Shown here: positions 1 to 64,000 of the stretch, piece after piece | Numbering within the stretch: position 1 is the first letter of the stretch | Layout: the number at the start of each line of letters is the position of its first letter | Virus record (IMG/VR): IMGVR_UViG_3300045988_080644 | Direction: 5' to 3' (one strand) | Length of the DNA stretch: 64,000 nt | Source of the DNA: a virus | Notes under the pieces: model-generated | What the model was told of the DNA's origin: nothing | Seen by the model: only the letters and a program-made list of their open reading frames with translations | Databases searched by the model: none | Translations under genes and position numbers: made by a program

Positions 1-2
1 AT

Positions 3-1310
3 AATGCTCTCCCAGACAACTTAACTGGTGTTTATAATTACGGAAGTGTAATAAGTTTGCCAGGTTTTAACTCTAGATTTGAAATTTATGCTTCTCATTA
101 GTCTAGTAATGGTAATGGATTATATTATAGGAGTGGTTGGGGTAATGATAAGAAAGCATGGCTTAAATTTATTGACTCATCAAATATAGGTTCTCAAACT
201 GTAGCTAATGCATATCACTTACGTATTAATGCTGCTAATACATGGTCTACTTGGTATTGGGCAGGATAGAGTGGTTAGCCTAGTTGGTTGTGGGGTTCTA
301 ATGATGGGACTAATATGTATGTTTGGAATCCAAGTAACTTCAATGTAAATACTGCTCAGTATTTAAGAAGTTTAGGTAATTAGAATTGCCAAACAGGAAG
401 AACGTAGGCATATGGTGATGTATATTCCTATAATACCTATAATGGTAACACTGGTTCTCCTACAACTTATTCTTCTGTAATAGGATTTGGTAGAGGTATT
501 GCTGGAACAGTAGAGATAGCAGGTGGATGGTGTAACACTCATTTATATTGGCGTTCTCTTAAAGACTGTTGTGAAGATTGGTTTCCTTGGAGGACGGTGC
601 TAGACTCAAGTAATTATACTGAGTTTATAAATAACTATTATTGGGCTAATGTTAAAATTTCTGCTTCTTCCTCAACAACTACTTCTCCTACAGTATTGAA
701 TTTGACTGCAACTAATTCTATTAGAATGGGTAATATTTTATTAGAACATACTAATGAAATTAATAATAGTGCTAATGACAGTATACACTTAAACCTCAGA
801 AATTCTGGTAATGTTAGTTTATGTGTAGGAGGAGGTAAGGTAGGGATTGGAACTATGTATCCTTCATAGGAATTATATGTACTGGGATATACTCATACTA
901 AAGGCTTTGGAATAGGCATCTAGTATCTATCTGAGTCAGGATTGTTACCTACCATTAGCCCTGGTGATGGTTATGCATATAGATGTTTAGAAATAGGTAG
1001 ACCAACAAAAGTATCTTGTATTATTGCTGATAAAGTACCCTTGTCAGGAGTAAGAGGGATTTTATTAAAATTTATGCAAGGTTTTGATGGTTAGATAGTA
1101 TTACTGAAGGATTTGGAAAATTATGGAAGTGGAAATGGCTATTTTTGGGTTATGCCTTCTGGATGTAAAATAATAAACGCAGATAACAGTAATATTCTCA
1201 TAAATTAGAATTAGATAAGTAATACATATGATGATGGTAGGTCACGATTTTTTATATATTCCTCTAAGTACAGTGCGTGGATAGAATTTTTTTGTAGTAA
1301 CATTTATTAA
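3..1310 (+). CDS. tail fibre / receptor-binding protein, C-terminal 435 codons (5' end outside window)
   Basis: Frame 0 is open from the window edge to TAA 1308-1310 once about ten in-frame TAGs are read as sense; track fragment 597-869 is part of it. The product carries two copies of a W-x-x-[IL]-[IL]-D-S-S-N motif (WLKFIDSSNIG, WRTVLDSSNYTEF) in Gly/Asn/Tyr/Trp-rich sequence like distal fibre domains. The name is by resemblance only. Confidence 0.6.
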
Positions 1311-1321
1311 CTTTGATTTAT

Positions 1322-1338
1322 CATAAAATAATATACAA
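1322..1338 (+). promoter_or_regulatory. candidate promoter-like motif CATAAAATAATATACAA
   Basis: Lies in the 59-nt gap before ATG 1370. Its first 12 nt are identical to 6022-6033 in the gap before the endolysin gene, and both copies are followed by TACAA. Function not demonstrated. Confidence 0.25.
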
Positions 1339-1369
1339 TTATATATGTTTAATAAAAAATAAATGATTT

Positions 1370-1822
1370 ATGACTTTAAATGATGTTTTAACAAAACAGA
1401 ATCTTATTACAAAGATTCTTTTAGCCAACGATGGCAAAGAACTCCCTAAGGAGTTAAAGGTAAAGATTATGAGAATTAGAATGTCTTATAATAAGATTAA
1501 GAAACAGTTTGATGAAGATACACAAGAATTTAGTAAGCAAATTGTTTCAGATGAATTAAGAGATTTAGCTAATAAGACAGAGCGTACTCCTGAAGAGGAA
1601 ACTAAGTTTAATGAGTTGAATAATAAAGCTAATTCAGAATATCAGGAATATCTTGTACAAAAAGGTAATGAAGATATTAAGGATGCACCTGAAGACACAC
1701 TTACAGAAGATGAGTATGGCGATATTCTTGATGTAAATTCTGATGGTGAGTATGAGATTAATGGTCAGAAAGTAAAAGCTGCTGACCTTATGGAAGCTTT
1801 TTATGAATTATTTGTTAAGTAA
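1370..1822 (+). CDS. hypothetical protein (150 aa, Lys/Glu-rich)
   Basis: Uninterrupted ATG..TAA ORF from the track with no TAG codon. Its TAA overlaps the next ATG (TAATG at 1820-1824). Confidence 0.6.
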   Translation: MTLNDVLTKQNLITKILLANDGKELPKELKVKIMRIRMSYNKIKKQFDEDTQEFSKQIVSDELRDLANKTERTPEEETKFNELNNKANSEYQEYLVQKGNEDIKDAPEDTLTEDEYGDILDVNSDGEYEINGQKVKAADLMEAFYELFVK

Positions 1823-2121
1823 TGGAAATAACAAAACAGAATCAAACATTTAATCTTAAAGATACAACTTCTGATGGTTGGACTGTTTCAGGTTCAGCTA
1901 CTCAGGAGGTTGATGGCAACACTTCTATTAATTTTAGTGTAAGCAAAGATGGAGAGTTGAATAATCAAGTTGGTTATTATAATTATAATGTTCCAACTGA
2001 TGGTATGGTTAATATTAATATCACAGCAATTCCAGAGAATTTGGATGCAGTGATTGATTATACCCAGACTGCAACTAAAAAAATTAAAGATTATCTCGCT
2101 AACCAAACAATTTCTAAGTAA
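1822..2121 (+). CDS. hypothetical protein (99 aa)
   Basis: Uninterrupted ATG..TAA ORF, TAG-free, start coupled to the upstream stop. Confidence 0.55.
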   Translation: MEITKQNQTFNLKDTTSDGWTVSGSATQEVDGNTSINFSVSKDGELNNQVGYYNYNVPTDGMVNINITAIPENLDAVIDYTQTATKKIKDYLANQTISK

Positions 2122-2168
2122 TATGGGAAGAAAGAAACCTAATTCACCAAGAGCAGGACTCTCAACAG

Positions 2169-2399
2169 GTGGCAAGTGCGGTGGAGGAAAGAAGACTAAG
2201 TAAATATCTGCATAAGGTATTACTTATAATTCTTAAGTATACTCCTATAACAATAGCTATTATAGATATATTACATACAATTTTATCTTATTTAGATATT
2301 CCTGCTGAATTACTAAGTTTTTTCGGAGGAATATTTATTATAATATATACTAAGTATGTTATAGCTAATAAAAAGACTATTAAAACAAATAATAGATGA
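2169..2399 (+). CDS. small membrane protein, two hydrophobic segments (holin-like topology; speculative)
   Basis: Track ORF with a GTG start and no in-frame ATG. It has hydrophobic stretches VLLIILKYTPITIAIIDIL and LLSFFGGIFIIIY followed by a basic tail, and ends in TGA. It overlaps a 26-codon basic mini-ORF (2123-2203). Confidence 0.3.
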   Translation: MASAVEERRLSKYLHKVLLIILKYTPITIAIIDILHTILSYLDIPAELLSFFGGIFIIIYTKYVIANKKTIKTNNR

Positions 2400-2487
2400 T
2401 ATTGATACGGGTAATTCTAATATATCATATGAGGAGTAGTGTAAAATTCTTCACCTTATCTAGAATATAACAGATAAAGATTAGAGA

Positions 2488-2658
2488 ATGAGCAAAATAC
2501 AAGCATGTGATTATTTAGGTGTTAGTCGTGCTACTTTTGACAATTATGTTAAGAACGGATGGATTCCAAAAGGATATAAATAGGATGGGTTTAAGGAATT
2601 GTCTTGGATGAAATCTGATCTTGACTTTTATTTAGATACTTATTCTAATAATAAGTAA
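2488..2658 (+). CDS. small helix-turn-helix DNA-binding protein (excisionase/MerR-like HTH)
   Basis: ATG 2488 to TAA 2656-2658 with one in-frame TAG (2581-2583). MSKIQACDYLGVSRATFDNYVKNGWIP is a typical HTH_17-type N-terminus. Confidence 0.55.
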
Positions 2659-2671
2659 CGTTCTGATGTTT

Positions 2672-2739
2672 GAGGAGACGTAGTTAGAGGTTATTATCAA
2701 TTGATAATGCCATTAACTATGTTTCCTCTTTTTATTTTT
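2672..2739 (+). terminator. compound hairpin plus T-run (putative intrinsic terminator)
   Basis: GAGGAGAC (2672-2679) pairs with GTTTCCTC (2721-2728). The stem encloses an inner palindrome TTATCAATTGATAA (2694-2707) and is followed by TTTTTATTTTT. Confidence 0.45.
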
Positions 2740-2830
2740 AGTAATGTCCGAAATTTGAGAATTTAAAATATATAATTGTTTAGTTCTAGAACATAAACAG
2801 ATAATTATTGAAATTTTAAATTTTTAAGCA

Positions 2831-2945
2831 ATGAGTGAAACAAAAACTTTTGTTGTTCCTGATAATTTAACAGGAAACAACGATAATCTTGCTACTATGG
2901 CAATGATGAATGGAGGTTTTGGAGGAGGTATGTGGAATAACCCAT
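2831..2945 (+). CDS. membrane-anchored Gln/Asn-rich protein, exon 1
   Basis: ATG 2831 gives ...NGGFGGGMWNNP. The frame then hits TGA-TAA at 2957-2962 just inside the intron. Confidence 0.8.
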
Positions 2946-3282
2946 TAACTAAAGAATGATAACATAAGTGGGTTTAAAACTCAGTGAACTCAGGGAAACT
3001 CCTTAGAGCTTTAACTACCAAATATAAATAGTGATATTTATATGGATGAATTAACTACTCATGTATGGTAATAAGGTTAAAGATTGGACAATCCTGAGCC
3101 AAGCTCCCTTTTAGGGAGAAGGTGCAACGACTATCGAAAACACATCAAATGATGGAAGTGAGTAGAGTAAGGTTCAAGTGAATCTGAAGTGCTGAGTACT
3201 CTTAAAAGAGTAATGATATAGTCTAAACTTTATAGAAATATAAAGATAATATGTGGAAACGACATATTAGTAAATAATAATG
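2946..3282 (+). ncRNA. group I self-splicing intron, ORF-less, 337 nt
   Basis: P1: exon AACCCAU (2939-2945) pairs with GUGGGUU (2968-2974), with a U2945-G2968 wobble at the 5' splice site. P10: CAUAA (2963-2967) pairs with 3' exon UUAUG (3283-3287). P4: CUCAGG (2989-2994) with CCUGAG (3093-3098). Hairpin CUCCC/GGGAG at 3104-3118. P7: GACUAU (3129-3134) with AUAGUC (3218-3223) inside an S-element-like GAUAUAGUC. The last intron nucleotide is G3282. Removal restores the frame (length = 1 mod 3) and gives MWNNP-F-MYLVWMYIMRW. Confidence 0.85.
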
Positions 3283-4133
3283 TTATGTATCTCGTATGGA
3301 TGTACATTATGCGCTGGATGAATAATGGTTATGGAGACCAGGGTGGAGATCCAGCAGTACAAAGACAGCTTCAAACTCTCTAGGATTAGATGCAAGATAA
3401 TCACAATTCAGATTTAATTATGTAGGCTATAAAGGGAAATAGTTCTGCTTTACAAGATTTAACTACTAGATTAAGTTGTGATGCTAATGCCATCTAGAGT
3501 GCAATTCAGAGTGTACAATCTAGTATAGCTAATGTGGGTAGTTAGGTAGGATTTTCTTCTGAAAGAATAATTAATGCGGTAAATAGTGGAGATAGTGGTA
3601 TTATCCAAGCTCTTAATAACTGTTGCTGCTCTACTTAGAAGGAAATTCTTAAAATGGGTTATGAGAATCAGATTAACAACTAGAATCAGACTTATTAGTT
3701 AACTAGTTAGTTAAATGGTGTAAATAATGTAATTCAGAATGGATTTCGAGACACTAATTATGCCACTTAGCAATAGACTTGCTCTTTGTAGAATACAATT
3801 AAAGATACAACTACTATTAATACTAATGCTATTTTAGCTAAGTTAGATGCTCTTAGTACTTCGGCTTTATAGGATAAGATTGAAGCTTTGCGTGAAAGAA
3901 ATAGTGAGTAGGCTACAGCTATTAATAATTCTCAACAAAGCGCCTTATTTGCTTAGATGCTAAATGCTGCAACAACTCCTATTAATGCCGCTGTAAGTAA
4001 TTTAACTCAAGAAATAGCTAGTATTTAGTGTAAACTTCCAAATACAGTAACTTTACCATATTCTTGTGCTACTGCAGTTCCTACCTCTTTAGCATATAAT
4101 TTATATGGAGCTAATACAGGTGTTTGGGCATAA
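3283..4133 (+). CDS. membrane-anchored Gln/Asn-rich protein, exon 2
   Basis: Frame-0 ORF with no start codon of its own, ending at TAA 4131-4133. It contains many in-frame TAGs in Q-rich context (LQTLQDQMQDN...). Spliced product is 321 aa. Confidence 0.8.
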
Positions 4134-4147
4134 GAAAGGAGGTATCT

Positions 4148-4471
4148 ATGATATTACTTAATCCTTATGTTTACGCAAATAGAAATGGCATTCTTAGATT
4201 AGAAGCTAATTCAGTAAATGTTGGAACCACTAATGTAACATTTACCTTTACTCCACATAATTTCTTAAATAAAGCTTATTCGGGATTAATTTTATTTAAA
4301 TTGCCTGGATTTACAGCTCCTTCTACAGCAGTTCCTATTGTATTTAGCACAAATGGAAAAAATTAGGATTTAACTACATTAGGTGGAGAGGCTGTTACCT
4401 CTGCAACTTTAAATAAGGCTGGTATATATTTAGCTTATTACGAAAATAATACATTACAATTATTATATTAA
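4148..4471 (+). CDS. hypothetical structural protein (107 aa)
   Basis: ATG 4148 is preceded by AGAAAGGAGGTA (4133-4144). Track fragment 4124-4366 continues past TAG 4364-4366 to TAA 4469-4471. Confidence 0.65.
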
Positions 4472-4474
4472 TAC

Positions 4475-4957
4475 ATGGCATTTTCTAATTTACGTAACGG
4501 TAATCAACTATTTATATTACATAAAGATAATGTACCATCATTGGAATTAGGTAAGGTAGCTAACATAACACCGCCTATTCCTAAGTATGGTAATACTGGG
4601 ATGTATAATCCGGAGATGATTTTAGATATTACTGCTGACGTAAATGGAACTATGACTAATTTCTAGAAATTGCCAGCAAATAGTGAGATAGCAGATTTTG
4701 GTAATAATATAGTTATATCTTGTAATAAAGAAGCTATGAGTAGTGAAATTAATTCCATGAAATAGCGAAGTACAGATATAGTTAATAGTATTTAGTTACA
4801 TAAAGACATTATTAAAGGATGTGATGAAATACTTATGCAATTAAATCCTGAAATCTAGGAAAGACAAAGATAGGAAGCAGAGAATAAAGCTTTAAGAGAG
4901 GAAGTTAATTCTCTAAAAGAAATGTTTAAAGAGTTTATGAAATCATGGCAACAATAA
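4475..4957 (+). CDS. hypothetical protein with C-terminal coiled coil (160 aa)
   Basis: ATG 4475; track fragment 4475-4666 extends through several TAGs to TAA 4955-4957. Confidence 0.65.
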
Positions 4958-5139
4958 TTGAAGTACAAGATACAAAGTTAGACAATCTTTCTGAGTATGT
5001 AGAGAAAATGATCAATTATGGCGGAAAAGTAATGCGCTGTATTGAAGAAATGTAGTCTAAAGATTACAATGAGAAGTATGGAAGACGTAGATACCCTAGA
5101 GAAGAGTATCGTGACCCTGACTATAATAGATATTTCTAA
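4945..5139 (+). CDS. hypothetical protein (64 aa)
   Basis: ATG 4945 overlaps the upstream gene by 13 nt. It has one in-frame TAG and ends at TAA 5137-5139. Confidence 0.5.
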
Positions 5140-5141
5140 TT

Positions 5142-5543
5142 ATGAGACAAGCTTTAGATACTTATGATGATATGCCTAAATATATGAAGTAGTATTTACG
5201 TAATTATGGATGGCATTTCAATAAAGCTCTATGTAATTATGCTGTATCTCTGATGGAAAAAGGGGGTCAAAAACTTGAACCAGTATCTAAAGAATATGTA
5301 GATAAGACTTTAGAACAATATAATGTTCAATTAGAAAAGAATGTAGGTTGTGACTATGTATTCGTAGCTAATATGTGTAAAGCGGATTACTATGGTAGTA
5401 GTATAACCGATGAAAAGCACTTTGCTCTCTACATTAAAGACACAATAGATGATGAGGATGCAGGTGATGGTACCACTATGAGAAGATGGTATGCAACTAT
5501 GGTAGCTAATGGAACAATGGTAGATTGGGAAGAGTTTATATGA
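5142..5543 (+). CDS. hypothetical protein (133 aa)
   Basis: ATG 5142 is in frame with track fragment 5253-5543, with one TAG in between. The TGA overlaps the next ATG (ATGA 5540-5543). Confidence 0.65.
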
Positions 5544-5932
5544 TACATTACAAAGCTTGTTTAGAAAAATATAATTGGTCAGTTGACATTTACGTAATAC
5601 AGTATAAGCACGATTTAGAATATCTAGATTGTATAGCTAGTAAATATAATGTGCCTAATAAAATTTATGATAAATTAACAAATAGACTAACTAATTATAT
5701 TAATTCTGGATTTATTTATAATTGCGACAAAACTAATCACAGTATTATATTTGTAGGAGAATCAGATTCTATTTATGAAGCTGCAAATACTCTAGCACAT
5801 GAAAAGAATCATCTAGAGATATATCTGTGTAAGTTATTAAATATAAATCCAGAATCAGAAGATGCTGCTATTCTAAGTGGGGATATTACAGAATAGTTAA
5901 TAAATCCATATATAGTATAGCTAATTAAATAA
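5540..5932 (+). CDS. small HExxH-motif protein (possible Zn-metallopeptidase)
   Basis: ATG 5540; the AHEKNH motif lies at 5798-5812. The standard-code end is TAG 5894-5896; under TAG=Gln it runs 12 more codons to TAA 5930-5932. Confidence 0.55.
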
Positions 5933-5947
5933 TTAAAAAGTAGTAAT

Positions 5948-5990
5948 AGAGGAATTTCTTAATTTTAAGGAGTTCCTCTATTTTTGTTTT
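5948..5990 (+). terminator. intrinsic terminator
   Basis: AGAGGAA (5948-5954) pairs with TTCCTCT (5973-5979), followed by ATTTTTGTTTT. It closes the operon before the endolysin gene. Confidence 0.6.
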
Positions 5991-6021
5991 GCAGCAATAT
6001 TTCTATTAAATATATATAGAC

Positions 6022-6042
6022 CATAAAATAATAAATATACAA
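6022..6042 (+). promoter_or_regulatory. candidate promoter-like motif CATAAAATAATAAATATACAA
   Basis: Sits between terminator 5948-5990 and ATG 6048. It shares CATAAAATAATA...TACAA with 1322-1338. Confidence 0.25.
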
Positions 6043-6047
6043 ATACT

Positions 6048-6455
6048 ATGGGAAAATATTTTAGTATTGCAGAATTAACTAAGAGTGAAACTGCAAATAA
6101 AAGAAAAATTGACAACAAACCTACTAAAGAAGTAGAAAATTGTCTTAATTAGTTAATAGATAATATTTTAGATCCATTGAGAAAAGCTTATGGATAGCCA
6201 ATTATTGTGTCTAGTGGATATAGATGTCCTGAGTTAAATAAAGCAGTCGGAGGTGCTAGAACTAGTTAGCACACACTCGGCTAGGCTGCAGATATTCATA
6301 CTAAATCTAATTCTAAGGAAAGTAATAAACAATTATTTGAACTTATTAAATAGTTAAAGCTTCCTTTTGATTAGCTAATTAATGAGTATAATTATTCTTG
6401 GGTACATGTCAGCTATTCTCCTAGAAATAGAAGACAAATCCTTAATATTAAATAA
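6048..6455 (+). CDS. endolysin, peptidase M15 family (D-Ala-D-Ala carboxypeptidase-like / L-alanyl-D-glutamate peptidase type)
   Basis: 135 codons with six in-frame TAGs. The signature SGYRCPELNKAVGGARTS-Q-HTLG-Q-AADI ... WVHVS gives the H-x6-D ... H zinc triad. Two of the TAGs fall inside this motif, and the SQH Gln is TAG 6267-6269. Confidence 0.85.
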
Positions 6456-8356
6456 TGGCACAACTTTTTGGTAAAAACTATTAGGAAGCAGGTTCCTCTT
6501 CCTCCCCACTATTACTAAGAAGTAATGGAGAAATTAAATTATAGTGGGGAAATAAATTTATAGATTTAATTAAAAACGGGAAAATAAATTCAGAAGCTAA
6601 AGATTATATATTTACTGTAGATACTTCTGATGAAATTAAAGCAAATGGGATATATTTAGTTACAGAAGATAGTTCTATTTGGATAAATGTAGAAGGTACT
6701 AAAACTAAAGTAAATAATACTGATACTACTTATGTGTCATTTTTAACAGAATAGGAAACAACTCCTGAATAGAAATAGCAAGCCTTAACTAATTTAGGCT
6801 TAATATATGAAAATATAGATGCCTTAAATAAAGCAAATCTAGTAACTGGTTTAGCTTATGTAGTTGAATCCAATAAATTATATTTAATTCAAAACAAAGT
6901 AGTTTCAGAATATTAGGTAGCATCAGCTTTACCTACTTCAGGTAAATTTGAAGATTTAACTATTAGTAATTTAACTATTAAAAATAATACTATAAATTCT
7001 AACTAGTTGATATTAACAATTAACAATATACCATATTTATAGATAAATGACAATATCCTTTGTAGTGTTCCCTTTTTGGTGGATAAATTACAATCAATAA
7101 ATTATAATTATAACAAATCAGGATTTGCCCTATATCAAGATAATGGTAAGTCTATTCTTGATATAGATAGTTTAAATTGGAGAAATATAGAATCTGAGTT
7201 ACCTAAAAATTAGAAAACTTATATTACTTATACTATTTTAGGTGATTTTAATATAGTCACTGGGGTTACAGATGTATCATCGAAGGATGAATCCTTATAT
7301 AAATTAGAATTAAAATATCCAAATAATATATCTTTAAGTTTATCTAATTATATACTAGCAGAGTTAGAAACCACCTACAATATATTTCTTTTAACTACAA
7401 AAGTATAGATATAGGATGATATAAGTTATAATCAAATAGTATTAGATAAAAATATTCCAGAAACACATTAGCTGTATGTAAAATTTTCAGATTCTTCTAC
7501 TAAACTTTATTCTAGAAATGACGTTAAATTATTTGACGTTAATTTATCAGTAGATGAAGCTTATTTATATAATAATGGTATTGATACTAAATATATAGTT
7601 GATATAGACAGTGCACAAAAGCATAATATAATTCCCTTAGAGTTTGAAATTCGTAAAGTAGATAAGTATTATATAATTATCAAACTTCAAAATACTTTAT
7701 TAGCATCTGATTTATTAAATTCTAACTAGTTAAAAATATATCAGGCAAGAGTTCCTCAATTTATTTAGGGTGAAGGATTCTTAGCATTACGTAAGTGGGA
7801 TTCTGTAAATAATAAATATGTCTATCATACTATTATAGGCACTTATAAAGAATCTGAATTTGGAATATCTGATGATACTAATGATAAATTTGGATTTTAT
7901 AGTGATGATGTTAAAGTTACTGGAATTTCATTAAGCGGAGCTAAATTTTCAGGACAATTACCTAGTTTTACTGAAACTAAACCTGATACAATAGCAAATA
8001 ATTAGTTTCCAACCATGGAAATAGTTAATGAAAAAATAAAGAAAGCTGTTGATGATGCAGGTGATACTAACATATCCTTAATTAGTAAAAACTCTCTACC
8101 TAAGGGTTCTATTATAATGTTTAATAGTGCTGAAAATATACCTGATAAATGGTAGATTTGTGATGGGACTAATGGAACTCCTAATTTGATTGACAAATTT
8201 ATTAAGGCTGGAACAACTCTTAAAGAAGAATCTATAGAATTAACTAAATATACAAACTCTACAGAAACTCCTGGAGAAACAACTCCAGAACAATCAGAAG
8301 ATAATAAATATAAGCTTGATGCTTATTCCTTAATATTTATAATGAAAATGAAATAA
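6455..8356 (+). CDS. tail fibre protein with C-terminal tail-collar-type domain (633 aa)
   Basis: ATG 6455 overlaps the upstream TAA (TAATG). Read in frame 2 to TAA 8354-8356, only TAG interrupts. The C-terminal LPKGSIIMFNSAENIPDKW-Q-ICDGTNGTPNLIDKFIKAG (about 8100-8215) is the classic P-x-G-W-x-x-C-D-G-x-N-G-T-P-[DN]-L fibre/collar motif. Confidence 0.8.
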
Positions 8357-9390
8357 TGAATATGGAAAGTAATTTTGATGACACAATGTTTGAAGTAGAT
8401 GAATTCGATGAGACCCCTACTCCAAGCAATTTAGAAACAGATCCGAAACCTGAAAAAACAGACAATTAGGAGACTGATTCTACTCCTCCAAGTGAAGGAG
8501 ATTAGGAAGATGATTTAACTACTGAAGTATTAAGACTTAGAGGTATTAGTAATCCGGACAAGATTAAATTTGAAGATGAGAGTGGTGCTGTTACAGAACG
8601 CTCTTGGGATTCTCTAACTAAAGAGGAGTAGATAAATATCTTAGCAGATTAGAGAGAGCATTAGGAGACTAATAATGAGTTAGCAGAAGATGAAATTGAC
8701 CTTATTAATGCTATTAGAAATAGTGGAATGAGTGTTCAAGATTATATGCAAACTATTACTCCATAGATTAATCAGCCATAGGATACAAATTAGTTTGATG
8801 CTATGTCGGATGAAGATTTATATGCTTTCGATATTTTAAATAAAGTTGGTAATGATAACATTACAGATGAAGAACTAGATGCAGCATTAGAAGCTGCTAA
8901 GGCTAATGAAACTTTATTTAAGAAAACAGTTGATGGATTAAGACAACAATATAATAGATTACAAGAAGAACAAAAACAGAACATTGCAAATCAACAATAG
9001 GCTGCTGCTCAGCAGAGATACTAGGCATTTGCTAATGTGGTTAACAATTAGATTGACAACTTTAATAGTTTTGCAGGACAACCTATTCAATTATCCAATC
9101 AAGATAAGGACAATTTGTCTGAATTTATGTTAGCTTTAGATGAAGATGGTTCTAGTGCTTTAGGCAAAGCATTACAAGATCCTAAACTTTTAACTAAAGC
9201 TGCATTTTGGTTACTTAATGAATAGGAATTAATTGCAGAGCTATAGAAGCAACAACAAGATGCATATACTCGTGGTTATAATGCAGGTAAAGGAGATATT
9301 CTTAACAAATCTAAATTCGTATTTAAACCCACAAAGCAAGCTGCGAGTAAAAAGGATGAATCTATTTGGGATTCAGACGATTGGGATTAA
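8356..9390 (+). CDS. scaffolding protein (inferred)
   Basis: TAATG-coupled start. The 344-aa product is very acidic and Gln-rich with a predicted coiled-coil character, and lies immediately upstream of the capsid gene. Track fragment 8803-9000 is in frame, and there are about 13 in-frame TAGs. The function is inferred from position and composition. Confidence 0.55.
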
Positions 9391-9412
9391 TTCTTAAATT
9401 TAATTTTTATTT

Positions 9413-10834
9413 ATGTTAGTAGCAAATTTTGTAACAAACCATGCAACCATGGGAGATACACGAACTTACGAAGATTTGAGTAAGTTTTTAGGTGAAAGAC
9501 CTCACCGACTTGGAGTAGTATCCAGACTCTATCCAGAATTGACAGCTACATTCTTGACAGAGGCACTGCGAAATGTTTATTATGGTGATTCTAAGCCAAG
9601 TAAGTATCAAAGTATCGATTCCACTTACTTTGAGTGGGAGGTGGAAACTAATTATATTAAACGTGTTCCATTTGCAGCTGAACCAGTTGGTGATGGAGCA
9701 AACGGCTCTGAGATTGAAATGATTTTCCCAGAGAATTATTATCGTTTGCATGAAATCTTCAAGATTGAAAGTACTGGTCAATAGTGTTTTGTTGTTTCCG
9801 ATAGTGTTAGAAAGGCAGATAATATGTGGTCAGTAATGGTTCGCTTGCTCGATGATGATTATTCTTCTGTACTTGATACTGATGGTACACATATTGGTGA
9901 TTACACTTATTTTATTGGTAATGCTAAACCAGAATTGCATGAGACTGGTTGGGTTAAGTATCAAAGTAATGTAGAAAAGATGCGTAATTATATGAGTACT
10001 ATTCGTGTATAGGATACATATAGTGCTAAATATGCATTGATGGAAGATACATTTATCAAGATTGGTAAAGGAGAGAACCAGGGATGCCTTACTGAAAAGA
10101 TTTACAAGCTGGATCCTATGAAGAAGAATCTTATCGAGAACTTCTTGTATGCAAGAGAGAATATGATTTTGCTTGCTAAGGGTACTGTAGGTGTTGATGG
10201 TAAGACTACATTAGCTGATAAAGCTACAGGAAGACCTATCTTCATTGGTGATGGTGCTATCCCTCAAATTGAAAGATTTGCAAGTAAGTATTCTGCAAAT
10301 AGAATTACAATAGGTACATTCCATACAGTAATTTCTGATATGGTATCAAAAGCAGATAAGCCAACAGGTAATCATTTCTGCTTTATGTGTAATGAAAAAG
10401 CTTGGGCTATTGTACAAAGAGTACTTGGTGAGTATCTTTCTACTAGAAAGACTGATGGAGCTTATCTCTGGTCTAAGCAAGGTGAAGGAAAGTATATTAA
10501 AGTAGGTGCTACATTCGATGCATATGAGTGGGGAGGCAATACTATCAGTTTTAAGGTTGATAGAACATTGTCTAGAGAGTACCAAGACCCATATTTCTTG
10601 TGTATTGATTTGACAACTGGTAAGACATCTACACAACCTCCTATTCAAATGTTCTCATTGAAGGGTAAAGACTACATTTTCAACGAAGTTCTCGGTGTAG
10701 GTGGTCGCTCAGGAGGTGAAAGTGGTGTTGTAAGTTCACCTGTAGCCGGTGGTCTTATGACAATTTGGGGATATGCAGGCATCGCTGTATTTAACCCTTA
10801 TAAATCATTTATCCTTAAAGCTAAGGAATATTGA
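9413..10834 (+). CDS. major capsid protein (inferred, HK97-fold class)
   Basis: Track fragments 9413-9784, 9824-10012 and 10037-10834 share frame 2 and are separated only by TAG 9782-9784 and TAG 10010-10012; the gene ends at TGA 10832-10834. It is 473 aa, locally higher in GC, has very few TAGs, follows the scaffold gene and is followed by a hairpin. Confidence 0.7.
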
Positions 10835-10879
10835 TTTAATTAATAGATTTAAAAAGATTATCTAATAATATTAAGATAT

Positions 10880-10905
10880 GGTAGGAGACGAGGTGCTCTC
10901 CTACC
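10880..10905 (+). terminator. stem-loop after capsid gene (attenuator/terminator-like)
   Basis: Perfect 9-bp stem GGTAGGAGA / TCTCCTACC with an 8-nt loop. The downstream T-run is weak (TATTCAT), so termination may be partial. Confidence 0.4.
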
Positions 10906-10930
10906 TATTCATAGAAATTTATAATGAATT

Positions 10931-11815
10931 ATGGCAAAGAAAGTTAATGATGTAAAGGACGGTGACTTAAAGAGTAATGTTGTTGTTCTTAGAAGTGTTT
11001 ATGGTAAAGTTGGATAGAAATATTTTATTCAGCCACAAAGAAATCCTAAAACTGGACGTTTTCCAGAGTGTGTAAAGTAGGTAAATTCATATGGAGATAT
11101 TATCCTTACAGAAGATGAAAGAAATAGAGAAGCGCTAGGTTTAGCACATTTTATTCCAGTAACTGAAGTATTTACTATTACTGATGGCAAGTCCTTTGAT
11201 TTGGATGATATTTATCAAGCTGCTGAATGGGAAGCAATTAAAAACTGCGATCTTATTGCTGTAGATAGATATGCTAAGAATGATAAGGGTGATTATTTAA
11301 TTGATGGTACTGTAGACAAACATTCTACAAGACCTCGTTATGGTGCTGCTGAGTTATATGTTGATAGACCTGGTCTTGATGCATCTCGTAGAGTTACTAG
11401 AAAGAAACTTATTCATCAGGCTATTAACTTCATTCTCGATGATGAAAGAGGTTATGACGGCAGATTGCTTGTGGCTAGAGTATTGGGTAGAAATATGAAG
11501 AATCAACCTAATGCAGATGTTGAGGATTATTTAATTTCTATTGCAGAAAAGACTCCAGAGAAGATTATTAATTGTTACACCGGAGGAGATATGCAATTCC
11601 GTATGTTATTTATTGAAGCCCGTGAACATGGAGTAATTAGAAAGAAACAAGGTCTTTATGTTTTCGGAGATGATGGAAAATGCATCTTGGGAGCAACAGA
11701 TGATGCTGCTATTGAATGGATGCAAAGTCCTAAAAATAGTAAAGTCATGGCTATGATTCGTAAAGATACTTATCCTGAAATGTTCGTAGATGAAGAACTC
11801 TCAGATAAGAAATAA
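10931..11815 (+). CDS. conserved-looking structural protein (294 aa), function unknown
   Basis: ATG 10931 is in frame with track fragment 11201-11815. There are two in-frame TAGs, and the gene ends in a double stop, TAA-TAA. Confidence 0.7.
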
Positions 11816-11837
11816 TAAACAAAATTAATCGTTTTAA

Positions 11838-12029
11838 ATGACAGCTAGGTAGAATTAAAATTAATTTATTATAAAATATATTGTATATAGAACTACTTGT
11901 TTAATAAACAATAAAATTTATGTTGGAGTACATCATACAGATGATCCTAATATATTTGATGGCTATTTAGGTAGAGGTTTATGGAAAAATCATACTCGGT
12001 ATATAAAAAATCCAACTCCAACAATATAA
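11838..12029 (+). pseudogene. decayed GIY-YIG homing endonuclease remnant
   Basis: Frame 0 reads ATG 11838 MTARQN, then TAA, N, TAA, then FIIKYIVYRTTCLINNKIYVGVHHTDDPNIFDGYLGRGLWKNH... and stops at TAA 12027-12029. YIVY-x10-KIYVG matches the GIY-YIG signature (compare I-TevI GIYQIKNTLNNKVYVGS). Only about 55 codons remain, far short of a functional enzyme. Confidence 0.7.
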
Positions 12030-12290
12030 ATTAATACTGCCCACTTATCTAGTAATAGGTAAGCAGTAGGGAGCAAAAACGGTGGAGGCTGTGACGCTAA
12101 TACCGTGGTAAATTATTTAATAATATAAATAATCACCGTAACGCATAGGAATTGAACCTAAATAATAGAATATAATATTCCCAAGAGTGTTCCCCTTCCT
12201 AAGAGATTAGGAAGAATATGTATGCTGGACTAAAACAAATAAGAAGTTTTAGAGCTATAGGATAAAAAGCCTATAGGGTAACAACACGAG
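11847..12290 (+). mobile_element. putative group I-like intron (or free-standing dead HEG plus structured leader); boundaries provisional
   Basis: This is the only long non-coding gap in the window apart from the intron at 2946. It holds the HEG remnant plus a GC-richer ~260-nt tail with perfect hairpins (12195-12214, 12255-12276) and a 12079-12085/12133-12139 pairing. The downstream ORF lacks an ATG. A candidate P1 pairs ACAGCU (11841-11846) with GGCUGU (12087-12092), giving a U-G wobble. G12290 precedes the exon, and the spliced frame is preserved (MTA-IFEATL...). I could not identify a canonical P7. Confidence 0.4.
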
Positions 12291-13433
12291 ATATTTGAAG
12301 CAACTTTAATAGAATTGAGTAAGATTCAAGCTCCAGCTCTTAAACTGTACGAATTTAATTACCTTTTTAATAAGGCGATTAATTAGTATATTAATAAAGT
12401 ATATAATGTATATGATACTAATCAGCAGACTACTGATGATTTAAGAGTCTTAAAATCTACGGCTTATTTAAAACCTCATAAGTATGGTGTGACTAGTTCT
12501 AACAAGACTAAGCCATACAATAACTATACTGGAGGAGGTACTAATCCCACATATGATGGACAGAGTCCTTCTGCAGATATATAGTATGCAACTGCCAGTT
12601 CTTATTTAAGTGCAGCCCATTCTTAGATTCAATCTTTGAATGGTGCTACTTATGAGGTATTTATGCCCATTGATTATTTACATATGCTTAACTGTGTATG
12701 TATCTATTATGTTGCAAAACAAAAAGATTGTTGGGATGCAGGTTCATATATTCAAATTCCTGCAACTCGACTTACTGCGGATTCTTGGAGTTAGATTGTA
12801 ACTGATATTTACAATAGACCATCTCCAATGCGTCCGTATTATTATATACATAATCAGGCTTCTAGTATCACTATTCCAACTGACCCAGTTACTGCCGGAA
12901 CAGTAGGAGAATCTAATCCATCTGGTTATACTGGCACTGATATGCCTATAGGTGGTTATAAAGTAACTAGTGATAATGGAGCCGTTGCTACTAATACATC
13001 AGATGATTCCGGAGCTGGTTCTAACTTCTAGAGAACCTTTAAACTTAAAAATGGAGAAGTTTCAAAAGATATTTCTTTAGTAGAGAAACCAACTGCGGTA
13101 AGAGTTGCAAATCCAAGCAATGTTCGTTGCGAAATCCGCTATGGTAAAGACGATTCTCTCTTCTAGTTAGTAGAAGTGCAAATTGATTATGTAAAGAGTC
13201 CTCAATTTATTCGTTTGACACAAGAATAGATTGATTTAACAGAAGATACTTCTCAAATTATGGAGTTTCCAGATTATGTAAACCAAGAGATTATAAATGA
13301 GTTGGTACACTTAGTTATGGAGCATTCAAATGATCCAAGACTGGCAAATAATATTTAGATGACTAATACTATTGCCCGACCAACTGGACAGTAGTAGGCT
13401 GCACCTCAATAGTAGGCAGCTCAACAGTAGTAA
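12291..13433 (+). CDS. structural protein (about 380 aa) with Gln/Ala-rich C-terminal tail; N-terminus uncertain
   Basis: Frame 0 opens at 12282 after a TAA, and the first in-frame ATG is more than 100 codons in. The N-terminus is either exon 2 of a split gene or starts at TTG 12315. Track fragment 12828-13031 is in frame. The gene ends ...CAG TAG TAG GCT GCA CCT CAA TAG TAG GCA GCT CAA CAG TAG TAA (13389-13433). Confidence 0.65.
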
Positions 13434-13456
13434 TTTTAATTAAATTATAACTAATT

Positions 13457-14467
13457 ATGGCAGGTTTAAATTTTTAGACACAAACTATTATTAATAGTAA
13501 TCTGGATCCGGATTCAGGTAAAGGAGTAGTTCTCTTTGAAGGTAAGAAAGAGAAAGTTGATGGAGTTTAGAAGGATGTTCTCAAGATTAAGAGAGATTTT
13601 CTCTTTGTAAAAGATAATGTTGATTGTATTCGTAGACGTAAGGGATATTCAGCAGAGTTGTGTGAAGCAACAATTGACTTCACTAAGTTAACTTCTGTTG
13701 TACCTACAGACCATGCAGTTAATTATTTAAGACTTGATATTTATTTAGGAGTAGAAGGTGCTGAACCTTATATTTATTCAACTCCTTGGCATCATAAGGG
13801 CAAACCTTTCTGGGTAGAATTTATTGCTAAGAAGGATGATACTGCTAAGGCTCTTGCAGACAGACTTGAGAAGACAATTAAGTCTAATCATATGTTCCAA
13901 GTAGATAAAGACCTTATTAAGGTAGCCAATGATGGTGCAGGTAAGATTACTCTTACAGGTGCTACAGAATATCAGAGATTCAGAAAGATAACTATCAATA
14001 TCTTTGAAGAAGCAGCTGATTATGATGATGAAGTAGCAGCAATGAACCCTAATAAGGTACAAGCTACTGACCCTATAGCATTAGTTAAGTTTGGTAAGAA
14101 TGCATTTGGTACCTACTCTCAAATTATTAAGGATTTAAGACTTCCTACTGCTGCAAATTATCAATGGTCTGCTATCCGTCAAGTAGAAACTCCTATTGTA
14201 GGTGCTACATATAATCAGTATATCATTGAATATCATGCCCCTGCTAACAGTCATCCATTGAGCGTTGTTGGTGGACGCCTTGACTCTTATACAACTCATG
14301 TATTCTGGGTTAAGAATGATGCTGACTTAGTTAGCGCTTGGGAAACTGCTTTGAAAAAAGTTGGCACTATTATAGATTCGGATACTAATGCAGAAGTCTC
14401 TAATCCTGGTTCTGAATCTCATACAGAGTCAGAATTAACTAAAGGAGTAAAGACTGTTAAGGGTTAA
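13457..14467 (+). CDS. abundant-looking structural protein (336 aa), function unknown
   Basis: ATG 13457 is in frame with track fragment 13658-14467. It has only two TAGs and ends at TAA, which overlaps the next ATG. Confidence 0.7.
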
Positions 14468-14898
14468 TGGAACAAGTGTTGCTTGAATGGATTTTACCAA
14501 TAATAGGTAGTGGCGGTCTGGGTGCCGCCATTACTTATATTTTTACTTTTAATAGTAAAAAGAAACAAGCAGATGCTGAAGCCGAACAAAGTTTAGTAGA
14601 AGTACAACATAAAAAAGAAGATTTAAAACAGGATTAGTATGATTTTCTGTAGAAGACTTGTGACAAGTATATCAAAGACTATCATGAATTAGAGAGTGAT
14701 TTTAGAAAACAGCTACAAGGATTAAGAGGAGAAATTGATAAAGTTTCTTTTGAAAAATCTAAAGCTATTGCAGATAAATGTACAGAAATTGCAGAACTAA
14801 AATCGAAAGTTACTTATTTAAAGGGTATACGTTGTTATAATTTTACATGTTAGCATAGAATTAAATAGAATCCTGAGGAAAATAAATCTAAATAGTAA
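14467..14898 (+). CDS. N-terminally membrane-anchored coiled-coil protein (143 aa)
   Basis: TAATG-coupled ATG 14467. The N-terminus LLEWILPIIGSGGLGAAITYIFTF is followed by a heptad-like charged region. The gene ends TAG-TAA (14893-14898). Confidence 0.6.
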
Positions 14899-14904
14899 GT
14901 ATAA

Positions 14905-15603
14905 ATGTACATAGAGAAATTAGCTAGTTAGATACGAAATGATGTAGTATCGGGTTTAAGAGGTTATCACTAGAATTTATCTATGAATATAGACTAGCTC
15001 TAGGATGAAATAGTAGCTTGTCGATTATCAATAATAAATGAATTACATTCTAAAGGAATTGCTCCTATAGACGATTTATTAATGGCTATTAATTGTGTAG
15101 ATGTTGATTGTGAATCTTTAGAGAGATGCTCTTGTGGTAAAAAGAGTGATGGCGACACCATTACAGCACATTTTCAAATACCACAACTTGTCACAACATA
15201 CGGAACTTAGGCTATTAAGTATTTAGGAGCTACTGATAGATAGAATAAATTTACTATTGTCACATCATTGTCTGAATTACAAACTATAAAATATAGAAGA
15301 AGGAGATTAACTAAACCTTATGTATGGATTGACTTCGCTCCTAATGCAAATGGAATGTTAGATTGTTTTTTATTTAATGCTCCTTTTGTAAGGCAAGTGT
15401 CTATAGTTGCAGTATTTAAAGATCCAAGACAACTAAGTAAATATAAGTGTTGCAATTTAGACGATTTAAATGGACCTGATGTAAATAATAGTTTTATTGA
15501 TTAGTTAATTAAAGACAAATTAACTAAAGAGAAACTATATTATTATAGACAAGCAGCTGCTCCTAAATTACCTAATGACTAGCAATATACTTCTGGTAAC
15601 TAA
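14905..15603 (+). CDS. hypothetical structural protein (232 aa)
   Basis: ATG 14905 is in frame with track fragment 15268-15504. Only TAG interrupts, and the gene ends at TAA 15601-15603. Confidence 0.65.
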
Positions 15604-15614
15604 TTAAATACAAT

Positions 15615-16298
15615 ATGAATTTTAACTATGCAATAAGTCAAGCTAAAACAGAATATGATGTAACAGGCGATTTAGAAGATTTACAAGAAATTGGTTTAAT
15701 TGCTTACGATAAAATAGGAAATAAAAATACTATACTTAAATAGGTACAGTTAAAAGTAGATTGCTCTAATGGGTCTATTTAGTTACCATGTGATGTTTCT
15801 ATAATAGAAGCAGTTACTTATTGTGGTGAAGATTATAATTATACTAGTAATGTAAAGTAGGATGGGGATCCTTACTCTGCAAATGTAGAGAATTATATAG
15901 AATCCAGAAAAGCATTTACCAATCCTTATTATATAAGTGGTAAGTTTGTTAAATATAAAAGAGTAGGTAATACCTTATATGTAAATAAAGGTTTGGATAC
16001 AGTAAATTTACTATATCATGCTAATATTTTAGACGAAGATGGATTACCTGATATAAATGATAAAGAAGCAAGTGCTATAGCAGCTTATATAGCCTATACT
16101 ATTAAACAAAAAGAGGCTTTTAAAACTCATAACTAGGTAATTATGTAGGAAGCCCAATTCTTACGTAAAAGATGGTTATTTCTATTAGATGCTGCTAGAG
16201 TACCTGACTATATTTCACAAAATGAAATGAATGATATACTAGATGCCAAATATTCTTGGGACAGAAAGGTATATAATAAATCATATAAACCAATGTAA
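15615..16298 (+). CDS. hypothetical structural protein (227 aa)
   Basis: ATG 15615 to TAA 16296-16298, read in frame 0 with only TAG interruptions. Confidence 0.65.
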
Positions 16299-16301
16299 TG
16301 A

Positions 16302-16335
16302 ATAGGGAGGCAATTTTGCTTCCCTATTTTTGTTT
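16302..16335 (+). terminator. intrinsic terminator
   Basis: ATAGGGAGGC / GCTTCCCTAT form a 10-bp stem (one G-U pair) with loop AATTTT, followed by TTTTGTTT. The sequence resembles the terminator at 5948-5990. Confidence 0.7.
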
Positions 16336-16356
16336 CCAATAACTAAATAAATATAA

Positions 16357-16803
16357 ATGAGTAACTTTGCAATGGGGCATTCTTTTACATGCCACGACAT
16401 ATTTATGAATTTTCCGGTTAGAAAGCTTAAAATGACTCCTGAATAGTGTAAAGAAGTCTATTCCGATGGGAGTAAAAGAGATTTAGCAGCTTCTATTTGG
16501 ATGAGTAGTGTAAGATTAATTATTGATGATATTATTGAGAATAATACATAGTTTAAATTACCTGGAATGGGTAGAACACAATCTTACATATAGATGAAAA
16601 GAACAGAAGGAGATGATTTTAAAAAAGCTTTTAGACGAGGTAAATGGCGTGATGTTGATTTCATTGTATCTAATTTCTGTGGTTATTAGTTATAGTTTGT
16701 AATGGAAAGTAAAAAAAGAACAAGAAGAGAAAAACCCATTTACTTAGCTACTAGAGATAAAGATAAAATAACTGAATACACTAATTAGGGTAAATAGTAT
16801 TGA
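16357..16803 (+). CDS. hypothetical protein (148 aa), weak HU/IHF-like resemblance
   Basis: ATG 16357 to TGA 16801-16803, interrupted only by TAG. The segment ...VRLIIDDIIENNTQFKLPGMG... loosely resembles the HU/IHF arm region. Only the CDS call is confident. Confidence 0.55.
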
Positions 16804-16844
16804 AATAGAAAACAATTTAGGACTATTATGAATAGATATTTGAA

Positions 16845-17408
16845 ATGTACCCAACTATAGCACAATCTGATATAAAAAGAATACTCTAGTATGGTTGGAA
16901 AGCCTTTTATTTACATAATAGTTACGGCGGAGATGTGCTTGTTAATTAGGGTAAGTTATGGTTTTATTCAGGATATTTGATGAAAAATTCATTACGTTGG
17001 TTTGAATATTATTAGCATAAAATGAGAACTAAGTTAAGAGTGATGTATAAGCGTAAGAAAATCAAATGGGATGGATATTACTATTTTGCTCTAACTAGAC
17101 CACAATATGAAGCTTATTTAGCTTAGAAACACACTGGTAGAGGAAGACCCAAAAAGAATTTTATATTTGAAAAAGTTATGTTTTTCAAAATATATGATGA
17201 ATGTAACATTATGTAGAGTGGGCATGTAGCTATATTTAAATTTCCATATTCTTGGGACAGAGGTTTTTCTTTCTATCAAGCAAAACTAAAAACAGATAAA
17301 GCTGAATTAATATTACTTAGAGAACCCTTAAAGTTCAAAGATATATTATTATCAGAATATAATTATGAATTTATAATAGATGAACAACGTAAATATAAAA
17401 AGAAATAA
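16845..17408 (+). CDS. hypothetical basic protein (187 aa)
   Basis: ATG 16845 to TAA 17406-17408, read codon by codon with only TAG interruptions. Confidence 0.6.
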
Positions 17409-17411
17409 TTT

Positions 17412-20400
17412 ATGGCAGGTAATACTATAATGACTGCAAAATCAACTTTTGGAGATGGACTTCTCATGGATTTCGCACCTGATAATACTCAGGCTACTTG
17501 TCTTACTCATGCCCTTAATGCAACCTTATTAACTATGAATGGTAATGAATTATCATTATAGAATGATATGGGTAATGGTAGAGTAGAGACAGCTTATTTA
17601 CCTGAGGGTTATATTCCAGTAGGTACTTGTGAATTTGGTGATATTATTTACATTGTATCTTACAATCCAATAACTAATAAGTCTCAAATAGGATGTTTTC
17701 CATCTCCTGAGAGAAATATTAGTAGTGAGGAATTAAGTGGTATTAAAACACAATTTAACTTAGAAGAATTTACTAAATCAACTGACTTTGGTTTTAGAGA
17801 AACTATAAGTAATTCTGTTAAAAAAGTTATTTATGACAATAGTTTAAACCCAGGAGATAAATTTATCGTACACTCTGGGGATATACATGATAATATATCT
17901 AGAATATCAGATTATGGAAATAAATCACATATTGTAGGAGCTTTTCCTAAACAATTTAAAATAAATGTAGTAGCTATTGAAGATTCTGGTAAAATTAATT
18001 ATTTAAATAATGATTTAAAATGGTATGATGATTTTTATATAAATTAGGAATCTACTAATAACTCTAATAAACCTGATATAGATAGTTATAGAAACTTATT
18101 AAGTTCAGGATATTCTGTATTCCAATCTAAAGTTTCAGGTAAGCTAGCTATTTTAATAGAATTAGAAAGAATATAGAATTTTAGTAGTACTTATGAAGTT
18201 TTAAAGAGTTCTGCTAAATAGACTGACTCTATTGAACCTACAAACGTTAACTTTCAATAGTACGATATATATGTCAATTTCAATTGGCAAACTAATAATC
18301 TTGATGTAAATCCGAAAAGTATAGTTATATACGATTTTAAATGGGCTAGTAACTCAGGAGATGCTAATAAAGCTGGATAGTATTATGTTACTGGAGATGA
18401 AGTAGTTAATGTTGCTCCACTTCCTGAAATTCCTACAACTGATGAAACTAAAAAATATATAGAATTAGAAATAACAGGACAAGCTAATACTGATGATTAT
18501 GATAAGTTCTTAAATAGTAACTATCAGACACAATCTGATCAATATAAAGGACATACTAAGATTACACAGTAGATAGAAAATGGCATTCCTGAAGAAGGTA
18601 AATACTACTTAGATTTACACCATATTGTAGAAGGAAAGTATTATAATAATAAAGGAGGATCAGCAGATCCTGTAGAAGTATAGGATTGTATAGTAAATAA
18701 TTATTTTAAATCTTCTATAACTAAAGAAGGATTTACAATAAATATTCCTGATACTGATAGTAAAGGTAACAAGATAGATAAGAGGGATTTAATATTATCC
18801 TTTAAAGTAGCCCCTATGATGGAATATGGAGTTCTCTCTGATTTAGTGCTAACACATTACATAGATTTTAGTAAGATAGGAAGTGGTGAAATTAATCTAG
18901 AAGGCTATAGGTATTATATAGGAGAAAATTTATGTACTTTACAAATAGATAGTTCTATATATCCAGAAGATAATAAAGGAGTAGCTGAAATAGAAGTATA
19001 GTTCTACGATAATCAAGGATTATGTGCTAAATATTTTATTAATAATTTAGTTTCTTATTCAGGTATTATAACAGAATATATACCATTAAATGGTAATTCT
19101 TCAAATTATAAATTATCTAAATAGAATGGCAAAAAATTAATACCTCATGCAGGTCAAATGTTTACCGACGGTACTATACCTAAGAATGTCGATACTACTT
19201 TATCTTATGTTTATTTAAATACAGAAATAGGAAAAGATGCTAAATTGAAACCTATAGAAGTTACTTATGATAAGGAACGAAATATATTTTATAAGGTAGA
19301 TGATCCAAATAAATAGGAAGTAACTATTAGTCCCACTTCTCCAATATTCTATAATGATGCAGGTACTTTATATAGTAATATGTTATATGCTGTTAAGATA
19401 ATATATAAATATACAAGTAAAAATGTTTTAGGGGAGTATAATACCGAAGATAGTAAGGGATTTAAGTTTGAATGGAGATGGTTATGGACTAACACTATGT
19501 TTAATTAGTATTACTATAATGTAAAAGACTTTAAAGACAACCAATTTGAATTAACTTTAGACATAGGAGCCCAGTATTACGCTAATTTTAAAACAAAGGA
19601 CATTACTGGTTATGAGGGACCTCAAAATGATACTTCTGATGTTTTTAAGGGATTGGGTTTAAATTTAAGTTATATAAATAATGGAGAAATATAGTATACA
19701 GTAGACCTTGGATTACAAAATACATATAATTCATTCAGTTTAAAAGAGGATTCTAGTGACGCTGGAATACTTAACACTCCGATTAATATATATTCGGGAA
19801 ATTCATATATATAGATTCAAGAGGATACCCAGAATAATGAATATTTAAAATAGTCTAGTGATAATACAGCTCCTAAAAATATTGATAAAAAGTATGAATG
19901 GATCATAAAAAGATAGAACAACGATTAGTCAGGTGTTGCCAATCCATGGGAATCTAAAGAAGCTTATAAAAATTACAAACCTTTATTTACTAGTACATTA
20001 AATGCAGAGGAAGCTTTAGATGTAATAGAATATGTGGGTAATGATTTAAAATCTTATAATTCTTCTCTAGGTGTAAAAAGTACTCTAGCAAAATTACGTA
20101 ATAAATAGTCTTTAAAAATTAATCTGGTTAATCCAACTCTATATATTAAAACATATATTAATTAGACCACTGCCCATAAAGAAATGATTAATTTGATACA
20201 AAAAGGATATGAAGAATATGGTTTAACTTTAGAAGGGAACTCTTTTGGTTTTAATTACGTATATTCATTATGGGCTAACAGAAGTGGTGATGATGGTAAG
20301 GATAAGCAAAGATATATAGTAAAGTGGAATCAAAGTAAAACTTTAAATGATATTAATGAACATGTAGGAGATTTAGATTATTTTAAGATAGACGATGCTA

Positions 20401-21488
20401 AAGAAAAGTGGGATGAAATAAATAAAATGGCTGAAATGGCTGAATTATGGCAAATAAGAAAGGCTTATGGTACCGCTCAACACTCAATTTGGAAAAGTAA
20501 TGGCGACTATTTTTTAAGAGAGGGTAAATATGATGTAAATCCTTCTGCATCTTTTGATCTTCCAAATGGATTTTTTATTAATTTATTAAATTTTGGCACT
20601 AATTAGACTTATATATCAAAGACGAATGATACTAATAACGCCCTTAGAGATAAAATATTTTCAAATAATGAGGGTTTTTAGGATAATAATATATATGCTC
20701 AGTTAGTATTTAATTATGGAGGTGATATTCATTTATTAAATGATTATATTAATATATCTGCTAGAGGTAATAATATTTAGTTAAAGACCGCTTTACAAGA
20801 TCTTGCCAGTAAATGGGCAGGATGGTTAGCTAATACATATGTATTAAATTAGTCTAATATAGTTTCTAGTTTACAATTAAACGAATTAATTTATTCTAAT
20901 TCAGTAACTACTTTTACCAAAGATATTGTTTATTGTACGAAGATAGCAAGTGATAATAGCTAGTTATTATTAAATAATTATGACTATAGTAAATATTTAG
21001 AATAGATACAAAAACATAGTAATAATACTTCCAATGCCAATATTACTATACAATTTAATAATGTGATTAAAAATATTCCTATACAGATTTAGCTAAAATC
21101 CTTAATACCAGTAAGACCACAGCAATCTTAGAATATCACAATAAAACCTTTTGCTGATAGAACTTTTGATAATGTTTATATATCTAATATATCTGCAAAT
21201 AATTTATACTGTATTCAGAATGATACAATGATACCTATTAATAATAATTAGGAAGTATATGCATTAACCAATTATAGTGAGTCTAAGGCTGTTTTCTCAG
21301 AAAACAAATGTAAATTTTCTATACCTAAAACCTTTACGTATCAAGATGAATCTTTGATTCCTAAAAAATCTTCTCCCGCAGGTATTTAGTTATATTCTTA
21401 GAAATTTGTAGGATCAGGCTGGGGTGGAGCTATAAAAGATTTACTTATTTCAGATACAATACTAGTTGAGGCTAAGCATGTTAAATGA
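17412..21488 (+). CDS. giant tail/virion structural protein (1358 aa)
   Basis: ATG 17412; track fragments 17568, 18816 and 20184 all share frame 0. I read the gaps (18048-18815, 19002-20183, 20607-21488) and found only TAG in frame. The gene ends at TGA 21486-21488. Confidence 0.75.
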
Positions 21489-24400
21489 TGAGTGATATAA
21501 TAAGTTTTAATGTACAAACTAAGATATTACCTACTAAAGGTAACTTAGTGTATGAGTACAATCCATTTAGAAATTACAGACTAACCTAGATTAAATATGA
21601 ATATTAGGAGTAGTTATATACAGAATAGGAATTAGAAGATAATTTTAATATTTTTATAGATAAGACATATGAAGTAGTACCAAATGCAACGTTGGAGGGG
21701 GATAAAAAGATAGAACTTATAGACAGTCCTGCTATAAATGTATCAATAACTGCATTTAAAGATGGCTCTTACAGACGACATTTCAAAATTGAAGGTAGAG
21801 ACTCTTCTAATAATCCTGTAACTGATGAATGTGGTAATTATTTGCCAGATGGAACTCCTGCAGTTGCATGGGTAGTACGATATAATAATAACCAATATTG
21901 GGAAGATGATTTTCTTGGTAATATAAATTCATTATTTACATATACTATAGGCACCTAGTGGCTTAAGAAGACTATCATTGAGGGTAAAGAAATTTACGAA
22001 CCTCTTACTGAAAATTTACCTATCTTACATGAAAAAGGAGAATTAGTAGATTTTGTAACAGATGAATTAAAATTTGACTTAAAACATCCAGTAAATATTG
22101 TTCCTTAGTATAGTTATGATGGCTCTGTCAACTTAATTATTAACGATGGTATAAATACCCCTAAACTAATTAATAGTAGGTTTAGTGCTACAGGTAAAAA
22201 TACTTATGAGATAATAGATAGAAAAGGTAATAATGACACCAATATTTATGATTAGGGAGACTAGTTTGAGATAGATACTTCATTATATAAAAGAGTAATT
22301 AGTATCCCTAAATTATCTTATGAGGGCACATCTTCGGGTGGTAATCTTAAAGTTGGTAATTATCATTTTTATATTAAATTATCTGATGCAGATGGTAATG
22401 AAACAGATTTTGTTGCTGAATCAGGATTAGTCAGCGTATTTATAGGATTTGGTAATCCTGATAGTTTAACTACAGGTGTCAAAAACTAGAATAGTTTTAA
22501 GACAGTAAATCTATATTTATCTAACATAGATCCAGCTTATGATTATCTATATGTTTATTATTCTAGATATACTGCGGAATAGGATGAAAACTTTAATACC
22601 GAATACATAAAAATAGATAAGAAATTTGTAGTATCTAATTAGGGTACTTGTAATATAAGTATTAATGGATATGAACCTACTATATCTATAACTGCTACAG
22701 ATATTAATGACACTTTTGAAATAGTAGATGCTGCTAAGGCGTAGGTTTCTTGTCAAAATATGTTATTTTTAGGTAATGTACATAAACCTGAAATACCTTA
22801 TAAAGAATTGTCTGATTTATCTTTACACTTTTTGCCTTATTTAAGGAATAAAGATTATGAATGTAAATTTGATTAGAATTATAACATAAATACTTCATCT
22901 TTAGGTTATTGGGATTCCCAGTATATTTATAATTATGTAGGATATTGGAATAACGAGTTCTATAGACTTGGAATAGTTTATATACTGCCTAATGGTGAAT
23001 TAACTCCTGTATTTAATATTAGAGGATGCAGCAATATAGTTGAGTATAATTCAGATCTTAATTTATACTCAGATATACCATTATATCTTAATAATAAACG
23101 TAATTACGTTAATTATAATGAAACAGATTACTAGTTAATAGCTACTAATACTAGAAACAAAGAGTTAAAATCTACAGCTCTTAATGAGAACGTTAAAGGA
23201 GTAATTAAATTTCAATCTGATAAAGATGCTGATACTATACATAGTTTAGATATTAGAATTAATAATGAAGCTATGTAGGAACTAAAGAAGTATGTTAAAG
23301 GATTTTTCTTTGTTCGTCAAGCTAGAATCCCAACTATATTAGCTCAAGGTATTACATTAGGACTAGATTAGAACTCTTATACTCCAACTATACCAACAGC
23401 AGGAGGTTTATTAGAATAGTTATCTGATTCTTTGGATAAAACTTATGTAACTACAGAAGATATTAATGATGTAAATTATGTTTCTGAGGGGTTCTTATCT
23501 AGATATTAGTTTAAGTTTAAAAAGAAATCATCTGGCTTATGGGGTAAAATAGGTAAAATAGCTGCTATTACAGCTGGAGTTGTAGCTTTAGGCGCAGCTA
23601 CAGTATTTACTGCAGGAGCTGCTGGAGCATTAGTTGCTGGATCGACATTAGCTGGAGCAGTTACGGCTGGTAGTACTGCTTTAGGAGGAATCCTAGTTGC
23701 CGGAGGAACTGTAACCACAGGACTAGGATTAGCTACTGGAGTGGCGGGAGCTTCTGCAATTATAGCTGTAGGAGCGGGAACTGCAGCAGGATTGATAACA
23801 GCTGCAATTGCTACAGGTCAGGAAATTAAATATGGTATTTAGACTTGGTAGCATAAAAAACTAGATGGAAGAAATACTAAATGTCCTAAGGGGTATAAAA
23901 TAGCTGAATTAGATGAGTCTAGAAAAGTAGGAGGAGATTTCGAAAATAGAATTATAATTAAAGACAGTTCTAAGAATAAAACATAGGTTATTTTATGTCC
24001 TGATTTTGAAGTAAATCAAGCTTATTTTAATTAGTTATTTACTGGTAATGAACATTTGATAGAATCTACAAAAGCTTAGGGAAATAACTTATTATTGGGA
24101 CATAGTTCTAATTATTTTTCAGAGGATGTAATTAATAACTATAGACATTATTATATGCCTGATTACTATGATACTAATTCTAGTATATCAGGAACTTATA
24201 AATTAATTAGTGTCCCTGAAGATGTTAAATGTGTAGGATTAGATAATCTAAAGTTTAGAAGTAGGGCTGGATACGCAGAAGAAGCTTGGCGATATGAATC
24301 TGTGGGTGATGAGTATAAAACACAAAATGATAAAAATAATAAATCAGAAACTGATGAAGAAACAATAAGTAATAAGTAGACTAATTCCGATATAGTGAGA

Positions 24401-27400
24401 GGTATTTACGGAGCTTATTTAGGAGTAGCCAATACTTCAGATAAATTAACTCCTGCAACTACTGTGAATATTTATATACCTAAATATGATAGTAGCAATA
24501 CACTTAAGTATATTTAGATAAGAATGGATGATAACTCTACATATTCTGCTATTACAGATAGAATTGATATATCAGAGTCTGATAATTATTTAGTAACTAA
24601 AAAATCCTAGTTAGTTAATGATTCTACTGACTTTTACAAAGAGGGATATTAGTTTTCTGCATTTAGGGGAGATTGTTATATATGTCAATTTACTCATAGG
24701 GTCATAAGAAACTTTAACTCTCCTTCTGCTCCTTATAATGATGAGATTGTTGATGAAAATACTTGGAGGGATAATTATAATCCATCTAAAACGGAGAGTT
24801 ATGAGAACATAAATTTAGGAGACGTTAATGCTGTTTAGTTAGGTATGTGGGTGACCTTTAGAGTACGTTCATCCTACAATTTAAATATACGTACTTTAGA
24901 TAGTTCTAATGTTGATGAAAAACAAATGACAGGACACTCCAGAGGTTATTTCCCATATACTCCTATGAGTGTGGAAGGCACATATAAAATTCCAGAATCA
25001 CACATTTATAATAAGGGATTTAGTAAATCTTTAAGTGATAGATGGAATAATCTATTGCCTGATGTTCCTTATATTAAGAATTGGTTTGGAACACGTATTA
25101 TGTATTCCGATATTCATATTAATGATGCATATAAGAATGGTTATAGAGTATTTAGAAAGACTAATAGTGTTGATTATACTAGAGAATATGGGGAAATAAC
25201 TAAGTTAATCTCGTTAAATTCCAATTTATTAATTATATTTGAACATGGAATTGCAGTTGCTCCAGTTAATTAGACAGCAGCTCAATAGGTATCAGGATAG
25301 CTTGTAGCCACTTCTAGAGTGCTCCCAGAGACCCCAACTATCATTTCTGATATGTTCGGTAGTCAATGGGCAGATAGTATTCTGAAGACTCCTGGAAAAA
25401 GAGGAGTCAGCACTTAGTATGTATATGGAGTAGATACTGTAGCTAAGAAGATTTGGAAGACTGATGGAAATTCTCTAACTTGTATTTCAGACGTTACAGT
25501 ACAAGAATTTCTGAATAATAATATTACTCTTGGAGAAAGAGAGACTACACCTACATTAGGAGTTCGTAATGTAAAAACTTGTTACAATTCTTACAAAGGA
25601 GATGTAATGTTTACTTTCTATGATAATATTACTGGTTTCTAGGAGAAAGTATGGAATTTATGTTATAATGAGTTGCTAGATAAGTTTATTACATTCTACA
25701 GTTGGGTTCCTAGTTTTATGGAGAATATAAATAATATACCATTCTCATTTAATAGAGAAACGTCTAAGTGGATAGCTAAACTAGGTACAAGTCACTCTAC
25801 TAGTTCTTTTGCAGATGGCATTACTTTAACTAATGTAGTATTTGATCCTACTTTAGATGAGAGAGTATAGAATATATCAGTACCTATTAGTTATTTAACT
25901 AAGAATGGAACTTATAAAACTACTTATGGAACAGTAATGACAACAAGTTATTTTGTAGGTATATTACAATTATCTAATAGAGTAATTCCTAATTATAATG
26001 TACCATATGATATTAGTTATGAACTATGTAGAGATATTTATGGTAATTATAAGAATTTTACTTTACAGAAGCTAAAATTTACTAATTCTGAAGGAGAAAT
26101 GTAGGAGTCATTTCCTTTAAGTAATGTAGGAGATGCCTTGTTCCCAACTCACGATGTCTCTGTATATGGCTTATATATAAATCCTAAATCACCATTGTAT
26201 ACAAGAGATTTAATGGATGAGACTGGAGTTCAAAAGGTCTATTTAACTACTAAGGATGAAGAGCATAACAAAATAAGTAGTGTATTTATACATAAAGATA
26301 TGAGGGCTATGTTACTTTCTGAACTCTACTATAGAAATAAAAAGAACCATGCTTATGCTGATACAGATGTAAATAAGTGGGAGCCTAATACTAAAGAAAG
26401 TATAGACATTGCGGAGTAGCAGTTAACTGCTGTTGACATATAGGGTGTGACTTCTGACAACTGTTTAGAAAAATTTAAAGAAACAAAGGCATATGAAATT
26501 ATTAATAATTTATATAATTAGTATGGTAAGTTATCAGCTTAGATAGAAGTATCTAATGATGTTTAGTTATCTAAATCTACTAATATTATGTCTATGTATT
26601 TTAAATGGAAAGAATTAGTTTCCTACTCTGATAATATGTTTAAGTATAATGATAGTCCTATACAAACTTATATAGTTCATGCACAAACTATTACTTATTC
26701 AGAATTAATTCATACTAATGCTCCTATATTCAAGAATTTGCAGGGTAAAAGAGAAATGTTACCTAAAGATAAATAGATAAATCCTGATACCATAGTTAAA
26801 TTATTAAATATCAGAGCTACTGTTAATGCTACCATACCTAATTCTGAACAAACACTAGAAGATTACTATTATAATAAAGTAGCTAGTTATAATGTAGCTA
26901 CTTATGAATCTACCGTTGCAATTATTCCTAAATGGAATATGCAGTTCTTAAGTACTGATTTCTGGAAACATGGCTAGGCAGGTTCATTTGATATAGCAGA
27001 TGACATATATCCATGTTATTGGTATGGTAAATAGCATCCATTTGAATTTGAGTTTATTGTAGTTAATGATCCTAGTGTTCATAAGATATTTACTAATTTG
27101 GAATTGATAGCTAATAAAGCAAAACCTGAATCTTTTCATTATGAAGTAATAGGAGAGGCTTATGATTTTGCAAAAGATAAACCAAATATGTATTTTAGAC
27201 AAGAAGCTATGAAAGCTCTTTGGCAATACAATGGTTGTGATATTGAGTATAATAGTGACTTCCTGAAGATTTAGACTAGACAATAGAACAAGTCAGCAGA
27301 TTTACCACATAATTATTTTGCAAGAGCTAAGTATATTAATGAAGTAGAAGACAGTTATATAATGGCTTAGGTAGGAAAACATGATTATAGACACTTATCT

Positions 27401-28042
27401 GGAGGTGAAATTGTGTATTATCCGAATAGATAGGAGTTCAGAGTTTGGAATCACGTTCCTGCTATTGATGTTGATGATTAGTCTGATACTTCAGCTTCTT
27501 CTTTTGGGGGAAGAGGTTTAATGGCTTCTAATATGCGTTATCTTGAGGATAGATGGAAAGTATAGATAAATCCTTTACTGATTACTTATAAAAATGAGTA
27601 TGAAAGAAAGGATTCTACTAAGGCTTTATGCACTCCAGAAAACTCTACTTGGAAAGATGGAGCAGGCACTAGAGCTGGGGATAAACTACCTCCATTACCT
27701 TTATATAATTCACCTATTCCAGATGCAGTAAAAGAAAGAGGTGAAATAGCAATTCCTGGATATTCTTCTTCTGTATTGACTGGATATTCAGAAACCACTG
27801 AGGGTAGGGATAATGCAATGTATAATTTATATAAAGTAGATTTCGAGAATGGAATACACCCATTTGATACATCTTCTTGGTTAGATGATGTGAATATTTA
27901 TAAGTATAATTTTGGAAGTGCTCAAAATAGAAAGGAAACTGATATGAGAGATAAATTCATAAAGATTAGAATTAGATATTCAGGTAAAGAACTAGCAATA
28001 ATTGATTTTATAAATACTATATATCAAGTTAGTTATGCATAA
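21485..28042 (+). CDS. giant tail/virion structural protein (2185 aa) with internal Gly/Ala-rich hydrophobic segment
   Basis: ATG 21485 overlaps the upstream TGA. Track fragments 21692, 24095, 24845, 25673, 26138, 26588 and 27776 all share frame 2. The gaps I read contain only TAG, and the gene ends at TAA 28040-28042. Confidence 0.7.
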
Positions 28043-29630
28043 AAAAATAAGACTAATATAGAAAGGTTAGGCAGGATTTCAGTTTGTATAGTAGGGATTA
28101 GTTGGAGGATTAGTCCCTACTACAGCTGGTTCTGTATTAGATTAGAATACTATAAATGCTATCAATTAGCAATAGACTAATATATGGAAAGTACAACAAG
28201 ATGAACAGGCTAAGATAAGATAGTAGCAAATAAGTTAGAATTATTAGACAGCTTCTAATGCTTTAAATCCCATCTCTTCAGGGTTAACTAATTTTGGCAT
28301 AATGTCCGGTAATTATACAATGGCTAATCTAGGTTAGTTAGGAGGCTCTCTTAGCAGTGGTCTTTAGTTAATGTCTAATTGGAAAAGTCTATCTAATTAG
28401 GACAAAGCGACGGGAGTAGCTGGAATTGGTGGTCAAGCAGTAGATACTTTAGATAATATGTTCTTTGGTAAATAGCATGCTAAAGATTCAGGTTTAACTA
28501 AAGGATTAAATAATGCTTATGATTCTATATCTAATGCTGCAATGATGTTTTCTCCTGTAGGAACTATTTTTGGAGGTGCTATGAAAGCTGGAAAATTTAT
28601 AGGAGATGGATTATCTGCATTAGGAATAGGAACTGATTAGATGACTACTACTGATAAAATATTAGATAGTAGCTTTATGAAACTTACTCCTGCTAGTTGG
28701 GCTAATGACATGTTTGGAAAAACGACACAATAGTTTTCATCTAATAAAAAAACTATTGAAAAAGTTGGCAGAGATTATACAGATTCTGTAAATACTATAG
28801 AGGATGCAGTTTCTAAAGCAGATAAAAAGTATGGTTTATTTAGTAATGGTGCTAGAAACCGAGCTAATAGACTTATTGATACAGCTAGAGCTCAATAGAA
28901 TATTATGACTAATATATCTAATGAATATCAAGATTAGTTAGCTAATAAATCATATTTAGCTTATACTAGATATGGATAGGATATTAATGGTGGCATACAA
29001 CAATAGTATTTAAGAGCTGCTAAACACGGTGCTATTTTATAGAGAATTAATCTAAGAAAACATAGAAAAGGTGGTTAGCTTAAAGATAAAATAGATATAG
29101 AAGTTAAATAGGAATAGTGGCAACCTATAATTAATCTTGAATATCCAGAAGTATCTAAATTGAAAGAAGGAGGATAGTTAGAAGAATCTAAAGAGTGGAC
29201 TCCTATAATTAGTTTAGATATATAGAAGTTAGAAGAAGGTGGTAAAACTGATAAACCTAAACAAGAATCAGATAAGATTGAGGAAACTAATTAGAAAAAT
29301 GTTATTCCTGAAGGTGCTTTACATGCTCATAAGCATCATATGGAAAATGCGGAAGATTTAACTAAGAAAGGTATACCAGTAGTTGATAATAATGGTGAAC
29401 AACAAGCTGAGATAGAACGTAACGAAATTATTTTCTCCTTAGAAGTAACTAAGTAGTTAGAAGATTTACATAAAAGATATTAGGGATATACTAATACTTA
29501 GAAAGAGAAAGATGAACTAGCTATTGAAGCTGGAAAGTTACTTGTTTATGAAATTCTACATAATACAGAAGACAGGACTGGTTTAATTAAAGAATGCAAG
29601 AAAGGAGGTACACTAGATGGGAATAAGTGA
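28035..29630 (+). CDS. virion/ejection-type protein (531 aa) with Gly-rich hydrophobic region and K-x-G-G repeats
   Basis: ATG 28035 overlaps the end of the previous gene by 8 nt. Frame 0 was read through to TGA 29628-29630 with only TAG interruptions. The N-terminus is MHKKIRLIQKGQAGFQFVQQGLVGG. Confidence 0.65.
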
Positions 29631-30216
29631 TTTATTTGTATCCTATAATTAGGTATAGGCTCCTTCTTACTTAGAGTCTCCTTAGATAGAATATACTCCA
29701 ATAGGAGAAGAATTAACTAATTAGGAAAATTTAGATAGAATTTAGTCTAGAAATTAGAAAAAAGAAGGATTTGCAGGATGGAATCCTTTGGAGTAGACTG
29801 TTCAAGAAGTGCCTGATGATAGAACTCCTACAGGTAATTAGATAGTTAATTTCTTTATGAATAAGGGGTTGACTAAAAATTAGGCTAAGGGTATCTATGG
29901 TAATATTATGTAGGAGTCAGGAGGTAAACATAATATAGTTTCTAGAGATGGACATAATTCTTATGGTCTAGCTTAGTGGACAGGCACCCGTAAGGCAAGA
30001 TTATTTAGTAAATATGGTACAAACCCAACTGTTAATTAGTAGTTAGAGTATTTATGGAGTGAATTAAATAGTACAGAAAAGGGTGCTTTAAATGCTCTTA
30101 GAAATACTTCTACTGTAGAAGATGCAACTAAAGTATTTATGTAGAAATTTGAGAGACCCGCTAATTGGGCGGCTAATTTTAAAAATAGGCTTAAACATGC
30201 TAATTCTGTTGCGTAA
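29617..30216 (+). CDS. phage tail lysozyme-type peptidoglycan hydrolase (PF18013-like)
   Basis: ATG 29617 is preceded by AGAAAGGAGGTA (29599-29610). ...KGIYGNIM-Q-ESGG...SYGLA-Q-WTGTRKARL...QLEYLWSELN...ATKVFMQKFERPA matches the Phage_tail_lysozyme pattern. The two conserved Q are TAG 29911-29913 and TAG 29974-29976. Confidence 0.8.
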
Positions 30217-30839
30217 TGGATAAGAAAAGAATAATTATAGGAGACAAACAATATACTGTAGAAATAGCTAAAACTGAAGAAGATAGAAAGAAAGGACTTC
30301 AAGATAGAGAATAGTTAGCACCTGATGAAGGAATGTTATTTATTTGGTCTGAATAGTAGCCAGTTATAGAGATGTGGATGAAAAATACTAAAATTCCACT
30401 TGACTAGATAGCTATTAATGATGACGATGAAGTAACTGCAGTATGTAAAGCTTAGCCTGAAGATGAGACATTACATCCATTTCCTAATGCTAAATATATA
30501 CTTGAAGTAAACTAGAATTCAGGTATAGAAGAAGGAGATGATTTTGAGTTTGATGAATCTGATGATCCTAATAAATATGTAATGAAGGTACTTGCTCCTG
30601 ATGGTTCAACTCAGATGGATCTATAGGGTGGAGAACGTATATTTAGTAGAATTTCTACAAAATAGATGATTACTTGGGCTAAAAAGGCGGAAGCTAATAA
30701 AGATAATAAGGAGTTATTTAATAAGTATTGTAAGAGGCTTGGCAAGAGAATGTTTAAGGAATTATATGCTCAAGACCACAGAGAACCAGAATATGTAGAT
30801 GCTCCTGAATCTAAGAAAGATTAGAACGATAAAAAATAA
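30216..30839 (+). CDS. DUF192 (COG1430)-like protein
   Basis: TAATG-coupled ATG 30216. ...RKKGLQDREQLAPDEGMLFIW...MWMKNTKIPLDQIAI... is the DUF192 core pattern. The gene ends at TAA 30837-30839. Confidence 0.7.
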
Positions 30840-30872
30840 ATAATTACATAAGTCATCAAAATTATTTGCATT

Positions 30873-30934
30873 TTAGATAATTAATATGTACTGTTGAAAT
30901 ACATAATATTATTAGATAATTAACTAGTTAATTA
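30873..30934 (+). promoter_or_regulatory. intergenic repeat/palindrome cluster (possible operator or promoter)
   Basis: TTAGATAATTAA occurs twice (30873-30884 and 30912-30923). The second copy runs into a perfect 18-bp palindrome TAATTAACTAGTTAATTA (30917-30934), 20 nt before ATG 30954. Confidence 0.3.
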
Positions 30935-30953
30935 ACAAATTAAATTTAAACAC

Positions 30954-31241
30954 ATGCAATTTATTAAGAAGTTTCAAGAAGGTGGAGCTGCTCCAGCACC
31001 AGAGGCTGCTGCTCCACAGTAGGGTGGTGAAGACCCAACAGCTATGTTGATGCAAGGTGCTCAGCAAGCAGTACAAAATCAAGATTGTCAAATCGCTATT
31101 CAGGTATGTCAAATGGTACTCGAAATGCTTGGTGGAGGTGGTGCCCCAGCAGAGGAAGGTGGACCTGAGGCAGGTGGTGCTCCACAATCAGAACCTGTTT
31201 ATCGTAGAGGTGGACGTCTTGTAAGAAGAATTTAGAAGTAA
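30954..31241 (+). CDS. small Gly/Ala/Pro-rich protein (95 aa)
   Basis: ATG 30954 is in frame with track fragment 31044-31235 across TAG 31020-31022. It reads through TAG 31233-31235 to TAA 31239-31241. Local GC is conspicuously high. The N-terminus is MQFIKKFQEGG. Confidence 0.6.
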
Positions 31242-31254
31242 TTAATTTTAAACG

Positions 31255-31292
31255 TAGGGATATATCTAGATACTCATTTAGGTATATCCCTA
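31255..31292 (+). terminator. stem-loop (terminator-like)
   Basis: Perfect 10-bp stem TAGGGATATA / TATATCCCTA with an 18-nt loop, followed by ATTTTATAAT. It lies 11 nt before ATG 31303, so it could equally be a regulatory hairpin. Confidence 0.4.
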
Positions 31293-31302
31293 ATTTTATA
31301 AT

Positions 31303-34300
31303 ATGGCAGAATAGACTAAAAAATCGAAATATAATTTTGGAGGTCATGAATTAGATGCTAAATTATATCTCTAGAATATAAGAGATAATGCGGAAACGTT
31401 CCTTAATTCTAAAACAGATTGGACTCCAGAACAAAAAGAAGAATGGAAGCATGCGTATACTAATTTTACTAATGCTTTATAGGAAGATATTAATAATGGA
31501 GGTGGAAGATTCAGCACTGATGAATTCGGTACTATAACAGACACTAAGGGAGAATTCTCTAATACAGATTCTGATAATTACTATTATAATAATAAAGGTC
31601 AACAAATTAGTTAGGAAGATTATGATGCCTTAAAAAAGAGAAAGCAAGGTAAGTATTAGGCTTTTGAAGCTAATAGACAATTTGCTTCCTATGCTAGTTA
31701 GATAGGTAAGGGGTTAAGAGAAGCTTTAGCTGCTAAAAATAAAACTTCTGACGATACAAATGGATTTGATTATGCTAAGAACGGATTCGATGCTTATTGG
31801 CAGAAGAAATATAATCCAGCAGGAACAGCTAATGACCTTCAACCTTATTGGAATAAAGACAAAGAAGGAGAATACACTAATAGAGTAGCTGAAACTATGG
31901 CAGACTTAGATGATTATATGTCTAAGTAGGAAATGAATGATGATGTTAAAGCTGCTTATACTAATTATAGAAATATTCTAGGACAATATAATCCAAGTGA
32001 TAAGAATTTTAATTTAGATACTTGGAAGAATAACATGGTACTTGCTGCAAATAGGGCAGGTATTAGTGGATGGAATAATGGATATTTCAACATTGGTTCT
32101 CAAAGTACTATACCTACAGATGATAAAAAGCCTGAGGCTTTTGATATAAATAATGATTAGGCAGTTATTGATAAATATAAATTAGCAGACTAGATTGCTG
32201 CACATCCTGAGTAGAGAGAGCATCTTCTTGATTTAGCTAGAAGACAATATAATCAGGAATCTTAGAATATAACTGATGAGTACAATGCAGCTATTAAATA
32301 GGAATAGGAAATTGCTAATAATAAGATATGGCAGTAGTATTTAGCTAATGAAGGTAAGGGTTATGCTAATGTAAGTAAAAGAAACTTTGGTACTGAAGTC
32401 TTTGGTAATGGTTGGCAGAACGGAAATACTGATTTTGAGTATACTAGTGGAACTAGTCAAGAAGCAATGAGACGTTTATAGAATGCTTTTAAAACTGGAA
32501 ATAGAAAAGGAGATTTTCTTAGAACAGCTATTAATATGACAGTTAATGGAGGTAAATAGAAGATTTCTAATCTAGGTGAAGCACTTGCTTATTACAAACC
32601 ATTACTTGATAAAACACAAGGTGGTTGGGATTAGTTTGAAAAAGTATAGGATGCTGCAGGTAATGAGATATATAAATTAAAAGGTTCCGAAAATGCAAAG
32701 GGGCAACCTCTTTATATATGGTTTAAAAACGGAAAAGCACATGCTTATAGAGACGATCCATATTCTGTAAGAAAAGCTTAGGTTATCTCAAGAGCTTAGT
32801 TAGGTATGAAATTACAAACTAAAGCTGAAAAAGAGGCTGCAAAAGAAAAGGAAAATAAAAAGACTCTTAGTAATCCAAATACACCGGAAGATAAAAAGAG
32901 ACAAATAGCAAGTTAGAGAAAACCTGGAGATACTGAATTTACTGCTACTGATATAGCTAGAATATCTGCAGCTGGAATGGATGTAGCTTCTGCTTTATCG
33001 GTGTTTATTCCAGTATATGGTACTGCTGCAAGCGCAGGCACAGGTTTAATTTCTTCTTTAACTAATTTTGGTGCAGATATGTTTGATAAGTCTGTATCAG
33101 CAGGAGATATGTGGAAAAATCTTGGGACTAATATTGCTATGGATGCCGTGGGATTGGTTCCAGGTTTTGGAACTGCTGGAAAAGCAGGTAAAATAACTAA
33201 AACTTTAATTAAATATGTACCTAAGATAGTAACTGCCCTATCTGCAGCTAATGCTTTATCTCCTGAATCTAGAGCATCTTGGGCTAAATTAGCTAGTAAT
33301 GAATCTCTTACAGTTAAAGATTGGCAAAATATTGCAGCAGGTTGTTCTGCTTTAGCAGGAGTTTCTAGAGGTGCAGTTGGACATTTTAATGCTCACACGA
33401 TGGCTAAGGGTACTAAAACTAAGGATTTTAATATAACTGCTTCTGATGGCAAATAGTATAAGGTAATTGCAGAGTAGTTAGAAACTTTAAAGAAACAAAA
33501 ATCATTAGAAGATATAAATAAAGAATTTAAGAAGTTGTATCCTGATGCTGAATTAAGTAGTTTCTTTAGAAATGGTAAATGGTAGTAGTTAAGACATTTA
33601 TACTTTAATAATCCACAAGTTAAATCAGTTTATGATTTTAGTCGATTAAATAATTAGGGAACATTTAGTAACTCTAATATATGGAAAATAGCTAGAGAAA
33701 ATAACTTACGTGGCATTAGTTTAGATGTAAAAAATCCGTATAAGAATTCCTTACTTAAGCAACCTACACCTAGTAAACCTTCTAAAAAGAAATATGAGAG
33801 ACCTAGAGCAACTGCAAAATCTAAATAGTAGGTAACTAATTCACCGCTAAATAATAGTCCTGAACGATATAATTATGTTCGTAGGAGTGTTCAATCTAAT
33901 ACTAGTGACGAAGTAAAAACATGGAGAGATATATTTACTAAGAATCATTTTTATTTTAAAGAGGGTGGTTCTGTTTAGAAATTAGCTAATGGTAATAGTA
34001 TAAATGGTAATCCTGCTAAATAGAATAGTGTAGGATATACTAATGATTATAATTGGAATACTGATGTGTTTTCTAAAAATTTAGACCATATACTTGGTAG
34101 TCTTAAATAGTATAAAGACGGTTATGCTAATTGGTTAAATACTATGTAGGACTTACACTATAACGATTATACTAATGCTTCTAAATAGGATTATTTAAAT
34201 ACTAATGCATATAATAATGCAACTGTTGGTTAGTATTAGGATAAGTATAAAGCTGGATATGAAGACGAATGGAACGTAAGTCCTGAAGGAAATGATCCTG

Positions 34301-35691
34301 ATGGTTTAGGATACAATACTCTTGGAATTAAGTCAGCTCAAGATTCTGGAAAATTCGGTATAGTGTCGGGAAATGCTAACTCAGGTGATTGGTTAGGTAA
34401 TGGTAATATGTATAAAACAGATAATTCATTTGGAGGAATTACCGATGCTAGAAGACTTTTAGGTCGTGAAGGTGATTTTAATGATGAATAGCTAAAACAA
34501 TACTAGCAAAAGTTCAAAGAATAGGGATATGATTTTTATCTAGACCCAAATACTAAATATTATAAATTAAAACCTTACACTGACCCTTCAAAGACAACTG
34601 TAGCAGACTAGGATAAACCTAAATAGCCTAATAACTTTAGTTTAAAAGATGCTATAAATAAGATGGATGTTACTGATAAATGGGGTATTCCTAGAGCTAT
34701 GTATGCTGACATAACTAATAGAAAGGTTACAGATATGTTAAAGAAGTAGCCTATATTATATGGTCCACAAGAAGACCATCGTTATGTTTAGTCTGATTTA
34801 GATGCAGAAATGAATGGTCAATAGGCTGCAGCTTAGTTAGCCAGAACAGCCAGTCATCCTATTACATCTGATGGAAATCTACAATCTATGCTTTAGTTAG
34901 AAGCAACTTCTAAAGGTAATGATGCTATTATTGCAGGACGTCAATAGAGTAATTAGAGATTAAGAGAAATGTAGGAATAGGCTTGGTAGCAAGAAGTAGC
35001 TAATCATACGAGTAGATATAATACAGCTATGAAAAATAGAGAATCTCTCTATAATACTGCTAATGAAAATAAAGCTTTAGAAGCAGCGTATCTTAATCAG
35101 AAATTTACTGTATGGGATGCTTTGGCTTAGGAGAAAGAATTTAAGGATAAATCTGATTACGAGCAAATGAGAGCAAGAGCAGATTAGTTTGCACAAGGAG
35201 ATATAAATAATGCTATTAAATATGGTCTTTCTAATTATGTAGATAAATATGGTTTAACTCCTGAAGATGTTTCTTTATGGGATAAGGTATATACTGATGG
35301 TACAGTTAAATTGAGCGATATTTAGAAAGATCCTATTAAATTAAGATAGTGGAATAAGGTATTATCAGCTACTAGATAGATTCAATAGGATCTATTAGGA
35401 GAATATTACGGTATCCCTAAATCTAAGTATTGGACTATCAGACAATCTACTCCTTCATATAGTTACAGTGATAAAGTTAAAGAAGCTAAAAAAGGTGCTA
35501 AGTTAAATTTACGTAAGGTAAGAGAAGCAGCAAAAGGAGAAAAACTTGCAACAGCACAGTTAAAGGCTTAGACTGCAGATGCTGATAGATTCTATAAAAC
35601 TACTAAAGACCATATAGATAGAATGTATGCTGCTATAAGTAGAACTATGAATTATAGCAGTAATAAGAAAAAACGTAAAAAGAAATCCTAA
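31303..35691 (+). CDS. giant virion cargo/ejection-type protein (1462 aa)
   Basis: ATG 31303; track fragments 31933 and 32977 share frame 1. I read along the whole frame and found only TAG interruptions. The gene ends at TAA 35689-35691. A central Gly/Ala-rich hydrophobic block lies at 32977-33400. Confidence 0.7.
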
Positions 35692-36938
35692 TGCCAGGCT
35701 AGCAAGATACAGTACATTCTTACAGACCTACTTTACCAATTACTTATTAGTATCATTTAAAACCTGGAGAATCTTTTTATAAAGATAGAAACGGAAAAGT
35801 TACTATTATCCGCTCTAGAAACGAACAAGTTAGCAAAGATACTAGAAATAATTGGCAAAAGAAATAGGACAGTAAGAATGCTCCAAATATGAGAAAATAG
35901 AAGTAGATGACCTAGGCAGAACACAAAACTGCTTAGGTTGCTTCTAATATTTTAGATAGAGTAAGACCTTCTAAATTGGTAACCGCAGTTGTTAGAGGTT
36001 AGAAACCTATGGACTATATAGATAATGGAAATAAGGGCACTGGTAATGAAGTTTTAAACACAGGGTTTGACATACTTAGTACTTTTGGAACAAATGCACT
36101 GTTTAATATGTCAAAGTTTCCAAAGTTAAATCAAATAAATTTGCTTACTAAGGCAACAGAAGATTCCTCTGATTTGGGATTATTTAACTAGGGAAGACTT
36201 GCCCTAATGCGTAGATATAGACAAAATCCTATTTGGGAAAATAATGCAAGAGCCGCAGGATTAACTGATTAGGAAATAGAAACTTTCAGGAACTATGCAA
36301 ATGGTCTATTATCTACTAAACAATCCTCTGAGCCAAGGGTGCCAAGTTTATAGGTTTTATAGGATACTAATTCATATAGTAGTTATAGTAATATTGCAAG
36401 AAATCCTGATGGCTCTATTAAAAGAGAACTTGTTTTAGGAACCGGTCCAAATTCTCCTAAATATACTGGAGTACATGAAGGTGGTCATATGAGTACCCTG
36501 AATTATAATCCTGAAAATGAGAGAGTTGCATTCAAGTAGTTAATGTCTAATAAAGAAGCTAAAACTGCAATAGATAAGTTAATGCAAAATGCAAATAATC
36601 TTGCCAATTAGTTAGAAATTGATCCTCAGAAAATAGTCAATGTAAGAAGGATATTAATAAAAAGAGGTATGACACCAGAACAAGCTGACTAGACTATACT
36701 AAAACAAATAAAATATTTGAAAGAGGGTTAGGAAACTAGGTCTAGAGGCTTGGCTGCTTAGGAGTGGATGTAGGATAATCATAGTGTAGAAGTTCCATAG
36801 ACTGTAGATAATGGCGTCAATTTTTTCACTGATAAATCTTTAAGAAACGTATGGAGAGGAATAGCATCAACAATTCCAATAACATAGGGTTATTCACAAA
36901 TGATGTAGAACAATACCTAGGAAAAGTAGACAAAATAA
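35691..36938 (+). CDS. HExxH-motif protein (415 aa), possible virion Zn-metallopeptidase
   Basis: TAATG-coupled ATG 35691 is in frame with track fragment 36009-36191. VHEGGHM lies at 36474-36488. The gene ends at TAA 36936-38, with four TAGs in its last 18 codons. Confidence 0.6.
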
Positions 36939-37138
36939 TTTTTACACAAGTAGATTGTTTATATGGTTTACTAGATTCTAATTTTAAAATGAAAACTCTA
37001 ACTGTAACCAAAAATATAGACAAAATCCTAGAACAATGTACTAATTTTCCAGGTTCTACTAATTATATAAACGCTGATTTATACAAAGATAATAGATTAA
37101 TAGGAAATATAATAATTGATAAATTACCAGAAATATGA
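36851..37138 (+). CDS. hypothetical protein (95 aa), TAG-free
   Basis: Track ORF running ATG..TGA. It overlaps the upstream gene by 88 nt, and its TGA overlaps the next ATG (ATGA 37135-37138). Confidence 0.45.
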   Translation: MERNSINNSNNIGLFTNDVEQYLGKVDKIIFTQVDCLYGLLDSNFKMKTLTVTKNIDKILEQCTNFPGSTNYINADLYKDNRLIGNIIIDKLPEI

Positions 37139-39006
37139 TATTTAAGTTTCAATAGGGGGGAACTACTCCTCCCTTTGTTGCTTATTAGCCAGTTATAGTG
37201 TCTGATAAGCGAACTTCAGCTATTCCAGAAGAAGCCGTAGCTGCTAAAGTAGCTAGTGATGCTGATAAGGGTAAATTAACTAGCAAAGATTTATATACTA
37301 TGCTTAAAGAAAAGCTTAAAGGTTTACCTAGTGACGTAGATGTAGCTATGTGGAAACTTCAATCTGTTGAAGAGTCCCTCAATTTAGATTTTTTTCATGA
37401 TTTTACATCTAATGTAGAAAATAGGTATTTAAATGCTTTACAAACTATGAATCAACTTTCATTTAGTAGAGAATAGTATGATAAGGCTTTAGATAATGTA
37501 AAATCTAATGGAGGACTTAATGAAGCGGCTATAGATTAGTATGGTCAAGTATATATGACTAACGGTAAAGACTATAAGTTAATGTCTCCTGAAAAAGCTA
37601 AATAGTCCGGATGGAAACAAATGACTAATTAGGATTTACTCTATTTAAGAGCTAATGACCCTAGTTTGTCGGGAAAAGATGAGATTTTAAACATAGTTAA
37701 TAATGGTATAGGAATAGATAAGGTAACAGAATATATTCAAAAATGTATTCAAGGATTAGGAGCTTCTAAATCTGAAGAAAATCTATATGCTAATGTTAAT
37801 GCAGGAACTATATTAAAGGGCTTAAATGATTTTAAATAGGCGGTAGCTTAGTCTGGAAATTATGATGCCACTGTTCAAGATCTATACAGTGGTAAATTAA
37901 TGACTAAAGATTCTGCAGAATAGGCTCAATAGGCATTAACTTACATATATAGAAGTTTGCCTAATAATATGAAATCCCTTTTAAAAACAAGAACAAAAGG
38001 GGGTACAGATGATGAAGCTTTAGTTATGATAGGACAATTAATCAGTTCTAAGACTTCTCCTGAAAAATCATTTGAACTTAAATTAGAAGATACTGCTTTA
38101 GACCATTAGGAAAAATCAGGTAAAGGAGATAAAGATCCTCATTCTATAGAGGGTTTATCTATGAGTCCAGTAGATATGTTACAAGCAGGTTATGGTTAGA
38201 AGAATGATTTTACTATTTAGACAGCTGCAGGTGCTTCTAATGGTATATAGATTCCTACAGTACAAATGCCTATAACTAAGAAGGGCGAGGGTATTGGCAT
38301 GGCATCATTAAGTGATGTAGCATCCAGCGATTATGCAGGTTATCTAGATTTTAGTAATGCTTTTATGGGGGATGTTTAGATACCACAAGCAGGAATGTAG
38401 AATATAGCTATAGATGGTACTGCTTTATATACAGCTTATTTACCTTTAGACATGTAGTATTTTAATGACACAGGTTAGAAAAGACCTGATATAGCTATGT
38501 TAGGTAGATATAAATAGGCACAGAATGAAATAAGACAATCAGGAACTAAAGATCCAAGATAGATTAATGCCATCTATAAAAATCATAATTTACCAGTAAT
38601 GTACAGTCCTAATGGAGATATTTTAACTAACTATATCAAGTTTGGTATAGTAAATGGAACCGCTTTAGATAATGCCTTTGGTGATGAAGCTAAAGTAGCT
38701 GATTATTTATCAGAAACTACTGATAAAAATACAATAGCTAATACTCTTAATATTTTAAATAAGGGTAGGGGTGAAAAAAATAAGGTAGAATATGATGAAA
38801 AAAGTTGGTGGGATTCTATATCTCCTGTATTTAACGATTATACTCATGTCTATAAAGGAACTATATTTATGCCTATTAATGATGATTACTTTACTTATTC
38901 GGCAGCAGCAGGTTCTAAACCAACAACAGCTTAGGCAGAAATGATTGAAGCTAGATAGTAGGCTGCTAATAAAACTCGTAATTATGTAAATCCAGGACAA
39001 CTTTAA
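37135..39006 (+). CDS. virion cargo-type protein (623 aa)
   Basis: ATG 37135; track fragments 37198 and 38599 share frame 1, and the gene ends at TAA 39004-39006. The N-terminus is MIFKFQQGGTTPP. Confidence 0.7.
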
Positions 39007-42000
39007 TGAAAGAAAATGATATTATATTAAATATGTTAGCTAACCCTAAATTTACTCTTGAAGATTTTCAAGCTGTAGGTTTAAATAGTGATAACACTGG
39101 GTTACAATCAGAAGATAAATATTTACAAAGTGATAAGATTAAGTCTGTTAGTGCCTTTTAGGATTCTAATGGGCAGTTTGATAAAAATAAATTTCATAAC
39201 TTTTACTAGAGTGCAGGATAGTTTTATAATTAGATGTCTAATGATGATTATGAGAAAGCTATTTTAGAACAAGCACAGTATAGTAAAGATAATATATGGG
39301 TAAATCCTAAGAAAAGAACTGTAGATTATAAACCAACTTTAGTTAAAAGAGCAAATCCAACTTTAGTAACTAATAGTTTGGAATAGATGGGTCAGATGGG
39401 AAAAAGGACATTATCTACTTCTGAAATAGCTTAGACACAAGCTGTAGTAAATCCTATTACTGGTGAGAAATCTGCTAGCCCTAATGATTCTTTCTTTTCT
39501 AATCTATTTAATACTTTAGTACTCGCTTCTTATGATAATGATGTAGTAGATCCAAAGACAGGAGAAGTATTACATAAGAAAGGTGACTTAAAATATAATG
39601 AGGATGGTTTACCTTATTATGAGACTTTATCAGGACGTGATGTACATGATAAATAGGTTCTTAATAAGATGAACACTCTTACCACTGATGGTTCTGTATG
39701 GAATAAATTTGACTTTTTTGATTCTGATGATTTAGATTAGAAGGGAATTGGCTCATCTTTATTAAAGAATGCTGCATTAGTGGGAAGTATGTTTATTCCT
39801 TATGTGGGTCCAGTAATTACTGGATTAAGTGTAGCTACTTAGACAGCAGGATTACTAGCCACATTAGGTAAACTTGTTGCAGGAAATGATAATCCTACTT
39901 TAAACAATATATAGGGATGGGCTAAGTCTGTTAATAGACAATCTGCTACAGAATATGCTTAGCAACATACTTGGTGTGCTGAGAACTTTATTAATATGAT
40001 TGGTGATACCATAGGATAGTTAGCAGAATAGCGATGGATATTTAAAGCAGCTCCTGTATTATTTGAAGGAAAGGATGCTTGGAAAGTAATGTCTAAAGAA
40101 GGCTATGATGCTTTAAAGAAATCAAAGCTTGCAGAGTTACAAAAAACATCAAGTTTAACTACTGACAAATTATTGTAGGATGCAGTAAGTGAAAAGAATG
40201 TACCCTTATTACAATAGTACATGACTGAACTTAATGCTATTAATGAAACTAAAGCTGCTAAATATGTTGATGATTTAGTTAGAAAAGCTAACAATATAGG
40301 CAGTCCTCTTTCTAAAGCTTACATGATAGGTATTACTGTATAGGATACTTATGGTAATGCAAAAGCTGCAGGAGCTTCAGACTTAGAGGCGGCTTTATTG
40401 ACCCTTGGTTATGCTGGAGGTGAAGCTTGGATTCTTAATACTGGTTTAGGAGAATGGATATTACCTGAATTACATATTGACAAGTTTAAAAATAAAGCTA
40501 TAGCTGAAGCTTTAGTTAAACCAGTTAATGATGCTAAAGAAAGATTAGAATAGACTGGAGACAAGCAAGGATTTGTAAAAGAATTACTCAAGATAGGTAG
40601 AAATGTAGCTACTAACGTATATGCAGAAAAAGCTATGGCTAAGAAATCTGCTGAAGTTATAGGAGCACATGCATTAGGTGAAGCATTTGAAGAAACTTCA
40701 GAAGAGTTATTAGCAGATGCTTCTAAAGCGATACTTAATATAACTAGATGGTTAAGAGGAAAAGATGCTCTTAATTTCTGGGATGGAGATAATGCTTTAG
40801 ATAGATATACTATGTCTGCATTAGGAGGTTTACTTGGTGGAGGGATAACTTCTGCTGCAACTAATTTTAGTTAGGTAAGAAGCTTAGCTGGAATGGATAA
40901 CTCTGCAGCTATGTAGCAACTCTTATATATGGCTAATAATAATTAGTTAGGTGATTTCTTGAAACAAGTAGATAAAATGACACTTGGAGACAAGAATAAA
41001 TCTGCTACTAAAACTATATATGATTCAGAACAAGGAGTAATATTTGCAGAAGGAACTAAAGATGATAATCAAGACCTTGCTGCTAAACAAGCTATTCGTA
41101 ATTAGGTTAAATTTATTGACAATATATTAACTACTAATGGTGCTAAGATAAGTACTGACTCATTACTTAGTAAATTAGCTATGGAGGATTAGTAGGATGT
41201 TCTTAGGAATCTTAAAATAGGTAATTTAAAAAATACCAATGTTATAGGTACATATGCTTAGGACTACTTGAATTTACAAGCAGATTTAATAACAGCCTCA
41301 GCTTAGTTAAAAGCTATTGATGATGAAATAGGTGATGTAAAAAGTGCCGCAACACCAGAACAATAGAAAGCAAGAACAGATAAAGCTGCTGAAATTGACG
41401 GCATTAGAGGTAGATTACAGGAATATCTTAATGGCACCATCTCTCCTGATTTTATTAGAGATGCTGTATTTGAGATAAATCCTCTGATTAATGACGGTTT
41501 TGTTATTACTTCATTAGAACAATATACAAAAGCTAAAGTAGGAAAATTACCTAATTAGCTATCTGATACTGAGCTTACAAAACTAACTGAAGAGTTTAAA
41601 AACTACATGAACAGTGATGGTAAAGAGTATACACATACTGCTGCTGCAGCTTACTAGAATATGATGGAATTGGGTTCTCCTATAGTGCAGCAGTATTAGG
41701 AAATAATTAAATAGGCTAATGTTAATAATAATGCTCAATTTATATAGGATTTTAACTAGTTTATCACTAACTATTTAATTAAGTTGGATAGTATTGATAC
41801 TACTGACTAGGAGGCTTATCAGACTAAAGCTTAGTTATTAAATGATTCTCTAGCTTACGGAGCACTTAGATAGATGGCACAACCTTATCTAAGTGAGGAT
41901 TAGAGAAATCGTCTATAGAGTATTGCTGATAGTACAGAGACTGATCCAAATGTTATAGCGCAATTAAATCAAGAAGCTAATAATATTCTTATGGAAACTA

Positions 42001-45000
42001 TCTCAACTAATGTTGATAACCTAGTTAAACCAGTACTATAGTAGGGATTCATACATCCTGAAGCTAGAAAAGCATTACTCTAGGGATTGTCTAAGTTAAA
42101 GGATTTAATTGCAACCAAAGCAGATAATGACTTTATGGAGGTTTACCCAGGACATCCAGATTATGAGGAAGCAAAAAAACGTCGTAAAGAGTCTGTAGAA
42201 AATATTCATCAAATTGATGATTTATAGAAAAAAATTGAGAAACTGCCAACCACACCTGCTTTAGAGTTTATTGATAAATTTAAAATAGGGGCAACCAATT
42301 CTTAGTTAAAGTTTTCAGACCATTGGTAGCAGACTATGGATTTATTAGATAACAATAAGGATGATATGTCTGAATTTGGAACTGATGAAGTATGGGAAGC
42401 TAATAATCAAGAGGCGCTTAGACTAGCTAAAGCCTTTAGGTCAGTACTTAATGGTATGAAAGTTGATAATGCAGATATAAATAACCCAACAGGTTATTCT
42501 AGAATGCTTAATTTAGTATATTAGAAATCTGCACAGAAAAATTATGTACCTTTAGCAGAAATAAGTACTTAGGAAGCTAATATGATGCTAGAAGATGTCA
42601 GCAAAATTATAGCTAGACTAGAATTTGCTGATACCTTAGCTAAAATGAATAGGGGTTAGAAGCTTAAAGAATAGAACAAAGTAGCTGCTAGAAAAAATCA
42701 ATTATTATATAATGGTACAAAAAGACTTATTGACACTTTATCAGACTCTGATTGGAAAGATACTAGTATAGCTGATTTAAAAAATACTTTTAATAATATT
42801 ACTACAGAAGTTAAAGATGCTTTAGAAGGCGAGGGAGTTAAATAGAGTAAAGAAACTAGAGCTGCAGTAGAAAAATATATGATGCAGTTAGATAATGCTA
42901 TATATGATTTCTTTCAAGCTAATAAGGATTCTAAAGGGGAATTAAGCGTTGAGAAAATAGGAAAGTTATTAAAGAAATTTGCAGGCAATGCAGGATTCTT
43001 TTAGAAAACTAATAACATACTTAATGAATCTACTAAGTCTCTAAGTGATAATTCTTATATTTGGTATTTAGCATCTAGAGCAGCAGTTAGAGCATCTGAT
43101 TTTTATGGTTCCTATAAGAAGGCAGTAAATGACAAAGTTGCTCCTATTGCTAGTTAGGAACTTGCAACTTATTTAGGAGTAGCAGCTATAGCTAATATGA
43201 ATACTCTTAACAAGTTTGTAGATGCATATAGAAATACTGTTGTTTAGGAATTTAATAATTTATCTGAAAAAGAGAGAACTGACTTATTAAACCAGTTTGA
43301 TAATAGTGGTGAGGCATATTCTAAGGATTTACTTAAGTACTTCGGGGCACATGATGTTCTTCCTCAATATAAGAATATGATATTTATAGAAGGTATTGCT
43401 GGAAGTGGTAAAAGTAAAGCAGTATTTAGAAATGTAATTAATACTATAAATCATATTAATCCAGAATACTTAAAAAATGCTTATTATGTACATGAGACTA
43501 GTGATTCTGCATAGAAAGCGGCTGAAGACCTAGAATTACAAGGATAGACTTTTGGACGAGTTGATTTTTTAAAACATTTATCTTCTGAATGGAAAAATAT
43601 TAGAGATAATAGTAAAGACAGAAAGAATTACTTATATAAAGATTCATATAAATTTGATCCATTTACAGGTAAATTAGAGAATACCTGGAAATTAAATAAA
43701 ATAGCTGATGCTCCTAAGGTAATTTTTATAGATGAGATTTCTCACTATAATTAGTAGGAAGTCAGTATGATAGAATAGTGGGCAAAGGAACATGGAACTA
43801 TTGTACTTACTGCTGGTGACTTTGATTAGGATACATCTATTGCTTTTATAGATGATGTTAAATATAAGGGAAATCCTGTAAGTGTAACCTTAAATAGAAA
43901 TAATTTTATAAGAAGTCCTAAGTTAGGGGTATCTTTACGTACTTTAAATAAATAGCTTACCAATTGTACTAAAATGATGTAGTTAGCTATTTAGAATCTA
44001 AATGATGGTAAAGATGTAGATTTAAATTTCACTTATCTAGATAACGATCCAGAGCACTTAGGTCTGTTTGGTGTAAAAATAGCTAAGCCAGTTAATGTCT
44101 TAAAAGGTTTAAGCAAAGAGGAACTTGATAGAATTGTTCCTACTATAGATTTGATGGTATCTACTTCAGGTGATGAGAAAATAGGATATATTTATCATGA
44201 TACTAATACTGAATTATATAAGTTATTAACTACTAAATATAAGGATAAAATAATACCATATAAAGATTCTGATGCTTAGGGTCTGGAAGGTAAATATTAT
44301 ATAGTAGAGAATGATATTCATTCTAATGTACCTGATTCTGTCTATTTAAGATCTTTGTATACAGGTATAACAAGAGCTTCACAGGGAGTTTTAGCCATAA
44401 CACCAACTACTACTAAGGGTATTAAAACTATAGGGACATCCTAGGATAAGAGATTTTAGTTAGAGACCATAGGTGCTGAAGCTATTAAACATGCTTCCAA
44501 AGAAAGATTAGAATAGTTAGAAGATATGGTTGATGATAATAATGCCATAACTAAATTAGAAGCACCTACTAATACACCTACTCCTACTAAGCCCCAAGTT
44601 TCAGGTGGTTTACTTCCAATTTTAGCACCTGCAAGTGTTCCTCCAGCTAATACTGCAACTAGTTAGGCTGATGCTAATATAGAAGTTGAGAATTTTAAAA
44701 AGCTTATATATAATCTTGATGGCACTACAAATTCAATAGCTAAGAAATTAGATCAGGAATTTGATATAATAAGTGTTGAAGCTAAAGAGGATAATGGTAA
44801 TTGGATTCCTACTGTTAAGTTAAAGAATGGGGATGATGAGTTTGGTGTTCCTTTAGTAGATTTCAATAAAGAATATACTTTATAGAAGAAGGATGATAAA
44901 ACAACTGTTCCTCTTTACACAGTTGGACAAACATTTTTATTGCAAACAGGTCCTACAGACACTTAGATAACTATTGATGAAGTCTTATCTGGAGAACCAC

Positions 45001-48000
45001 TTACATATAAGGTACACGATAAAGAGGGTAAATCCTTTGAAATAACATAGGAATCTATTTAGAAATTGTATAAGGGAGAAGTCCCTACTGAACCTATAAC
45101 TCCATAGATTACTACCATAACTACTGGAATGGAAAATACTTCAGAAGAGGAATATGAATCTGCAATATCTCAATCTAATATAGAAGACACTGTTGAGACT
45201 CCTAAATCAGTAGGCACTCTATATACTATGAATACTTACTTACCAGGTATGAAAAATGACAATGGTAAAGCTGTATTTGATGATGATTCTCCAGAAAGTC
45301 AAGCTAGACATGATGCACGTATTGATGGATTTGTAGGTTTATCGAGAATACTAAAGACTGATGATTGGAAGGAGTTAGATGACTACTTTGCCTACTGTAG
45401 AAACGCTCTATTTACAAGTGAAAGGAATGCTGATGCAGCTAAATATTTAGCTAATATTTTAGGATTAACAGGTAATGTTAATATTAGATATGCCTTAAAA
45501 AGTTCTGCAGGTAGAATTAATTCTTCAGACCCTCGCTATTATAGATATGATTAGGGAGAAAATGAAAAATGCGAGTATTTACATTCTGATAGTAAGGATG
45601 CAAACGATGCTATGAGAAAAAAGGTGGTAGCCATCTTATTTAATGATGGAAAGCCAGTTCTTGAAATCCCAGTAGCATCTTTAAATTCACCTATTTCACT
45701 AATTTATTATACAGATGAAGAAGGCAATTTATTACATCCTGATTTAAATAAAGCTTATACAGATGCATTAATTAAGTATTAGGGTAACAAGAATTAGAGT
45801 GATTTAGCAGTATAGGAAGTAATTAATTAGTTTGATAAGAGTGGAACAGACTAGGATATAGTTGACTTATTTAAAGTGTATAGATTTACAGGAAATGGAA
45901 TATTCTTTTTTGATGAATCATTTAATCTGGCTGAATAGTCTCCTACAGGAATTATACTTACCGGAGAAAAAGGTAAGTTACAATAGAATGGTAGTTATTA
46001 GACTTCTAATAAATTTATAGATGTGTCAGAGTTAGCTAAGAACCCTTAGTTTAGGGTATCCAAAATATTGACATCTAGGGACGGTTTAGTTAATGGAACA
46101 CATGCTGTAAACCCAGGTCATTCTTTCATTCTAGTTGGTAATCCTAAGGAATTTGCAGGAACTACTGATTTAGTTAATTAGTATGAAAGACAAATAGCAG
46201 ACCCTAAGGCACCTAAAAAAGTATCTTTATATTATGTAATGCCTCCTAAGACTACAGTATCTGCTTGGCTTACTAATTAGCATAATTTATATTTAAATAC
46301 CTTGGGATAGAACAAATAGGTATATAATATAGGTAATGACTTCACAGGATATAGAGTATTAGACTGCTTAGATAAACAAGGTCTTTTAGATTCTATACCA
46401 TCTATAGGAAGTACTGCACAAGGCTATAAGTCGGGACAAGATGTATTAGATTCTATTAAAACAATACTCTCTAATGTTAGAGCTATAGAAAGTAAATGGA
46501 AAGGTGATTTAGCTTTAGATAACTCTAATCAGATAGAGGGTAGAGGTGAGGAAGAATACTATTAGATGCTAATTAACTAGGGAATGAAAGAACCTGATGC
46601 TAGACGAGTAATGTCTATCAAAGAAGTTAATTAGTATCTTAGACAACCTAGTTCATTATTATTTTAGGAAGGACGTACCAATAATTAGGTTCTTAATGCT
46701 TACTTAACTTGTATGGTTTGGAATAGGACTAAGGCTATCGGTTAGAAGGAAGTTATTACATATCACCCTGAAGTGCTTGATTAGATATAGTAGGCGTGTG
46801 AAAATGCAGAGGAACCTTTAAAAGACATATTCTATAAAACTCAATATACAGATAAAGCTCATGGTTCGTTCCTTGAAATATAGTAGAGAGCTAATTGGTA
46901 GCTAGAAGGCATAAACGGAGATGCAGCATTTAGAATTAATGCTCGTATCGACACAACTAATTTTACATCAGATGAACTTCCAATAGCTAGAATTGCTGGA
47001 GAAATAGAATAGAAAGCCATAAGAACTAAAGATGGCAGGGAAGTAAAAGTATGGAGTATGACTCCAGATGCTAAATAGAAATATGAGGCAGTTTATTTAG
47101 ACTAGAAAAAATTAGAAAATAAACCAGACCCTATTGATGAGTATGCTCCTTATATGCAAAAAATAGGAATATCTGAAAAAGAATTAGCTAACATAATAGC
47201 CTTAAACCATGGAGACAAATCTGCTATACAAAGAGATATAGCTAGGTGGTTTAATTCTTAGGATGTTCATAATTTTGGATTCACATATAATGGCAATATT
47301 TATTTATTTAATAATTCTGAATATTCATTAATTTCTAGACCTACAAGCTTAGCTACCACAGATAACTTAGTTTTAAAGGGAGTAGATAATAATGGAGAAC
47401 ATGATATAACAATCACCTTCAATGTAGATGGTAATGGTAATATTACATCTATGTAGGGTAATGTAACTACTTTTAAATAGGTAAGTGCTGGACGTTAGAT
47501 TCCTGATTATATGGAGAGTATGGAAGAGCAATTAAAGGATAAGAGGTCTTCGTGGGAATACTATAGGGATGATATTCAAAGGGAAGACCATGGAATAACT
47601 TATATAACAGGTATTCCCTATCAATCAACTATAGAACCTTCCATAAACTTAGCTGTTGATTCTGGTGTACTGCCTAAAAAGTATGCAAAGTATTTAAATA
47701 AAGATAGACCTGGCTCAATAGCCTTAGAGGACTTGCAAGAGATAATTGATATATTTAAGAAAAAAGGTATTAATAGTCCTACGAATTTGCTATCTTATAT
47801 TAAAAATGATGGAATTACTGTATCTAAGGAAGAATGGGAAGAAGCTTAGAATGGTATTAGGGATTCTATACCTCCACTATTAGCTAGAAATAGTGTCTTT
47901 TTAAGAGAGTATGACAAATCTATTTCAGCTCAAGGTAAACGAGATCTAAAACGTAGTTTAGGGACTGCGAAAAAATTCCTATCCACAGTTAAAAAGAAAG

Positions 48001-48251
48001 GAGACAAGGTTAAAGAAGAAGCTTGGGAAAAAGTGATTTCTATAGTAGAATCAATAACGTCTTCATCTACCCCTACTATATCATTAGAAAATGAAGATAC
48101 TGTTATTTAGAATGGTAAAAGATATACAATAATTGATAAAGAAAACTTAATTGGAGAAGATGAGGTTACTAAAGAATAGGTAACTTTAACTACAGATAAT
48201 TTAATTAAAGAGGAAACTTAGTGTATTCCTGTTAAATTTAATATGATTTAA
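39006..48251 (+). CDS. giant virion protein (3081 aa) with embedded SF1-helicase-like P-loop NTPase domain
   Basis: TAATG-coupled ATG 39006. Track fragments 40635, 42336, 45129 and 47511 share frame 0. I read 39006-40700 and 47850-48251 and found only TAG in frame. The gene ends at TAA 48249-48251. Walker A GIAGSGKS (43392-43415), Walker B VIFIDE (about 43720), TAGDFDQ, and ...YTGITRASQGVLAI. Confidence 0.7.
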
Positions 48252-48252
48252 A

Positions 48253-51200
48253 ATGGCAAAATGTTCACTTAAAAAATCACCTAATGGAGCGTTTGGTGGT
48301 TACAGTTAGGAATCTATAGAAGAATTAGAAGACTTTGTAACCACGGCTTTTAATGAAGCTCTTATGAATGCTGGAGATGGATCAAACGGAGGTTTAATTA
48401 AAAAAGCAGTTCGAGATGCATTACATAAAATTGGTGATTAGTATTCTATGAATTAGTTAGATAAAATAGCAGAAATTACATAGAAGTTAATTGATAATTC
48501 AGAAGATTTAGTATTTTTGAATGAGTACATACCAATAGAGGGTATAAAGAATGCAATAAATCCTAAATATAGATAGACTGTAAAAGAATCAAACTCTTCT
48601 CTGGGAGAACCAGAGGAGGGTGAGACTCTTGCCAAGAAGTCTCAATTCTTAGATGATGTATGGGGCACTAATGTACGATTAAAGAACGCCTATAAACAAG
48701 AAGTAACTAATTAGTTAATTAATAAGTTTATTATAGATAGAGAGCATGGTGTAATTGTAAAAAATGCCGGGGACGCTAACCGAAATATTCGGGACTATAA
48801 GAATAAATTATGGGGAGATATTAAAGAGTATTTAATTGGAAAAGGCTCATTAGATGAGTTTACTCCAGATATTTATGAAGATGGAGAATATACTGGCGTC
48901 TTTGAAGATGAAGAGGTCAGAAAAGCAATAAGAATTTTTGGTTCTTGGGATGCTCAGAAGATACAATCTGATAGAGATACTGATGATTATAAAATATTTA
49001 AGAAATGGTTTACTCTAAAGAACTTTGACAACTTTACTAGAATGTTGCTAGGTAAAGCTATTATTATTAAACCCGGAACTGAAAATACATTTAGTAATGA
49101 AGATAATTACTCCTTTGCTACCAAAAATGATGCGGTAATAACAAGCTGGAGAACTAATGAAGATGTTGTACTAGAATAGGAAATTGGAGCATTAGCACAA
49201 TCCTTAATTAATTCTACACCATATTATTAGTATAGAAATGATGCAGAAACAGGCTAGTATATAAAGTTCTCTGATTTCTATTAGATTATAACTAAATTAA
49301 AGGAGTCTGTTTATAATCCTGTAACTTCTGATATTACATTTAGGAGATTAGATAATAGATATTAGAATTTATTTAATTCAGGTTTACTTACTCAGCATGA
49401 ATTAGATCTTATACAAGGTAAATCTTTAAAAGATTTAATATGTAGTATTAGAGAAAATCCTGCATTATATAGTAAACTATTATTTACAGCTATAATTAAT
49501 GATAAAGATACCCTAGTGAGATTAAATTTCACAGATGAAGATTTAAATAAAATGTACTCTTTATATAAGGGTATATTTGCTCCTAAGGATAAGTCTATTC
49601 AGGCTATTTAGGCTAAAGAAGATTATAGAGCTTAGAACTACTATAACTTAATAACTTAGGTAGTTGATTCTATCAATTCTGTAAAATTCCTATAGTATAA
49701 TATTGAAGATGGAGTAGTAAAAACAAGACTCTTAAAAGATTATTCTGCTGAAAACGTAAGAAGATCTATAGAGAATAATATAGCATATACTAATTCTTCT
49801 CATATTTTATCTTCTTTATTTAAAGAAAGAGAAGTTAAATTATATAATATATAGACATTAGCTGATAAGGCTAACACTTTCTCAGGAATTACATGTACTA
49901 TTCCTGACATTGGTATAATTGTAGAGGTCAATGAATTGGGAAATTACATTTCTTACAAAGATGAGTTTGGCAAGCTTTTAAGTTCAGAGGAAATAGAAAG
50001 GTTAATCGATAATCCGAAAGTAGAATCTCTATGGCAATTTATTGATGATAACTTATCTATTGGAGTTTCTTATGATACAGATTTGAGAAAAGCACTTAAA
50101 ATGTACTCGGTGGGTCATACTATATAGGATTTATTAAAATTAACTTCTACAGTACTTCTTAATAAATATATAGCTAATGTAAAAGGAGAAAGAAGTCATG
50201 GTAAAGCTGCATTAAATGACTTATTTGATAATATATATAAGGGCTATCCCAATAAACCTAAATATAATTCTGAATTAATGGAAATGGGATTATATAGCGA
50301 TGCTATGACTCCTATTCTTGATAATATATCTAAAGCTAAAGCACTCACTTCTGGTATTATGTAGTCTGCTTCAGTTAAAGATGCTGATGGTAAAACCCTA
50401 TCTCAATAGACTCTTAGTCGTTTATTAGGTAACTTAATTCCTTAGTATAATTGGATTAAATCTTACAATTGGGTAGGTAATGATAAGGTTAATCCATTCT
50501 CTAAGATGTCCCTTATGTAGCCTGGTGTATTTAGAGGTATATATACTACAAGAGAGGTTAAGTCTCCTTATGGAAATAAACCTCAAACATAGTTTACAGT
50601 ATCTGAGTTTAGTTAGAGTGCCTTTCTATATGATTTCGTTGATGGTTTTACTACTAAAAAGGATGTTCGAGGAGATGTAGTTATTGGTAATGGAAAAGTA
50701 GGATTACTACCATCTGTAAACTCTGATAAAAATACTATTAACAGAATGTGTGTAGATTTGATGTAGAAAGTTGATTCTAAGCATCCGGAACTTAATGGTA
50801 AACAATTTATAGACCTTGATTCTAAAGAATTACAAACATTAACTAGTGAACAACTTGGACACTATTTCAAAGCAGTTAATTAGAATATACAAAAAGATTT
50901 TGATAAGTTATTTAATTGGATAAACGGTAAGTATCATTTAGCTATATATAGTTTAGAAGACATTAATAGTCGTTATAGTAATCCTGCTGATTAGTTATAT
51001 CAATGGGTAAAAGAGTACAATGACACCCACAATAATGTTATATAGTTAATTGATTAGACTCACTATTCTATTGATAAAAAAACTAAGAGACTTAAATCCA
51101 ATATGCTTTTAAAAGGATTAGAGACTAGATTTTCTGACCCTAGTAAGCTAGCTAAATTTATGCAGTGGAAGGAGACAGAAGTTTTAAAATCCTTATTAGA

Positions 51201-54200
51201 TGAAAATGTAGAAATTCGTCTTATTGACGGTACCAACTCTTCTGCTAAGACCTATTTAAAAGACAATTATAAAGATTGGATTCATAATGGTAAAATGGTA
51301 TTTGCTAAGGTTAACGGTAAGGATATATTAACTAAATAGGACTTAATTAATTTAGGACTAGATATTAATGATCCACATTCTTGGAATATAGAATTACATC
51401 CTATGCTTAGTAAGTATAATGCGTTAGACTATTTCTTTACTTCTCAATATATGTATGCAGGAGTAGGATGTCATACTAATCATCCTTCTAAGGCAGATTA
51501 TAATGTCCCTATTATTTATAAGCATCCAAAATTAGGTTTATCTACATTCTTATAGAATAATCCTCAAGCTGCAAACTATCTCATGGATTTTGATGACTTC
51601 TTTAATGAAAAAAGAGATGCATTTATTGAAGCCCAAACTCATGTAGAAAAATCTATCCCATTCTCTGATGATGAAGGCTATGTTTACTATGACACTAATC
51701 CAGAATGGACAAAAGCTAAAGAAAATTATTTAATATAGAATTAGAATAATCCAGAATTTTAGGATTTTGTAAAGAAAGCATGGAATGAAGCTAAACTTAT
51801 AGCTAAGGAATAGAATAAAATTTTATTAAATTCTAGTTCTATTGTATTAAAGATGTTCCCACAGGACTTTAGTAAAGTATTAACCATGTCCTAGGAAGAA
51901 GCAGTAGCACGTGGTATGGATCCAGATTGGAAAAATACAATTGATACTGCTTTAAATGGTTTAATAGTACCTAAAATAGAATTCAAATCAGGTGAATATT
52001 TTGACAAAGCATTTAGCTCTTATTTAACTAAAGAAATGGATAAACTTCTTCAAAATGAAACTGAAGATGAAGCATCTCGTTTTGCAGCATAGCATAAGAG
52101 AAATGTATCTTATACCGCAGCCATGCATGAGTTTCAATTAAATCAAATAGATGGCGTGCCTTCTGTCTATAATATGGCAATTATGTCAGATTTGAAGTCT
52201 GATGTGTATACAGTATAGGCAGATGTGGATAAAGCTACTAATTTTGATGGTGCTACCTTTGTAAATCCATTTATAGTTATTTGGGAGAACAACTCCCTTA
52301 ATGGAGATAAAGCAGGTATAAATAAAAAGCAATTTGTACACTTTTATGATAGAGCCACTGGTACAGGAGGTATTATTAAAACTGCAGGATTTGGTTTAAC
52401 TAATGACAAAATAAGACAGTTTGACTTCTACCGTAATATGATGTATAATATGACCGGTAAGAAATGGAAAAATGCTGATGGTTCTCAATATATTATGCGT
52501 GATGGGGGTATTCTTAAAGACTTTGAAGACAACGACATTGACTATGGTGATTTCTACTATAGAAAAGGGGCTAAATTTTATAAGAGACGTATTTAGTCCT
52601 ATGATGGAAATAACACTTATTCTATATTAGAGCAAGAAGTTGATGAAAATGGAGAAGCAAAGGGTAATGAGAATACTATTCAAGTATAGGTAAATTCTAA
52701 CTATGATGTGTGGCAAATGTTTGGAGGTATGAATTCTGTAGACTTCTTAGATGGAACTCTTCAAGGTTCTGAAAAGTCTATAGAAATGACTGCACATGCT
52801 GCCAATATTTATGGAACTAAAAAAGAGGGTGTTATCAGAGCGCAGACAGCAGATGACATTATCTAGCCTATGAAGCATTCTGATATACATTATATGCCTA
52901 CTATAGGTGCTGTTAAACACGGTGCTGCAAACATAAATCCAGTCTCTTCTTTCTTTAGTAGAAATGGTCTAAGTTTTATGTAGGTAGAAGTGAGATAGGC
53001 TGGTATTTAGCTTGATAAGGAACATCAAGCTGATAATGAAGACTTGTCTCTTATGACTTAGGTTATTTCAGCTGCTTGTTCTATGGGATACACTAAGGGA
53101 GAGGCTACTAATCTATATAATGCTTTATATAGTCTATCTAAATAGGCTACTAAGGCATTTAGAGACGAAATGGGAGACCTATTAAATGGATTCTCTGATA
53201 GCTTTAATGCTGCGGTAACAGAAACTATTATGAAGTCTTTGATTAATGCTTCAGCTACAGACGGTGATATGCTATAGTTAGTAGCAAAGAATATTATAAA
53301 GAAAATAAATGCTGAAAAATAGTTTTCTATCAATAAAACTAACTACGCTGACATTGATAAAGAAATTCCTTATAGTGATGCTGCTGTTTCTGCTAAGGTA
53401 GTTAGTTCTTTAACCGCTGCATTAACTAAAGCTGGAATTAAAACTAAAATGCCTGGTCTTTTAGCAGTATTAAATCCAGCTGAAGGTATTATAAAAATGT
53501 ATAAAGTGCCAGCCAAAGACAAAGATGGCAATATTCTATTAAATGAAGATGGTTCTACTGTATATAAATATGTAACTATGGATGCCATAGAAAAAGAGTA
53601 TGATACAGAGAATGCTTTTGAAATAATGGAATAGTTACAAGCAGAAACAGGACCACTTAGTTATAATACTGATGAAACTGGATTAATAACTAGTATGCCT
53701 GATGTCAAAATAGGACGTAAATACTTAGTTACTTTCTCAGATGGGGTCAACAAATCTACTAAGGTTGTAAATGTGACATTACCTCATAGAGTGGAGTCTG
53801 ATACTAGTACTGTATTTTATAATAATGTTCCATATCAAGAATAGACTATGGGATATAGAAAACTTATAGACTATTTAAATGGAATAGTTAATGAGGAAAC
53901 TGGAGTTACTAACCAAATTACAGAAGTTAAGGAGTTTTTAATAGGAGGTCAGGACTTAGATAGTTATGATGTAAAATTTTAGGATTCTTTAGGTAATAGA
54001 TGGCAAATGTCTGATTTAGATATTGTACAAGATTATTTTGAAGCAAGAGAATCTAAAGACCCCAGAAGAAAAGTATTAGAAATATTATCTAAGTATGATA
54101 AAGACTAGGAATTAAAAGCTGCTATAATTAAGGAATTTAATGAGTCTAATAATTCAAATAAAGTTAAGATTGTCAATGATTTAAATGATAATTTTAATGG

Positions 54201-57200
54201 AATTTTCTTAACTGAAACTCCTATGTATAAAGAGTTCTTTTAGAAGTATGCATTAAAATTCTTAAATAGAGAAATGCAACGACAGTTGACCGCTTTAAAT
54301 CCTGAAAATACAGAGCCTTTAAATGTATTAATTAATAATAAAGTAGTTACTGTATAGCCTTCTACTATTGATATAACTAGTTATGGAACAGTAATACCTA
54401 AGACAGCTGCTTCCTCTTTTGGTCTTAATTAGTATGACTAGGTTAGTGATATTGTTAACAATCCTGATTTCTTCTTAGATAGATTAGCTAAGAGACTTAA
54501 TACTAAAGTTTAGGATTATTATAAGGATGGATAGTTAGTATATAATTACCACTTGGAGCTAAAAAGAAATGATGGTAATCATGTTTATATAAGAAGAGGG
54601 ATTGATAATTCTGACTTCGCCAATGAAATTTAGTGGTTTAGGTATGTTGATTCTGATGGACATGTATTTAGAGTAAACAGTGATGGAAATATTATGCATC
54701 CAATGTATAGTGAGAATGATAAAATATATACTGACTATGATGGAAATGAAATAATAGTTACTGAAGCTAAAGATACTTGGAAAGATTCTAAAGGCAATGA
54801 AGTAAAGAATCCTGATATAAAGAAAATTCGAGGCATCACCATTGATTAGAAGACTGGAGAAGAAATCCATTTAGATTCTCCATTTACCTTTTACTTAGAT
54901 AACCTTAATTATAACTTTGTAAATTTAAATGCAAATTGCTCAGAAGCTGAACTATTAAATTTATTAGATGCAGCCAGAAGTAGCAAATCTAAAAAGGCTA
55001 ATAATTTTGTAAAGAGACTTGCTAAAATAGGTAATTATGATAAATAGGTGGACTATTTAGATAAACTTACTAAGTATGAAGATTTAATAAAAGGAGATAC
55101 TAAAAATCCAGCATATTTAGCCTTACAAAAGGAATCTAGATAGATATGGACTTCTTTTATGAAATATCTTGAAAATGTAGCAGCACGTATCCCTGCTTAG
55201 TCTTAGTAGTCTTTCATGGCTCAAAGAGTAGCTATGTTTGAGAATACAGATACAAATAATGCTTATGTAAGTAAATTCTAGTTCTTCTTACAGGGAAGTG
55301 ACTTGGATATTGATGCGGTATCTATACAAACATTTGATATAAATAGCAACGGTATTTATGAAACTTATTCTCCGTATGCTAATCTGGATTCACCAGCACT
55401 TCTTAAAGTTTCTGAAAAATACTTACCGTTCCCAACTGGAGATAGGATAAAAGTTGAAGAAATTCATGATCCAACTATAACTACTATGCACTAGTTAATA
55501 GCTAAATAGCATTATGATGGTAAAAGATTATTTGGATTAGCTAATAAACTTAATTAGTAGGATGCTTTATTCTTAATAAACTATACTAGAAATAAGGATG
55601 TAATCGTAGAGGTAAATACTAACAGTGAATAGAATATAAAAGATTTAGCTGATATTCTTGAGTCTATTAATTCAGAGGATTGGTATTCTTACGAAGATGA
55701 TATATCTAATACTAGAGCCTTAACAACTTTATTATTTCCAGATAATGAAATGGTATTGGATGTAGATTTATATGATAAAATAGAAAATGGTATAATTGAG
55801 GCTATAGATAAACATAATACTTATTTAAAGAATAATTCTAAAGCTAAGAACGATAGAATATTAAAGAATTTTGCTGTAACTTCACTATTAAATATTATTA
55901 AAAATCCAGTTAATCTTAGAGAGGCTTAGTCTTCTGTAGATGTTATGACATCAACTGCTAAGAACTTAACTAAGGCTTCTCCTAAAAATGCAGTACAAAA
56001 AACCTTTACTCCAGGTAATGTATTTAATAAAATCTAGAGTATCAATGAGAATATGGTTGGTAAAGATGGTATTGCTATCTGTGCGACAGGTCTTAAATCT
56101 TTCTTTGCATTAACTCATATGTATAATACAGTATTAAATGATGAAAACACTAGTAATTAGGAAAAAGAAGCTTTAATGTGTAAGGTAACAATTGGAGGTA
56201 AAACATATAGAGGACTCGCTAACGTAAATGCTAATTAGGAGTTAATAGAAAGTTTAGCAGATGCCGAGAATGGTAATTTTACTACTTTACAGAATTACTT
56301 ATTAGCTCAAGAATGGGAATCTGATGCTGCTAATGAAGCTTCTGCTTTTCTGTCTCTTTCAACTGATAATGCTAAGGAGTTAGCTTTAGCTAAATTAAAT
56401 GCAGGTACTCAGACTTTGGGTATGTATTTATATGGGTTATCTCTTGGAGTTCCAGTAGACACTTTGTTTAAAATAATGACTTCTCCATTTGCTTTTAGAT
56501 TAGTAGAATTAGCAAAAGGTGATACATTTAGTGGTAATAGTGGTTGTGGAACTATAATTGGTACTCTAGACTACTTACATAAAGACCCACTAGAATAGCT
56601 TTCTAGATTTAATACATTTGATTTATCTACATATAACGAAGGTAAACCAAAAGATTAGAAAATATTAGGTCCAGCTGATTTTGCTTGGTAGTTATTGTAG
56701 AATAGTATAGCAGATGATTATAATGAAAAATTACCACTTCTTAGATAGTTAGCTTATAAAGGTAATGCTATTTAGTTAATTGAAGATTTAAGGTCTAAAG
56801 TTAATTAGATTAGTAGTGTTATCTAGACAAAAGATGAATTTAATCTCTATTCAACCTTATATAATCAAGCACTAGACTTTATGGAATAGTATATTGCTGA
56901 TGTCTAGCTAGAGTTAGATAGTGGAAGTTACGATACTGTATACGGAAAATCCATAATAGCTACAGACTTAGAAACTCTTGCTCTTGGTGCTGATGAATAT
57001 AAAGAAATAGGTAAAATTCTTAGACTTAATCAAGAAGTAAAGACTAATGCTTTAGATTTACAAAACTAGGTAGCTAATATTGAAGAAGTTATAACTAGAA
57101 GACTCAGACAATTAGCTAGAGTTGAAAATAGGGGAAGCTACTATAGTCATGGTGCCACAAAAGATGAGTTAAAAAATCCTGATAAATATAAGATTGATTT

Positions 57201-58635
57201 AGAAAAGTTTTTATATGATGAAGTATACTAGTAGGAAAAAATAGCGTAGTATGATAGAATTAAACAATCTTATAATGTTTTACGTGTTCTTACTACAGAT
57301 CCTTAGTATAAAGGTTATATGGAAACCTTATATATGGCTCATCAAGGTCTGTTAAATAAGTAGTTAAAGTATAGATTTACAGTAGGTAAAATTGCAGATT
57401 TTATTTAGAAAAATAAAGTTACTGGTAATTTATAGTAGTAGGTACTTAAAAATGGTAACAATTATGTTGACTATAAACTAAGACAAAATTGGATGCGAGA
57501 TAGTAAAATACAGATTACTATTCCTGGCAGTACCGATAAAATGAAAACTTATGCGTTTATAGGAACCCCAAATAGTTATAGTTAGTTATACTTTGATAAA
57601 ACTATACAACTGGGCACTGATATGGGAGATGCTAATTTTAAATTATGGATGGAGCAAACTCTTATTCCTAGACTTAAAGCGGACCCAACATTAAAAGATA
57701 ATATATTTATATAGCATTTAAGTCCTATAGTTAACTCAAGAACTAATTTGGGTATGACTGCGGTTTATTATGGATTAAATGGAATAAACATGTTGCCTTA
57801 GTCTGACGCTGAAAGAGAAATGTTTGATATACATAAAGACGCTTTTAATAAATTAGCAACCTATGACTTGATTAGGGACGCTAAAGGTCATACTTTTGCC
57901 ATAAAAGACTTATTTTATCTATATTCTTTAATATGTAATAACGGTAAATTTGGTCCTACTTCTCTACATAAAATATTTGAGGATTATCTAGATTCAGGTC
58001 TAGCCTAGAGTTATAAACACTTTATAGCAGAAAAAGATAGAGACTTAGATTTCTACCAGGATTTAGTAAAGACATGTACAGATGAATGGCTTGCACCTAT
58101 GAGTTCTCCTTATGTTGGAGGTTCTAAAGTACTCAAATATAAGGATTAGAACAATGAATAGATTCTACTTTATAAAAAGAAGGAAAAGAAGTCAAAAGGT
58201 GGATATGACTATGATGTCGAGTAGGATATGGATGACATCTTTATGAATGATATGGGATTTGATCCAGAAGGTGGAAAAGACCCTATGGCAGAAATCAACA
58301 ACTATGTTAAATAGGAATCTAGTGCCCTAGCTAAAAGAGACTATAGTTTCTTCTCAAATCCTGAAGTTAAATATAATACATCAGGTTTTCAAGTATTATC
58401 AACTAAATCAGAACTAATTAATTAGCATCCTATAACCTACGAAGTTAGAGATGGTAAACCTGTATTAGTAAATATAGGGGGTGATGGGGAGATTGCAAAA
58501 AAGTTTATGAAATTAATGAAAGATCGTAAGGGAATATTACCTACTAAGTAGATTCTTGGAACAGATGGATTTACTGCAGTAATTAATGAAGAATAGATTG
58601 AATCAGAATTAAATAGTATAATAAATTGTGGATAA
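48253..58635 (+). CDS. giant virion RNA polymerase-like protein (3460 aa), crAss/YonO-type double-psi beta-barrel
   Basis: ATG 48253; track fragments 49936, 51103, 52225, 53449, 55303, 56416 and 57820 share frame 1. I read 50128-51102 and found only TAG in frame. The gene ends at TAA 58633-58635. AARIPAQSQQSFMAQRV-(about 25 aa)-GSDLDIDAV places DxDxD at 55300-55314, with the same R-to-Asp spacing as RAPTLH...NADFDGD of RNAP beta-prime. Confidence 0.7.
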
Positions 58636-59683
58636 TTGTTTAATTAAAGATTTAGAATATCGGACTAAGCTATCTTAGTCTGGTATTCCTGAATCTATAT
58701 TTTATCCATTTTGCAATGGATTTATGAATAAGTATGGGAGATTACCTAATCTAGATGAAATTCCAAATGTTGATTCTTCTCAACATATAATTAATAAACT
58801 GCATCTAGATAGTAATAGCTCAACATCTATAGATAATATCATGTCTTCTACTAATACATCAAGTATTGAAGAAGCTAATGTTAGTTTAAATGATACCTAT
58901 AAAGATAAAGATATAAATATAATTCCTTTATATAAAGAAGCTTTAGTTGACATAAAAGATAGACCTTCCGAATATAAAACAATAGAATAGGAAAAACATA
59001 AAGTAGATAGAAATCCTAATATGCAGGGAGTATTTAATTAGTTATTTAATAAGTTAGAGAAATAGTATGGAGTACAATTACATACTATTTCAGATAAAGA
59101 ACTGGCTAGTGATGAATGGTAGGGAATACCTGAAATTTAGACAGCTAATGCTTTTATTTATAATGGAGATGTATATATAAATACAGACCATGCAAAAGCC
59201 GATGCTCCTATACATGAAATGACTCATATGTTATTAGGTTCTATTAGATTTAAAAATCCTGATCTTTATTATGGAATTGTACAACAAGCCTAGGATTTTC
59301 TAACATTTAATTAGTTTATAGAACAAAACCCAAATAGAGCTATAAATGATAATATGGAAGAATTATTTGTTACAGAAATGTCTAAATATCTAGCAGGGGA
59401 ATCTAGCATTATTGAATAGTTAGATGAAACCGTTATTAATGAGTTACATTATAACATGAAGAGACTATTAGATACTGCACTTATGGGTTAGTATAGTGTA
59501 AAAAGTATTCCTGATTCTAAGTTATATAGAATGTCTTTAGCTGATTTAGTAGAAACTGTAAATTCCCAGATGTTAGAAACAAGTTTTTATGGAAGCCTAG
59601 ATGACGCTGCTTTGCATAGAGTATTAGCTAATACTAAGTCAGATTTAATGAAAAAAGGTGATTTAAGAGAAGATTGTGTATGA
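58628..59683 (+). CDS. HExxH-motif protein (351 aa), possible Zn-metallopeptidase
   Basis: Frame 2 opens after TAA 58622-58624. GTG 58628 is the first plausible start (ATG 58724 is the alternative). APIHEMTHMLLG lies at 59213-59227. TGA 59681-59683 overlaps the next ATG. Confidence 0.6.
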
Positions 59684-62600
59684 AATGTATTTATAGTTAT
59701 AAAGGAAAACAGTTTTAGTCCATACAATAGTTAGATGATTTTCTATTAGAAAAACAAATATATGAAAGTAAATATGGAGATTTAGTATTCTCTATGACTG
59801 AAAAATAGTTGTCTGCTTAGAATAGAATTGATAGCATCAATAAAGAAGCAGAGGAACTAAATAAAAAATATGCTGAAGCTAAGAAAAACGCGTCATTTAT
59901 AGACTCAGAAGAAATATTAAAAATGACTCGTCCTTATGTAGGTGTAAGTGAGTTTTTAATGGATTAGAGAAATGATGAAGGAGAACTTTGGGTGCCTACA
60001 TTTACTACTGAGTATTGGGCTAAACAATACTTAAATTGGAGTTAGGGAATTTACTCAAAGGACGAAAAAGATGCATTTTTTGATGGTGATGATTCTAAAG
60101 TATAGCCTGTAGAATTAGGAAATCAGGGGGATTGGCGTAAGGCGGATGGCTCTCTAAAGGATGATTTTGGAACTATTGAATAGAATAACTTCCGTAAAAT
60201 AATGGAAGATAAGTGGAAACACTAGGCTAAGTATGGTGATGATATTCATGCCATTATGCAGAGTTATTTTGCTAGAATAGGCGAAGATTCTGATGGAAAT
60301 CCTAAGTATCGATATGAATTATGGGAAGGAGATCAAGGAGCTATGCATTTAGCTAAGAGTATTAAATATATGCGTAATAAAGGAATTATTACTGATGAAA
60401 TGACTGATGCTAAAATTAATAGTATATTAGAAATAGCTAGAAATTTAAGAGATTAGTTATAGAGTTAGTATGGCAAAAAATGTATATTTTATCCTGAAAT
60501 TACTGTTAGTGCCAAATTGAATCATGAATATGAAGGTAGAGACGATTTAAGTGTATTAGGTCGTCTAGACTTATTAGTTATTGATGAAGATGGTATTCCT
60601 CATATTATGGATTACAAAACTTCTCCTAAAAATTACGATGACTTTGTCGAAGCTAAGAAACTCACATTTACTTACTAGTTAAGTACCTATGAAAGAATGC
60701 TTAGGAGACATGGTTTTAATACTACAGCCACAAGCTTAAATATTATACCACTTAAACTAAATAACTTTAGAAAAGAAAATGGTAAATGGACTTACGATGA
60801 TGTAGTACCTGGTGGTAATTTACTAGAATCAATAACTGATAGAGCCAATAAAGATTACATAGCTAATAATCTTGATGAATACATAGAAGCTCCATTATTA
60901 TTAGATGGGGATTCTAGTAAGATTACAGAGAATGTAACTGATTTAATGAAAACTTGTTTTCCTGAACATGGTAATGTAGCCACTGATGAATAGATAAAAA
61001 AGATGATTGATGGCTAGGGAGGTTTCCATGAAAATAAGGAAGCGGGTTCTTTGGAGTTTAAGCCCAAGGGATGGACTAAGACTATATCGGTAAAGTAGAA
61101 GGAAGGGGCAGAAGCTGAATTATTTAATAAGGTTAAGAAATTCTTTACAGGCTAGAGAGAACGTAGTTTAAAGAGAACTTAGGAAATTAAGAGAGCACTT
61201 AAACAAGCACAAGCTGAAGACACTAGATAGATTTAGTTACCTAATTCTATGAGTGATTGGACTAAAACAAGGCTATCTAAATATTGTAGTAAATCTTGGG
61301 AAGTAATGGAAGGTCATGCACAAGATGTTGCTGAGCAATTTGGTATGATATTTTTATATAACAAAGCTAATGATTTAGTAGAGGTAGTTAAAATTAGTTC
61401 TGCAGATTTATCTTTTTAGCATTCTTGGGGAAAAGGTAGATAGAATATTATTGGGGCAAAGGAAGCTGATTTGGGAGAAAATTCCAAGTCAGACAGTTTG
61501 ATTATTAAAGCTACTAATGGTAACATAGAGCTTATGGAAGCCATGGCAGTTTTAAATAATATTCAGTTTAATAAGTTTATTTAGTTAGGAAACATAAGTG
61601 TTCTTAATCCGGTATTTGGTTAGGGAGCTGAAACTAATTCTAATAAAGAGCTGCTTTATAACTGGAGAAAACTTAGAAAAACCTTTAACATGGATGGGGA
61701 AGATTAGTTTAAATAGGATGGTACTATTAAATTATTGTCTTTAGCTGAAAGAGCCTATCTGGAGTATGCTGATATAATGGATAGAGTTAATGACAGGTGG
61801 CAAGCTCAAGAATTTAGTAAGTTTAAACCTGCTATGACTGAGTTACAAAGTTCCTTACAACCTAATAATGTAGAAGAAAGTCTTGAAGCTCTTAATTAGC
61901 TTAAAACCAAATTGGAGAAAGACTTTGGAATGAATAAGGATATTTTAACCAGGGGAGAAAATAAGGGTAAAAGTATATATTCTGAAGTATAGAATTATGA
62001 CTAGCAATATACTAAGTAGATGTACCAAATAACTCTTAGAGCCATTGCTGAACTTAGCGGTTTTGATATTAGACAGGAAACAAAAGCACACAGTTCTTTC
62101 TTAGATAGTTTAAATATCTTAGAAAATGGTATGTCTGGAAATATGATAGATAACCCAGGTAACTTTGGTAATAGACTTCTTAATTAGGTAACTTAGTTAG
62201 CTCTTGATGGTTATTAGAATACTCGAGATATGTCAATTAAAAGACTTAATGCACTATCTGAAAAAGTACGAGAGCTAAAAAGAGGTGAAAACTATGGGGT
62301 TATTAGTGAGTATGGATTTGGTAATTAGGCTTCTCTCTATAATGGTATGACTTATTATGATACTGATGGTGACTTTAAATTTAAAAATCCTTGGAAAGAT
62401 AATTCCCTACCTGAACATAAAAAAGAGTTTTTAAAATGGGCATTAACCGAAATAGCTAAAAATAAACATCCTGATTGGACTCCCGAAGTTATTAAAGATA
62501 AAATAGAAGCAAATGATCCAGATTTCTTTTAGGTTCCTTTAATAAGGGCTGATGCCGCATCTAAAATTAATGCAGACGGATGGTTAGGTTGGTTAAAAAG

Positions 62601-64000
62601 TAAAATGAGACCTTTAATTAGCAAAGATAATGGAGCAACTTTTAAAGAGAGAATTCAAAATACTTTAAAAGATATACAATCTAAATATTTATCTGATGAA
62701 ATAGATTAGTAGCAAAGTATTGACGGTGAAGTATTTAAAGTAATAAATACTATGGATTAGGGAAGTGGTCCTGGCAGATTAGACTTAATTAAACATCTAC
62801 AAGGAAAATACGGATCTAATTGTTTTGAAACGGATATAGAAAAAATATTAGGTGCTCATATGATGGCATATGCTACTCAACAAGCCATGGAAGATAGAAT
62901 GCCTTTAATTAAAGCAGCTTATATATCCTTAGCAGTAATGGGTAATAACTAGGGGGTAGACTATTCTTCTGATGAGAAATATATTAAAGAATATGTTCAA
63001 AATAAAATAAATAAATTAGCAATAGATAATCCTTAGTTAAGACATTTAAGGAGTGCCACTGGAATGTTACAAAAAAGTGCTTCTTGGATGGCATTAGCTT
63101 TTTCACCTTTACAAATGTCTTATTAGAGTCTGGAAGGTGTTTGGAAGGCTGCTAAATTAGTTATAACTAAACCAGATGGTAAAGAAACATTTAGTTTTTC
63201 TAATATGCGTAAGGCTATGGGTATTGTATATAAAGAATTGTTTAATTATAGTGAAACAAATTCTGTAATAGAGGGTTGTAACGCTCTTTATGGTATAAAC
63301 GATATGGATGCTGCCTCATTTGCTCAAAACAATAGTACTAATAAGCATGGTCTGTTTAATTTCTTTGACAGAATTGCATATTATTGGTCTTCTCGTCCCG
63401 ATTTCTATAATAGAATGTCAATATTCACAGCATAGATGCTTGAAGATGGTAGTTATGAAGCTCATTCAGTAGATGCCAATGGTAACTTAATATACAATAT
63501 TAAAAAGGATAAGAGATTTGAAGCATTATTTAATAAACCAAAGGGTTCTCCTGAATATAATAAAGCAAAAGCCTTATTCTTAGCCACTGCTTAGTAGTTA
63601 GTGAGGGAAAACGCTAGAAATGCCGATGGTTCATTATACACCATAGATTTAGATAATCCAAATTTACCTAAAGCCTACTCTAATAAAGAGTCTGAATCTA
63701 TGAAAGCTATTGGGGATACCATGTATGGATATTACGATAGTTCTAAGAAATCATTATGGCAATCTACATTCTTAGGAGGCCTTATGATGCAAATGCAAAC
63801 ATATTGGTCTGGTAAAAAGAATTAGTATCTTGCTCCTGGAGGTATTAAAGCACAGGGTAAATGGGTCTAGATGGTAAGTCCTAATGGTAAAAAGTGCTAT
63901 TATTCTAAAAATGAAAATGGAGATATTGATAACTCCTCAATGCCTATAGAAGAGGGAGATCCTAGAGCTAGTGAAGTACCCTTTATGCAATGGAAGGGTA
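59680..64000 (+). CDS. giant virion protein (>1440 aa, 3' end outside window) with N-terminal PD-(D/E)XK RecB-family nuclease domain
   Basis: ATGA-coupled ATG 59680. Track fragments 60256, 60697, 62347, 63205 and 63601 share frame 1. I read 60994-62346 and found only TAG in frame. GRLDLLVIDEDGIPHIMDYKTS (60559-60624) is followed by TY-Q-LSTY (QxxxY), whose Q is TAG 60676-60678. Confidence 0.7.

What the first reader, a model, noticed from the sequence alone, without database searches (positions are those of the whole stretch)
1..64000. TAG is a sense codon (Gln) throughout; standard-code gene calls are invalid here
- **Frame continuity:** Wherever I read frames codon by codon, long protein-like frames are broken only by TAG, never by TAA or TGA. 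I read about 25 kb in total, including 17412-21488, 28035-31241 and 60994-62346.
- **Real stops:** Real gene ends use TAA or TGA, often overlapping the next ATG.
- **Conserved positions:** TAG falls on conserved glutamines. These are S-Q-H in the M15 zinc motif (6267-6269), G-N-I-M-Q-E-S and L-A-Q-W in the tail lysozyme (29911, 29974), W-Q-I-C-D-G in the collar motif, and Q-x-x-x-Y of the PD-(D/E)XK nuclease (60676).
- **Effect on annotation:** This is the code-15 reassignment reported for gut phages, including crAss-like and Lak phages (Ivanova et al. 2014; Yutin et al. 2021; Borges et al. 2022). It turns the scattered fragments of the standard-code track into about 40 genes with near-complete coding density.
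- **Missing component:** No suppressor tRNA(CUA) or release-factor gene is in this window, so the machinery must lie elsewhere in the genome or in the host.
Basis: partly seen in the sequence, partly recalled or inferred. Interest (0 to 1): 0.75.

Follow-up and report, generated by a model that had tools for sequence, protein, structure and literature searches.

The report
Gut phage reads TAG as glutamine
This 64-kb stretch is the late (virion, lysis and transcription) gene block of a common ~190-kb crAss-like gut phage in which the stop codon TAG encodes glutamine, decoded by a suppressor tRNA the phage carries about 28-29 kb upstream; this is real and matters for annotation, but it is already described for this phage group.

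Summary

**Coding density.** Under table 11, stop-to-stop ORFs of at least 600 nt cover 2.4 kb of the + strand. With TAG as sense they cover 57.8 kb. Making TGA or TAA sense gives almost no gain on the + strand. This yields 35 genes and 96% coding. There are 627 in-frame TAGs (57% of Gln codons), and stops are TAA or TGA only.

**TAG means Gln.** A standard-code relative (MT835470) places Q opposite TAG with the same substitution profile as opposite CAA/CAG; Q beats the next amino acid by 74 lnL. TAG occupies every Q-rich column of PF18013 (one is 100% Q in 143 homologues). It also occupies an invariant Q of M15 endolysins and the Q of the PD-(D/E)XK QxxxY motif.

**Machinery and extent.**
- A tRNA(CUA) lies about 28-29 kb upstream in all 14 same-lineage genomes sampled.
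- It sits among TAG-free genes, just before the roughly 88-kb recoded block.
- About 0.5 kb past the window end, convergent genes are standard-code compatible. Recoding is therefore block-specific, not genome-wide.

**Novelty.** The lineage best fits the Zeta crAss-like group (Yutin 2021). The model is that of Borges 2022, and proteomic proof exists for other crAss-like phages (Peters 2022). Public gene calls already translate this phage with TAG=Q. The finding is correct but already known.

The parts
1..64000 (+). TAG-recoded late gene block (part of a block of about 88 kb): 35 genes, 96% coding, 627 in-frame TAG codons, stops TAA (27) or TGA (7)
29617..30216 (+). Phage tail lysozyme (PF18013), 14 TAG against 1 CAA/CAG. 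It has the highest TAG share of Gln codons in the window (93%, Fisher p=0.003)
   Evidence: P0001 is the identical public protein with Q at all 14 TAGs
29974..29976 (+). TAG at the invariant Gln of the G-L-x-Q-W motif (Q in 143/143 homologues below 55% identity; Q in phi29 gp13)
30037..30042 (+). Two consecutive TAGs on PF18013 columns that are 43% and 97% Gln
29881..29883 (+). TAG on a PF18013 column that is 80% Gln
29911..29913 (+). TAG before the E-S motif; a variable column (R 36%, Q 23%; S in phi29 gp13)
6048..6455 (+). Peptidase_M15_3 endolysin-type gene with 6 TAG. The closest homologues are in Bacteroides phages (about 60% identity)
6372..6374 (+). TAG at the F-D-Q-L-I glutamine, which is Q in 8/8 standard-code phage M15 endolysins
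6267..6269 (+). TAG in S-x-H next to the zinc-ligand His; a variable column (Q 3/8, A 3/8, D, H; R in 1lbu)
8153..8155 (+). TAG in the W-x-I-C-D-G tail-collar motif; the standard-code orthologue has Ala here
9413..10834 (+). Major capsid protein (Pfam Crass_capsid 42.8 bits, cut-off 27). It is TAG-poor: 2 TAG against 10 CAA/CAG, p=0.006
1370..2121 (+). Two genes (150 and 99 aa) with no TAG. The 150-aa protein is identical on hundreds of contigs of 97-185 kb with varying neighbours
39006..48251 (+). 3,081-aa ORF with 107 TAG. The orthologue in standard-code MT835470 is an 8,910-nt uninterrupted ORF
48253..58635 (+). 3,460-aa ORF with 105 TAG. It carries a D-L-D-I-D (DxDxD) motif at 55300-55314, as in the crAss-like virion RNA polymerase subunit; this was read from the sequence only
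   Evidence: no PHROG hit
59680..63999 (+). PD-(D/E)XK_1-domain protein of more than 1,439 aa that runs about 520 nt past the window end. It is the last gene of the recoded block
60676..60678 (+). TAG at the Q of the nuclease QxxxY motif; Q in the standard-code orthologue (Y-Q-L-G-F-Y)
11838..13433 (+). Structural gene split by an insertion. Exon 1 is 11838-11850 and exon 2 is 12289-13433. Joining them regenerates a TAG (Gln) codon identical to that of the intron-less alleles
11851..12288 (+). 438-nt insertion (probable self-splicing intron). It starts after a U, ends in G, and holds a truncated GIY-YIG-like ORF
   Evidence: no Rfam match

Best explanation
The window is the late block (virion, lysis and virion-associated transcription genes) of a crAss-like phage of about 190 kb with a circular genome, most likely of the Zeta group.

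**What the code is.** Within this block UAG is an ordinary glutamine codon, and in fact the commonest one.

**How it works.**
- Shown: the phage encodes its own amber-suppressor tRNA(CUA).
- Inferred: this tRNA is of tRNA-Gln type.
- Shown: the tRNA gene lies on the same strand, about 5 kb upstream of the first TAG-containing gene. It sits in a run of short genes that contain no TAG.
- Shown: the genes sampled outside the block contain no TAG, either as sense or as stop. They can therefore be translated by the unmodified host.
- Inferred: the TAG-laden late genes can only be translated once the suppressor has accumulated and host RF1 is out-competed or disabled.
- Shown: late genes terminate only with UAA or UGA. 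By established knowledge, RF2 reads both.
- Inferred: recoding therefore acts as a translational timer and lock on structural and lysis genes, as proposed by Borges et al.
- Not shown: charging of the tRNA by GlnRS, neutralisation of RF1, and the timing function.
For: **Code.**
- Coding density and ORF length rise only when TAG is sense.
- There are 627 in-frame TAG codons and 0 in-frame TAA/TGA in 35 genes.
- In the standard-code relative MT835470, residues opposite 288 window TAGs are Q 21%, E 9%, S 7%, K 7%. This is the same profile as opposite CAA/CAG (Q 27%, E 9%, K 8%). The Q model is better than K by 74.5 lnL.
- All four Q-rich PF18013 columns (80%, 100%, 43% and 97% Q in 143 homologues) are TAG in the window.
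- M15 residue 109 is Q in 8/8 homologues. The QxxxY glutamine is Q in the orthologue.
- The base following the codon has the same distribution for TAG as for CAA/CAG (p=0.91).
- Orthologues of the giant ORFs are also giant under table 11.

**Machinery.**
- tRNA(CUA) is found in 14/14 same-lineage loci and one more distant locus. It scores 61.2 bits against Rfam tRNA.
- It shows compensatory stem changes in L126.
- It has U1-A72 and A73, like the Prevotellaceae tRNA-Gln(CUG) genes that share its D-arm and T-loop. The 105 tRNA-His hits to the same pattern lack these features.
- Contig 061496, which is 97-99% identical to the window, carries it about 28 kb upstream of the window start.

**Block limits.**
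- TAG-coded genes, including TerL and portal, run from L107 position 1260 to L083 position 10924.
- The 22 convergent genes beyond the block, and the ORFs around the tRNA, are intact under table 11. The 22 genes use 13 TAA, 9 TGA and 0 TAG as stops.

**Literature.** PMC7886860, 10.1101/2021.08.26.457843 and PMC9523058.
Against: - The suppressor was found in near-identical genomes, not in the window's own contig, which could not be retrieved whole.
- The Gln identity of the tRNA rests on the anticodon, U1-A72/A73 and the coding evidence. Overall similarity does not separate it from tRNA-His.
- No RF2, GlnRS or RF1 antagonist was recognised near the tRNA. About 90 kb of the genome was not sampled.
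- The recoded relative MT835492 has no detectable tRNA(CUA).
- No expression or peptide data exist for this phage, so the timing function is a model only.
Confidence: 0.9

Rival explanations
1. TAG is sense but encodes an amino acid other than Gln (for example Lys, Glu, Tyr, Trp, Leu or pyrrolysine), or is decoded ambiguously.
For: ARAGORN labels the tRNA 'Pyl' simply because of its CUA anticodon. Several TAG columns are variable: 6267, 29911, 8153 and 30142.
Against: The Q model beats every other amino acid by at least 74 lnL. TAG sits on columns that are 97-100% Q and 8/8 Q. Counting TAG as Gln gives a Gln content of 5.4%, against only 2.3% otherwise. The tRNA has the tRNA-Gln-like U1-A72/A73 features. 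Proteomics in other crAss-like phages found Q (PMC9523058).
Confidence: 0.03
2. The host itself uses code 15, or carries the suppressor, so the phage merely mirrors its host's code rather than switching code during infection.
For: The sampled early genes contain no TAG at all, so they do not show that TAG is a stop early on. MT835492 lacks a detectable suppressor. PMC7886860 raises host-encoded suppressors as a possibility.
Against: The phage encodes its own tRNA(CUA) in 14/14 genomes. The closest relative MT835470 uses the standard code throughout, with TAG stops in its early genes. The early block of MT835492 has 8 TAG-terminated ORFs out of 83. The closest M15 homologues are in phages of standard-code Bacteroides. 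As far as I know, no bacterium with code 15 has been described.
Confidence: 0.05
3. The TAGs are not decoded: the block consists of pseudogenes, assembly errors, or genes rescued by inefficient natural read-through.
For: None beyond the appearance of the sequence under the standard code.
Against: Only one of the three stop codons interrupts the frames, 627 times. The same genes with TAG recur on hundreds of independent contigs from many samples. ORFs with 105-107 TAGs would need at least 97.8% read-through per codon to give 10% full-length protein (arithmetic). This excludes leaky read-through.
Confidence: 0.01

Closest known systems
Zeta-group crAss-like phages (Yutin et al. 2021, PMC7886860)
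   Same: Human-gut origin. Circular genomes of 145-192 kb (relatives here are 180-192 kb). Crass-type MCP. TAG reassigned to Gln, mostly in late genes. Closely related branches use the standard code. Suppressor tRNAs. Introns with homing-endonuclease ORFs in structural genes. Few detectable homologues.
   Different: Placement in Zeta was not tested by TerL/MCP phylogeny against named Zeta genomes, because none was available in the collections. Only one insertion was seen in 64 kb, whereas up to 14 introns per genome are reported.
TAG-recoded crAss-like phages in Borges et al. (bioRxiv 10.1101/2021.08.26.457843; published 2022)
   Same: A single contiguous alternatively coded structural-plus-lysis unit. 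Replication genes compatible with the standard code. A suppressor tRNA encoded in standard-code context. Lysis-type genes most enriched in TAG (here the PF18013 lysozyme at 93% and M15 at 75%, jointly p=0.003). A standard-code relative whose late block already lacks TAG stops (0/50).
   Different: No release factor or aminoacyl-tRNA synthetase was found next to the tRNA here. The infection timing is untested.
Code-15 crAss-like phages validated by metaproteomics (Peters et al. 2022, PMC9523058)
   Same: The same reassignment (TAG to Q) in structural proteins of crAss-like phages.
   Different: Those are different genomes. No peptide data exist for this lineage.
Lak megaphages of Prevotella (code 15)
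   Same: TAG to Gln with phage-encoded suppressor tRNAs. Lak genomes even hold an M15 homologue of the window's endolysin.
   Different: Lak genomes exceed 540 kb, are unrelated in their structural genes, are recoded in most replication genes too, and some encode RF2.
Bacterial supE-type amber suppressors (tRNA-Gln with a CUA anticodon)
   Same: A tRNA-Gln-like body with anticodon CUA that inserts Gln at UAG.
   Different: supE suppression is partial and competes with RF1. Here UAG is the majority Gln codon, with up to 107 per ORF, which implies near-complete reassignment.

Membership tests
Code-15 (TAG to Gln) recoded phage | Conserved genes are interrupted in frame by TAG only, and coding density is restored when TAG is sense | tested here: met
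   coverage rises from 2.4 kb to 57.8 kb; 627 in-frame TAG, 0 TAA/TGA
Code-15 (TAG to Gln) recoded phage | TAG aligns with Gln in homologues from standard-code genomes | tested here: met
   Searches (n=288, Q best by 74 lnL; columns 80-100% Q), (8/8 Q)
Code-15 (TAG to Gln) recoded phage | A suppressor tRNA with anticodon CUA is encoded by the phage | tested here: met
   Not in the window. Present in 14/14 same-lineage genomes about 28-29 kb upstream of the window start
Code-15 (TAG to Gln) recoded phage | Recoding is confined to late genes, and the other genes are compatible with the standard code | tested here: met
   on about 19 kb outside the block in a 93.5%-identical genome. The remaining ~90 kb was not sampled
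Code-15 (TAG to Gln) recoded phage | Peptides show Gln at TAG positions | not testable with these tools
   Requires proteomics; done for other crAss-like phages (PMC9523058)
Crassvirales / crAss-like phages, Zeta group | Crass-type major capsid protein | tested here: met
   Pfam PF23898 at 42.8 bits against a cut-off of 27. tblastn gives 22% identity to the MCPs of Crassvirales cr113_1 and others
Crassvirales / crAss-like phages, Zeta group | Circular genome of 145-192 kb | tested here: met
   Relatives are 180-192 kb. Contig 080621 (189,609 bp) has the MCP split across its two ends
Crassvirales / crAss-like phages, Zeta group | A block of giant multidomain proteins, one carrying the RNAP DxDxD motif | tested here: inconclusive
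   ORFs of 3,081 and 3,460 aa, with DLDID at 55300-55314. There is no profile or structure match
Crassvirales / crAss-like phages, Zeta group | Placement inside the Zeta clade in TerL/MCP/portal trees | not tested
   No named Zeta genome was available in the collections searched
tRNA-Gln-derived amber suppressor | Cloverleaf tRNA with a CUA anticodon | tested here: met
   ARAGORN, Rfam at 61.2 bits, fold
tRNA-Gln-derived amber suppressor | tRNA-Gln identity features (weak U1-A72 pair; the same discriminator base as host-type tRNA-Gln) | tested here: met
   U1-A72 and A73 are shared with four cellular tRNA-Gln genes that match its D-arm and T-loop. They are absent from 105 tRNA-His hits. This evidence is weak and indirect
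tRNA-Gln-derived amber suppressor | Charged with Gln by GlnRS | not testable with these tools
   Biochemical assay needed
Group I self-splicing intron (insertion 11851-12288) | A discrete insertion with intron-less alleles; the 5' exon ends in U and the intron ends in G | tested here: met
   empty-site alleles exist in L015-L019, L057, L058, L065 and L067. Boundaries are T11850| and G12288|
Group I self-splicing intron (insertion 11851-12288) | Conserved group I core structure | tested here: not met
   No Rfam match at E<=1 on the window insertion, nor at E<=10 on the shorter L055 allele

The most novel reading that the evidence does not exclude
Reassignment in this lineage is effectively complete rather than leaky.
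- UAG is the majority Gln codon: 57% here and 60% in MT835492.
- Single ORFs carry 105-107 UAGs.
- No RF2, GlnRS or other known 'code-change' protein lies by the suppressor tRNA.

The phage would therefore need an as yet unidentified way to eliminate host RF1 activity, such as an RF1 inhibitor or protease among its many orphan genes. Its standard-code sister lineage, whose late block already has 0 TAG stops out of 50, would capture the step just before codon capture.
Probability: 0.3. Interest if true: 0.55.

Novelty: already known. Interest (0 to 1): 0.25.

Why it matters
**Practical value.** Any standard-code annotation of this window is invalid. It yields fragments instead of 35 genes. Gene callers must use TAG=Gln for the late block and must also allow for an intron.

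**Biological value.** The window is a clean example of block-specific recoding.
- The suppressor tRNA sits at the head of the recoded block.
- TAG is enriched in the peptidoglycan hydrolases.
- TAG is depleted in the capsid and other presumably abundant proteins.
- A standard-code sister genome is available for comparison.

**Limits on novelty.** None of this changes current understanding. The phenomenon, its occurrence in this phage group and the proposed timing model are all published. Public protein sets already translate this lineage with TAG=Q.

Tried and rejected
- **Other reassignments.** TGA-sense (table 4) and TAA-sense gave no gain on the + strand.
- **Exact match in INPHARED.** A megablast of 21 kb against the phage collection found nothing.
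- **Exact match in IMG/VR.** A 50-mer search found nothing. An earlier pattern that I had guessed wrongly matched nothing in the window.
- **The look-up of encoding contigs.** It refuses proteins translated with TAG=Q, so I walked the genome with the search for related loci instead.
- **The search for homologous proteins on the lysozyme.** It returned only near-identical sequences. That was useless for column statistics, but it showed that public calls already use Q. The representative search supplied the diverse homologues.
- **PDB sequence searches.** For M15 and PDDEXK they gave one usable alignment and no alignment over the motif, respectively.
- **PHROGs.** No family was found for the 3,460-, 1,358- and 1,462-aa proteins, nor for several smaller structural proteins.
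- **Rfam.** Nothing in the window and nothing for the insertion.
- **Genome-wide scan with the suppressor's D-arm/T-loop pattern.** It returned mostly Patescibacteria tRNA-His. Overall similarity therefore does not establish Gln identity; only U1-A72/A73 and the anticodon do.
- **Pfam on the ORFs around the tRNA.** No release factor or synthetase was found.
- **The sixth tRNA of MT835492.** Rfam found it, but it is tRNA-Thr(UGU), not a suppressor.

Full report
**1. The observation**

The window is 31% G+C, and its coding sequence lies entirely on the + strand.

- With the three standard stops, the longest + strand ORF is 894 nt. Stop-to-stop ORFs of at least 600 nt sum to 2.4 kb.
- With TAG read as sense, ORFs of 10,386, 9,267, 6,555, 4,395, 4,339 and 4,077 nt appear, and the sum rises to 57.8 kb.
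- Reading TGA or TAA as sense gives almost no gain on the + strand.

Taking the first ATG of each TAA/TGA-delimited frame gives 35 non-nested genes that cover 96.0% of the window. These genes contain 627 in-frame TAG codons, against 376 CAA and 96 CAG. TAG would therefore be 57% of all Gln codons, and it raises the Gln content from 2.3% to 5.4%. All complete genes end in TAA (27) or TGA (7). Thirteen of 34 junctions overlap the next start, as TAATG, ATGA or longer. ARAGORN and Rfam find no tRNA or other known RNA in the window.

**2. What TAG encodes**

The phage collection holds two relatives.

- MT835470 (117 kb; MCP 59.5% identical) is fully open under table 11.
- MT835492 (121.6 kb; MCP 48% identical) is standard-coded on its early half. 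Its late half needs TAG as sense.

*Orthologue test.* I aligned the window proteins, with X at each TAG, to the table-11 translation of MT835470. This gave 288 aligned TAG positions. The residues opposite them are Q 21%, E 9%, S 7% and K 7%. That is almost the same profile as opposite the window's CAA/CAG glutamines (Q 27%, E 9%, K 8%), and unlike the profile of any other amino acid. I then scored each amino acid using substitution rows taken from the same alignments. The Gln model is best by 74.5 log-likelihood units over Lys, the runner-up.

*PF18013 column test.* An exhaustive HMMER search with the tail lysozyme returned 150 cluster representatives.

- Among the 143 below 55% identity, only four columns of the PF18013 domain are more than 30% Gln. 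The values are 80%, 100%, 43% and 97%.
- All four are TAG in the window, at nt 29881, 29974, 30037 and 30040.

*M15 test.* I aligned the M15 peptidase with eight endolysins from cultured standard-code phages. The TAG at 6372 falls on a column that is Gln in 8/8.

*Other checks.*
- The TAG at 60676 faces the Q of the nuclease QxxxY motif in MT835470.
- The nucleotide after the codon has the same distribution for TAG as for CAA/CAG (p=0.91). TAG therefore behaves as an ordinary sense codon.
- The giant ORFs are not artefacts of reading through real stops. Their MT835470 orthologues are 8.9- and 6.8-kb ORFs under table 11.

- 29974 and 60676 are truly conserved glutamines.
- 6267 (S-x-H) is variable: Q 3/8, A 3/8, D and H, with R in PDB 1lbu.
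- 29911 is R 36% and Q 23%, with S in phi29 gp13.
- The collar TAG at 8153 faces Ala in MT835470.

**3. What the element is**

Pfam confirms Peptidase_M15_3, Phage_lysozyme2 (PF18013), DUF192 and PDDEXK_1. It also places the 473-aa protein in Crass_capsid, above the gathering score. The large proteins have no PHROG family.

The TAG-free 150-aa protein encoded at 1370-1822 occurs, identical, in 822 blocks of the public assembly index. The contigs are mostly 50-200 kb. One of them (Logan ERR10608389_187) is 99.5% identical to the window.

IMG/VR holds about 70 relatives, mostly 180-192 kb. One contig of 189,609 bp carries the MCP across both of its ends, so the genome is circular.

The following features match the Zeta group of crAss-like phages described by Yutin et al. 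2021. That paper also reports TAG or TGA reassignment or the standard code in neighbouring branches, recoding mostly of late genes, and an imperfect match with suppressor tRNAs.
- Genome size
- Human-gut origin
- Crass-type capsid
- Giant ORFs, one with a DLDID motif
- Scarcity of homologues
- An intron carrying a homing-endonuclease remnant

Phylogenetic placement was not tested.

**4. Extent of recoding and the machinery**

I walked along near-identical IMG/VR genomes to find the limits of the block.

- *Downstream.* In contig 080621 (93.5% identical to window 53610-64000), the last TAG-containing gene ends about 520 nt past the window end. Then 22 convergent - strand genes follow. They are intact under table 11, contain no TAG at all, and stop with TAA (13) or TGA (9).
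- *Upstream.* TAG-coded tail-fibre, portal and TerL genes continue for about 24 kb, as far as the first TAG-containing gene.
- *Size.* The recoded block is therefore about 88 kb of 189.6 kb.
- *The suppressor.* About 5.3 kb upstream of the first TAG-containing gene, on the same strand, lies a 73-nt tRNA with anticodon CUA. The short ORFs around it have no in-frame TAG.

The tRNA is present in all 14 same-lineage loci and in one more distant relative. It scores 61.2 bits against Rfam tRNA and shows compensatory stem substitutions in a diverged copy. Contig 061496 is 97-99% identical to the window over 1298-17726 and carries the same intron allele. It has this tRNA about 28 kb upstream of the position that corresponds to the window start.

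I scanned 185,579 genomes for the tRNA's D-arm and T-loop.
- 105 hits were Patescibacteria tRNA-His.
- Four were tRNA-Gln, three of them from Prevotella or Prevotellaceae.
- Three were further CUA tRNAs, on large contigs that are probably binned phages.
- The suppressor shares U1-A72 and A73 with the tRNA-Gln genes, and not with tRNA-His.

This agrees with a tRNA-Gln origin but does not prove it. Pfam finds no release factor or synthetase among the neighbouring ORFs.

**5. Mechanism**

*Shown.*
- UAG is a Gln codon in the late block.
- The lineage encodes a tRNA(CUA) at the head of that block.
- The sampled genes outside the block avoid TAG altogether.
- Late genes stop only with UAA or UGA.

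*Inferred.*
- The tRNA is charged by GlnRS.
- Late genes are untranslatable until the tRNA accumulates.
- RF1 must be nearly silenced. A 105-TAG ORF needs at least 97.8% read-through per codon to yield 10% full-length product (arithmetic).

This is the model of Borges et al., and several details fit it.
- The peptidoglycan hydrolases are the most TAG-rich genes: the lysozyme has 14 of 15 Gln codons as TAG and M15 has 6 of 8 (jointly p=0.003).
- The capsid and six other genes are TAG-poor: 9 TAG against 55 CAA/CAG, versus 618 against 417 elsewhere (p=4e-13).
- The standard-code relative MT835470 uses no TAG stop in its 50 late-block ORFs, but 7 TAG stops in 58 early ORFs. This is the pre-adaptation step that Borges et al. 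proposed.

Proteomic proof of TAG=Q exists for other crAss-like phages.

**6. Rivals**

- *Another amino acid.* The likelihood test and the invariant-Q columns exclude it.
- *A code-15 host.* This is unlikely for four reasons. The phage carries its own suppressor. The sister genome uses the standard code. Relatives have TAG-terminated early ORFs. The endolysin's nearest homologues are in phages of standard-code Bacteroides.
- *Pseudogenes or leaky read-through.* The numbers exclude these, as does the recurrence of the same genes on hundreds of contigs.

**7. Novelty and verdict**

The phenomenon, the phage group and the mechanism model are all published. Public protein collections already contain the window's lysozyme translated with Q at all 14 TAGs, seen on 257 contigs.

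The verdict is: already known, a correct call, and of practical importance for annotation only.

Open points:
- The suppressor was not shown on the window's own contig.
- No RF1-neutralising factor has been identified.
- MT835492 is recoded but lacks a detectable suppressor.

Noticed in passing
window 11838-13433 (insertion 11851-12288): A conserved structural gene (the orthologue of a 331-aa protein in L007) is split after codon 4 by a 438-nt insertion. The insertion follows a U, ends in G, and carries a truncated GIY-YIG-like ORF. Joining the flanks gives AGG-TAG-ATA, exactly the sequence of intron-less alleles in many near-identical genomes. A shorter allele without the endonuclease remnant (L055) and a longer one (L021) also exist. 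It is probably a self-splicing intron, but there is no Rfam match.
   Followed up: partly
L114 5916-5988 (IMGVR_UViG_3300045988_080621, about position 149,427); also L115-L127 and L130: An amber-suppressor tRNA(CUA) with U1-A72 and A73 is conserved in all same-lineage genomes. It lies about 28-29 kb upstream of the window start, at the head of the recoded block. The ORF just upstream looked HNH-endonuclease-like by eye, but Pfam did not confirm it.
   Followed up: yes
L114 1146-1251, - strand: A RAGATH-1 hammerhead ribozyme match (69.7 bits, gathering score 56.3) lies about 4.7 kb upstream of the suppressor tRNA, in the phage's non-recoded region.
   Followed up: no
window 9413-10834, 10931-11815, 13457-14467, 30954-31241, 1370-2121: The capsid protein and a few other genes use TAG for only 0-20% of their Gln codons, against 57% overall (group p=4e-13). 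Either selection acts against TAG in highly expressed genes, or these genes are expressed earlier.
   Followed up: partly
window 1370-1822: A 150-aa TAG-free protein is found with identical sequence on contigs whose neighbouring genes differ (L007-L010 against L011-L012). This indicates modular exchange among related phages. The downstream tail-fibre region is also mosaic: L014 diverges from the window after about 17.7 kb.
   Followed up: partly
window 2659-3212: A 554-nt stretch has no ORF under any code and no Rfam match at the gathering threshold. Its function is unknown.
   Followed up: no
window 13429-13433 and 14893-14898: Two genes end with a TAG codon directly followed by TAA. These may be ancestral TAG stops that now read through into a back-up stop.
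   Followed up: no
MT835492.1 (L004-L006): This relative has a TAG-recoded late half (TAG is 60% of Gln codons) and six tRNAs: Asn, Asp, Thr, Met, Tyr and Ala. No tRNA(CUA) is detectable. Its early half has 8 TAG-terminated ORFs out of 83.
   Followed up: partly
MT835470.1 (L001-L003): This is the standard-code sister genome. Its late block uses 44 TAA, 6 TGA and 0 TAG stops, while its early genes use TAG in 7 of 58. The late block looks cleared of TAG before any reassignment.
   Followed up: partly
L181 (DXLM01000001.1, 186 kb, 'Bacteroides sp.' MAG), L186, L198: Large contigs binned as bacterial MAGs carry closely similar tRNA(CUA) genes. They are probably phage genomes of this group mis-binned as bacteria.
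   Followed up: no
window 55300-55314: A D-L-D-I-D (DxDxD) motif lies in the 3,460-aa ORF, as expected for the crAss-like virion RNA polymerase catalytic site. No profile hit supports this.
   Followed up: no

Follow-up and report, generated by a model that had tools for sequence, protein, structure and literature searches.

Known phage introns and the present locus

In tailed phages, group I introns of subgroup IA are represented by those in td, nrdB and sunY of T4, by the SPO1 DNA polymerase intron with I-HmuI, and by those of the Staphylococcus phages Twort and K. Goddard and Burt are said to have described, in 1999, a homing cycle that passes through invasion, fixation, endonuclease decay and loss.

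The intron described here was found in a stretch of viral DNA of 64,000 nt (IMG/VR virus record IMGVR_UViG_3300045988_080644; hereinafter referred to as the window, with positions counted from its first base). It resembled the tailed-phage IA introns in its RF00028 core, in the putative P7.1 and P7.2 helices between P7 and P3', in the AAGAUAUAGUC-type J8/7-P7 segment, in the U·G pair at the 5' splice site, and in the guanosine at its end (omega-G). By blastn, the core was 70–83% similar to unannotated or intron-associated stretches of Staphylococcus, Bacillus, Aeromonas (DNA polymerase), Vibrio, and Clostridium phages, and this similarity, together with the P7.1/P7.2 insertion, points to an intron of the subgroup IA type. 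The HNH/NUMOD4 endonuclease encoded by the endonuclease-bearing relatives was also of the usual phage type. Unlike the tailed-phage introns, however, the intron of the window interrupted a gene of family phrog_16490 in a crAss-like phage with recoded TAG and lacked P2, which was absent from the drawn structure. A further difference was that the endonuclease ORF of its relatives was placed in the P1 loop, straight after the 5' splice site, with its stop codon abutting the guide sequence.

Among crAss-like phages, dense group I introns have been reported in the large-genome Zeta group, and MCP, PolB, primase, ATP_43b, and TerL were named as intron-bearing genes (Yutin et al., 2021; PMC7886860); the gene interrupted here is not one of them. 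Those introns were found via endonuclease domains (Yutin et al., 2021), so that ORF-less copies like that of the window would go uncounted. The initial annotation of the locus had stated, from the same study, that introns are frequent in some crAss-like lineages, which proved accurate when checked. As in the Delta- and Zeta-group crAss-like phages, the genome is large (related contigs of 160–195 kb), the late genes show stop-codon recoding, and several introns occur per genome; the context agrees with the crAss-like phages of that study that have large, recoded genomes rich in introns. The intron is of a known kind, ordinary for crAss-like phages, with no departure from known biology, and it leaves the understanding of how group I introns work unchanged.

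Genome context and recoding

All large ORFs of the window were located on the + strand, on which the open reading space increased from 4.2k to 20.9k codons once TAG was read through. TAG was a sense codon throughout the + strand genes (window 1–64000), and the ORFs of 3089 codons (38982–48251) and 3462 codons (48247–58635), for example, contained 105–107 in-frame TAG codons each. No tRNA genes were detected within the 64-kb window, hence no suppressor tRNA there. The capsid gene (9413–10834) corresponded to the Pfam Crass_capsid gene of a relative (L165; related loci are referred to by L numbers), in which a CrAss_Ring_1 gene came next, and its product was only 22% identical to the capsid protein of crAss phage cr4_1. 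An endolysin gene (phrog_894) was found at 6048–6455.

The interrupted gene (2831–4133) is a late gene of a crAss-like phage. Upstream of this gene, at 2672–2740, an inverted repeat precedes a run of T (GAGGAGACGTAGTTAGAGG...CCATTAACTATGTTTCCTCTTTTTATTTTT), an arrangement that looks like the intrinsic terminator of the preceding HTH-protein gene (2488–2658). In cr7_1, a gene annotated as reverse transcriptase (L001:882–1841) was located two genes upstream of the homologue of the host gene.

Identification of the group I intron

The insert at 2946–3282 is very probably a splicing group I intron with its junction at 2945/3283, as judged from comparisons of sequence and predicted structure. Its RF00028 score (72.9 bits) was well above the curated gathering score of 50, with a full match to model positions 1–253 and an E-value of 1.3e-18 on a 601-nt slice, or 1.4e-16 on the whole window with permissive filters. 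Copies of the intron in relatives scored 72.8 bits (L016) and, in an endonuclease-bearing form, 67.0 bits (L004). The intron was AT-rich (G+C content of 34%), and its RNA folded better than 100 out of 100 shuffled sequences (z = -3.4).

A default Rfam run with gathering scores on the whole 64-kb window returned nothing. This was attributed to the speed filters, and the run was overruled as proof of absence by the slice and permissive-filter runs; the miss shows that, at the filter stage, the RF00028 match was less than overwhelming. Under default or large-input filters, true RF00028 matches of 53–73 bits in AT-rich DNA were lost at several loci (window, L004, L020, L023, L169), and the same elements were recovered when slices of 0.6–1.2 kb were searched. 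The negative results of multi-locus Rfam runs were set aside as uninformative, having missed slice-detectable copies as well as an annotated Intron_gpI in phiCD211.

The P3–P9 structure was drawn by hand from the Rfam alignment and the sequence, and its elements are listed in Table 1. The P4 and P7 pairings, the GAUAUAGUC S-like element and the terminal G, all of which had been pointed out in the initial annotation, were present. The helix order P7-P3'-P8-P7' places P7 in a pseudoknot with P3. Compared with the RF00028 consensus, a 54-nt insertion was found between P7 and P3' (within 3143..3185), and this insertion is predicted to fold into two hairpins.

Table 1. Positions of the exons, the predicted intron and its structural elements in the window (paired strands are separated by a slash; A2, alignment of 17 introns described in the text).
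Feature	Position	Strand	Sequence, support or remark
Exon 1	2831..2945	+	38 codons and first base of Phe codon; from ORF list; 97–100% identity to 5' end of uninterrupted homologues
P1 exon strand	2939..2945	+	AACCCAU; from sequence; U2945 is last exon base, opposite G2968
P1	2939-45 / 2968-74	+	AACCCAU with GUGGGUU, 7 bp
Predicted ORF-less group I intron, 337 nt	2946..3282	+	RF00028, 72.9 bits, matched span 2922-3245; precisely missing from intron-less alleles
P1 loop, putative endonuclease-deletion scar, 17 nt	2946..2962	+	Holds in-frame TGA-TAA; 180-aa NUMOD4/HNH_3 ORF here in L004-7, L017/18
Internal guide sequence	2963..2974	+	P10 part 2963-2967, P1 part 2968-2974
P10, 5 bp	2963-67 / 3283-87	+	CAUAA with UUAUG
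P3	2979-86 / 3190-97	+	6/8 pairs with double changes on A2
P4-P6 domain	2990..3123	+	86–96% of cells paired; double changes in every helix (A2)
P4	2990-95 / 3092-97	+	Rfam alignment
P5	3000-02 / 3086-88	+	Rfam alignment
P5a	3009-15 / 3076-82	+	Long P5a extension spans 3009-3082
P6	3098-3100 / 3121-23	+	Rfam alignment
P6a	3104-08 / 3114-18	+	Rfam alignment
P7, 6 bp	3129-34 / 3218-23	+	5' strand GACUAU after J6/7 GCAAC; 92% of cells paired, nearly invariant
P7.1 (putative)	3143-46 / 3151-54	+	Mainly MFE fold of window sequence
P7.2 (putative)	3170-75 / 3180-85	+	Mainly MFE fold; A3170G in L020 keeps pair; 52% paired across families, poor alignment
P8 hairpin	3198-3202 / 3207-11	+	Rfam alignment, A2; C3201U in L020 keeps pair with G3208
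J8/7 and P7 3' strand	3212..3223	+	AAUGAUAUAGUC; fits RF00028 consensus AAGAUAUAGUC
GAUAUAGUC element	3215-3223	+	From sequence
P9	3228-34 / 3239-45	+	Conserved GAAA loop; 6/7 pairs with double changes
P9.1	3248-55 / 3260-68	+	GAAA loop; fold only
Omega-G	3282	+	Terminal intron base; from sequence
Exon 2	3283..4133	+	283 codons including TAA stop; 16 TAG in frame, taken as Gln; P10 formed by first 5 bases

Relatives of the intron were gathered by searching for CAACGACTAN{60,90}GATATAGTC, a pattern present in more than 119 viral contigs. The window intron and the 16 introns that nhmmer aligns over most of their length (17 diverse introns) were aligned with MAFFT, without fitting to the structure, to give alignment A2. 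On A2, 84.6% of cells formed standard pairs, compared with 35–45% when the 3' partners were slid by 1–3 columns, and double changes were found in 39 of the 56 pairs. The covariation score was 0.504, against at most 0.131 in the slid versions. For the core helices P3, P4, P5, P6, P8, and P9, 83–96% of cells were paired per helix. P7 and P10 were invariant in the compared copies and are supported by pairing, not by covariation; the invariance of P7 on A2 arose because the relatives had been picked by its motif. Among near-identical copies, all three substitutions located in helices kept the pairing, namely C3002U (opposite G3086), A3170G (opposite U3185), and C3201U (opposite G3208).

Splice sites and predicted splicing

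The 5' splice site after U2945, with U2945·G2968 closing a 7-bp P1, and the 5-bp P10 between the guide and the first five bases of exon 2 could both be read from the sequence as initially annotated. Comparison with empty sites left an ambiguity of 1 nt (T2946 = T3283), and the junction 2945/3283 was chosen because the U·G and omega-G rules settle it. The exon and guide strands of P1 covaried in 13 intron-bearing copies, five of which had AACCCAU with GUGGGUU and eight AAUCCAU with GUGGAUU; guide base G2972 was changed to A wherever exon base C2941 was changed to U.

Following group I chemistry, the transcript would fold into the P3–P9 core, and guide bases 2968–2974 would pair with the last seven exon bases to form P1. 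A free guanosine held at P7 would attack after U2945, opposite G2968. Next, P10 would form between guide bases 2963–2967 and the five leading bases of exon 2, and G3282 would occupy the guanosine site while the exons are ligated. Ligation would create the Phe39 codon (U|UU) and lead to a protein of 321 aa.

A group I intron that relies on a protein helper, such as a host or phage maturase-like factor, and is not fully autocatalytic is an unlikely reading. The RNA is AT-rich, has no P2 and contains short P5 and P6 helices, and certain group I introns depend on proteins in vivo; on the other hand, the related phage IA introns of T4, Twort, and SPO1 self-splice in vitro. Moreover, no maturase-type ORF was present in the window copy, and two GAAA tetraloops (P9 and P9.1), together with the long P5 extension, could provide tertiary stability.

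Allele states and probable intron homing

At the insertion site, relatives of the window differed in what they carried. The site was empty in L003, L008-14, L019, L022, L025, and L160-164, and it contained a 962-nt intron with a homing endonuclease gene (HEG) in L004-7 and L017/18. In L020/21, the intron measured 414 nt and retained both ends of the insert (HEG remnant). The ORF-less form of 337/338 nt was found in the window, L015 (identical), and L016, and a 328-nt form without 9 nt of the P3 5' strand in L023/24. Empty and occupied alleles were both found in close relatives, showing a presence/absence polymorphism. The additional 625 nt of the long form enlarged the P1 loop, following the 5' splice site and preceding the guide sequence. 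They code for a protein of 180 aa in which NUMOD4 and HNH_3 domains were detected, with TAA as the stop codon. No homing endonuclease ORF was present in the window copy, which has only a 17-nt P1 loop.

The intron core was 98–100% identical among copies whose exons were 79–87% identical to those of the window. Likewise, L004 and L017 shared 98.8% identity in the intron and endonuclease gene and 84.5% in the exons. Since intron identity was far above exon identity, these data bear the signature of a recent horizontal spread by homing. The window copy is probably a non-autonomous derivative of a mobile intron, whose parent would, as in the relatives, carry the NUMOD4/HNH gene in its P1 loop; deletion of the endonuclease gene would have left the 17-nt loop. 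The nested forms of 962, 414, and 337 nt, rather than a rooted history, argue for loss of the HEG and not for its gain. The allele states resemble the cycle ascribed to Goddard and Burt in that all stages are present at one site (empty, 962, 414, 337, and core-damaged 328 nt), in the order that we infer here, and in that intron identity far exceeds exon identity. For phages abundant in the gut, the site adds a clean population-level case of a homing intron and of the decay of its endonuclease.

The nearest relative of the intron outside the host gene (L106) was located in an unrelated gene. The lack of TAG in the endonuclease ORF could have pointed to a foreign origin or to code independence, a reading that was rejected as not significant; half of the Gln codons of the host gene are TAG, and the endonuclease ORF contains only 4 Gln codons (chance of about 0.06).

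The 328-nt form was found in two IMG/VR contigs, 061496 (L023:2616-2943) and 056527 (L024:2168-2495), in which the 9 nt AACTCAGTG (window 2978-2986) were missing between two AACTCAG repeats and the exons were identical to those of the window. With this deletion in the P3 5' strand, the RF00028 score decreased from 72.9 to 52.7 bits, and the two copies are possibly a splicing-defective allele or an assembly slip.

Such degenerate copies, and the ATG at 3285 that directly follows the insert, would suit a decayed intron of group I origin in a dead or dying gene; with splicing lost, the phage would make no more than the 42-aa peptide or a product of exon 2 begun at that ATG. For the window copy this is highly improbable. 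Its core was 99% identical to that of the HEG-bearing form, all helices were intact with exclusively pair-preserving substitutions, and both exons were intact. The allele was also common, its miscalled exon-2 ORF being present on 502 contigs. In addition, the ligated exons were 99.5–99.6% identical at the DNA level to the uninterrupted alleles L160-164, which were recovered from DNA metagenomes. Of the 4–5 differences between these alleles and the window exons, two (at -5 and -2; 2941 and 2944) were synonymous and both fell in the P1 exon strand, where the empty alleles read AAT AAT CCT | TTT and the window AAT AAC CCA T|TT. These two changes improve the predicted pairing of the exon with the guide.

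Split gene and its product

The ORF starting at ATG 2831 (2831-2959) read ...MWNNPLTKE, followed by TGA (2957-2959) and TAA (2960-2962), its DNA being ...ATG TGG AAT AAC CCA TTA ACT AAA GAA TGA TAA; the interruption by TGA-TAA was as described in the initial annotation. The annotation had also called the gene split, with a downstream frame lacking a start codon. The split is upheld, because the homologues possess the 38 N-terminal residues; the lack of a start codon is not, as ATG 3285, 2 nt past the 3' splice site, is the first start codon in that frame. This ATG would permit translation of exon 2 alone, were splicing to fail.

When 2945 was joined to 3283, the sequence read CCA U|UU AUG, with the product ...MWNNPFMYLVWMYIMRW...; the predicted ligated junction is AACCCAU|UUAUG, i.e., AAUAACCCAU|UUAUGUAUCUCG, and the peptide across it ...MWNNPFMYLVW.... 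With TAG as Gln, the ligated exons formed a 966-nt ORF with 16 TAG codons, one TAA stop (4131-4133), and a 321-aa product. The restoration of the frame with a Phe codon U|UU was borne out with one correction, in that the joined exons are open only if TAG is a sense codon.

A search with the spliced protein gave 1141 homologues, the best 120 of which were 75–96% identical. Approximately 100 of the best 120 homologue clusters were uninterrupted and read ...WNNP[F/M][M/I]YLVW... without gap or additional residue, in exact agreement with the predicted junction and length. Another 15 of the best 120 clusters began with MIQSKLYRNIKIICGNDILVNNNV-MYLVW..., the result of gene calls that extend exon 2 back into the 3' end of the intron. 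The homologues were colinear with exon 2 up to the C-terminus. By exact look-up, the predicted 321-aa product was present verbatim in the protein collection, and it is encoded by the uninterrupted L160-164.

Public gene calls give a 42-aa ORF and an exon-2 ORF running into the intron, and recognising the intron restores a 321-aa protein of a large phage family. Although public gene callers report exons 1 and 2 as separate ORFs (e.g., P0089, P0101, P0270), two genes (42 aa and ~282 aa) separated by a structured spacer, or an artefact of assembly, can for practical purposes be dismissed, since uninterrupted homologues join both parts, the insert matches RF00028, the same insert occurs in many independent assemblies, and the empty-site comparison refutes both.

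The host gene belongs to family phrog_16490 of PHROGs, annotated as "unknown function", and the label "virion/membrane protein" that the host protein had been given was not supported. The family is large, with 655 representatives at E <=0.001. Common to its members are an N-terminus rich in Gly/Asn, a short hydrophobic segment, at the exact start of which the intron is positioned, predicted long helices, a CCC motif, and, at the C-terminus, a conserved KCKLPxTVTxPY motif. Against Pfam, nothing was obtained except a sub-threshold match to DUF4116, and no credible match was found among PDB sequences. The AlphaFold model of the host protein, built from a 32-sequence alignment, was poor (pLDDT 61.5, pTM 0.27) and showed long helices, plus a short hydrophobic one spanning residues 38-52. 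Distant crAss homologues bear the unverified GenBank labels "spike protein" and "outer capsid protein/viral fiber".

A second intron in the window

A second split gene was identified at 11838-12304, with an insert of 438 nt at ~11851-12288. The frame 12282-13433 contained no start codon before 12663, and the best 120 homologues of this gene were all uninterrupted, beginning with MTARQ[V/I]FEATLIELSK. In the window, ATG ACA GCT AGG TAG (MTARQ, exon 1) was located at 11838-11852 and IFEATLIELSK (exon 2) started from 12291. The empty allele of L165 reads ...GCTAGGTAGATATTTGAAG..., where the window has 438 additional nt. An AGA repeat permits four placements of the insert; U as the last exon base together with G as the last insert base is obtained with 11851-12288 alone.

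RF00028 gave no match to the second insert, even when a 561-nt slice was searched at E up to 1. Its 3' 220 nt were ~70% similar to sequences located after intron-type endonuclease genes in split genes of cr6_1, Staphylococcus phage 6ec, Leptolyngbya phage Lbo-JY46, and C. difficile phage phiCD211, and a motif search for this intron matched 54 viral contigs. An unfitted alignment of 44 sequences gave the topology P3, P4, P5, P6, P7, P7.1, P3', P8, P7', P9, P9.1. In this alignment, 84.0% of cells paired, compared with 34–44% when slid, and 43 of the 57 pairs showed double changes; a group I-type fold of the second insert is supported by this covariation on 44 relatives. P1 and a guide sequence were sought in the second intron, and none was convincing. 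Within the second insert, an ORF fragment at ~11868-12030 (...KYIVYRTTCLINNKIYVGVHH...) resembled the start of a GIY-YIG endonuclease with a weak Pfam match (E 0.24, 12 bits), and may at most be a decayed remnant.

For intron surveys, these results mean that ORF-less introns escape searches for endonuclease domains, that default Rfam filters can lose a 73-bit match in a 64-kb AT-rich window, and that a neighbouring intron family is wholly missed by RF00028. Opinion is evenly balanced on whether the locus combines a one-site time series of the homing cycle (empty, HEG-bearing, remnant, ORF-less, and core-damaged) in gut metagenomes with near-isogenic intron-plus and intron-minus pairs, whose few differences cluster in the P1 exon strand, and a second intron from a widespread, RF00028-silent phage family. 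If both points held generally, surveys by endonuclease domains or RF00028 would substantially undercount introns in crAss-like and other phages, and the intron or its endonuclease would visibly shape the exon sequence at insertion sites.

In phiCD211 (L169:1501-2038), two tandem introns were located ~20-30 nt apart between the minor tail and tape-measure genes. The first belonged to the RF00028-silent family, and the second was annotated as Intron_gpI; the P3-P5 sequences of the latter closely resembled those of the first intron of the window.

Follow-up and report, generated by a model that had tools for sequence, protein, structure and literature searches.

The window examined here is a 64,000-nucleotide stretch of DNA (IMG/VR virus record IMGVR_UViG_3300045988_080644). 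It belongs to a large, TAG-recoded crAss-like phage of the gut: its stop-to-stop open reading frames of at least 100 codons sum to 17 kb under the standard code versus 72 kb with TAG read as sense. A tRNA scan of the window revealed no suppressor tRNA. The major capsid protein gene, assigned by Pfam Crass_capsid, occupies positions 9404-10834, and two genes downstream of it, in the virion module, lies an interrupted gene (Table 1). Its open frame, 12282-13433, holds 13 in-frame TAGs and reaches its first Met at about codon 127 (..YEVFMPIDY..). An ATG at 11838 shares its frame with an endonuclease fragment and is cut off from it by TAA 11856 and TAA 11862, as an earlier note on this DNA had described; indeed, all of the sequence features listed in that note are present where it placed them. 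Taken together, the two predicted exons encode a 385-aa protein. This protein has no Pfam match above threshold and no PHROG match, and it has no sequence match in the PDB when searched as a single sequence or as a 12-sequence profile. A single-sequence AlphaFold2 model of P0001, which is 99% identical to it, has a pLDDT of 33. The IMG/VR contigs that carry the host gene are mostly about 95-190 kb long, with a few larger.

Table 1. Features of the interrupted gene and its insert, in window coordinates. Helices and splice sites are predicted; a slash within RNA or codon letters marks the splice site.
Feature	Position	Strand	Remarks
Gap before the downstream gene	from TAA TAA 11813-11818 after the upstream gene to the open frame from 12282 (TAG as sense)		
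Exon 1, coding part	11838..11850	+	ATG ACA GCT AGG T = M T A R and first base of the TAG (Gln) codon; U11850 is the 5' splice-site U
Probable group I intron	11851..12288	+	438 nt; absent from close relatives; same insert in L007-L010 and L207
P1 5' strand	11848..11858	+	GGU/AGAAUUAA; splice site after U11850
GIY-YIG homing-endonuclease remnant	11871..12029	+	in the P1 loop; 52 codons and stop
P1 3' strand (internal guide sequence)	12031..12041	+	UUAAUACUGCC; begins 2 nt past the endonuclease stop codon
P2 hairpin	12044..12063	+	CUUAUCUA-GUAA-UAGGUAAG; 8 bp, GNRA-type loop
P3 5' strand and P4-P5-P6 domain	12069..12139	+	covariation on alignment A2
P3 5' strand	12069-75	+	followed by J3/4 AAA; P3 98.6% paired, double changes in 5/7 pairs
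P4	12079-83/12102-06	+	100% paired
P5	12087-89/12096-98	+	86.7% paired
P6	12107-09/12135-37	+	98.9% paired
P6a	12112-19/12126-33	+	
Catalytic core (P7, P7.1, P3 3' strand, P8, J8/7)	12141..12226	+	
P7	12141 and 12143-47 with 12221-26	+	bulged C12142; 100% paired
P7.1	12148-52/12177-81	+	98.2% paired; 4/5 pairs covary
Inner hairpin of P7.1	12158-60/12166-68	+	optional
P3 3' strand	12188-94	+	
P8	12195-12202/12207-14	+	GAGA loop; 87.2% paired
P9, P9.1 and 3' tail	12230..12288	+	
P9	12230-36/12246-52	+	99.5% paired; double changes in 6/7 pairs
P9.1	12255-61/12270-76	+	99.5% paired; double changes in 6/7 pairs; loop AUAAAAAG with invariant AUAAAAA stretch
Intron 3' tail	to G12288	+	GGUAACAACACG; terminal G12288
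Exon 2	12289..13433	+	AG completing TAG, then ATA TTT GAA.. to stop; 13 in-frame TAG codons
Intron-less allele reading at exon 1			cgttttaaATGACAGCTAGGTAGATATTTGAAGCA; L011-L017, L061, L070, L206
Predicted spliced-junction sequence			AGGUAGAUAUUU
Predicted spliced-junction 40-mer			TTTTAAATGACAGCTAGGTAGATATTTGAAGCAACTTTAA

Comparison with genomes lacking the insert, which the earlier note had recommended, reveals an exact absence. Relatives with flanks up to 99% identical miss precisely the 438 nt from 11851 to 12288 and read ATGACAGCTAGGTAG joined directly to ATATTTGAA. L011-L017, L061 and L070 (80-88% amino acid identity) read ATGACAGCTAGGTAGATATTTGAAGCA, which equals window positions 11838-11850 joined to 12289 onward, and the intron-less L206, with flanks of 99.1-99.7% nucleotide identity, is the same exact join. 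Across the insertion point the intron-less alleles read ATGACAGCTAGGTAGATATTT. Excision of the insert at the DNA level thus restores an uninterrupted host frame. Owing to a 3-nt repeat, AGA, the DNA alone does not place the boundary uniquely, and U11850/G12288 is the sole choice that leaves a U preceding the 5' splice site and a G as the final intron base. This pair of boundaries, the first of the alternatives in the earlier note, is also the one that reproduces the intron-less alleles.

The predicted spliced product begins MTARQIFEATLIELSK, with the junction U11850-A12289 rebuilding a TAG (Gln) codon. The public uninterrupted 385-aa proteins P0001 and P0004, which are 99% identical to it, begin in the same way, and several homologues have CAA or CAG as their codon 5, in place of the T/AG of the window. 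The 13 coding bases upstream of the insert, ATGACAGCTAGGT, are kept 100% identical and match the conserved N-terminus of the homologues: all 76 of the 76 uninterrupted homologues begin M/V/L-T-A/S-R/K-Q-(I/V).

Positions 12031-12288 contain a full group I architecture, from P1 to P9.1, in which P3 and P7 cross to form a pseudoknot. Among 33 members of the intron family, 93.8% of 1856 cells are paired, compared to 32-43% when the partners are slid, and double changes occur in 47 of the 62 pairs. The covariation score is 0.562 versus 0.055-0.120 for the slid controls, and none of 500 shuffles reaches 0.562; every helix from P3 to P9.1 is supported. Of 29 family members folded with RNAfold, most, including the window, form a stem capped by a 4-nt loop at the position of P2. 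The earlier note had found no convincing P7, but one is present, and its pair 12145/12223 undergoes a compensatory change from A-U to G-C in 13 of the 33 sequences. C12142 lies unpaired between A12141-U12226 and G12143-C12225; the latter pair is invariant in all 33 sequences and is the predicted guanosine-binding pair of P7. The perfect hairpins that had been noticed at 12195-12214 and 12255-12276 turn out to be conserved helices, P8 and P9.1, respectively. A 7-bp pairing of 12079-85 with 12133-39, also proposed in the note, does exist in the window, but relatives do not conserve it; the pairing is 72.9% versus 72.1% in shuffles, covariation is absent, and its bases belong to P4 and P6. Michel and Westhof reportedly defined the group I subgroups in 1990, with IA marked by extra P7.1/P7.2 elements. 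The extra P7.1 element predicted here between P7 and the 3' strand of P3 makes the intron one of subgroup IA type, a subgroup with one or more extra helices (P7.1/P7.2) in that interval (PMC3984707).

The 5' splice site is marked by the wobble U11850-G12039, within GGU/AG paired to CUGCC, as is expected of a group I intron. Read from the sequence, the pairs are G11848-C12041, G11849-C12040, U11850-G12039, A11851-U12038 and G11852-C12037, followed by a mismatch of A with A and five A-U pairs (11854-58 with 12031-35), so that only five contiguous pairs surround the splice site. P10 would comprise 2 bp only. Counterparts of this P1 occur in cr6_1 (GGU/AAUA with UAUUGCC), in Lbo-JY46 (CGAU/AA with UUGUCG), in ORF-less IMG/VR relatives (GGU/AA.. 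with ..UUGCC) and in phiCD211, and homologues of the 3' strand (..UUGCCG, UUGGCG or UUGUCG) lie directly upstream of P2 in relatives. The terminal G12288 is likewise placed as in relatives, where the terminal G follows a conserved UAACA by 9-10 nt.

The intron family is widespread. A core motif search returned at least 119 IMG/VR loci, and a consensus-like family member used as query matched 94 GenBank phage records, most of whose rows show only the host gene, a 'hypothetical protein' or no feature. Window positions 12067-12287 are about 70% identical to DNA that parts the halves of split genes, with an endonuclease ORF where one is present. An nhmmer profile built without the window and L009 matches 12068-12287 with an E-value of 3e-49 and matches nowhere else. 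Rfam searches do not report the element: positions 11600-12600 at E<=10 gave no intron match from RF00028 or the rest of Rfam, only chance-level snoRNA and miRNA matches; the whole window at the gathering threshold gave nothing; and four related loci at E<=1 gave nothing. Search filters matter here, since the whole-window run missed even the window's other intron, 2922-3245, which RF00028 scores at 72.9 bits on a shorter stretch. In a control with phiCD211, RF00028 missed the family copy while scoring an adjacent, different intron at 41.7 bits. The missing Rfam match is therefore uninformative, and the absence of a covariance-model hit, which the earlier note would have taken as refutation, does not serve as such; an RF00028 match is a practical rather than a defining criterion for group I introns.

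The P1 loop carries the remains of a GIY-YIG gene. The frame 11865-12029 translates to FIIKYIVYRTTCLINNKIYVGVHHTDDPNIFDGYLGRGLWKNHTRYIKNPTPTI*, with the motifs KYIVY...IYVG. As had been recognized from the letters alone, this is a GIY-YIG N-terminus: it matches PHROG 314 'homing endonuclease' (E 2.8e-8) and, by tblastn, 499 phage records, many of them annotated as Seg-like GIY-YIG homing endonucleases. The search with PF01541 that the note had proposed gave no match for the remnant at E<=0.1, nor for the intact protein of sister contig L009 at E<=0.01. In L009, the P1 loop of the same intron holds an intact GIY-YIG/NUMOD1 ORF of 300 codons, starting ATGAAATATATTGTATAT. The intact protein and TIGR01453 'group I intron endonuclease' align over their full lengths (E 1e-8), with a score of 35.5 bits that falls short of the model's curated cut-off, 56. 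It also matches NUMOD1 (E 2.3e-7); its matches in the PDB are at chance level only.

Compared to L009, the window has lost 744 nt (248 codons) in frame, with the deletion junction at an AATCC microhomology (12009-12013), and its remnant is without the middle of the protein, approximately codons 47-294, which would make up the remainder of the catalytic domain as well as the DNA-binding part. Its start codon has also been lost by mutation to ATA at 11871-73; at position 11873, L007, L009 and L207 have a G in place of the A. Judged from its reading frame, the window's endonuclease gene is dead, having no start codon and no full catalytic or DNA-binding domain. At this same site the intron measures 1181 nt in L009, 438 or 437 nt in the window, L008 and L010, and 290 or 289 nt in L007 and L207, in which a larger, independent deletion occurred at an ATATA repeat.

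We conclude that 11851-12288 is very probably a group I intron that interrupts a conserved virion-module gene within its fifth codon, a recoded TAG (Gln). The intron-less alleles, the allele with an intact endonuclease and the covariation of the core bear out the central proposal of the earlier note, namely that a second group I intron, bearing a dead GIY-YIG gene, precedes an ATG-less gene, and the intron-less alleles likewise favor its suggestion that splicing would supply the start codon of that gene.

Three other explanations were weighed. The element could be a real intron whose splicing is lost or poor, a decaying relic in a host gene that is a pseudogene or expressed at a low level. The clearly dead endonuclease gene, which puts the element past its mobile phase, and the short P1 both agree with such a relic. 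We nevertheless consider it unlikely, since all core helices are intact in the window copy and the six intron alleles differ in ways that spare or conserve pairing: every ribozyme substitution in the five other alleles either lies in a loop or joining region or turns a G-C pair into G-U (12097, 12270). Moreover, the two independent deletions in the endonuclease gene both end before the 3' strand of P1 and so preserve it, while exon 2 is an uninterrupted frame of 381 codons that is 99% identical to intron-less alleles, which is unexpected for a pseudogene, in a host gene conserved in more than 5000 database proteins.

Alternatively, no splicing might take place, with a free-standing, decayed endonuclease gene and unrelated structured DNA preceding a gene that starts internally, for example at TTG 12315. 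That codon is in frame, the Rfam match is absent, and the public gene call P0011 (MFEATL..) on an intron-bearing contig begins in exon 2. The intron allele L207 has ATG instead of ATA as the first whole codon in exon 2, so a downstream start might be usable in some genomes. Still, we regard an unspliced gene as very unlikely. A start at 12315 would drop 13 conserved residues, and none of the 76 uninterrupted homologues aligned, as the note had advised, begins at the matching residue; the bases kept upstream of the insert instead equal their N-terminus. In addition, the insert boundaries fit the U...G rule, and the 3' 260 nt form a covariation-supported group I core that is also present in split genes of unrelated phages. 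The junction preferred in the earlier note, U11846 joined to A12291 (MTA-IFEATL..) with 11841-46 and 12087-92 as P1, preserves the frame and, on paper, provides a U-G wobble, but it is extremely improbable, given that its product is two residues shorter than every homologue (MTARQ(I/V)) and differs from the intron-less DNA, that its intron end, G12290, lies two bases beyond the terminal G position of relatives, and that covariation assigns 12087-89 to P5, which rules out this P1 in favor of 11848-58/12031-41 while leaving the endonuclease remnant in the P1 loop, as the note had it.

The sequences compared show the insertion with its boundaries, the fold and the successive stages of decay, and from them we infer the chemistry and efficiency of splicing for the group I intron. 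In the folded pre-mRNA, P1 would form by pairing of the guide sequence with GGU (11848-50) of exon 1 and with the start of the intron. An external guanosine, bound at G12143-C12225 of P7, would attack after U11850; the terminal G12288 would then replace this guanosine, and the freed exon 1 would attack after G12288. Ligation of the exons would yield ...AGG U-AG AUA UUU... and a normal N-terminus. Because exon 1 holds only the ATG and 13 coding bases, the normal protein would come only from spliced RNA. The intron presumably arrived by homing, driven by the GIY-YIG/NUMOD1 endonuclease gene in its P1 loop. That gene would then have died here through the change of ATG to ATA and the in-frame deletion between AATCC repeats, with the ribozyme probably preserved by the host gene's dependence on it.

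The td, nrdB and sunY introns of phage T4 belong to subgroup IA2 and are associated with the GIY-YIG endonucleases I-TevI and I-TevII. Like them (review PMC3984707), the window intron has a core of the IA type, in which additional helices separate P7 from P3', lies in a protein-coding phage gene and carries a GIY-YIG ORF in a peripheral loop, and introns of the T4 type with no ORF or a degenerate one are known. However, the searches run detected no sequence match to T4; the ORF lies in the P1 loop rather than in P6 or P9, and the insertion interrupts a recoded stop codon 13 nt beyond the start codon. The window intron is classified here to the level of IA (IA2 or IA3). The remnant also resembles the T4 Seg-type endonucleases (N-terminal 36-52 residues 47-68% identical by tblastn; YIVY...IYVG...DGYLGRG), although those are free-standing, whereas the window gene is intron-borne and is without the protein middle and the start codon.

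Closer to the window intron are the copies in phiCD211, Staphylococcus phage 6ec, cr6_1 and Lbo-JY46, which are about 68-73% identical to it at the nucleotide level over P3-P9.1 and share its helices, its conserved J8/7 and L9.1 motifs and its GGU/A.. with ..UGCC style of P1. Their settings differ: a tape measure gene and no ORF in phiCD211; a tape measure gene and an HNH endonuclease in the P5 loop in 6ec; an ATPase gene and an ORF annotated 'intron-encoded endonuclease' in cr6_1; and a DNA polymerase gene and a LAGLIDADG endonuclease in the P1 loop in Lbo-JY46. In these four GenBank records the element itself is not annotated as an intron.

Similar hosts have been described. According to the available text of Yutin et al. 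2021 (PMC7886860), Zeta-group crAss-like phages of 145-192 kb contain up to 14 group I introns and recode TAG or TGA. Like the window intron, the introns of the Delta and Zeta groups described there reside in large crAss-like phages whose late genes are TAG-recoded, and they are elements of the same kind, occurring in core and structural genes, no more than 14 per genome. The survey, as described there, detected introns through endonuclease domains and could easily overlook copies that retain just a 52-codon wreck, as here, or have no ORF; the same portion of the paper does not name the host gene or insertion site found in the window. Dense group I introns in large crAss-like phages are thus already published and no new question is opened: the window intron adds a clean case to a type of element known to be common in these phages. 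The family is probably under-counted in phage genomes, since it is invisible to RF00028 and often lacks a recognizable endonuclease. Where the intron is ignored, gene callers truncate a conserved protein, as with P0011, or miss its start.

In public data, this one insertion site exists in four states (empty, with an intact endonuclease gene, with that gene partly deleted and with it almost fully deleted), and it provides a compact natural illustration of the invasion-decay cycle of a homing element in a TAG-recoding phage. The intact endonuclease gene of L009 contains three in-frame TAGs, at codons 218, 251 and 284, and the chance of meeting no TAA or TGA in the 82 codons past the first of them is about 0.002. 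Given these TAGs, the full-length enzyme would be made only once TAG is read as Gln, late in infection. Likewise, the virion-module protein would need both splicing and suppression, since the intron falls within a recoded TAG, 13 nt past the ATG. A tentative reading, about which we have more doubt than confidence, is that intron and endonuclease are integrated into the phage's code switch, with expression and cost gated by stop-codon recoding. If true, this would be a stop-codon-gated homing element from a widespread IA-type lineage that the standard Rfam model does not see.

The gene interrupted here encodes a 385-aa virion-module protein and lies two genes downstream of the major capsid protein gene. 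Using the downstream protein as a query in tblastn and an IMG/VR scan, we collected 2 GenBank and 80 IMG/VR loci. Nine close relatives without the insert (L011-L017, L061 and L070; 80-88% amino acid identity) read ...cgttttaaATGACAGCTAGGTAGATATTTGAAGCAACT, and so does an intron-less Logan contig (L206) with flanks 99.1-99.7% identical. This intron-less sequence corresponds to window 11816-11850 joined to 12289 onward, and therefore the insert found by comparison with such empty sites, as the earlier note had advised, is 438 nt long. Because of a 3-nt AGA repeat, the ends of the insert can be set in more than one way, and among the possible boundaries only 11851-12288 has a preceding U and a terminal G. 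The joined message reads ATG ACA GCT AGG T/AG ATA TTT..., which encodes MTARQIFEATLIELSK. An N-terminus of the form M/V/L-T-A/S-R/K-Q-(I/V) is present in all 76 uninterrupted homologues, and two database proteins of the host gene that are 99% identical (P0001 and P0004) begin with exactly MTARQIFEATLIELSK. Several relatives have CAA or CAG as codon 5, and the rebuilt TAG therefore corresponds to glutamine. The earlier note listed features that are all present in the window sequence; its preferred junction, U11846/A12291, is rejected because the product is two residues too short, and its first alternative, U11850/G12288, is correct, in agreement with both the intron-less alleles and the homologue N-termini.

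In an ENA sewage contig with a 289-nt form of the intron (L207, 722-735), exon 2 has ATG rather than ATA as its first whole codon (..ACACGAG ATG TTT..), and a public gene call (P0011, MFEATL...) begins at this ATG. The change could be a neutral replacement of isoleucine by methionine or a step towards splicing-free expression.

The reading of TAG as a sense codon holds for the window as a whole, whose sequence makes sense no other way. Stop-to-stop open reading frames of at least 100 codons total 17 kb with the standard code and 72 kb with TAG taken as sense. TAG stands for glutamine across the late and structural genes of the + strand, which carries every long gene in the window, and giant frames of 3090 and 3463 codons contain more than 100 TAGs each. 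ARAGORN found no tRNA, suppressor tRNAs included, in the 64-kb window. The G+C content is 31%, Pfam Crass_capsid and a PHROG major head protein both match the gene at 9404-10834, and IMG/VR contigs bearing near-identical genes are mostly ~95-190 kb long, with a few larger. For Zeta-group crAss-like phages, Yutin et al. (2021, PMC7886860) report genomes of 145-192 kb that recode TAG or TGA in late genes and contain as many as 14 group I introns each, and the window phage is consistent with the large phages described there.

A group I fold was derived from an alignment of five sequences and then tested on 33 diverse members (alignment A2). Standard pairs occupy 93.8% of 1856 cells, compared to 32-43% in slid controls (3' partners moved by 1-3 columns), and both sides have changed in 47 of 62 pairs. 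The fold scores 0.562 for covariation, versus 0.055-0.120 in the slid controls, and none of 500 shuffles reached its score. P3 and P7 cross to form the group I pseudoknot. The earlier note could find no convincing P7; this helix is now located, with a compensatory A-U to G-C change at 12145/12223 in 13 of the 33 members and an invariant G12143-C12225 pair adjoining the unpaired C12142. A 7-bp pairing listed in the earlier note, 12079-85 with 12133-39, lacks conservation. In 1990 Michel and Westhof reportedly took an extra helix, located between P7 and the P3 3' strand, as the mark of subgroup IA. PMC3984707 gives the same mark, and P7.1 occupies this place in the window.

Features of the interrupted gene and of the intron (window coordinates)
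Feature	Coordinates	Detail
Upstream gene end	11813-11818	TAA TAA
ATG	11838	followed by ACA GCT AGG TAG AAT TAA
Downstream frame	12282-13433	13 in-frame TAGs
P1	11848-58 / 12031-41	exon and intron bases in 5' strand
P2	12044-63	GUAA loop
P3	12069-75 / 12188-94	
P4	12079-83 / 12102-06	
P5	12087-89 / 12096-98	
P6	12107-09 / 12135-37	
P6a	12112-19 / 12126-33	
P7	12141, 12143-47 / 12221-26	
P7.1	12148-52 / 12177-81	
P8	12195-12202 / 12207-14	
P9	12230-36 / 12246-52	
P9.1	12255-61 / 12270-76	

In P1, GGU/AGAAUUAA (the slash marks the splice site) pairs with UUAAUACUGCC through two G-C pairs, the U11850-G12039 wobble, A-U, G-C, one A/A mismatch and five A-U pairs. Its loop is exactly the endonuclease remnant, the stop codon of which ends 1 nt before the P1 3' strand. 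This design is common to relatives: GGU/AAUA with UAUUGCC in crAss phage cr6_1, GCU/AA with UUGGC in Clostridioides phage phiCD211, and CGAU/AA with UUGUCG in Leptolyngbya phage Lbo-JY46; IMG/VR copies without an ORF have short P1 hairpins. Most of the 29 members folded have counterparts of P2 with a 4-nt loop. Because intron bases 1-3 (AGA) repeat the first three bases of exon 2, exon 2 would be able to replace them on the guide sequence once the first step is complete, giving a 2-bp P10.

The last 260 nt of the intron form a conserved ribozyme core. By blastn, 12067-12287 is 68-73% identical to DNA of unrelated phages, where the matching DNA, plus an endonuclease ORF if present, stands between the halves of split genes. 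These are an ATPase gene in cr6_1 (with an ORF annotated 'intron-encoded endonuclease'), tape measure genes in Staphylococcus phage 6ec (HNH ORF) and phiCD211 (without an ORF), and a DNA polymerase gene in Lbo-JY46 (LAGLIDADG ORF). A core-motif scan places the family in at least 119 IMG/VR loci, and a consensus-like member used as query matches 94 GenBank phage records, with terminase, capsid and tape-measure genes among the hosts. A profile from which the window and its sister L009 were left out matches 12068-12287 (E 3e-49) and nothing else in the window. Both the family of the endonuclease and the loop that holds it vary on this core: 6ec has an HNH gene in the P5 loop, Lbo-JY46 has a LAGLIDADG gene in the P1 loop, and cr6_1 has a further endonuclease, also in the P1 loop. 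This points to repeated exchange of endonuclease ORFs within one intron lineage. The GenBank matches lie mostly under 'none', 'hypothetical protein', 'terminator' or the host gene (terminase, capsid, tape measure), and most copies of the family in public phage genomes appear to lack annotation.

RF00028 gave no match at E<=10 on 11600-12600. The phiCD211 tape-measure gene (L002, 2462-3038) holds two different group I introns almost back to back, an unannotated family copy at ~2462-2755 and an annotated Intron_gpI at 2774-3038. The absent match for 11851-12288 is uninformative because the model misses this family copy yet scores its neighbor at 41.7 bits. The other group I intron of the window, 2922-3245 (+), the first one in the earlier note, scores 72.9 bits (1-9000 searched; gathering score 50) and was placed between a short ORF from ~2811 (MSETKTFVVPDNL...) and an ORF at 3171-4133. 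A whole-window Rfam run at the gathering threshold returned no match at all, even at 2922-3245, and therefore a true match above the threshold was lost in the fast filters.

The frame at 11865-12029 reads FIIKYIVYRTTCLINNKIYVGVHHTDDPNIFDGYLGRGLWKNHTRYIKNPTPTI*. It matches PHROG 314 'homing endonuclease' (E 2.8e-8) and Seg-like GIY-YIG genes in 499 phage records, which upholds the proposed GIY-YIG remnant; a Pfam PF01541 search of the fragment, also advised earlier, gave no match. At this insertion site, L009 (IMGVR_UViG_3300045988_115917) carries a 1181-nt form of the intron, with an intact 300-codon ORF (1344-2246) that starts ATGAAATATATTGTATAT. Its product matches TIGR01453 'group I intron endonuclease' end to end (E 1e-8, under the curated cut-off) and has a NUMOD1 domain. 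Three in-frame TAGs occur at codons 218, 251 and 284, and the probability, given the ORF's composition, that the 82 codons past the first TAG contain neither TAA nor TGA is ~0.002, so this endonuclease is evidently written in the phage's recoded dialect. At three intron-less loci, L021 (230-352), L083 (259-362) and L085 (18-120), a stretch located ~2.2 kb upstream of the host gene, roughly where the capsid gene lies, shows 75-81% identity to the remnant's N-terminal part, and a related endonuclease gene is probably located at this other site.

In the window, L008 and L010, the endonuclease start is changed from ATG to ATA (A11873), and 744 nt are deleted in frame between two AATCC repeats (junction 12009-13, IKNP/TPTI). 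A larger deletion, independent of the first, lies between ATATA repeats in L007 and L207, whose introns are 290 and 289 nt long. Both deletions spare the P1 3' strand, and where the intron alleles differ within the ribozyme, the substitution is in a loop or joining region or turns G-C into G-U (12097, 12270). This pattern of decay is as expected if the selfish gene were dispensable but the ribozyme needed by the host gene; that the insert is not spliced, or is a dead relic, is improbable even when the two are taken together.

The empty sites, the covarying core and the intact L009 allele bear out the second intron with a dead GIY-YIG gene put forward earlier. We regard it as very probable that 11851-12288 is a group IA-type intron with that gene in its P1 loop, and, with somewhat less confidence, predict from sequence that it is spliced efficiently. 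Elements of this kind are well known, and their abundance in large crAss-like phages is already published. The modest interest of this one lies in a four-state series at a single insertion site, in an intron that splits a recoded stop codon 13 nt past the ATG, and in the blindness of RF00028 to a widespread intron family.

Follow-up and report, generated by a model that had tools for sequence, protein, structure and literature searches.

A packaged giant-gene block, with helicase-like, peptidase-like and nuclease domains around a putative virion RNA polymerase, proposed for an amber-recoded crAss-like phage

In the Crassvirales, the transcription block closes the structural/cargo operon and is immediately followed by the strand flip to the replication module; its layout is giant, RNA polymerase (RNAP), giant: gp47, gp49 and gp50 in ΦcrAss001, and g067, g066 and g065 in phi14:2. 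The three ΦcrAss001 products have been found to be virion proteins by virion mass spectrometry (PMC10172136; PMC8375218), and MS/MS virion evidence is given in the database record for all three phi14:2 proteins. The phi14:2 polymerase gp66 transcribes only single-stranded or denatured DNA, and it is self-inhibited by a domain that needs refolding or cleavage (preprint 10.1101/2020.03.07.982082). Its eukaryotic relative QDE-1, structurally the closest to the crAss-type RNAPs and likewise preferring ssDNA templates, needs the helicase QDE-3 (same preprint); in the QDE-1/QDE-3/RPA system of Neurospora a two-barrel RNAP relies on both a helicase and an ssDNA-binding protein.

Two other systems are relevant here. 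The virion RNAP of N4-like phages (Schitoviridae) is a giant of ~3500 aa that is packaged in the capsid, ejected for early transcription and in need of a non-duplex template, and RNAPs of this type are always fused to zincin-like metallopeptidase domains (PMC5512222). Polyvalent proteins are giants, presumably delivered along with the DNA, in which zincin-like metallopeptidase, helicase, nuclease, ADP-ribosyltransferase and other effector domains are combined, with the metallopeptidase as the hub domain (Iyer, Burroughs, Anand, de Souza, Aravind 2017, PMC5512222).

We have analyzed a 64,000-nt stretch of DNA, called the window below, from an uncultured phage. Its last 25 kb hold four genes on the plus strand, A to D (Table 1), which are seen only when TAG is read as Gln. 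With that reading, the four genes given by the initial annotation from 39006 to the window edge are real, and their coordinates and lengths agree. We will argue that the block is probably the giant-gene part that ends the late (structural) operon of a crAss-like gut phage, deep-branching and TAG-recoded, in which B would be a two-barrel virion RNAP and A and D RNAP-associated giants, packaged together with C as cargo.

Table 1. Coordinates and main properties of the features discussed in the text.
Feature	Position	Strand	Properties
Phage tail lysozyme gene	29617..30216	+	199 aa; PF18013, E 3.1e-29; upstream of the cargo-like genes
Three cargo-position genes	31303..39006	+	1462, 415 and 623 aa; no recognisable domains
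Gene A	39006-48251	+	3081 aa, 107 in-frame TAG
Gene A domains	aa ~250-300; aa ~1454-1800		N-terminal hydrophobic Gly/Ala-rich segment; central SF1 helicase-like ATPase
SF1 helicase core	43365..44405	+	aa ~1454-1800 of gene A
Gene B	48253-58635	+	3460 aa, 105 in-frame TAG
Most conserved block, gene B	52243..53040	+	FDGATFVNPF (aa 1331), AGINKKQFVHFYD (1354), GGIIKTAGFG (1372), GIQLDKEHQAD (1584)
Catalytic beta-prime-like barrel motif, gene B	55183..55320	+	ARIPAQSQQSF (aa 2311), QGSDLDIDAVS (DxDxD, aa 2347)
Gene C	58628-59683	+	351 aa, GTG start
Gene D	59680 to past the 64000 window edge	+	>1440 aa inside the window
RecB-type PD-(D/E)XK nuclease	aa ~181-352 of gene D, N-terminal	+	Pfam PDDEXK_1

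Under the standard bacterial code (table 11), no ORF of at least 150 aa is found in the 39006-64000 region, and the giant ORFs emerge once TAG is read through. The reading of TAG as Gln in this phage is supported by comparison with standard-code homologues, where TAG stands opposite Q at 33 of 186 positions (a 4.5-fold enrichment). Within the block, TAG accounts for 57-64% of the Gln codons, and the same proteins occur at full length and without TAG in the standard-code relatives MT835470.1 and L013. By chance, a frame free of TAA and TGA would be expected with a probability of ~1e-92 (A) or ~1e-103 (B), and the longest open run in shuffled sequence (50 shuffles) was 188 codons. TAG reassignment is documented for crAss-like phages (PMC7886860; PMC12386605), and a search for a suppressor tRNA within the 64-kb window found none.

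The genes were originally described as all being joined by overlapping stop and start codons. This holds for the junctions of the upstream gene with A (1-nt overlap, TAATG), of B with C (8 nt) and of C with D (ATGA), while A and B are separated by a 1-nt spacer. No terminator-like site was detected on the plus strand at any of these junctions, as had been stated, and promoter-like matches in the block are at chance level only. The lysozyme gene is followed by the cargo-like genes, then by A, B, C and D, and finally by the strand flip. D, whose full length is 1614 aa in relatives sharing ~91% DNA identity, is the final large gene of this rightward late operon. The lysozyme and the hydrophobic proteins said to precede the block are indeed there, the former with its PF18013 match and the latter with hydrophobic Gly/Ala-rich segments in the upstream 2185-aa and 1462-aa proteins; gene A also has such a segment (residues 256-276). 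The three genes directly upstream of A occupy the position of crassvirus cargo proteins, those of 1462 and 623 aa being syntenic with MT835470.1, and the capsid protein has remote similarity to the cr4_1 major head protein.

We now turn to the individual genes. Gene B is a putative virion RNAP of the crAss-like two-barrel type. Compared with the known crassvirus blocks, the present sequences are almost unrecognisably diverged, and B has no match among Pfam, PHROG or PDB sequences. The profile of its catalytic block (aa 2280-2420) aligns with residues 1314-1374, the active site of phi14:2 gp66 (hhalign probability 72%, E 3.3e-5), and with cr55_1 gp_05964 (70%, E 4.1e-5), against E > 0.2 for three control giants. 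The two catalytic motifs are held at a fixed 36-residue spacing, and the pattern RIPxQ...GSDxDID is kept in all relatives. These matches favor the earlier designation of the 3460-aa protein as the RNAP, an assignment that depends on one ~60-residue motif block (the one with the 72% hhalign probability). The most conserved block of B lies elsewhere and has no detectable similarity to gp66; it is a candidate for the second (beta-like) barrel or for an NTP-contacting region. A fold search against the PDB gave 6VR4 at E 2.7, which is not significant, with a model of low confidence at the catalytic loops.

Gene A carries a complete and conserved set of SF1 motifs, consistent with the helicase-like ATPase proposed for the 3081-aa protein: Walker A GIAGSGKS (1463), Walker B VIFIDE (1572), TAGDFDQ, SDAQGLE and YTGITRASQG (1789). 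The Pfam scores are borderline, with AAA_30 at E 4.9e-6 and 26.8 bits, just under the cut-off of 27, and UvrD_C_2 at E 0.012. Motifs I, II, III, IV-like, V and VI are kept in homologues at 22-57% identity, of which that of L013 matches AAA_30 and AAA_19 and that of MT835470.1 is found at E 2e-92. The C-terminal ~1250 aa have no assigned function. In position, A equals gp47 of ΦcrAss001 and g067 of phi14:2. It has no detectable sequence similarity to either, and its helicase profile finds no match in the phi14:2 and cr55_1 giants; A may therefore not be a homologue of gp47/g067.

For the 351-aa gene C, the description as an HExxH protease-like protein is upheld in part. The H, E and H of the motif are invariant across 42 sequences with identities as low as 26%, and of the downstream acidic residues D241, E244 and E245 are nearly invariant; the terminal Cys residues are also kept, and the GTG start agrees with homologues that begin M..C. 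On the other hand, no significant similarity to solved or curated peptidases was found, nor any match to PDB sequences or Pfam families. The AlphaFold model of a 56%-identical homologue (pLDDT 85.7) has the order helix, three strands, HExxH helix, Glu helix, i.e. a zincin-like topology. A PDB fold search with this model found nothing, and its best matches in a viral fold library include large phage proteins (E 7e-6), SprT-like zincins (E 3.6e-3) and proteins with a "large polyvalent protein-associated domain". A zincin-like metallopeptidase of the polyvalent-protein type is thus plausible only. The gene has 111 homologues, belongs to a family with 1633 representatives, and occurs naturally fused to B (P0252) or to D (P0220, P0275).

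The RecB-type nuclease reported in the >1440-aa protein is supported by both profile and motifs. Gene D matches Pfam PDDEXK_1 at E 9.6e-9 (36 bits, cut-off 22) and a PHROG exonuclease at E 4e-5, and the motifs G..IH, GRLDLLVID, IMDYKTS and YQLSTY are kept in six of seven lineages, the relative L002 being without the acidic residue of motif III. D has the position of ΦcrAss001 gp50 and phi14:2 g065 and corresponds to cr55_1 gp_05963, which its nuclease profile matches at 95.4% probability (E 1.9e-8). This terminal giant of cr55_1 also has a Pfam ART-PolyVal domain, and Yutin et al. 2021 (PMC7886860) had noted a PDDEXK domain in large proteins of the transcription block.

The A-B-C-D cassette is kept in relatives down to ~22% identity, which, together with the natural B+C and C+D fusions, argues that the four genes are functionally linked. 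The enzymatic motifs had been expected to persist in related phages. The helicase, HExxH and nuclease motifs do so, with the exceptions of the helicase in the phi14:2 and cr55_1 giants and of the motif III acid in L002.

Compared with the cultured crassviruses, the present block has the same position and the same giant, RNAP, giant layout. It differs in the larger size of its proteins (3081 and 3460 aa), the complete SF1 helicase in A, the separate HExxH gene between RNAP and terminal giant, and the heavy TAG recoding. The proposal that the RNAP and its neighbours share a virion fate is consistent with the published proteomics of ΦcrAss001 and phi14:2, which had already established it for these phages and from which, distant as these relatives are, packaging of A-D in this uncultured phage would be an extrapolation.

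The roles of the four proteins can tentatively be arranged as follows. A-D are TAG-rich (about 3 TAG per 100 codons), whereas the converging module is nearly free of TAG (2 in 1467 codons), and translation of A-D would therefore have to await active amber suppression, i.e. a late stage of infection. It is important to note that "late only" is not universal in the order, since gp49 and gp50 of ΦcrAss001 are transcribed as middle genes (PMC8375218). The proteins would then be packaged as capsid cargo and, in the next infection, be ejected either before the DNA or together with it. Early genes would be transcribed by the protein of gene B. Protein A, perhaps anchored by its hydrophobic N-terminal segment, would use its SF1 helicase to unwind or translocate the entering DNA and so provide the single-stranded template required by crAss-type RNAPs. 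The HExxH protein could serve to process or activate the giants, e.g. through removal of the cleft-blocking region of the RNAP, and the nuclease of D could resect the entering DNA end or attack host DNA. The block would in that case be a known packaged module, here with unusually legible helicase, peptidase-like and nuclease domains, and these domains suggest a way for a virion RNAP that depends on ssDNA to gain its template and to be activated. The neighbouring helicase fits the logic of QDE-1 and QDE-3, with the differences that A and B are known here as adjacent genes and that QDE-3 is a RecQ (SF2) helicase.

Another option is that A and D act inside the producing cell during replication or packaging, as an AddAB/RecBCD-type system for recombination or end processing, with only B, if anything, being packaged and the tight coupling reflecting co-expression. 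The end-resection machines RecBCD and AddAB classically pair an SF1 helicase with a PD-(D/E)XK nuclease. The middle-stage transcripts of gp49/gp50 and the lack of detectable homology between A and the virion-proven gp47/g067 point in the same direction. Moreover, the converging module of relatives has a T7 Gp5.9-like protein, of a RecBCD-inhibitor family, which indicates that the phage engages with end-processing nucleases. We nevertheless consider this scenario unlikely: the genes close the TAG-recoded structural/cargo operon outside the unrecoded replication module, the two domains sit within 3081- and 1614-aa proteins with the RNAP in between, C is fused to B or D in relatives, and virion proteins occupy all three corresponding positions in two cultured crassviruses. 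The ART-PolyVal domain on the cr55_1 giant with the homologous nuclease, typical of delivered polyvalent proteins, also speaks for packaging.

Less probable still is that the motifs are relics and that A, C and D serve mainly as non-catalytic structural or ejectosome parts (channel, scaffold). No domain can be recognised over the bulk of each giant, the hydrophobic segment of A resembles the upstream cargo-like proteins, C matches no known peptidase, the helicase scores slightly below its Pfam cut-off, and L002 has lost an acidic nuclease residue. However, all SF1 motifs are kept although the remaining sequence is at 22-30% identity, and the nuclease motifs in six of seven lineages, the invariant HExxH and the size of the C family likewise argue against decay. 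Such conservation of catalytic residues amid divergence is the pattern expected from purifying selection on active sites. That the giant ORFs are artefacts of TAG read-through, in a region really made of many short genes or non-coding, can practically be dismissed. The short table 11 ORFs and the window without a suppressor tRNA would fit, but this reading is effectively refuted by the open-frame statistics, the TAG-free relatives and the alignment of TAG with Gln; the documented reassignment also speaks against it.

The packaged block can also be compared with N4-like virion RNAPs, with which it would share the giant size, the need for a non-duplex template and the physical link to an HExxH domain, P0252 being a crAss-type RNAP fused to the C domain. 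The N4-like enzymes have a T7-like single-subunit fold and the enzyme here is of the two-barrel (DxDxD) type, so the RNAP-peptidase linkage would be convergent; moreover, the peptidase-like protein here is usually a separate gene. The polyvalent-type domains are here distributed over four co-translated genes instead of one polypeptide, with pairwise fusions in relatives, and the curated polyvalent-protein families (LPD or MPTase Pfam models) gave no significant match to the block. The combination had been called uncharacterised, which is true only in part. PDDEXK domains in the giants and the polyvalent concept are published, whereas no description was found in the accessible literature of an SF1 helicase in the pre-RNAP giant, of a separate HExxH gene, or of its alternate fusion to the RNAP or the nuclease giant.

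Finally, the phage resembles the published Zeta group (proposed Echekviridae), as judged from the published features of that group, TerL and portal lying beyond the window. The genomes are of similar size (155-177 kb published, about 165-190 kb for the relatives' contigs here), the GC content is low, amber or opal recoding varies between relatives, and PolA and PolB both occur. An interruption of the RNAP at DxDxD has been reported for Zeta phages (PMC7886860), and the RNAP genes of the relatives L002 and L012 are split just 3' of QGSDY by an intron-like insertion that carries a LAGLIDADG ORF.

Read with the standard bacterial code, the 64 kb of the window contain only 16 ORFs of at least 100 aa, and no ORF of 150 aa or more is present between 39 and 64 kb; the code hides the entire block of genes A–D from annotation pipelines. 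Reading through TAG gives a continuous plus-strand gene array covering 59.7 of the 64 kb. The giant ORFs are not recovered when TGA or TAA is read through instead. Once TAG is decoded, all four genes described in the initial annotation lie where it had placed them: the helicase-bearing giant A, the putative virion RNA polymerase (RNAP) B, the HExxH protein C, and the RecB-type nuclease giant D, which is cut by the window edge (see the table). The block was also described as free of terminators, and there is indeed no terminator-like hairpin at any of the junctions, while promoter-like matches occur at chance level. The further statement that all genes are joined by overlapping stop and start codons holds for upstream gene/A, B/C and C/D but not for A/B, where the two genes are separated by a spacer.

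Features of the A–D block: genes, junctions and the superfamily 1 (SF1) motifs conserved in gene A homologues
Feature	Coordinates	Strand	Description
Gene A	39006-48251	+	3081 aa, 107 in-frame TAG
Gene B	48253-58635	+	3460 aa, 105 in-frame TAG
Gene C	58628 (GTG start)-59683	+	351 aa
Gene D	59680 to past 64000	+	>1440 aa in window
Junction upstream gene/A			1-nt overlap
Junction A/B			1-nt spacer
Junction B/C			8-nt overlap
Junction C/D			ATGA overlap
SF1 motif I (Walker A)			GI.G.GK(S/T)
SF1 motif II (Walker B, DE)			FIDE
SF1 motif III (GDxxQ)			GD..Q
SF1 motif IV-like			R.PKL..SLR..N.Q
SF1 motif V (QGxE)			QG.E
SF1 motif VI (YxxxTR)			YT..(T/S)R

Glutamine is the most likely meaning of TAG in the window. 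When the proteins are aligned with homologues of a standard-code relative, 33 of 186 TAG positions fall opposite Q, a 4.5-fold enrichment, and TAG would then account for 57-64% of the Gln codons of the A–D block. The open frames of A and B cannot be due to chance: the probability of encountering no TAA or TGA is ca 1e-92 for A and ca 1e-103 for B; in 50 shuffles no open run exceeded 188 codons. That the giant ORFs are a read-through artefact is thus a less likely explanation. No tRNA, and hence no suppressor, was found in the 64-kb window, but the artefact was rejected on account of the TAG–Gln alignment, these chance figures and the presence of the same proteins in standard-code relatives.

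The amber codons are unevenly distributed. Most late genes of the window have about 3-7 TAG per 100 codons, and A–D have about 3 per 100. The capsid gene (9413-10834) and the genes at 10931-11815 and 13457-14467 have 0.4-0.7 per 100, and those at 1370-1822 and 1822-2121 have none. In a close relative, the module that converges on the block contains TAG at 2 of 1467 codons. Since TAG is frequent in A–D and nearly absent from the converging module, the giants would be made only once amber suppression is active, a pattern that fits A–D being late-made proteins destined for packaging.

Gene B is accepted here as a predicted crAss-type virion RNAP on the grounds of motif, specificity and synteny. 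Two motifs at fixed spacing are strictly conserved among its homologues, (A/G)xRIP(A/C)Q..SF and, 36 residues later, (Q/E)GSD(L/Y/F)DID; B itself reads ARIPAQSQQSF, 36 residues, QGSDLDIDAVS, and the pair is kept in all relatives. It thus has a DxDxD (DFDxD-type) metal-binding motif, in a predicted beta-prime-like double-psi beta-barrel, preceded by an R-x-P...S strand, as does gp66 (g066) of the cultured crassvirus phi14:2, an experimentally validated RNAP (10.1101/2020.03.07.982082). A whole-core profile of B aligns with gp66 solely at the catalytic segment, residues 1314-1405 (E 3.3e-4). The RNAP assignment of the initial annotation is supported by a narrower profile restricted to B residues 2280-2420, which finds gp66 residues 1314-1374 with a probability of 72% and E 3.3e-5, and also gp_05964, the 4551-aa giant of the classified crassvirus cr55_1, with a probability of 70%; three non-RNAP giants used as controls each give E > 0.2.

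Other searches with B were blank. Pfam and PHROGs returned nothing useful, PDB sequence searches with B alone and with the family profile had no matches, and at the DNA level B showed no similarity with any known phage. Structure models were built on database homologues of B and C. The AlphaFold model of a 612-aa B homologue (P0126) has a pLDDT of 73.8, falling below 50 at the catalytic loops, and with this model a Foldseek search of PDB folds gave no significant match (6vr4_A at E 2.7, beta-prime chains at about E 1.8). The second, beta-like double-psi barrel may correspond to a highly conserved Lys-rich block of B (aa 1331-1384 and 1584), for which no similarity to gp66 could be detected. 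At aa ~2080-2230 of B (window ~54490-54940), immediately ahead of the catalytic barrel, the homologue model displays some 15 short beta-hairpins in series, whose best fold matches, all non-significant, are choline-binding, CROP and glucan-binding repeats.

In two relatives (L002 23193-24252 and L012 5667-6874, corresponding to ~55300 in the window) the RNAP gene is split just after QGSDY by an insertion that resembles a group I intron and carries a 234-aa ORF for a LAGLIDADG_2 homing endonuclease. The database proteins P0008 and P0009 stop at this split point, and gene B of the window is uninterrupted.

For gene A, the Pfam matches lie below the cut-offs, just below in the case of AAA_30 (E 4.9e-6, 26.8 bits vs 27) and further for UvrD_C_2 (E 0.012, 15.9 vs 27.4); the homologue in the relative L013 matches both AAA_30 and AAA_19. 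The helicase-like ATPase that the initial annotation had seen here is nevertheless supported, as motifs I, II, III, V and VI are all present and conserved. All the SF1 motifs are in fact kept in homologues of 22-57% identity, from recoded and standard-code lineages alike, and this conservation points to a working ATPase or translocase. PDB sequence searches with the helicase segment, and likewise with the nuclease segment of D, gave spurious matches only. The A helicase profile has no match in g065-g067 of phi14:2 or in the cr55_1 giants, nor does Pfam find a helicase domain in them. The module is therefore either lineage-specific or diverged past detection, and A cannot be called a homologue of ΦcrAss001 gp47 or phi14:2 g067, its positional counterparts. 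The protein also has a hydrophobic Gly/Ala-rich segment at residues ~250-300.

The RecB-type nuclease assigned to gene D is supported by a match to PDDEXK_1 (PF12705) above threshold (36 bits vs cut-off 22, E 9.6e-9), a PHROG exonuclease match (E 4e-5) and conserved motifs; PF12705 is found in relatives as well. D has GRLDLLVID, IMDYKTS and YQLSTY, that is, the catalytic D...(D/E)xK and the QxxxY. Six of seven lineages retain G..IH, G.(L/I/V)DLL, D(Y/F)K(T/C/A)S and YQ...Y intact; in L002 the acidic residue of motif III is absent. The D family profile also finds residues 798-887 of gp_05963, the terminal giant of cr55_1, with a probability of 95.4%. Yutin et al. (PMC7886860) had already reported, for some crAss-like phages, a PDDEXK domain within large proteins associated with transcription.

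Gene C belongs to a large family, with 111 homologues in the word-indexed search and 1633 representatives in the exhaustive one. H196, E197 and H200 of the HExxH are invariant in 42 sequences with identities down to 26%, and a downstream D..EE cluster, including E244 and E245, is nearly invariant. The family model is confident (pLDDT 85.7, pTM 0.80). As an order of elements, and not a superposition, it consists of a helix (132-147), three strands (151-154, 175-178 and 181-185), the HExxH helix (195-202), inserted helices and a Glu-bearing helix (239-255), so that the HExxH lies on one helix and the candidate Glu ligands on a later one, as in zincins. The same order has been given by Iyer et al. 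for the zincin-like metallopeptidase of polyvalent proteins (PMC5512222).

Similarity searches with C are less informative. The best PDB fold match of the model is at E 0.8 and not significant, and no known zincin is significantly similar to C. The profile has no matches among PDB sequences, nothing consistent in Pfam and no match in the phi14:2 and cr55_1 giants, of which g065 and gp_05963 each contain an HExxH string; PHROGs gave nothing useful. In the viral predicted-structure library the model matches large uncharacterised phage proteins (E 7e-6 and 2e-5), weakly a viral SprT-like protein (E 3.6e-3), and further the Gundel_1 structural protein and several "large polyvalent protein-associated domain" proteins. 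The HExxH of the initial annotation is invariant, while its peptidase character finds no match in a solved structure or curated family; for this reason, "protease-like" is plausible, not established. The family has in addition a nearly invariant Cys by each terminus, Cys4 (58637-58639) and Cys350 (59675-59677), which could form a disulfide or an additional metal site.

The phage of the window is very divergent. Among ten upstream proteins, PHROGs recognises only the major capsid protein, which also matches phrog_11589, and a tail-fibre domain. The capsid protein shares 60% identity with its counterpart in MT835470.1, an unannotated human-gut record, and 48% with the one in MT835492.1; the only further link is a remote one to the major head protein of the classified crassvirus cr4_1 (22% identity, E 6e-6). 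The signature capsid and gene order of Crassvirales are both found, TerL and portal lying outside the window. The genes run from structural genes through cargo and the RNAP block to a strand flip, the last seen in relatives; this is the canonical crassvirus layout, in which the "transcription block" closes the structural operon (PMC7886860). Near-identical and diverged relatives are found on contigs of 165-190 kb, some TAG-recoded and others using the standard code; human gut metagenomes commonly contain such relatives. Their complete D has 1571-1666 aa and is followed by perhaps one tiny ORF and then by the flip to the converging module, with metallophosphatase, PNK3P, NUDIX, Thy1 and a T7 Gp5.9-like protein, and PolA in one relative. 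Genome size, low GC and variable amber or opal recoding resemble those of the published Zeta group, as do the RNAP ORFs of relatives broken at DxDxD by intron-like insertions with a LAGLIDADG ORF.

The upstream neighbourhood is also as previously described, with an entry lysozyme (the tail lysozyme at 29617-30216; PF18013, E 3e-29) and hydrophobic cargo-like proteins with Gly/Ala-rich segments. In the 2185-aa protein (21485-28042), otherwise without recognisable domains, the strongly hydrophobic Gly/Ala-rich stretch covers 85 residues (aa 692-776); the segments of the 1462-aa protein (aa ~551-640) and of A are weaker. The four genes just upstream of A (28035-39006) have no Pfam or PHROG matches. 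The lysozyme gene is directly followed by one for a DUF192 (COG1430) protein at 30216-30839, the stop codon of the first overlapping the start codon of the second. Another HExxH-type motif, VHEGGHMS, occurs in a 415-aa gene among the cargo-like genes (35691-36938). MT835470.1 contains no homologue of this gene, Pfam and PHROG matches are lacking, and it was rejected as a member of the C family, to which it is unrelated.

Fusions in the relatives tie B, C and D together functionally: P0252 (3661 aa) has the C domain fused to the RNAP C-terminus, and in P0220 (2006 aa) and P0275 (1931 aa) it is attached to the N-terminal end of the nuclease giant. The first of these mirrors the N4-type virion RNAPs, which are fused to metallopeptidase domains (PMC5512222). 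Polyvalent proteins, as defined by Iyer et al. (2017), combine at least two effector or enzymatic domains in one large polypeptide of a phage or conjugative element. Each giant of the window has one recognisable enzymatic domain; in relatives, P0252 joins RNAP and HExxH, and P0220 and P0275 join HExxH and nuclease. cr55_1 gp_05963 joins ART-PolyVal with PD-(D/E)XK.

As to delivery, gp45, gp46, gp47, gp49 and gp50 have been detected in ΦcrAss001 virions by mass spectrometry, and "cargo zones" were mapped in both capsid and tail (PMC10172136; PMC8375218). In the phi14:2 record, g065 ("RNA polymerase associated protein"), g066 (the RNAP) and g067 are marked as MS/MS-verified virion proteins. Presence of the RNAP in the virion and its ejection are known for phi14:2 and ΦcrAss001 only. 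By analogy with these proven virion proteins, the positional counterparts of the block, A–D would be delivered with the DNA. A helicase and a RecB-type nuclease could also belong to an intracellular recombination system, but this is less likely in view of those counterparts. Also less likely is that the enzymatic motifs are relics in mainly structural proteins. The altered motif III of L002 would agree with it, but the SF1 motifs and the HExxH are kept in relatives, as are the nuclease motifs in all other lineages.

The phi14:2 RNAP gp66 is inactive on duplex DNA and efficient on single-stranded or denatured DNA; its crystal represents a self-inhibited state, in which the cleft-blocking domain must "refold or [be] cleaved"; and its closest structural relative, QDE-1, depends on the helicase QDE-3 and RPA (10.1101/2020.03.07.982082). 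Next to a self-inhibited RNAP that needs single-stranded DNA, the adjoining SF1 helicase, RecB-type nuclease and HExxH protein have obvious candidate roles, which we infer to be template unwinding for A, end resection for D, and proteolytic activation or processing for C. In the most ambitious version, to which we give a rather low probability, A–D with their distinct jobs would make up one self-contained injected transcription-initiation machine for a duplex-blind RNAP. A would be anchored at the entry channel and its helicase would open the incoming genome end; D would resect one strand, exposing a single-stranded template; and C would cut the cleft-blocking region of the RNAP, or free domains of the giants, such that B becomes active following ejection. 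The complex would have left evolutionary traces in the alternate fusions, B+C and C+D, and crAss-like and N4-like phages would then have come to link RNAP and peptidase independently of each other.

The initial annotation had regarded this combination as uncharacterised, which is only partly so. Earlier publications cover the packaging of giant neighbours together with the RNAP, the concept of polyvalent proteins, the presence of a PDDEXK domain in these giants, and TAG recoding in crAss-like phages. A complete SF1 helicase in the pre-RNAP giant, a separate HExxH gene with alternate fusions, and the helicase/nuclease/peptidase proposal are apparently not described in the literature examined. 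Among phages of the human gut, crassviruses are the most abundant, and their virion RNAP is known to require a single-stranded template and to be kept in a self-inhibited form. The present lineage supplies concrete, mutable candidates in the complete SF1 helicase, the RecB-type nuclease and the HExxH protein, the last being genetically welded to RNAP or nuclease in relatives. The vague label "associated proteins" is thereby turned into testable hypotheses, and crassvirus cargo is linked both to the N4 virion RNAP and to the wider strategy of polyvalent proteins.

Three further observations concern the converging module and the giants. The near-identical relatives (L006-L009, 18466-18837, minus strand) encode in the module a protein of the Phage_T7_Gp5_9 family, a RecBCD-inhibitor family, which is of note given the RecB-type nuclease in the phage's own cargo-like giant. 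The cr55_1 giant gp_05963 (L001 17719-23742), annotated as hypothetical, has by its predicted domains a polyvalent-protein architecture: a Pfam ART-PolyVal ADP-ribosyltransferase domain at aa 291-399, the HExxH string at aa 517 and, at aa 798-887, the PD-(D/E)XK domain homologous to gene D. Finally, a module of ~170 aa is common to gene B (aa 1087-1258; 51511-52026) and the N-terminus of gp_05963 (L001 18001-18498; phmmer E 1e-18), and in part to gene D (aa 1248-1301; 63421-63582); it could represent a domain of the giant proteins that is mobile or has been duplicated.
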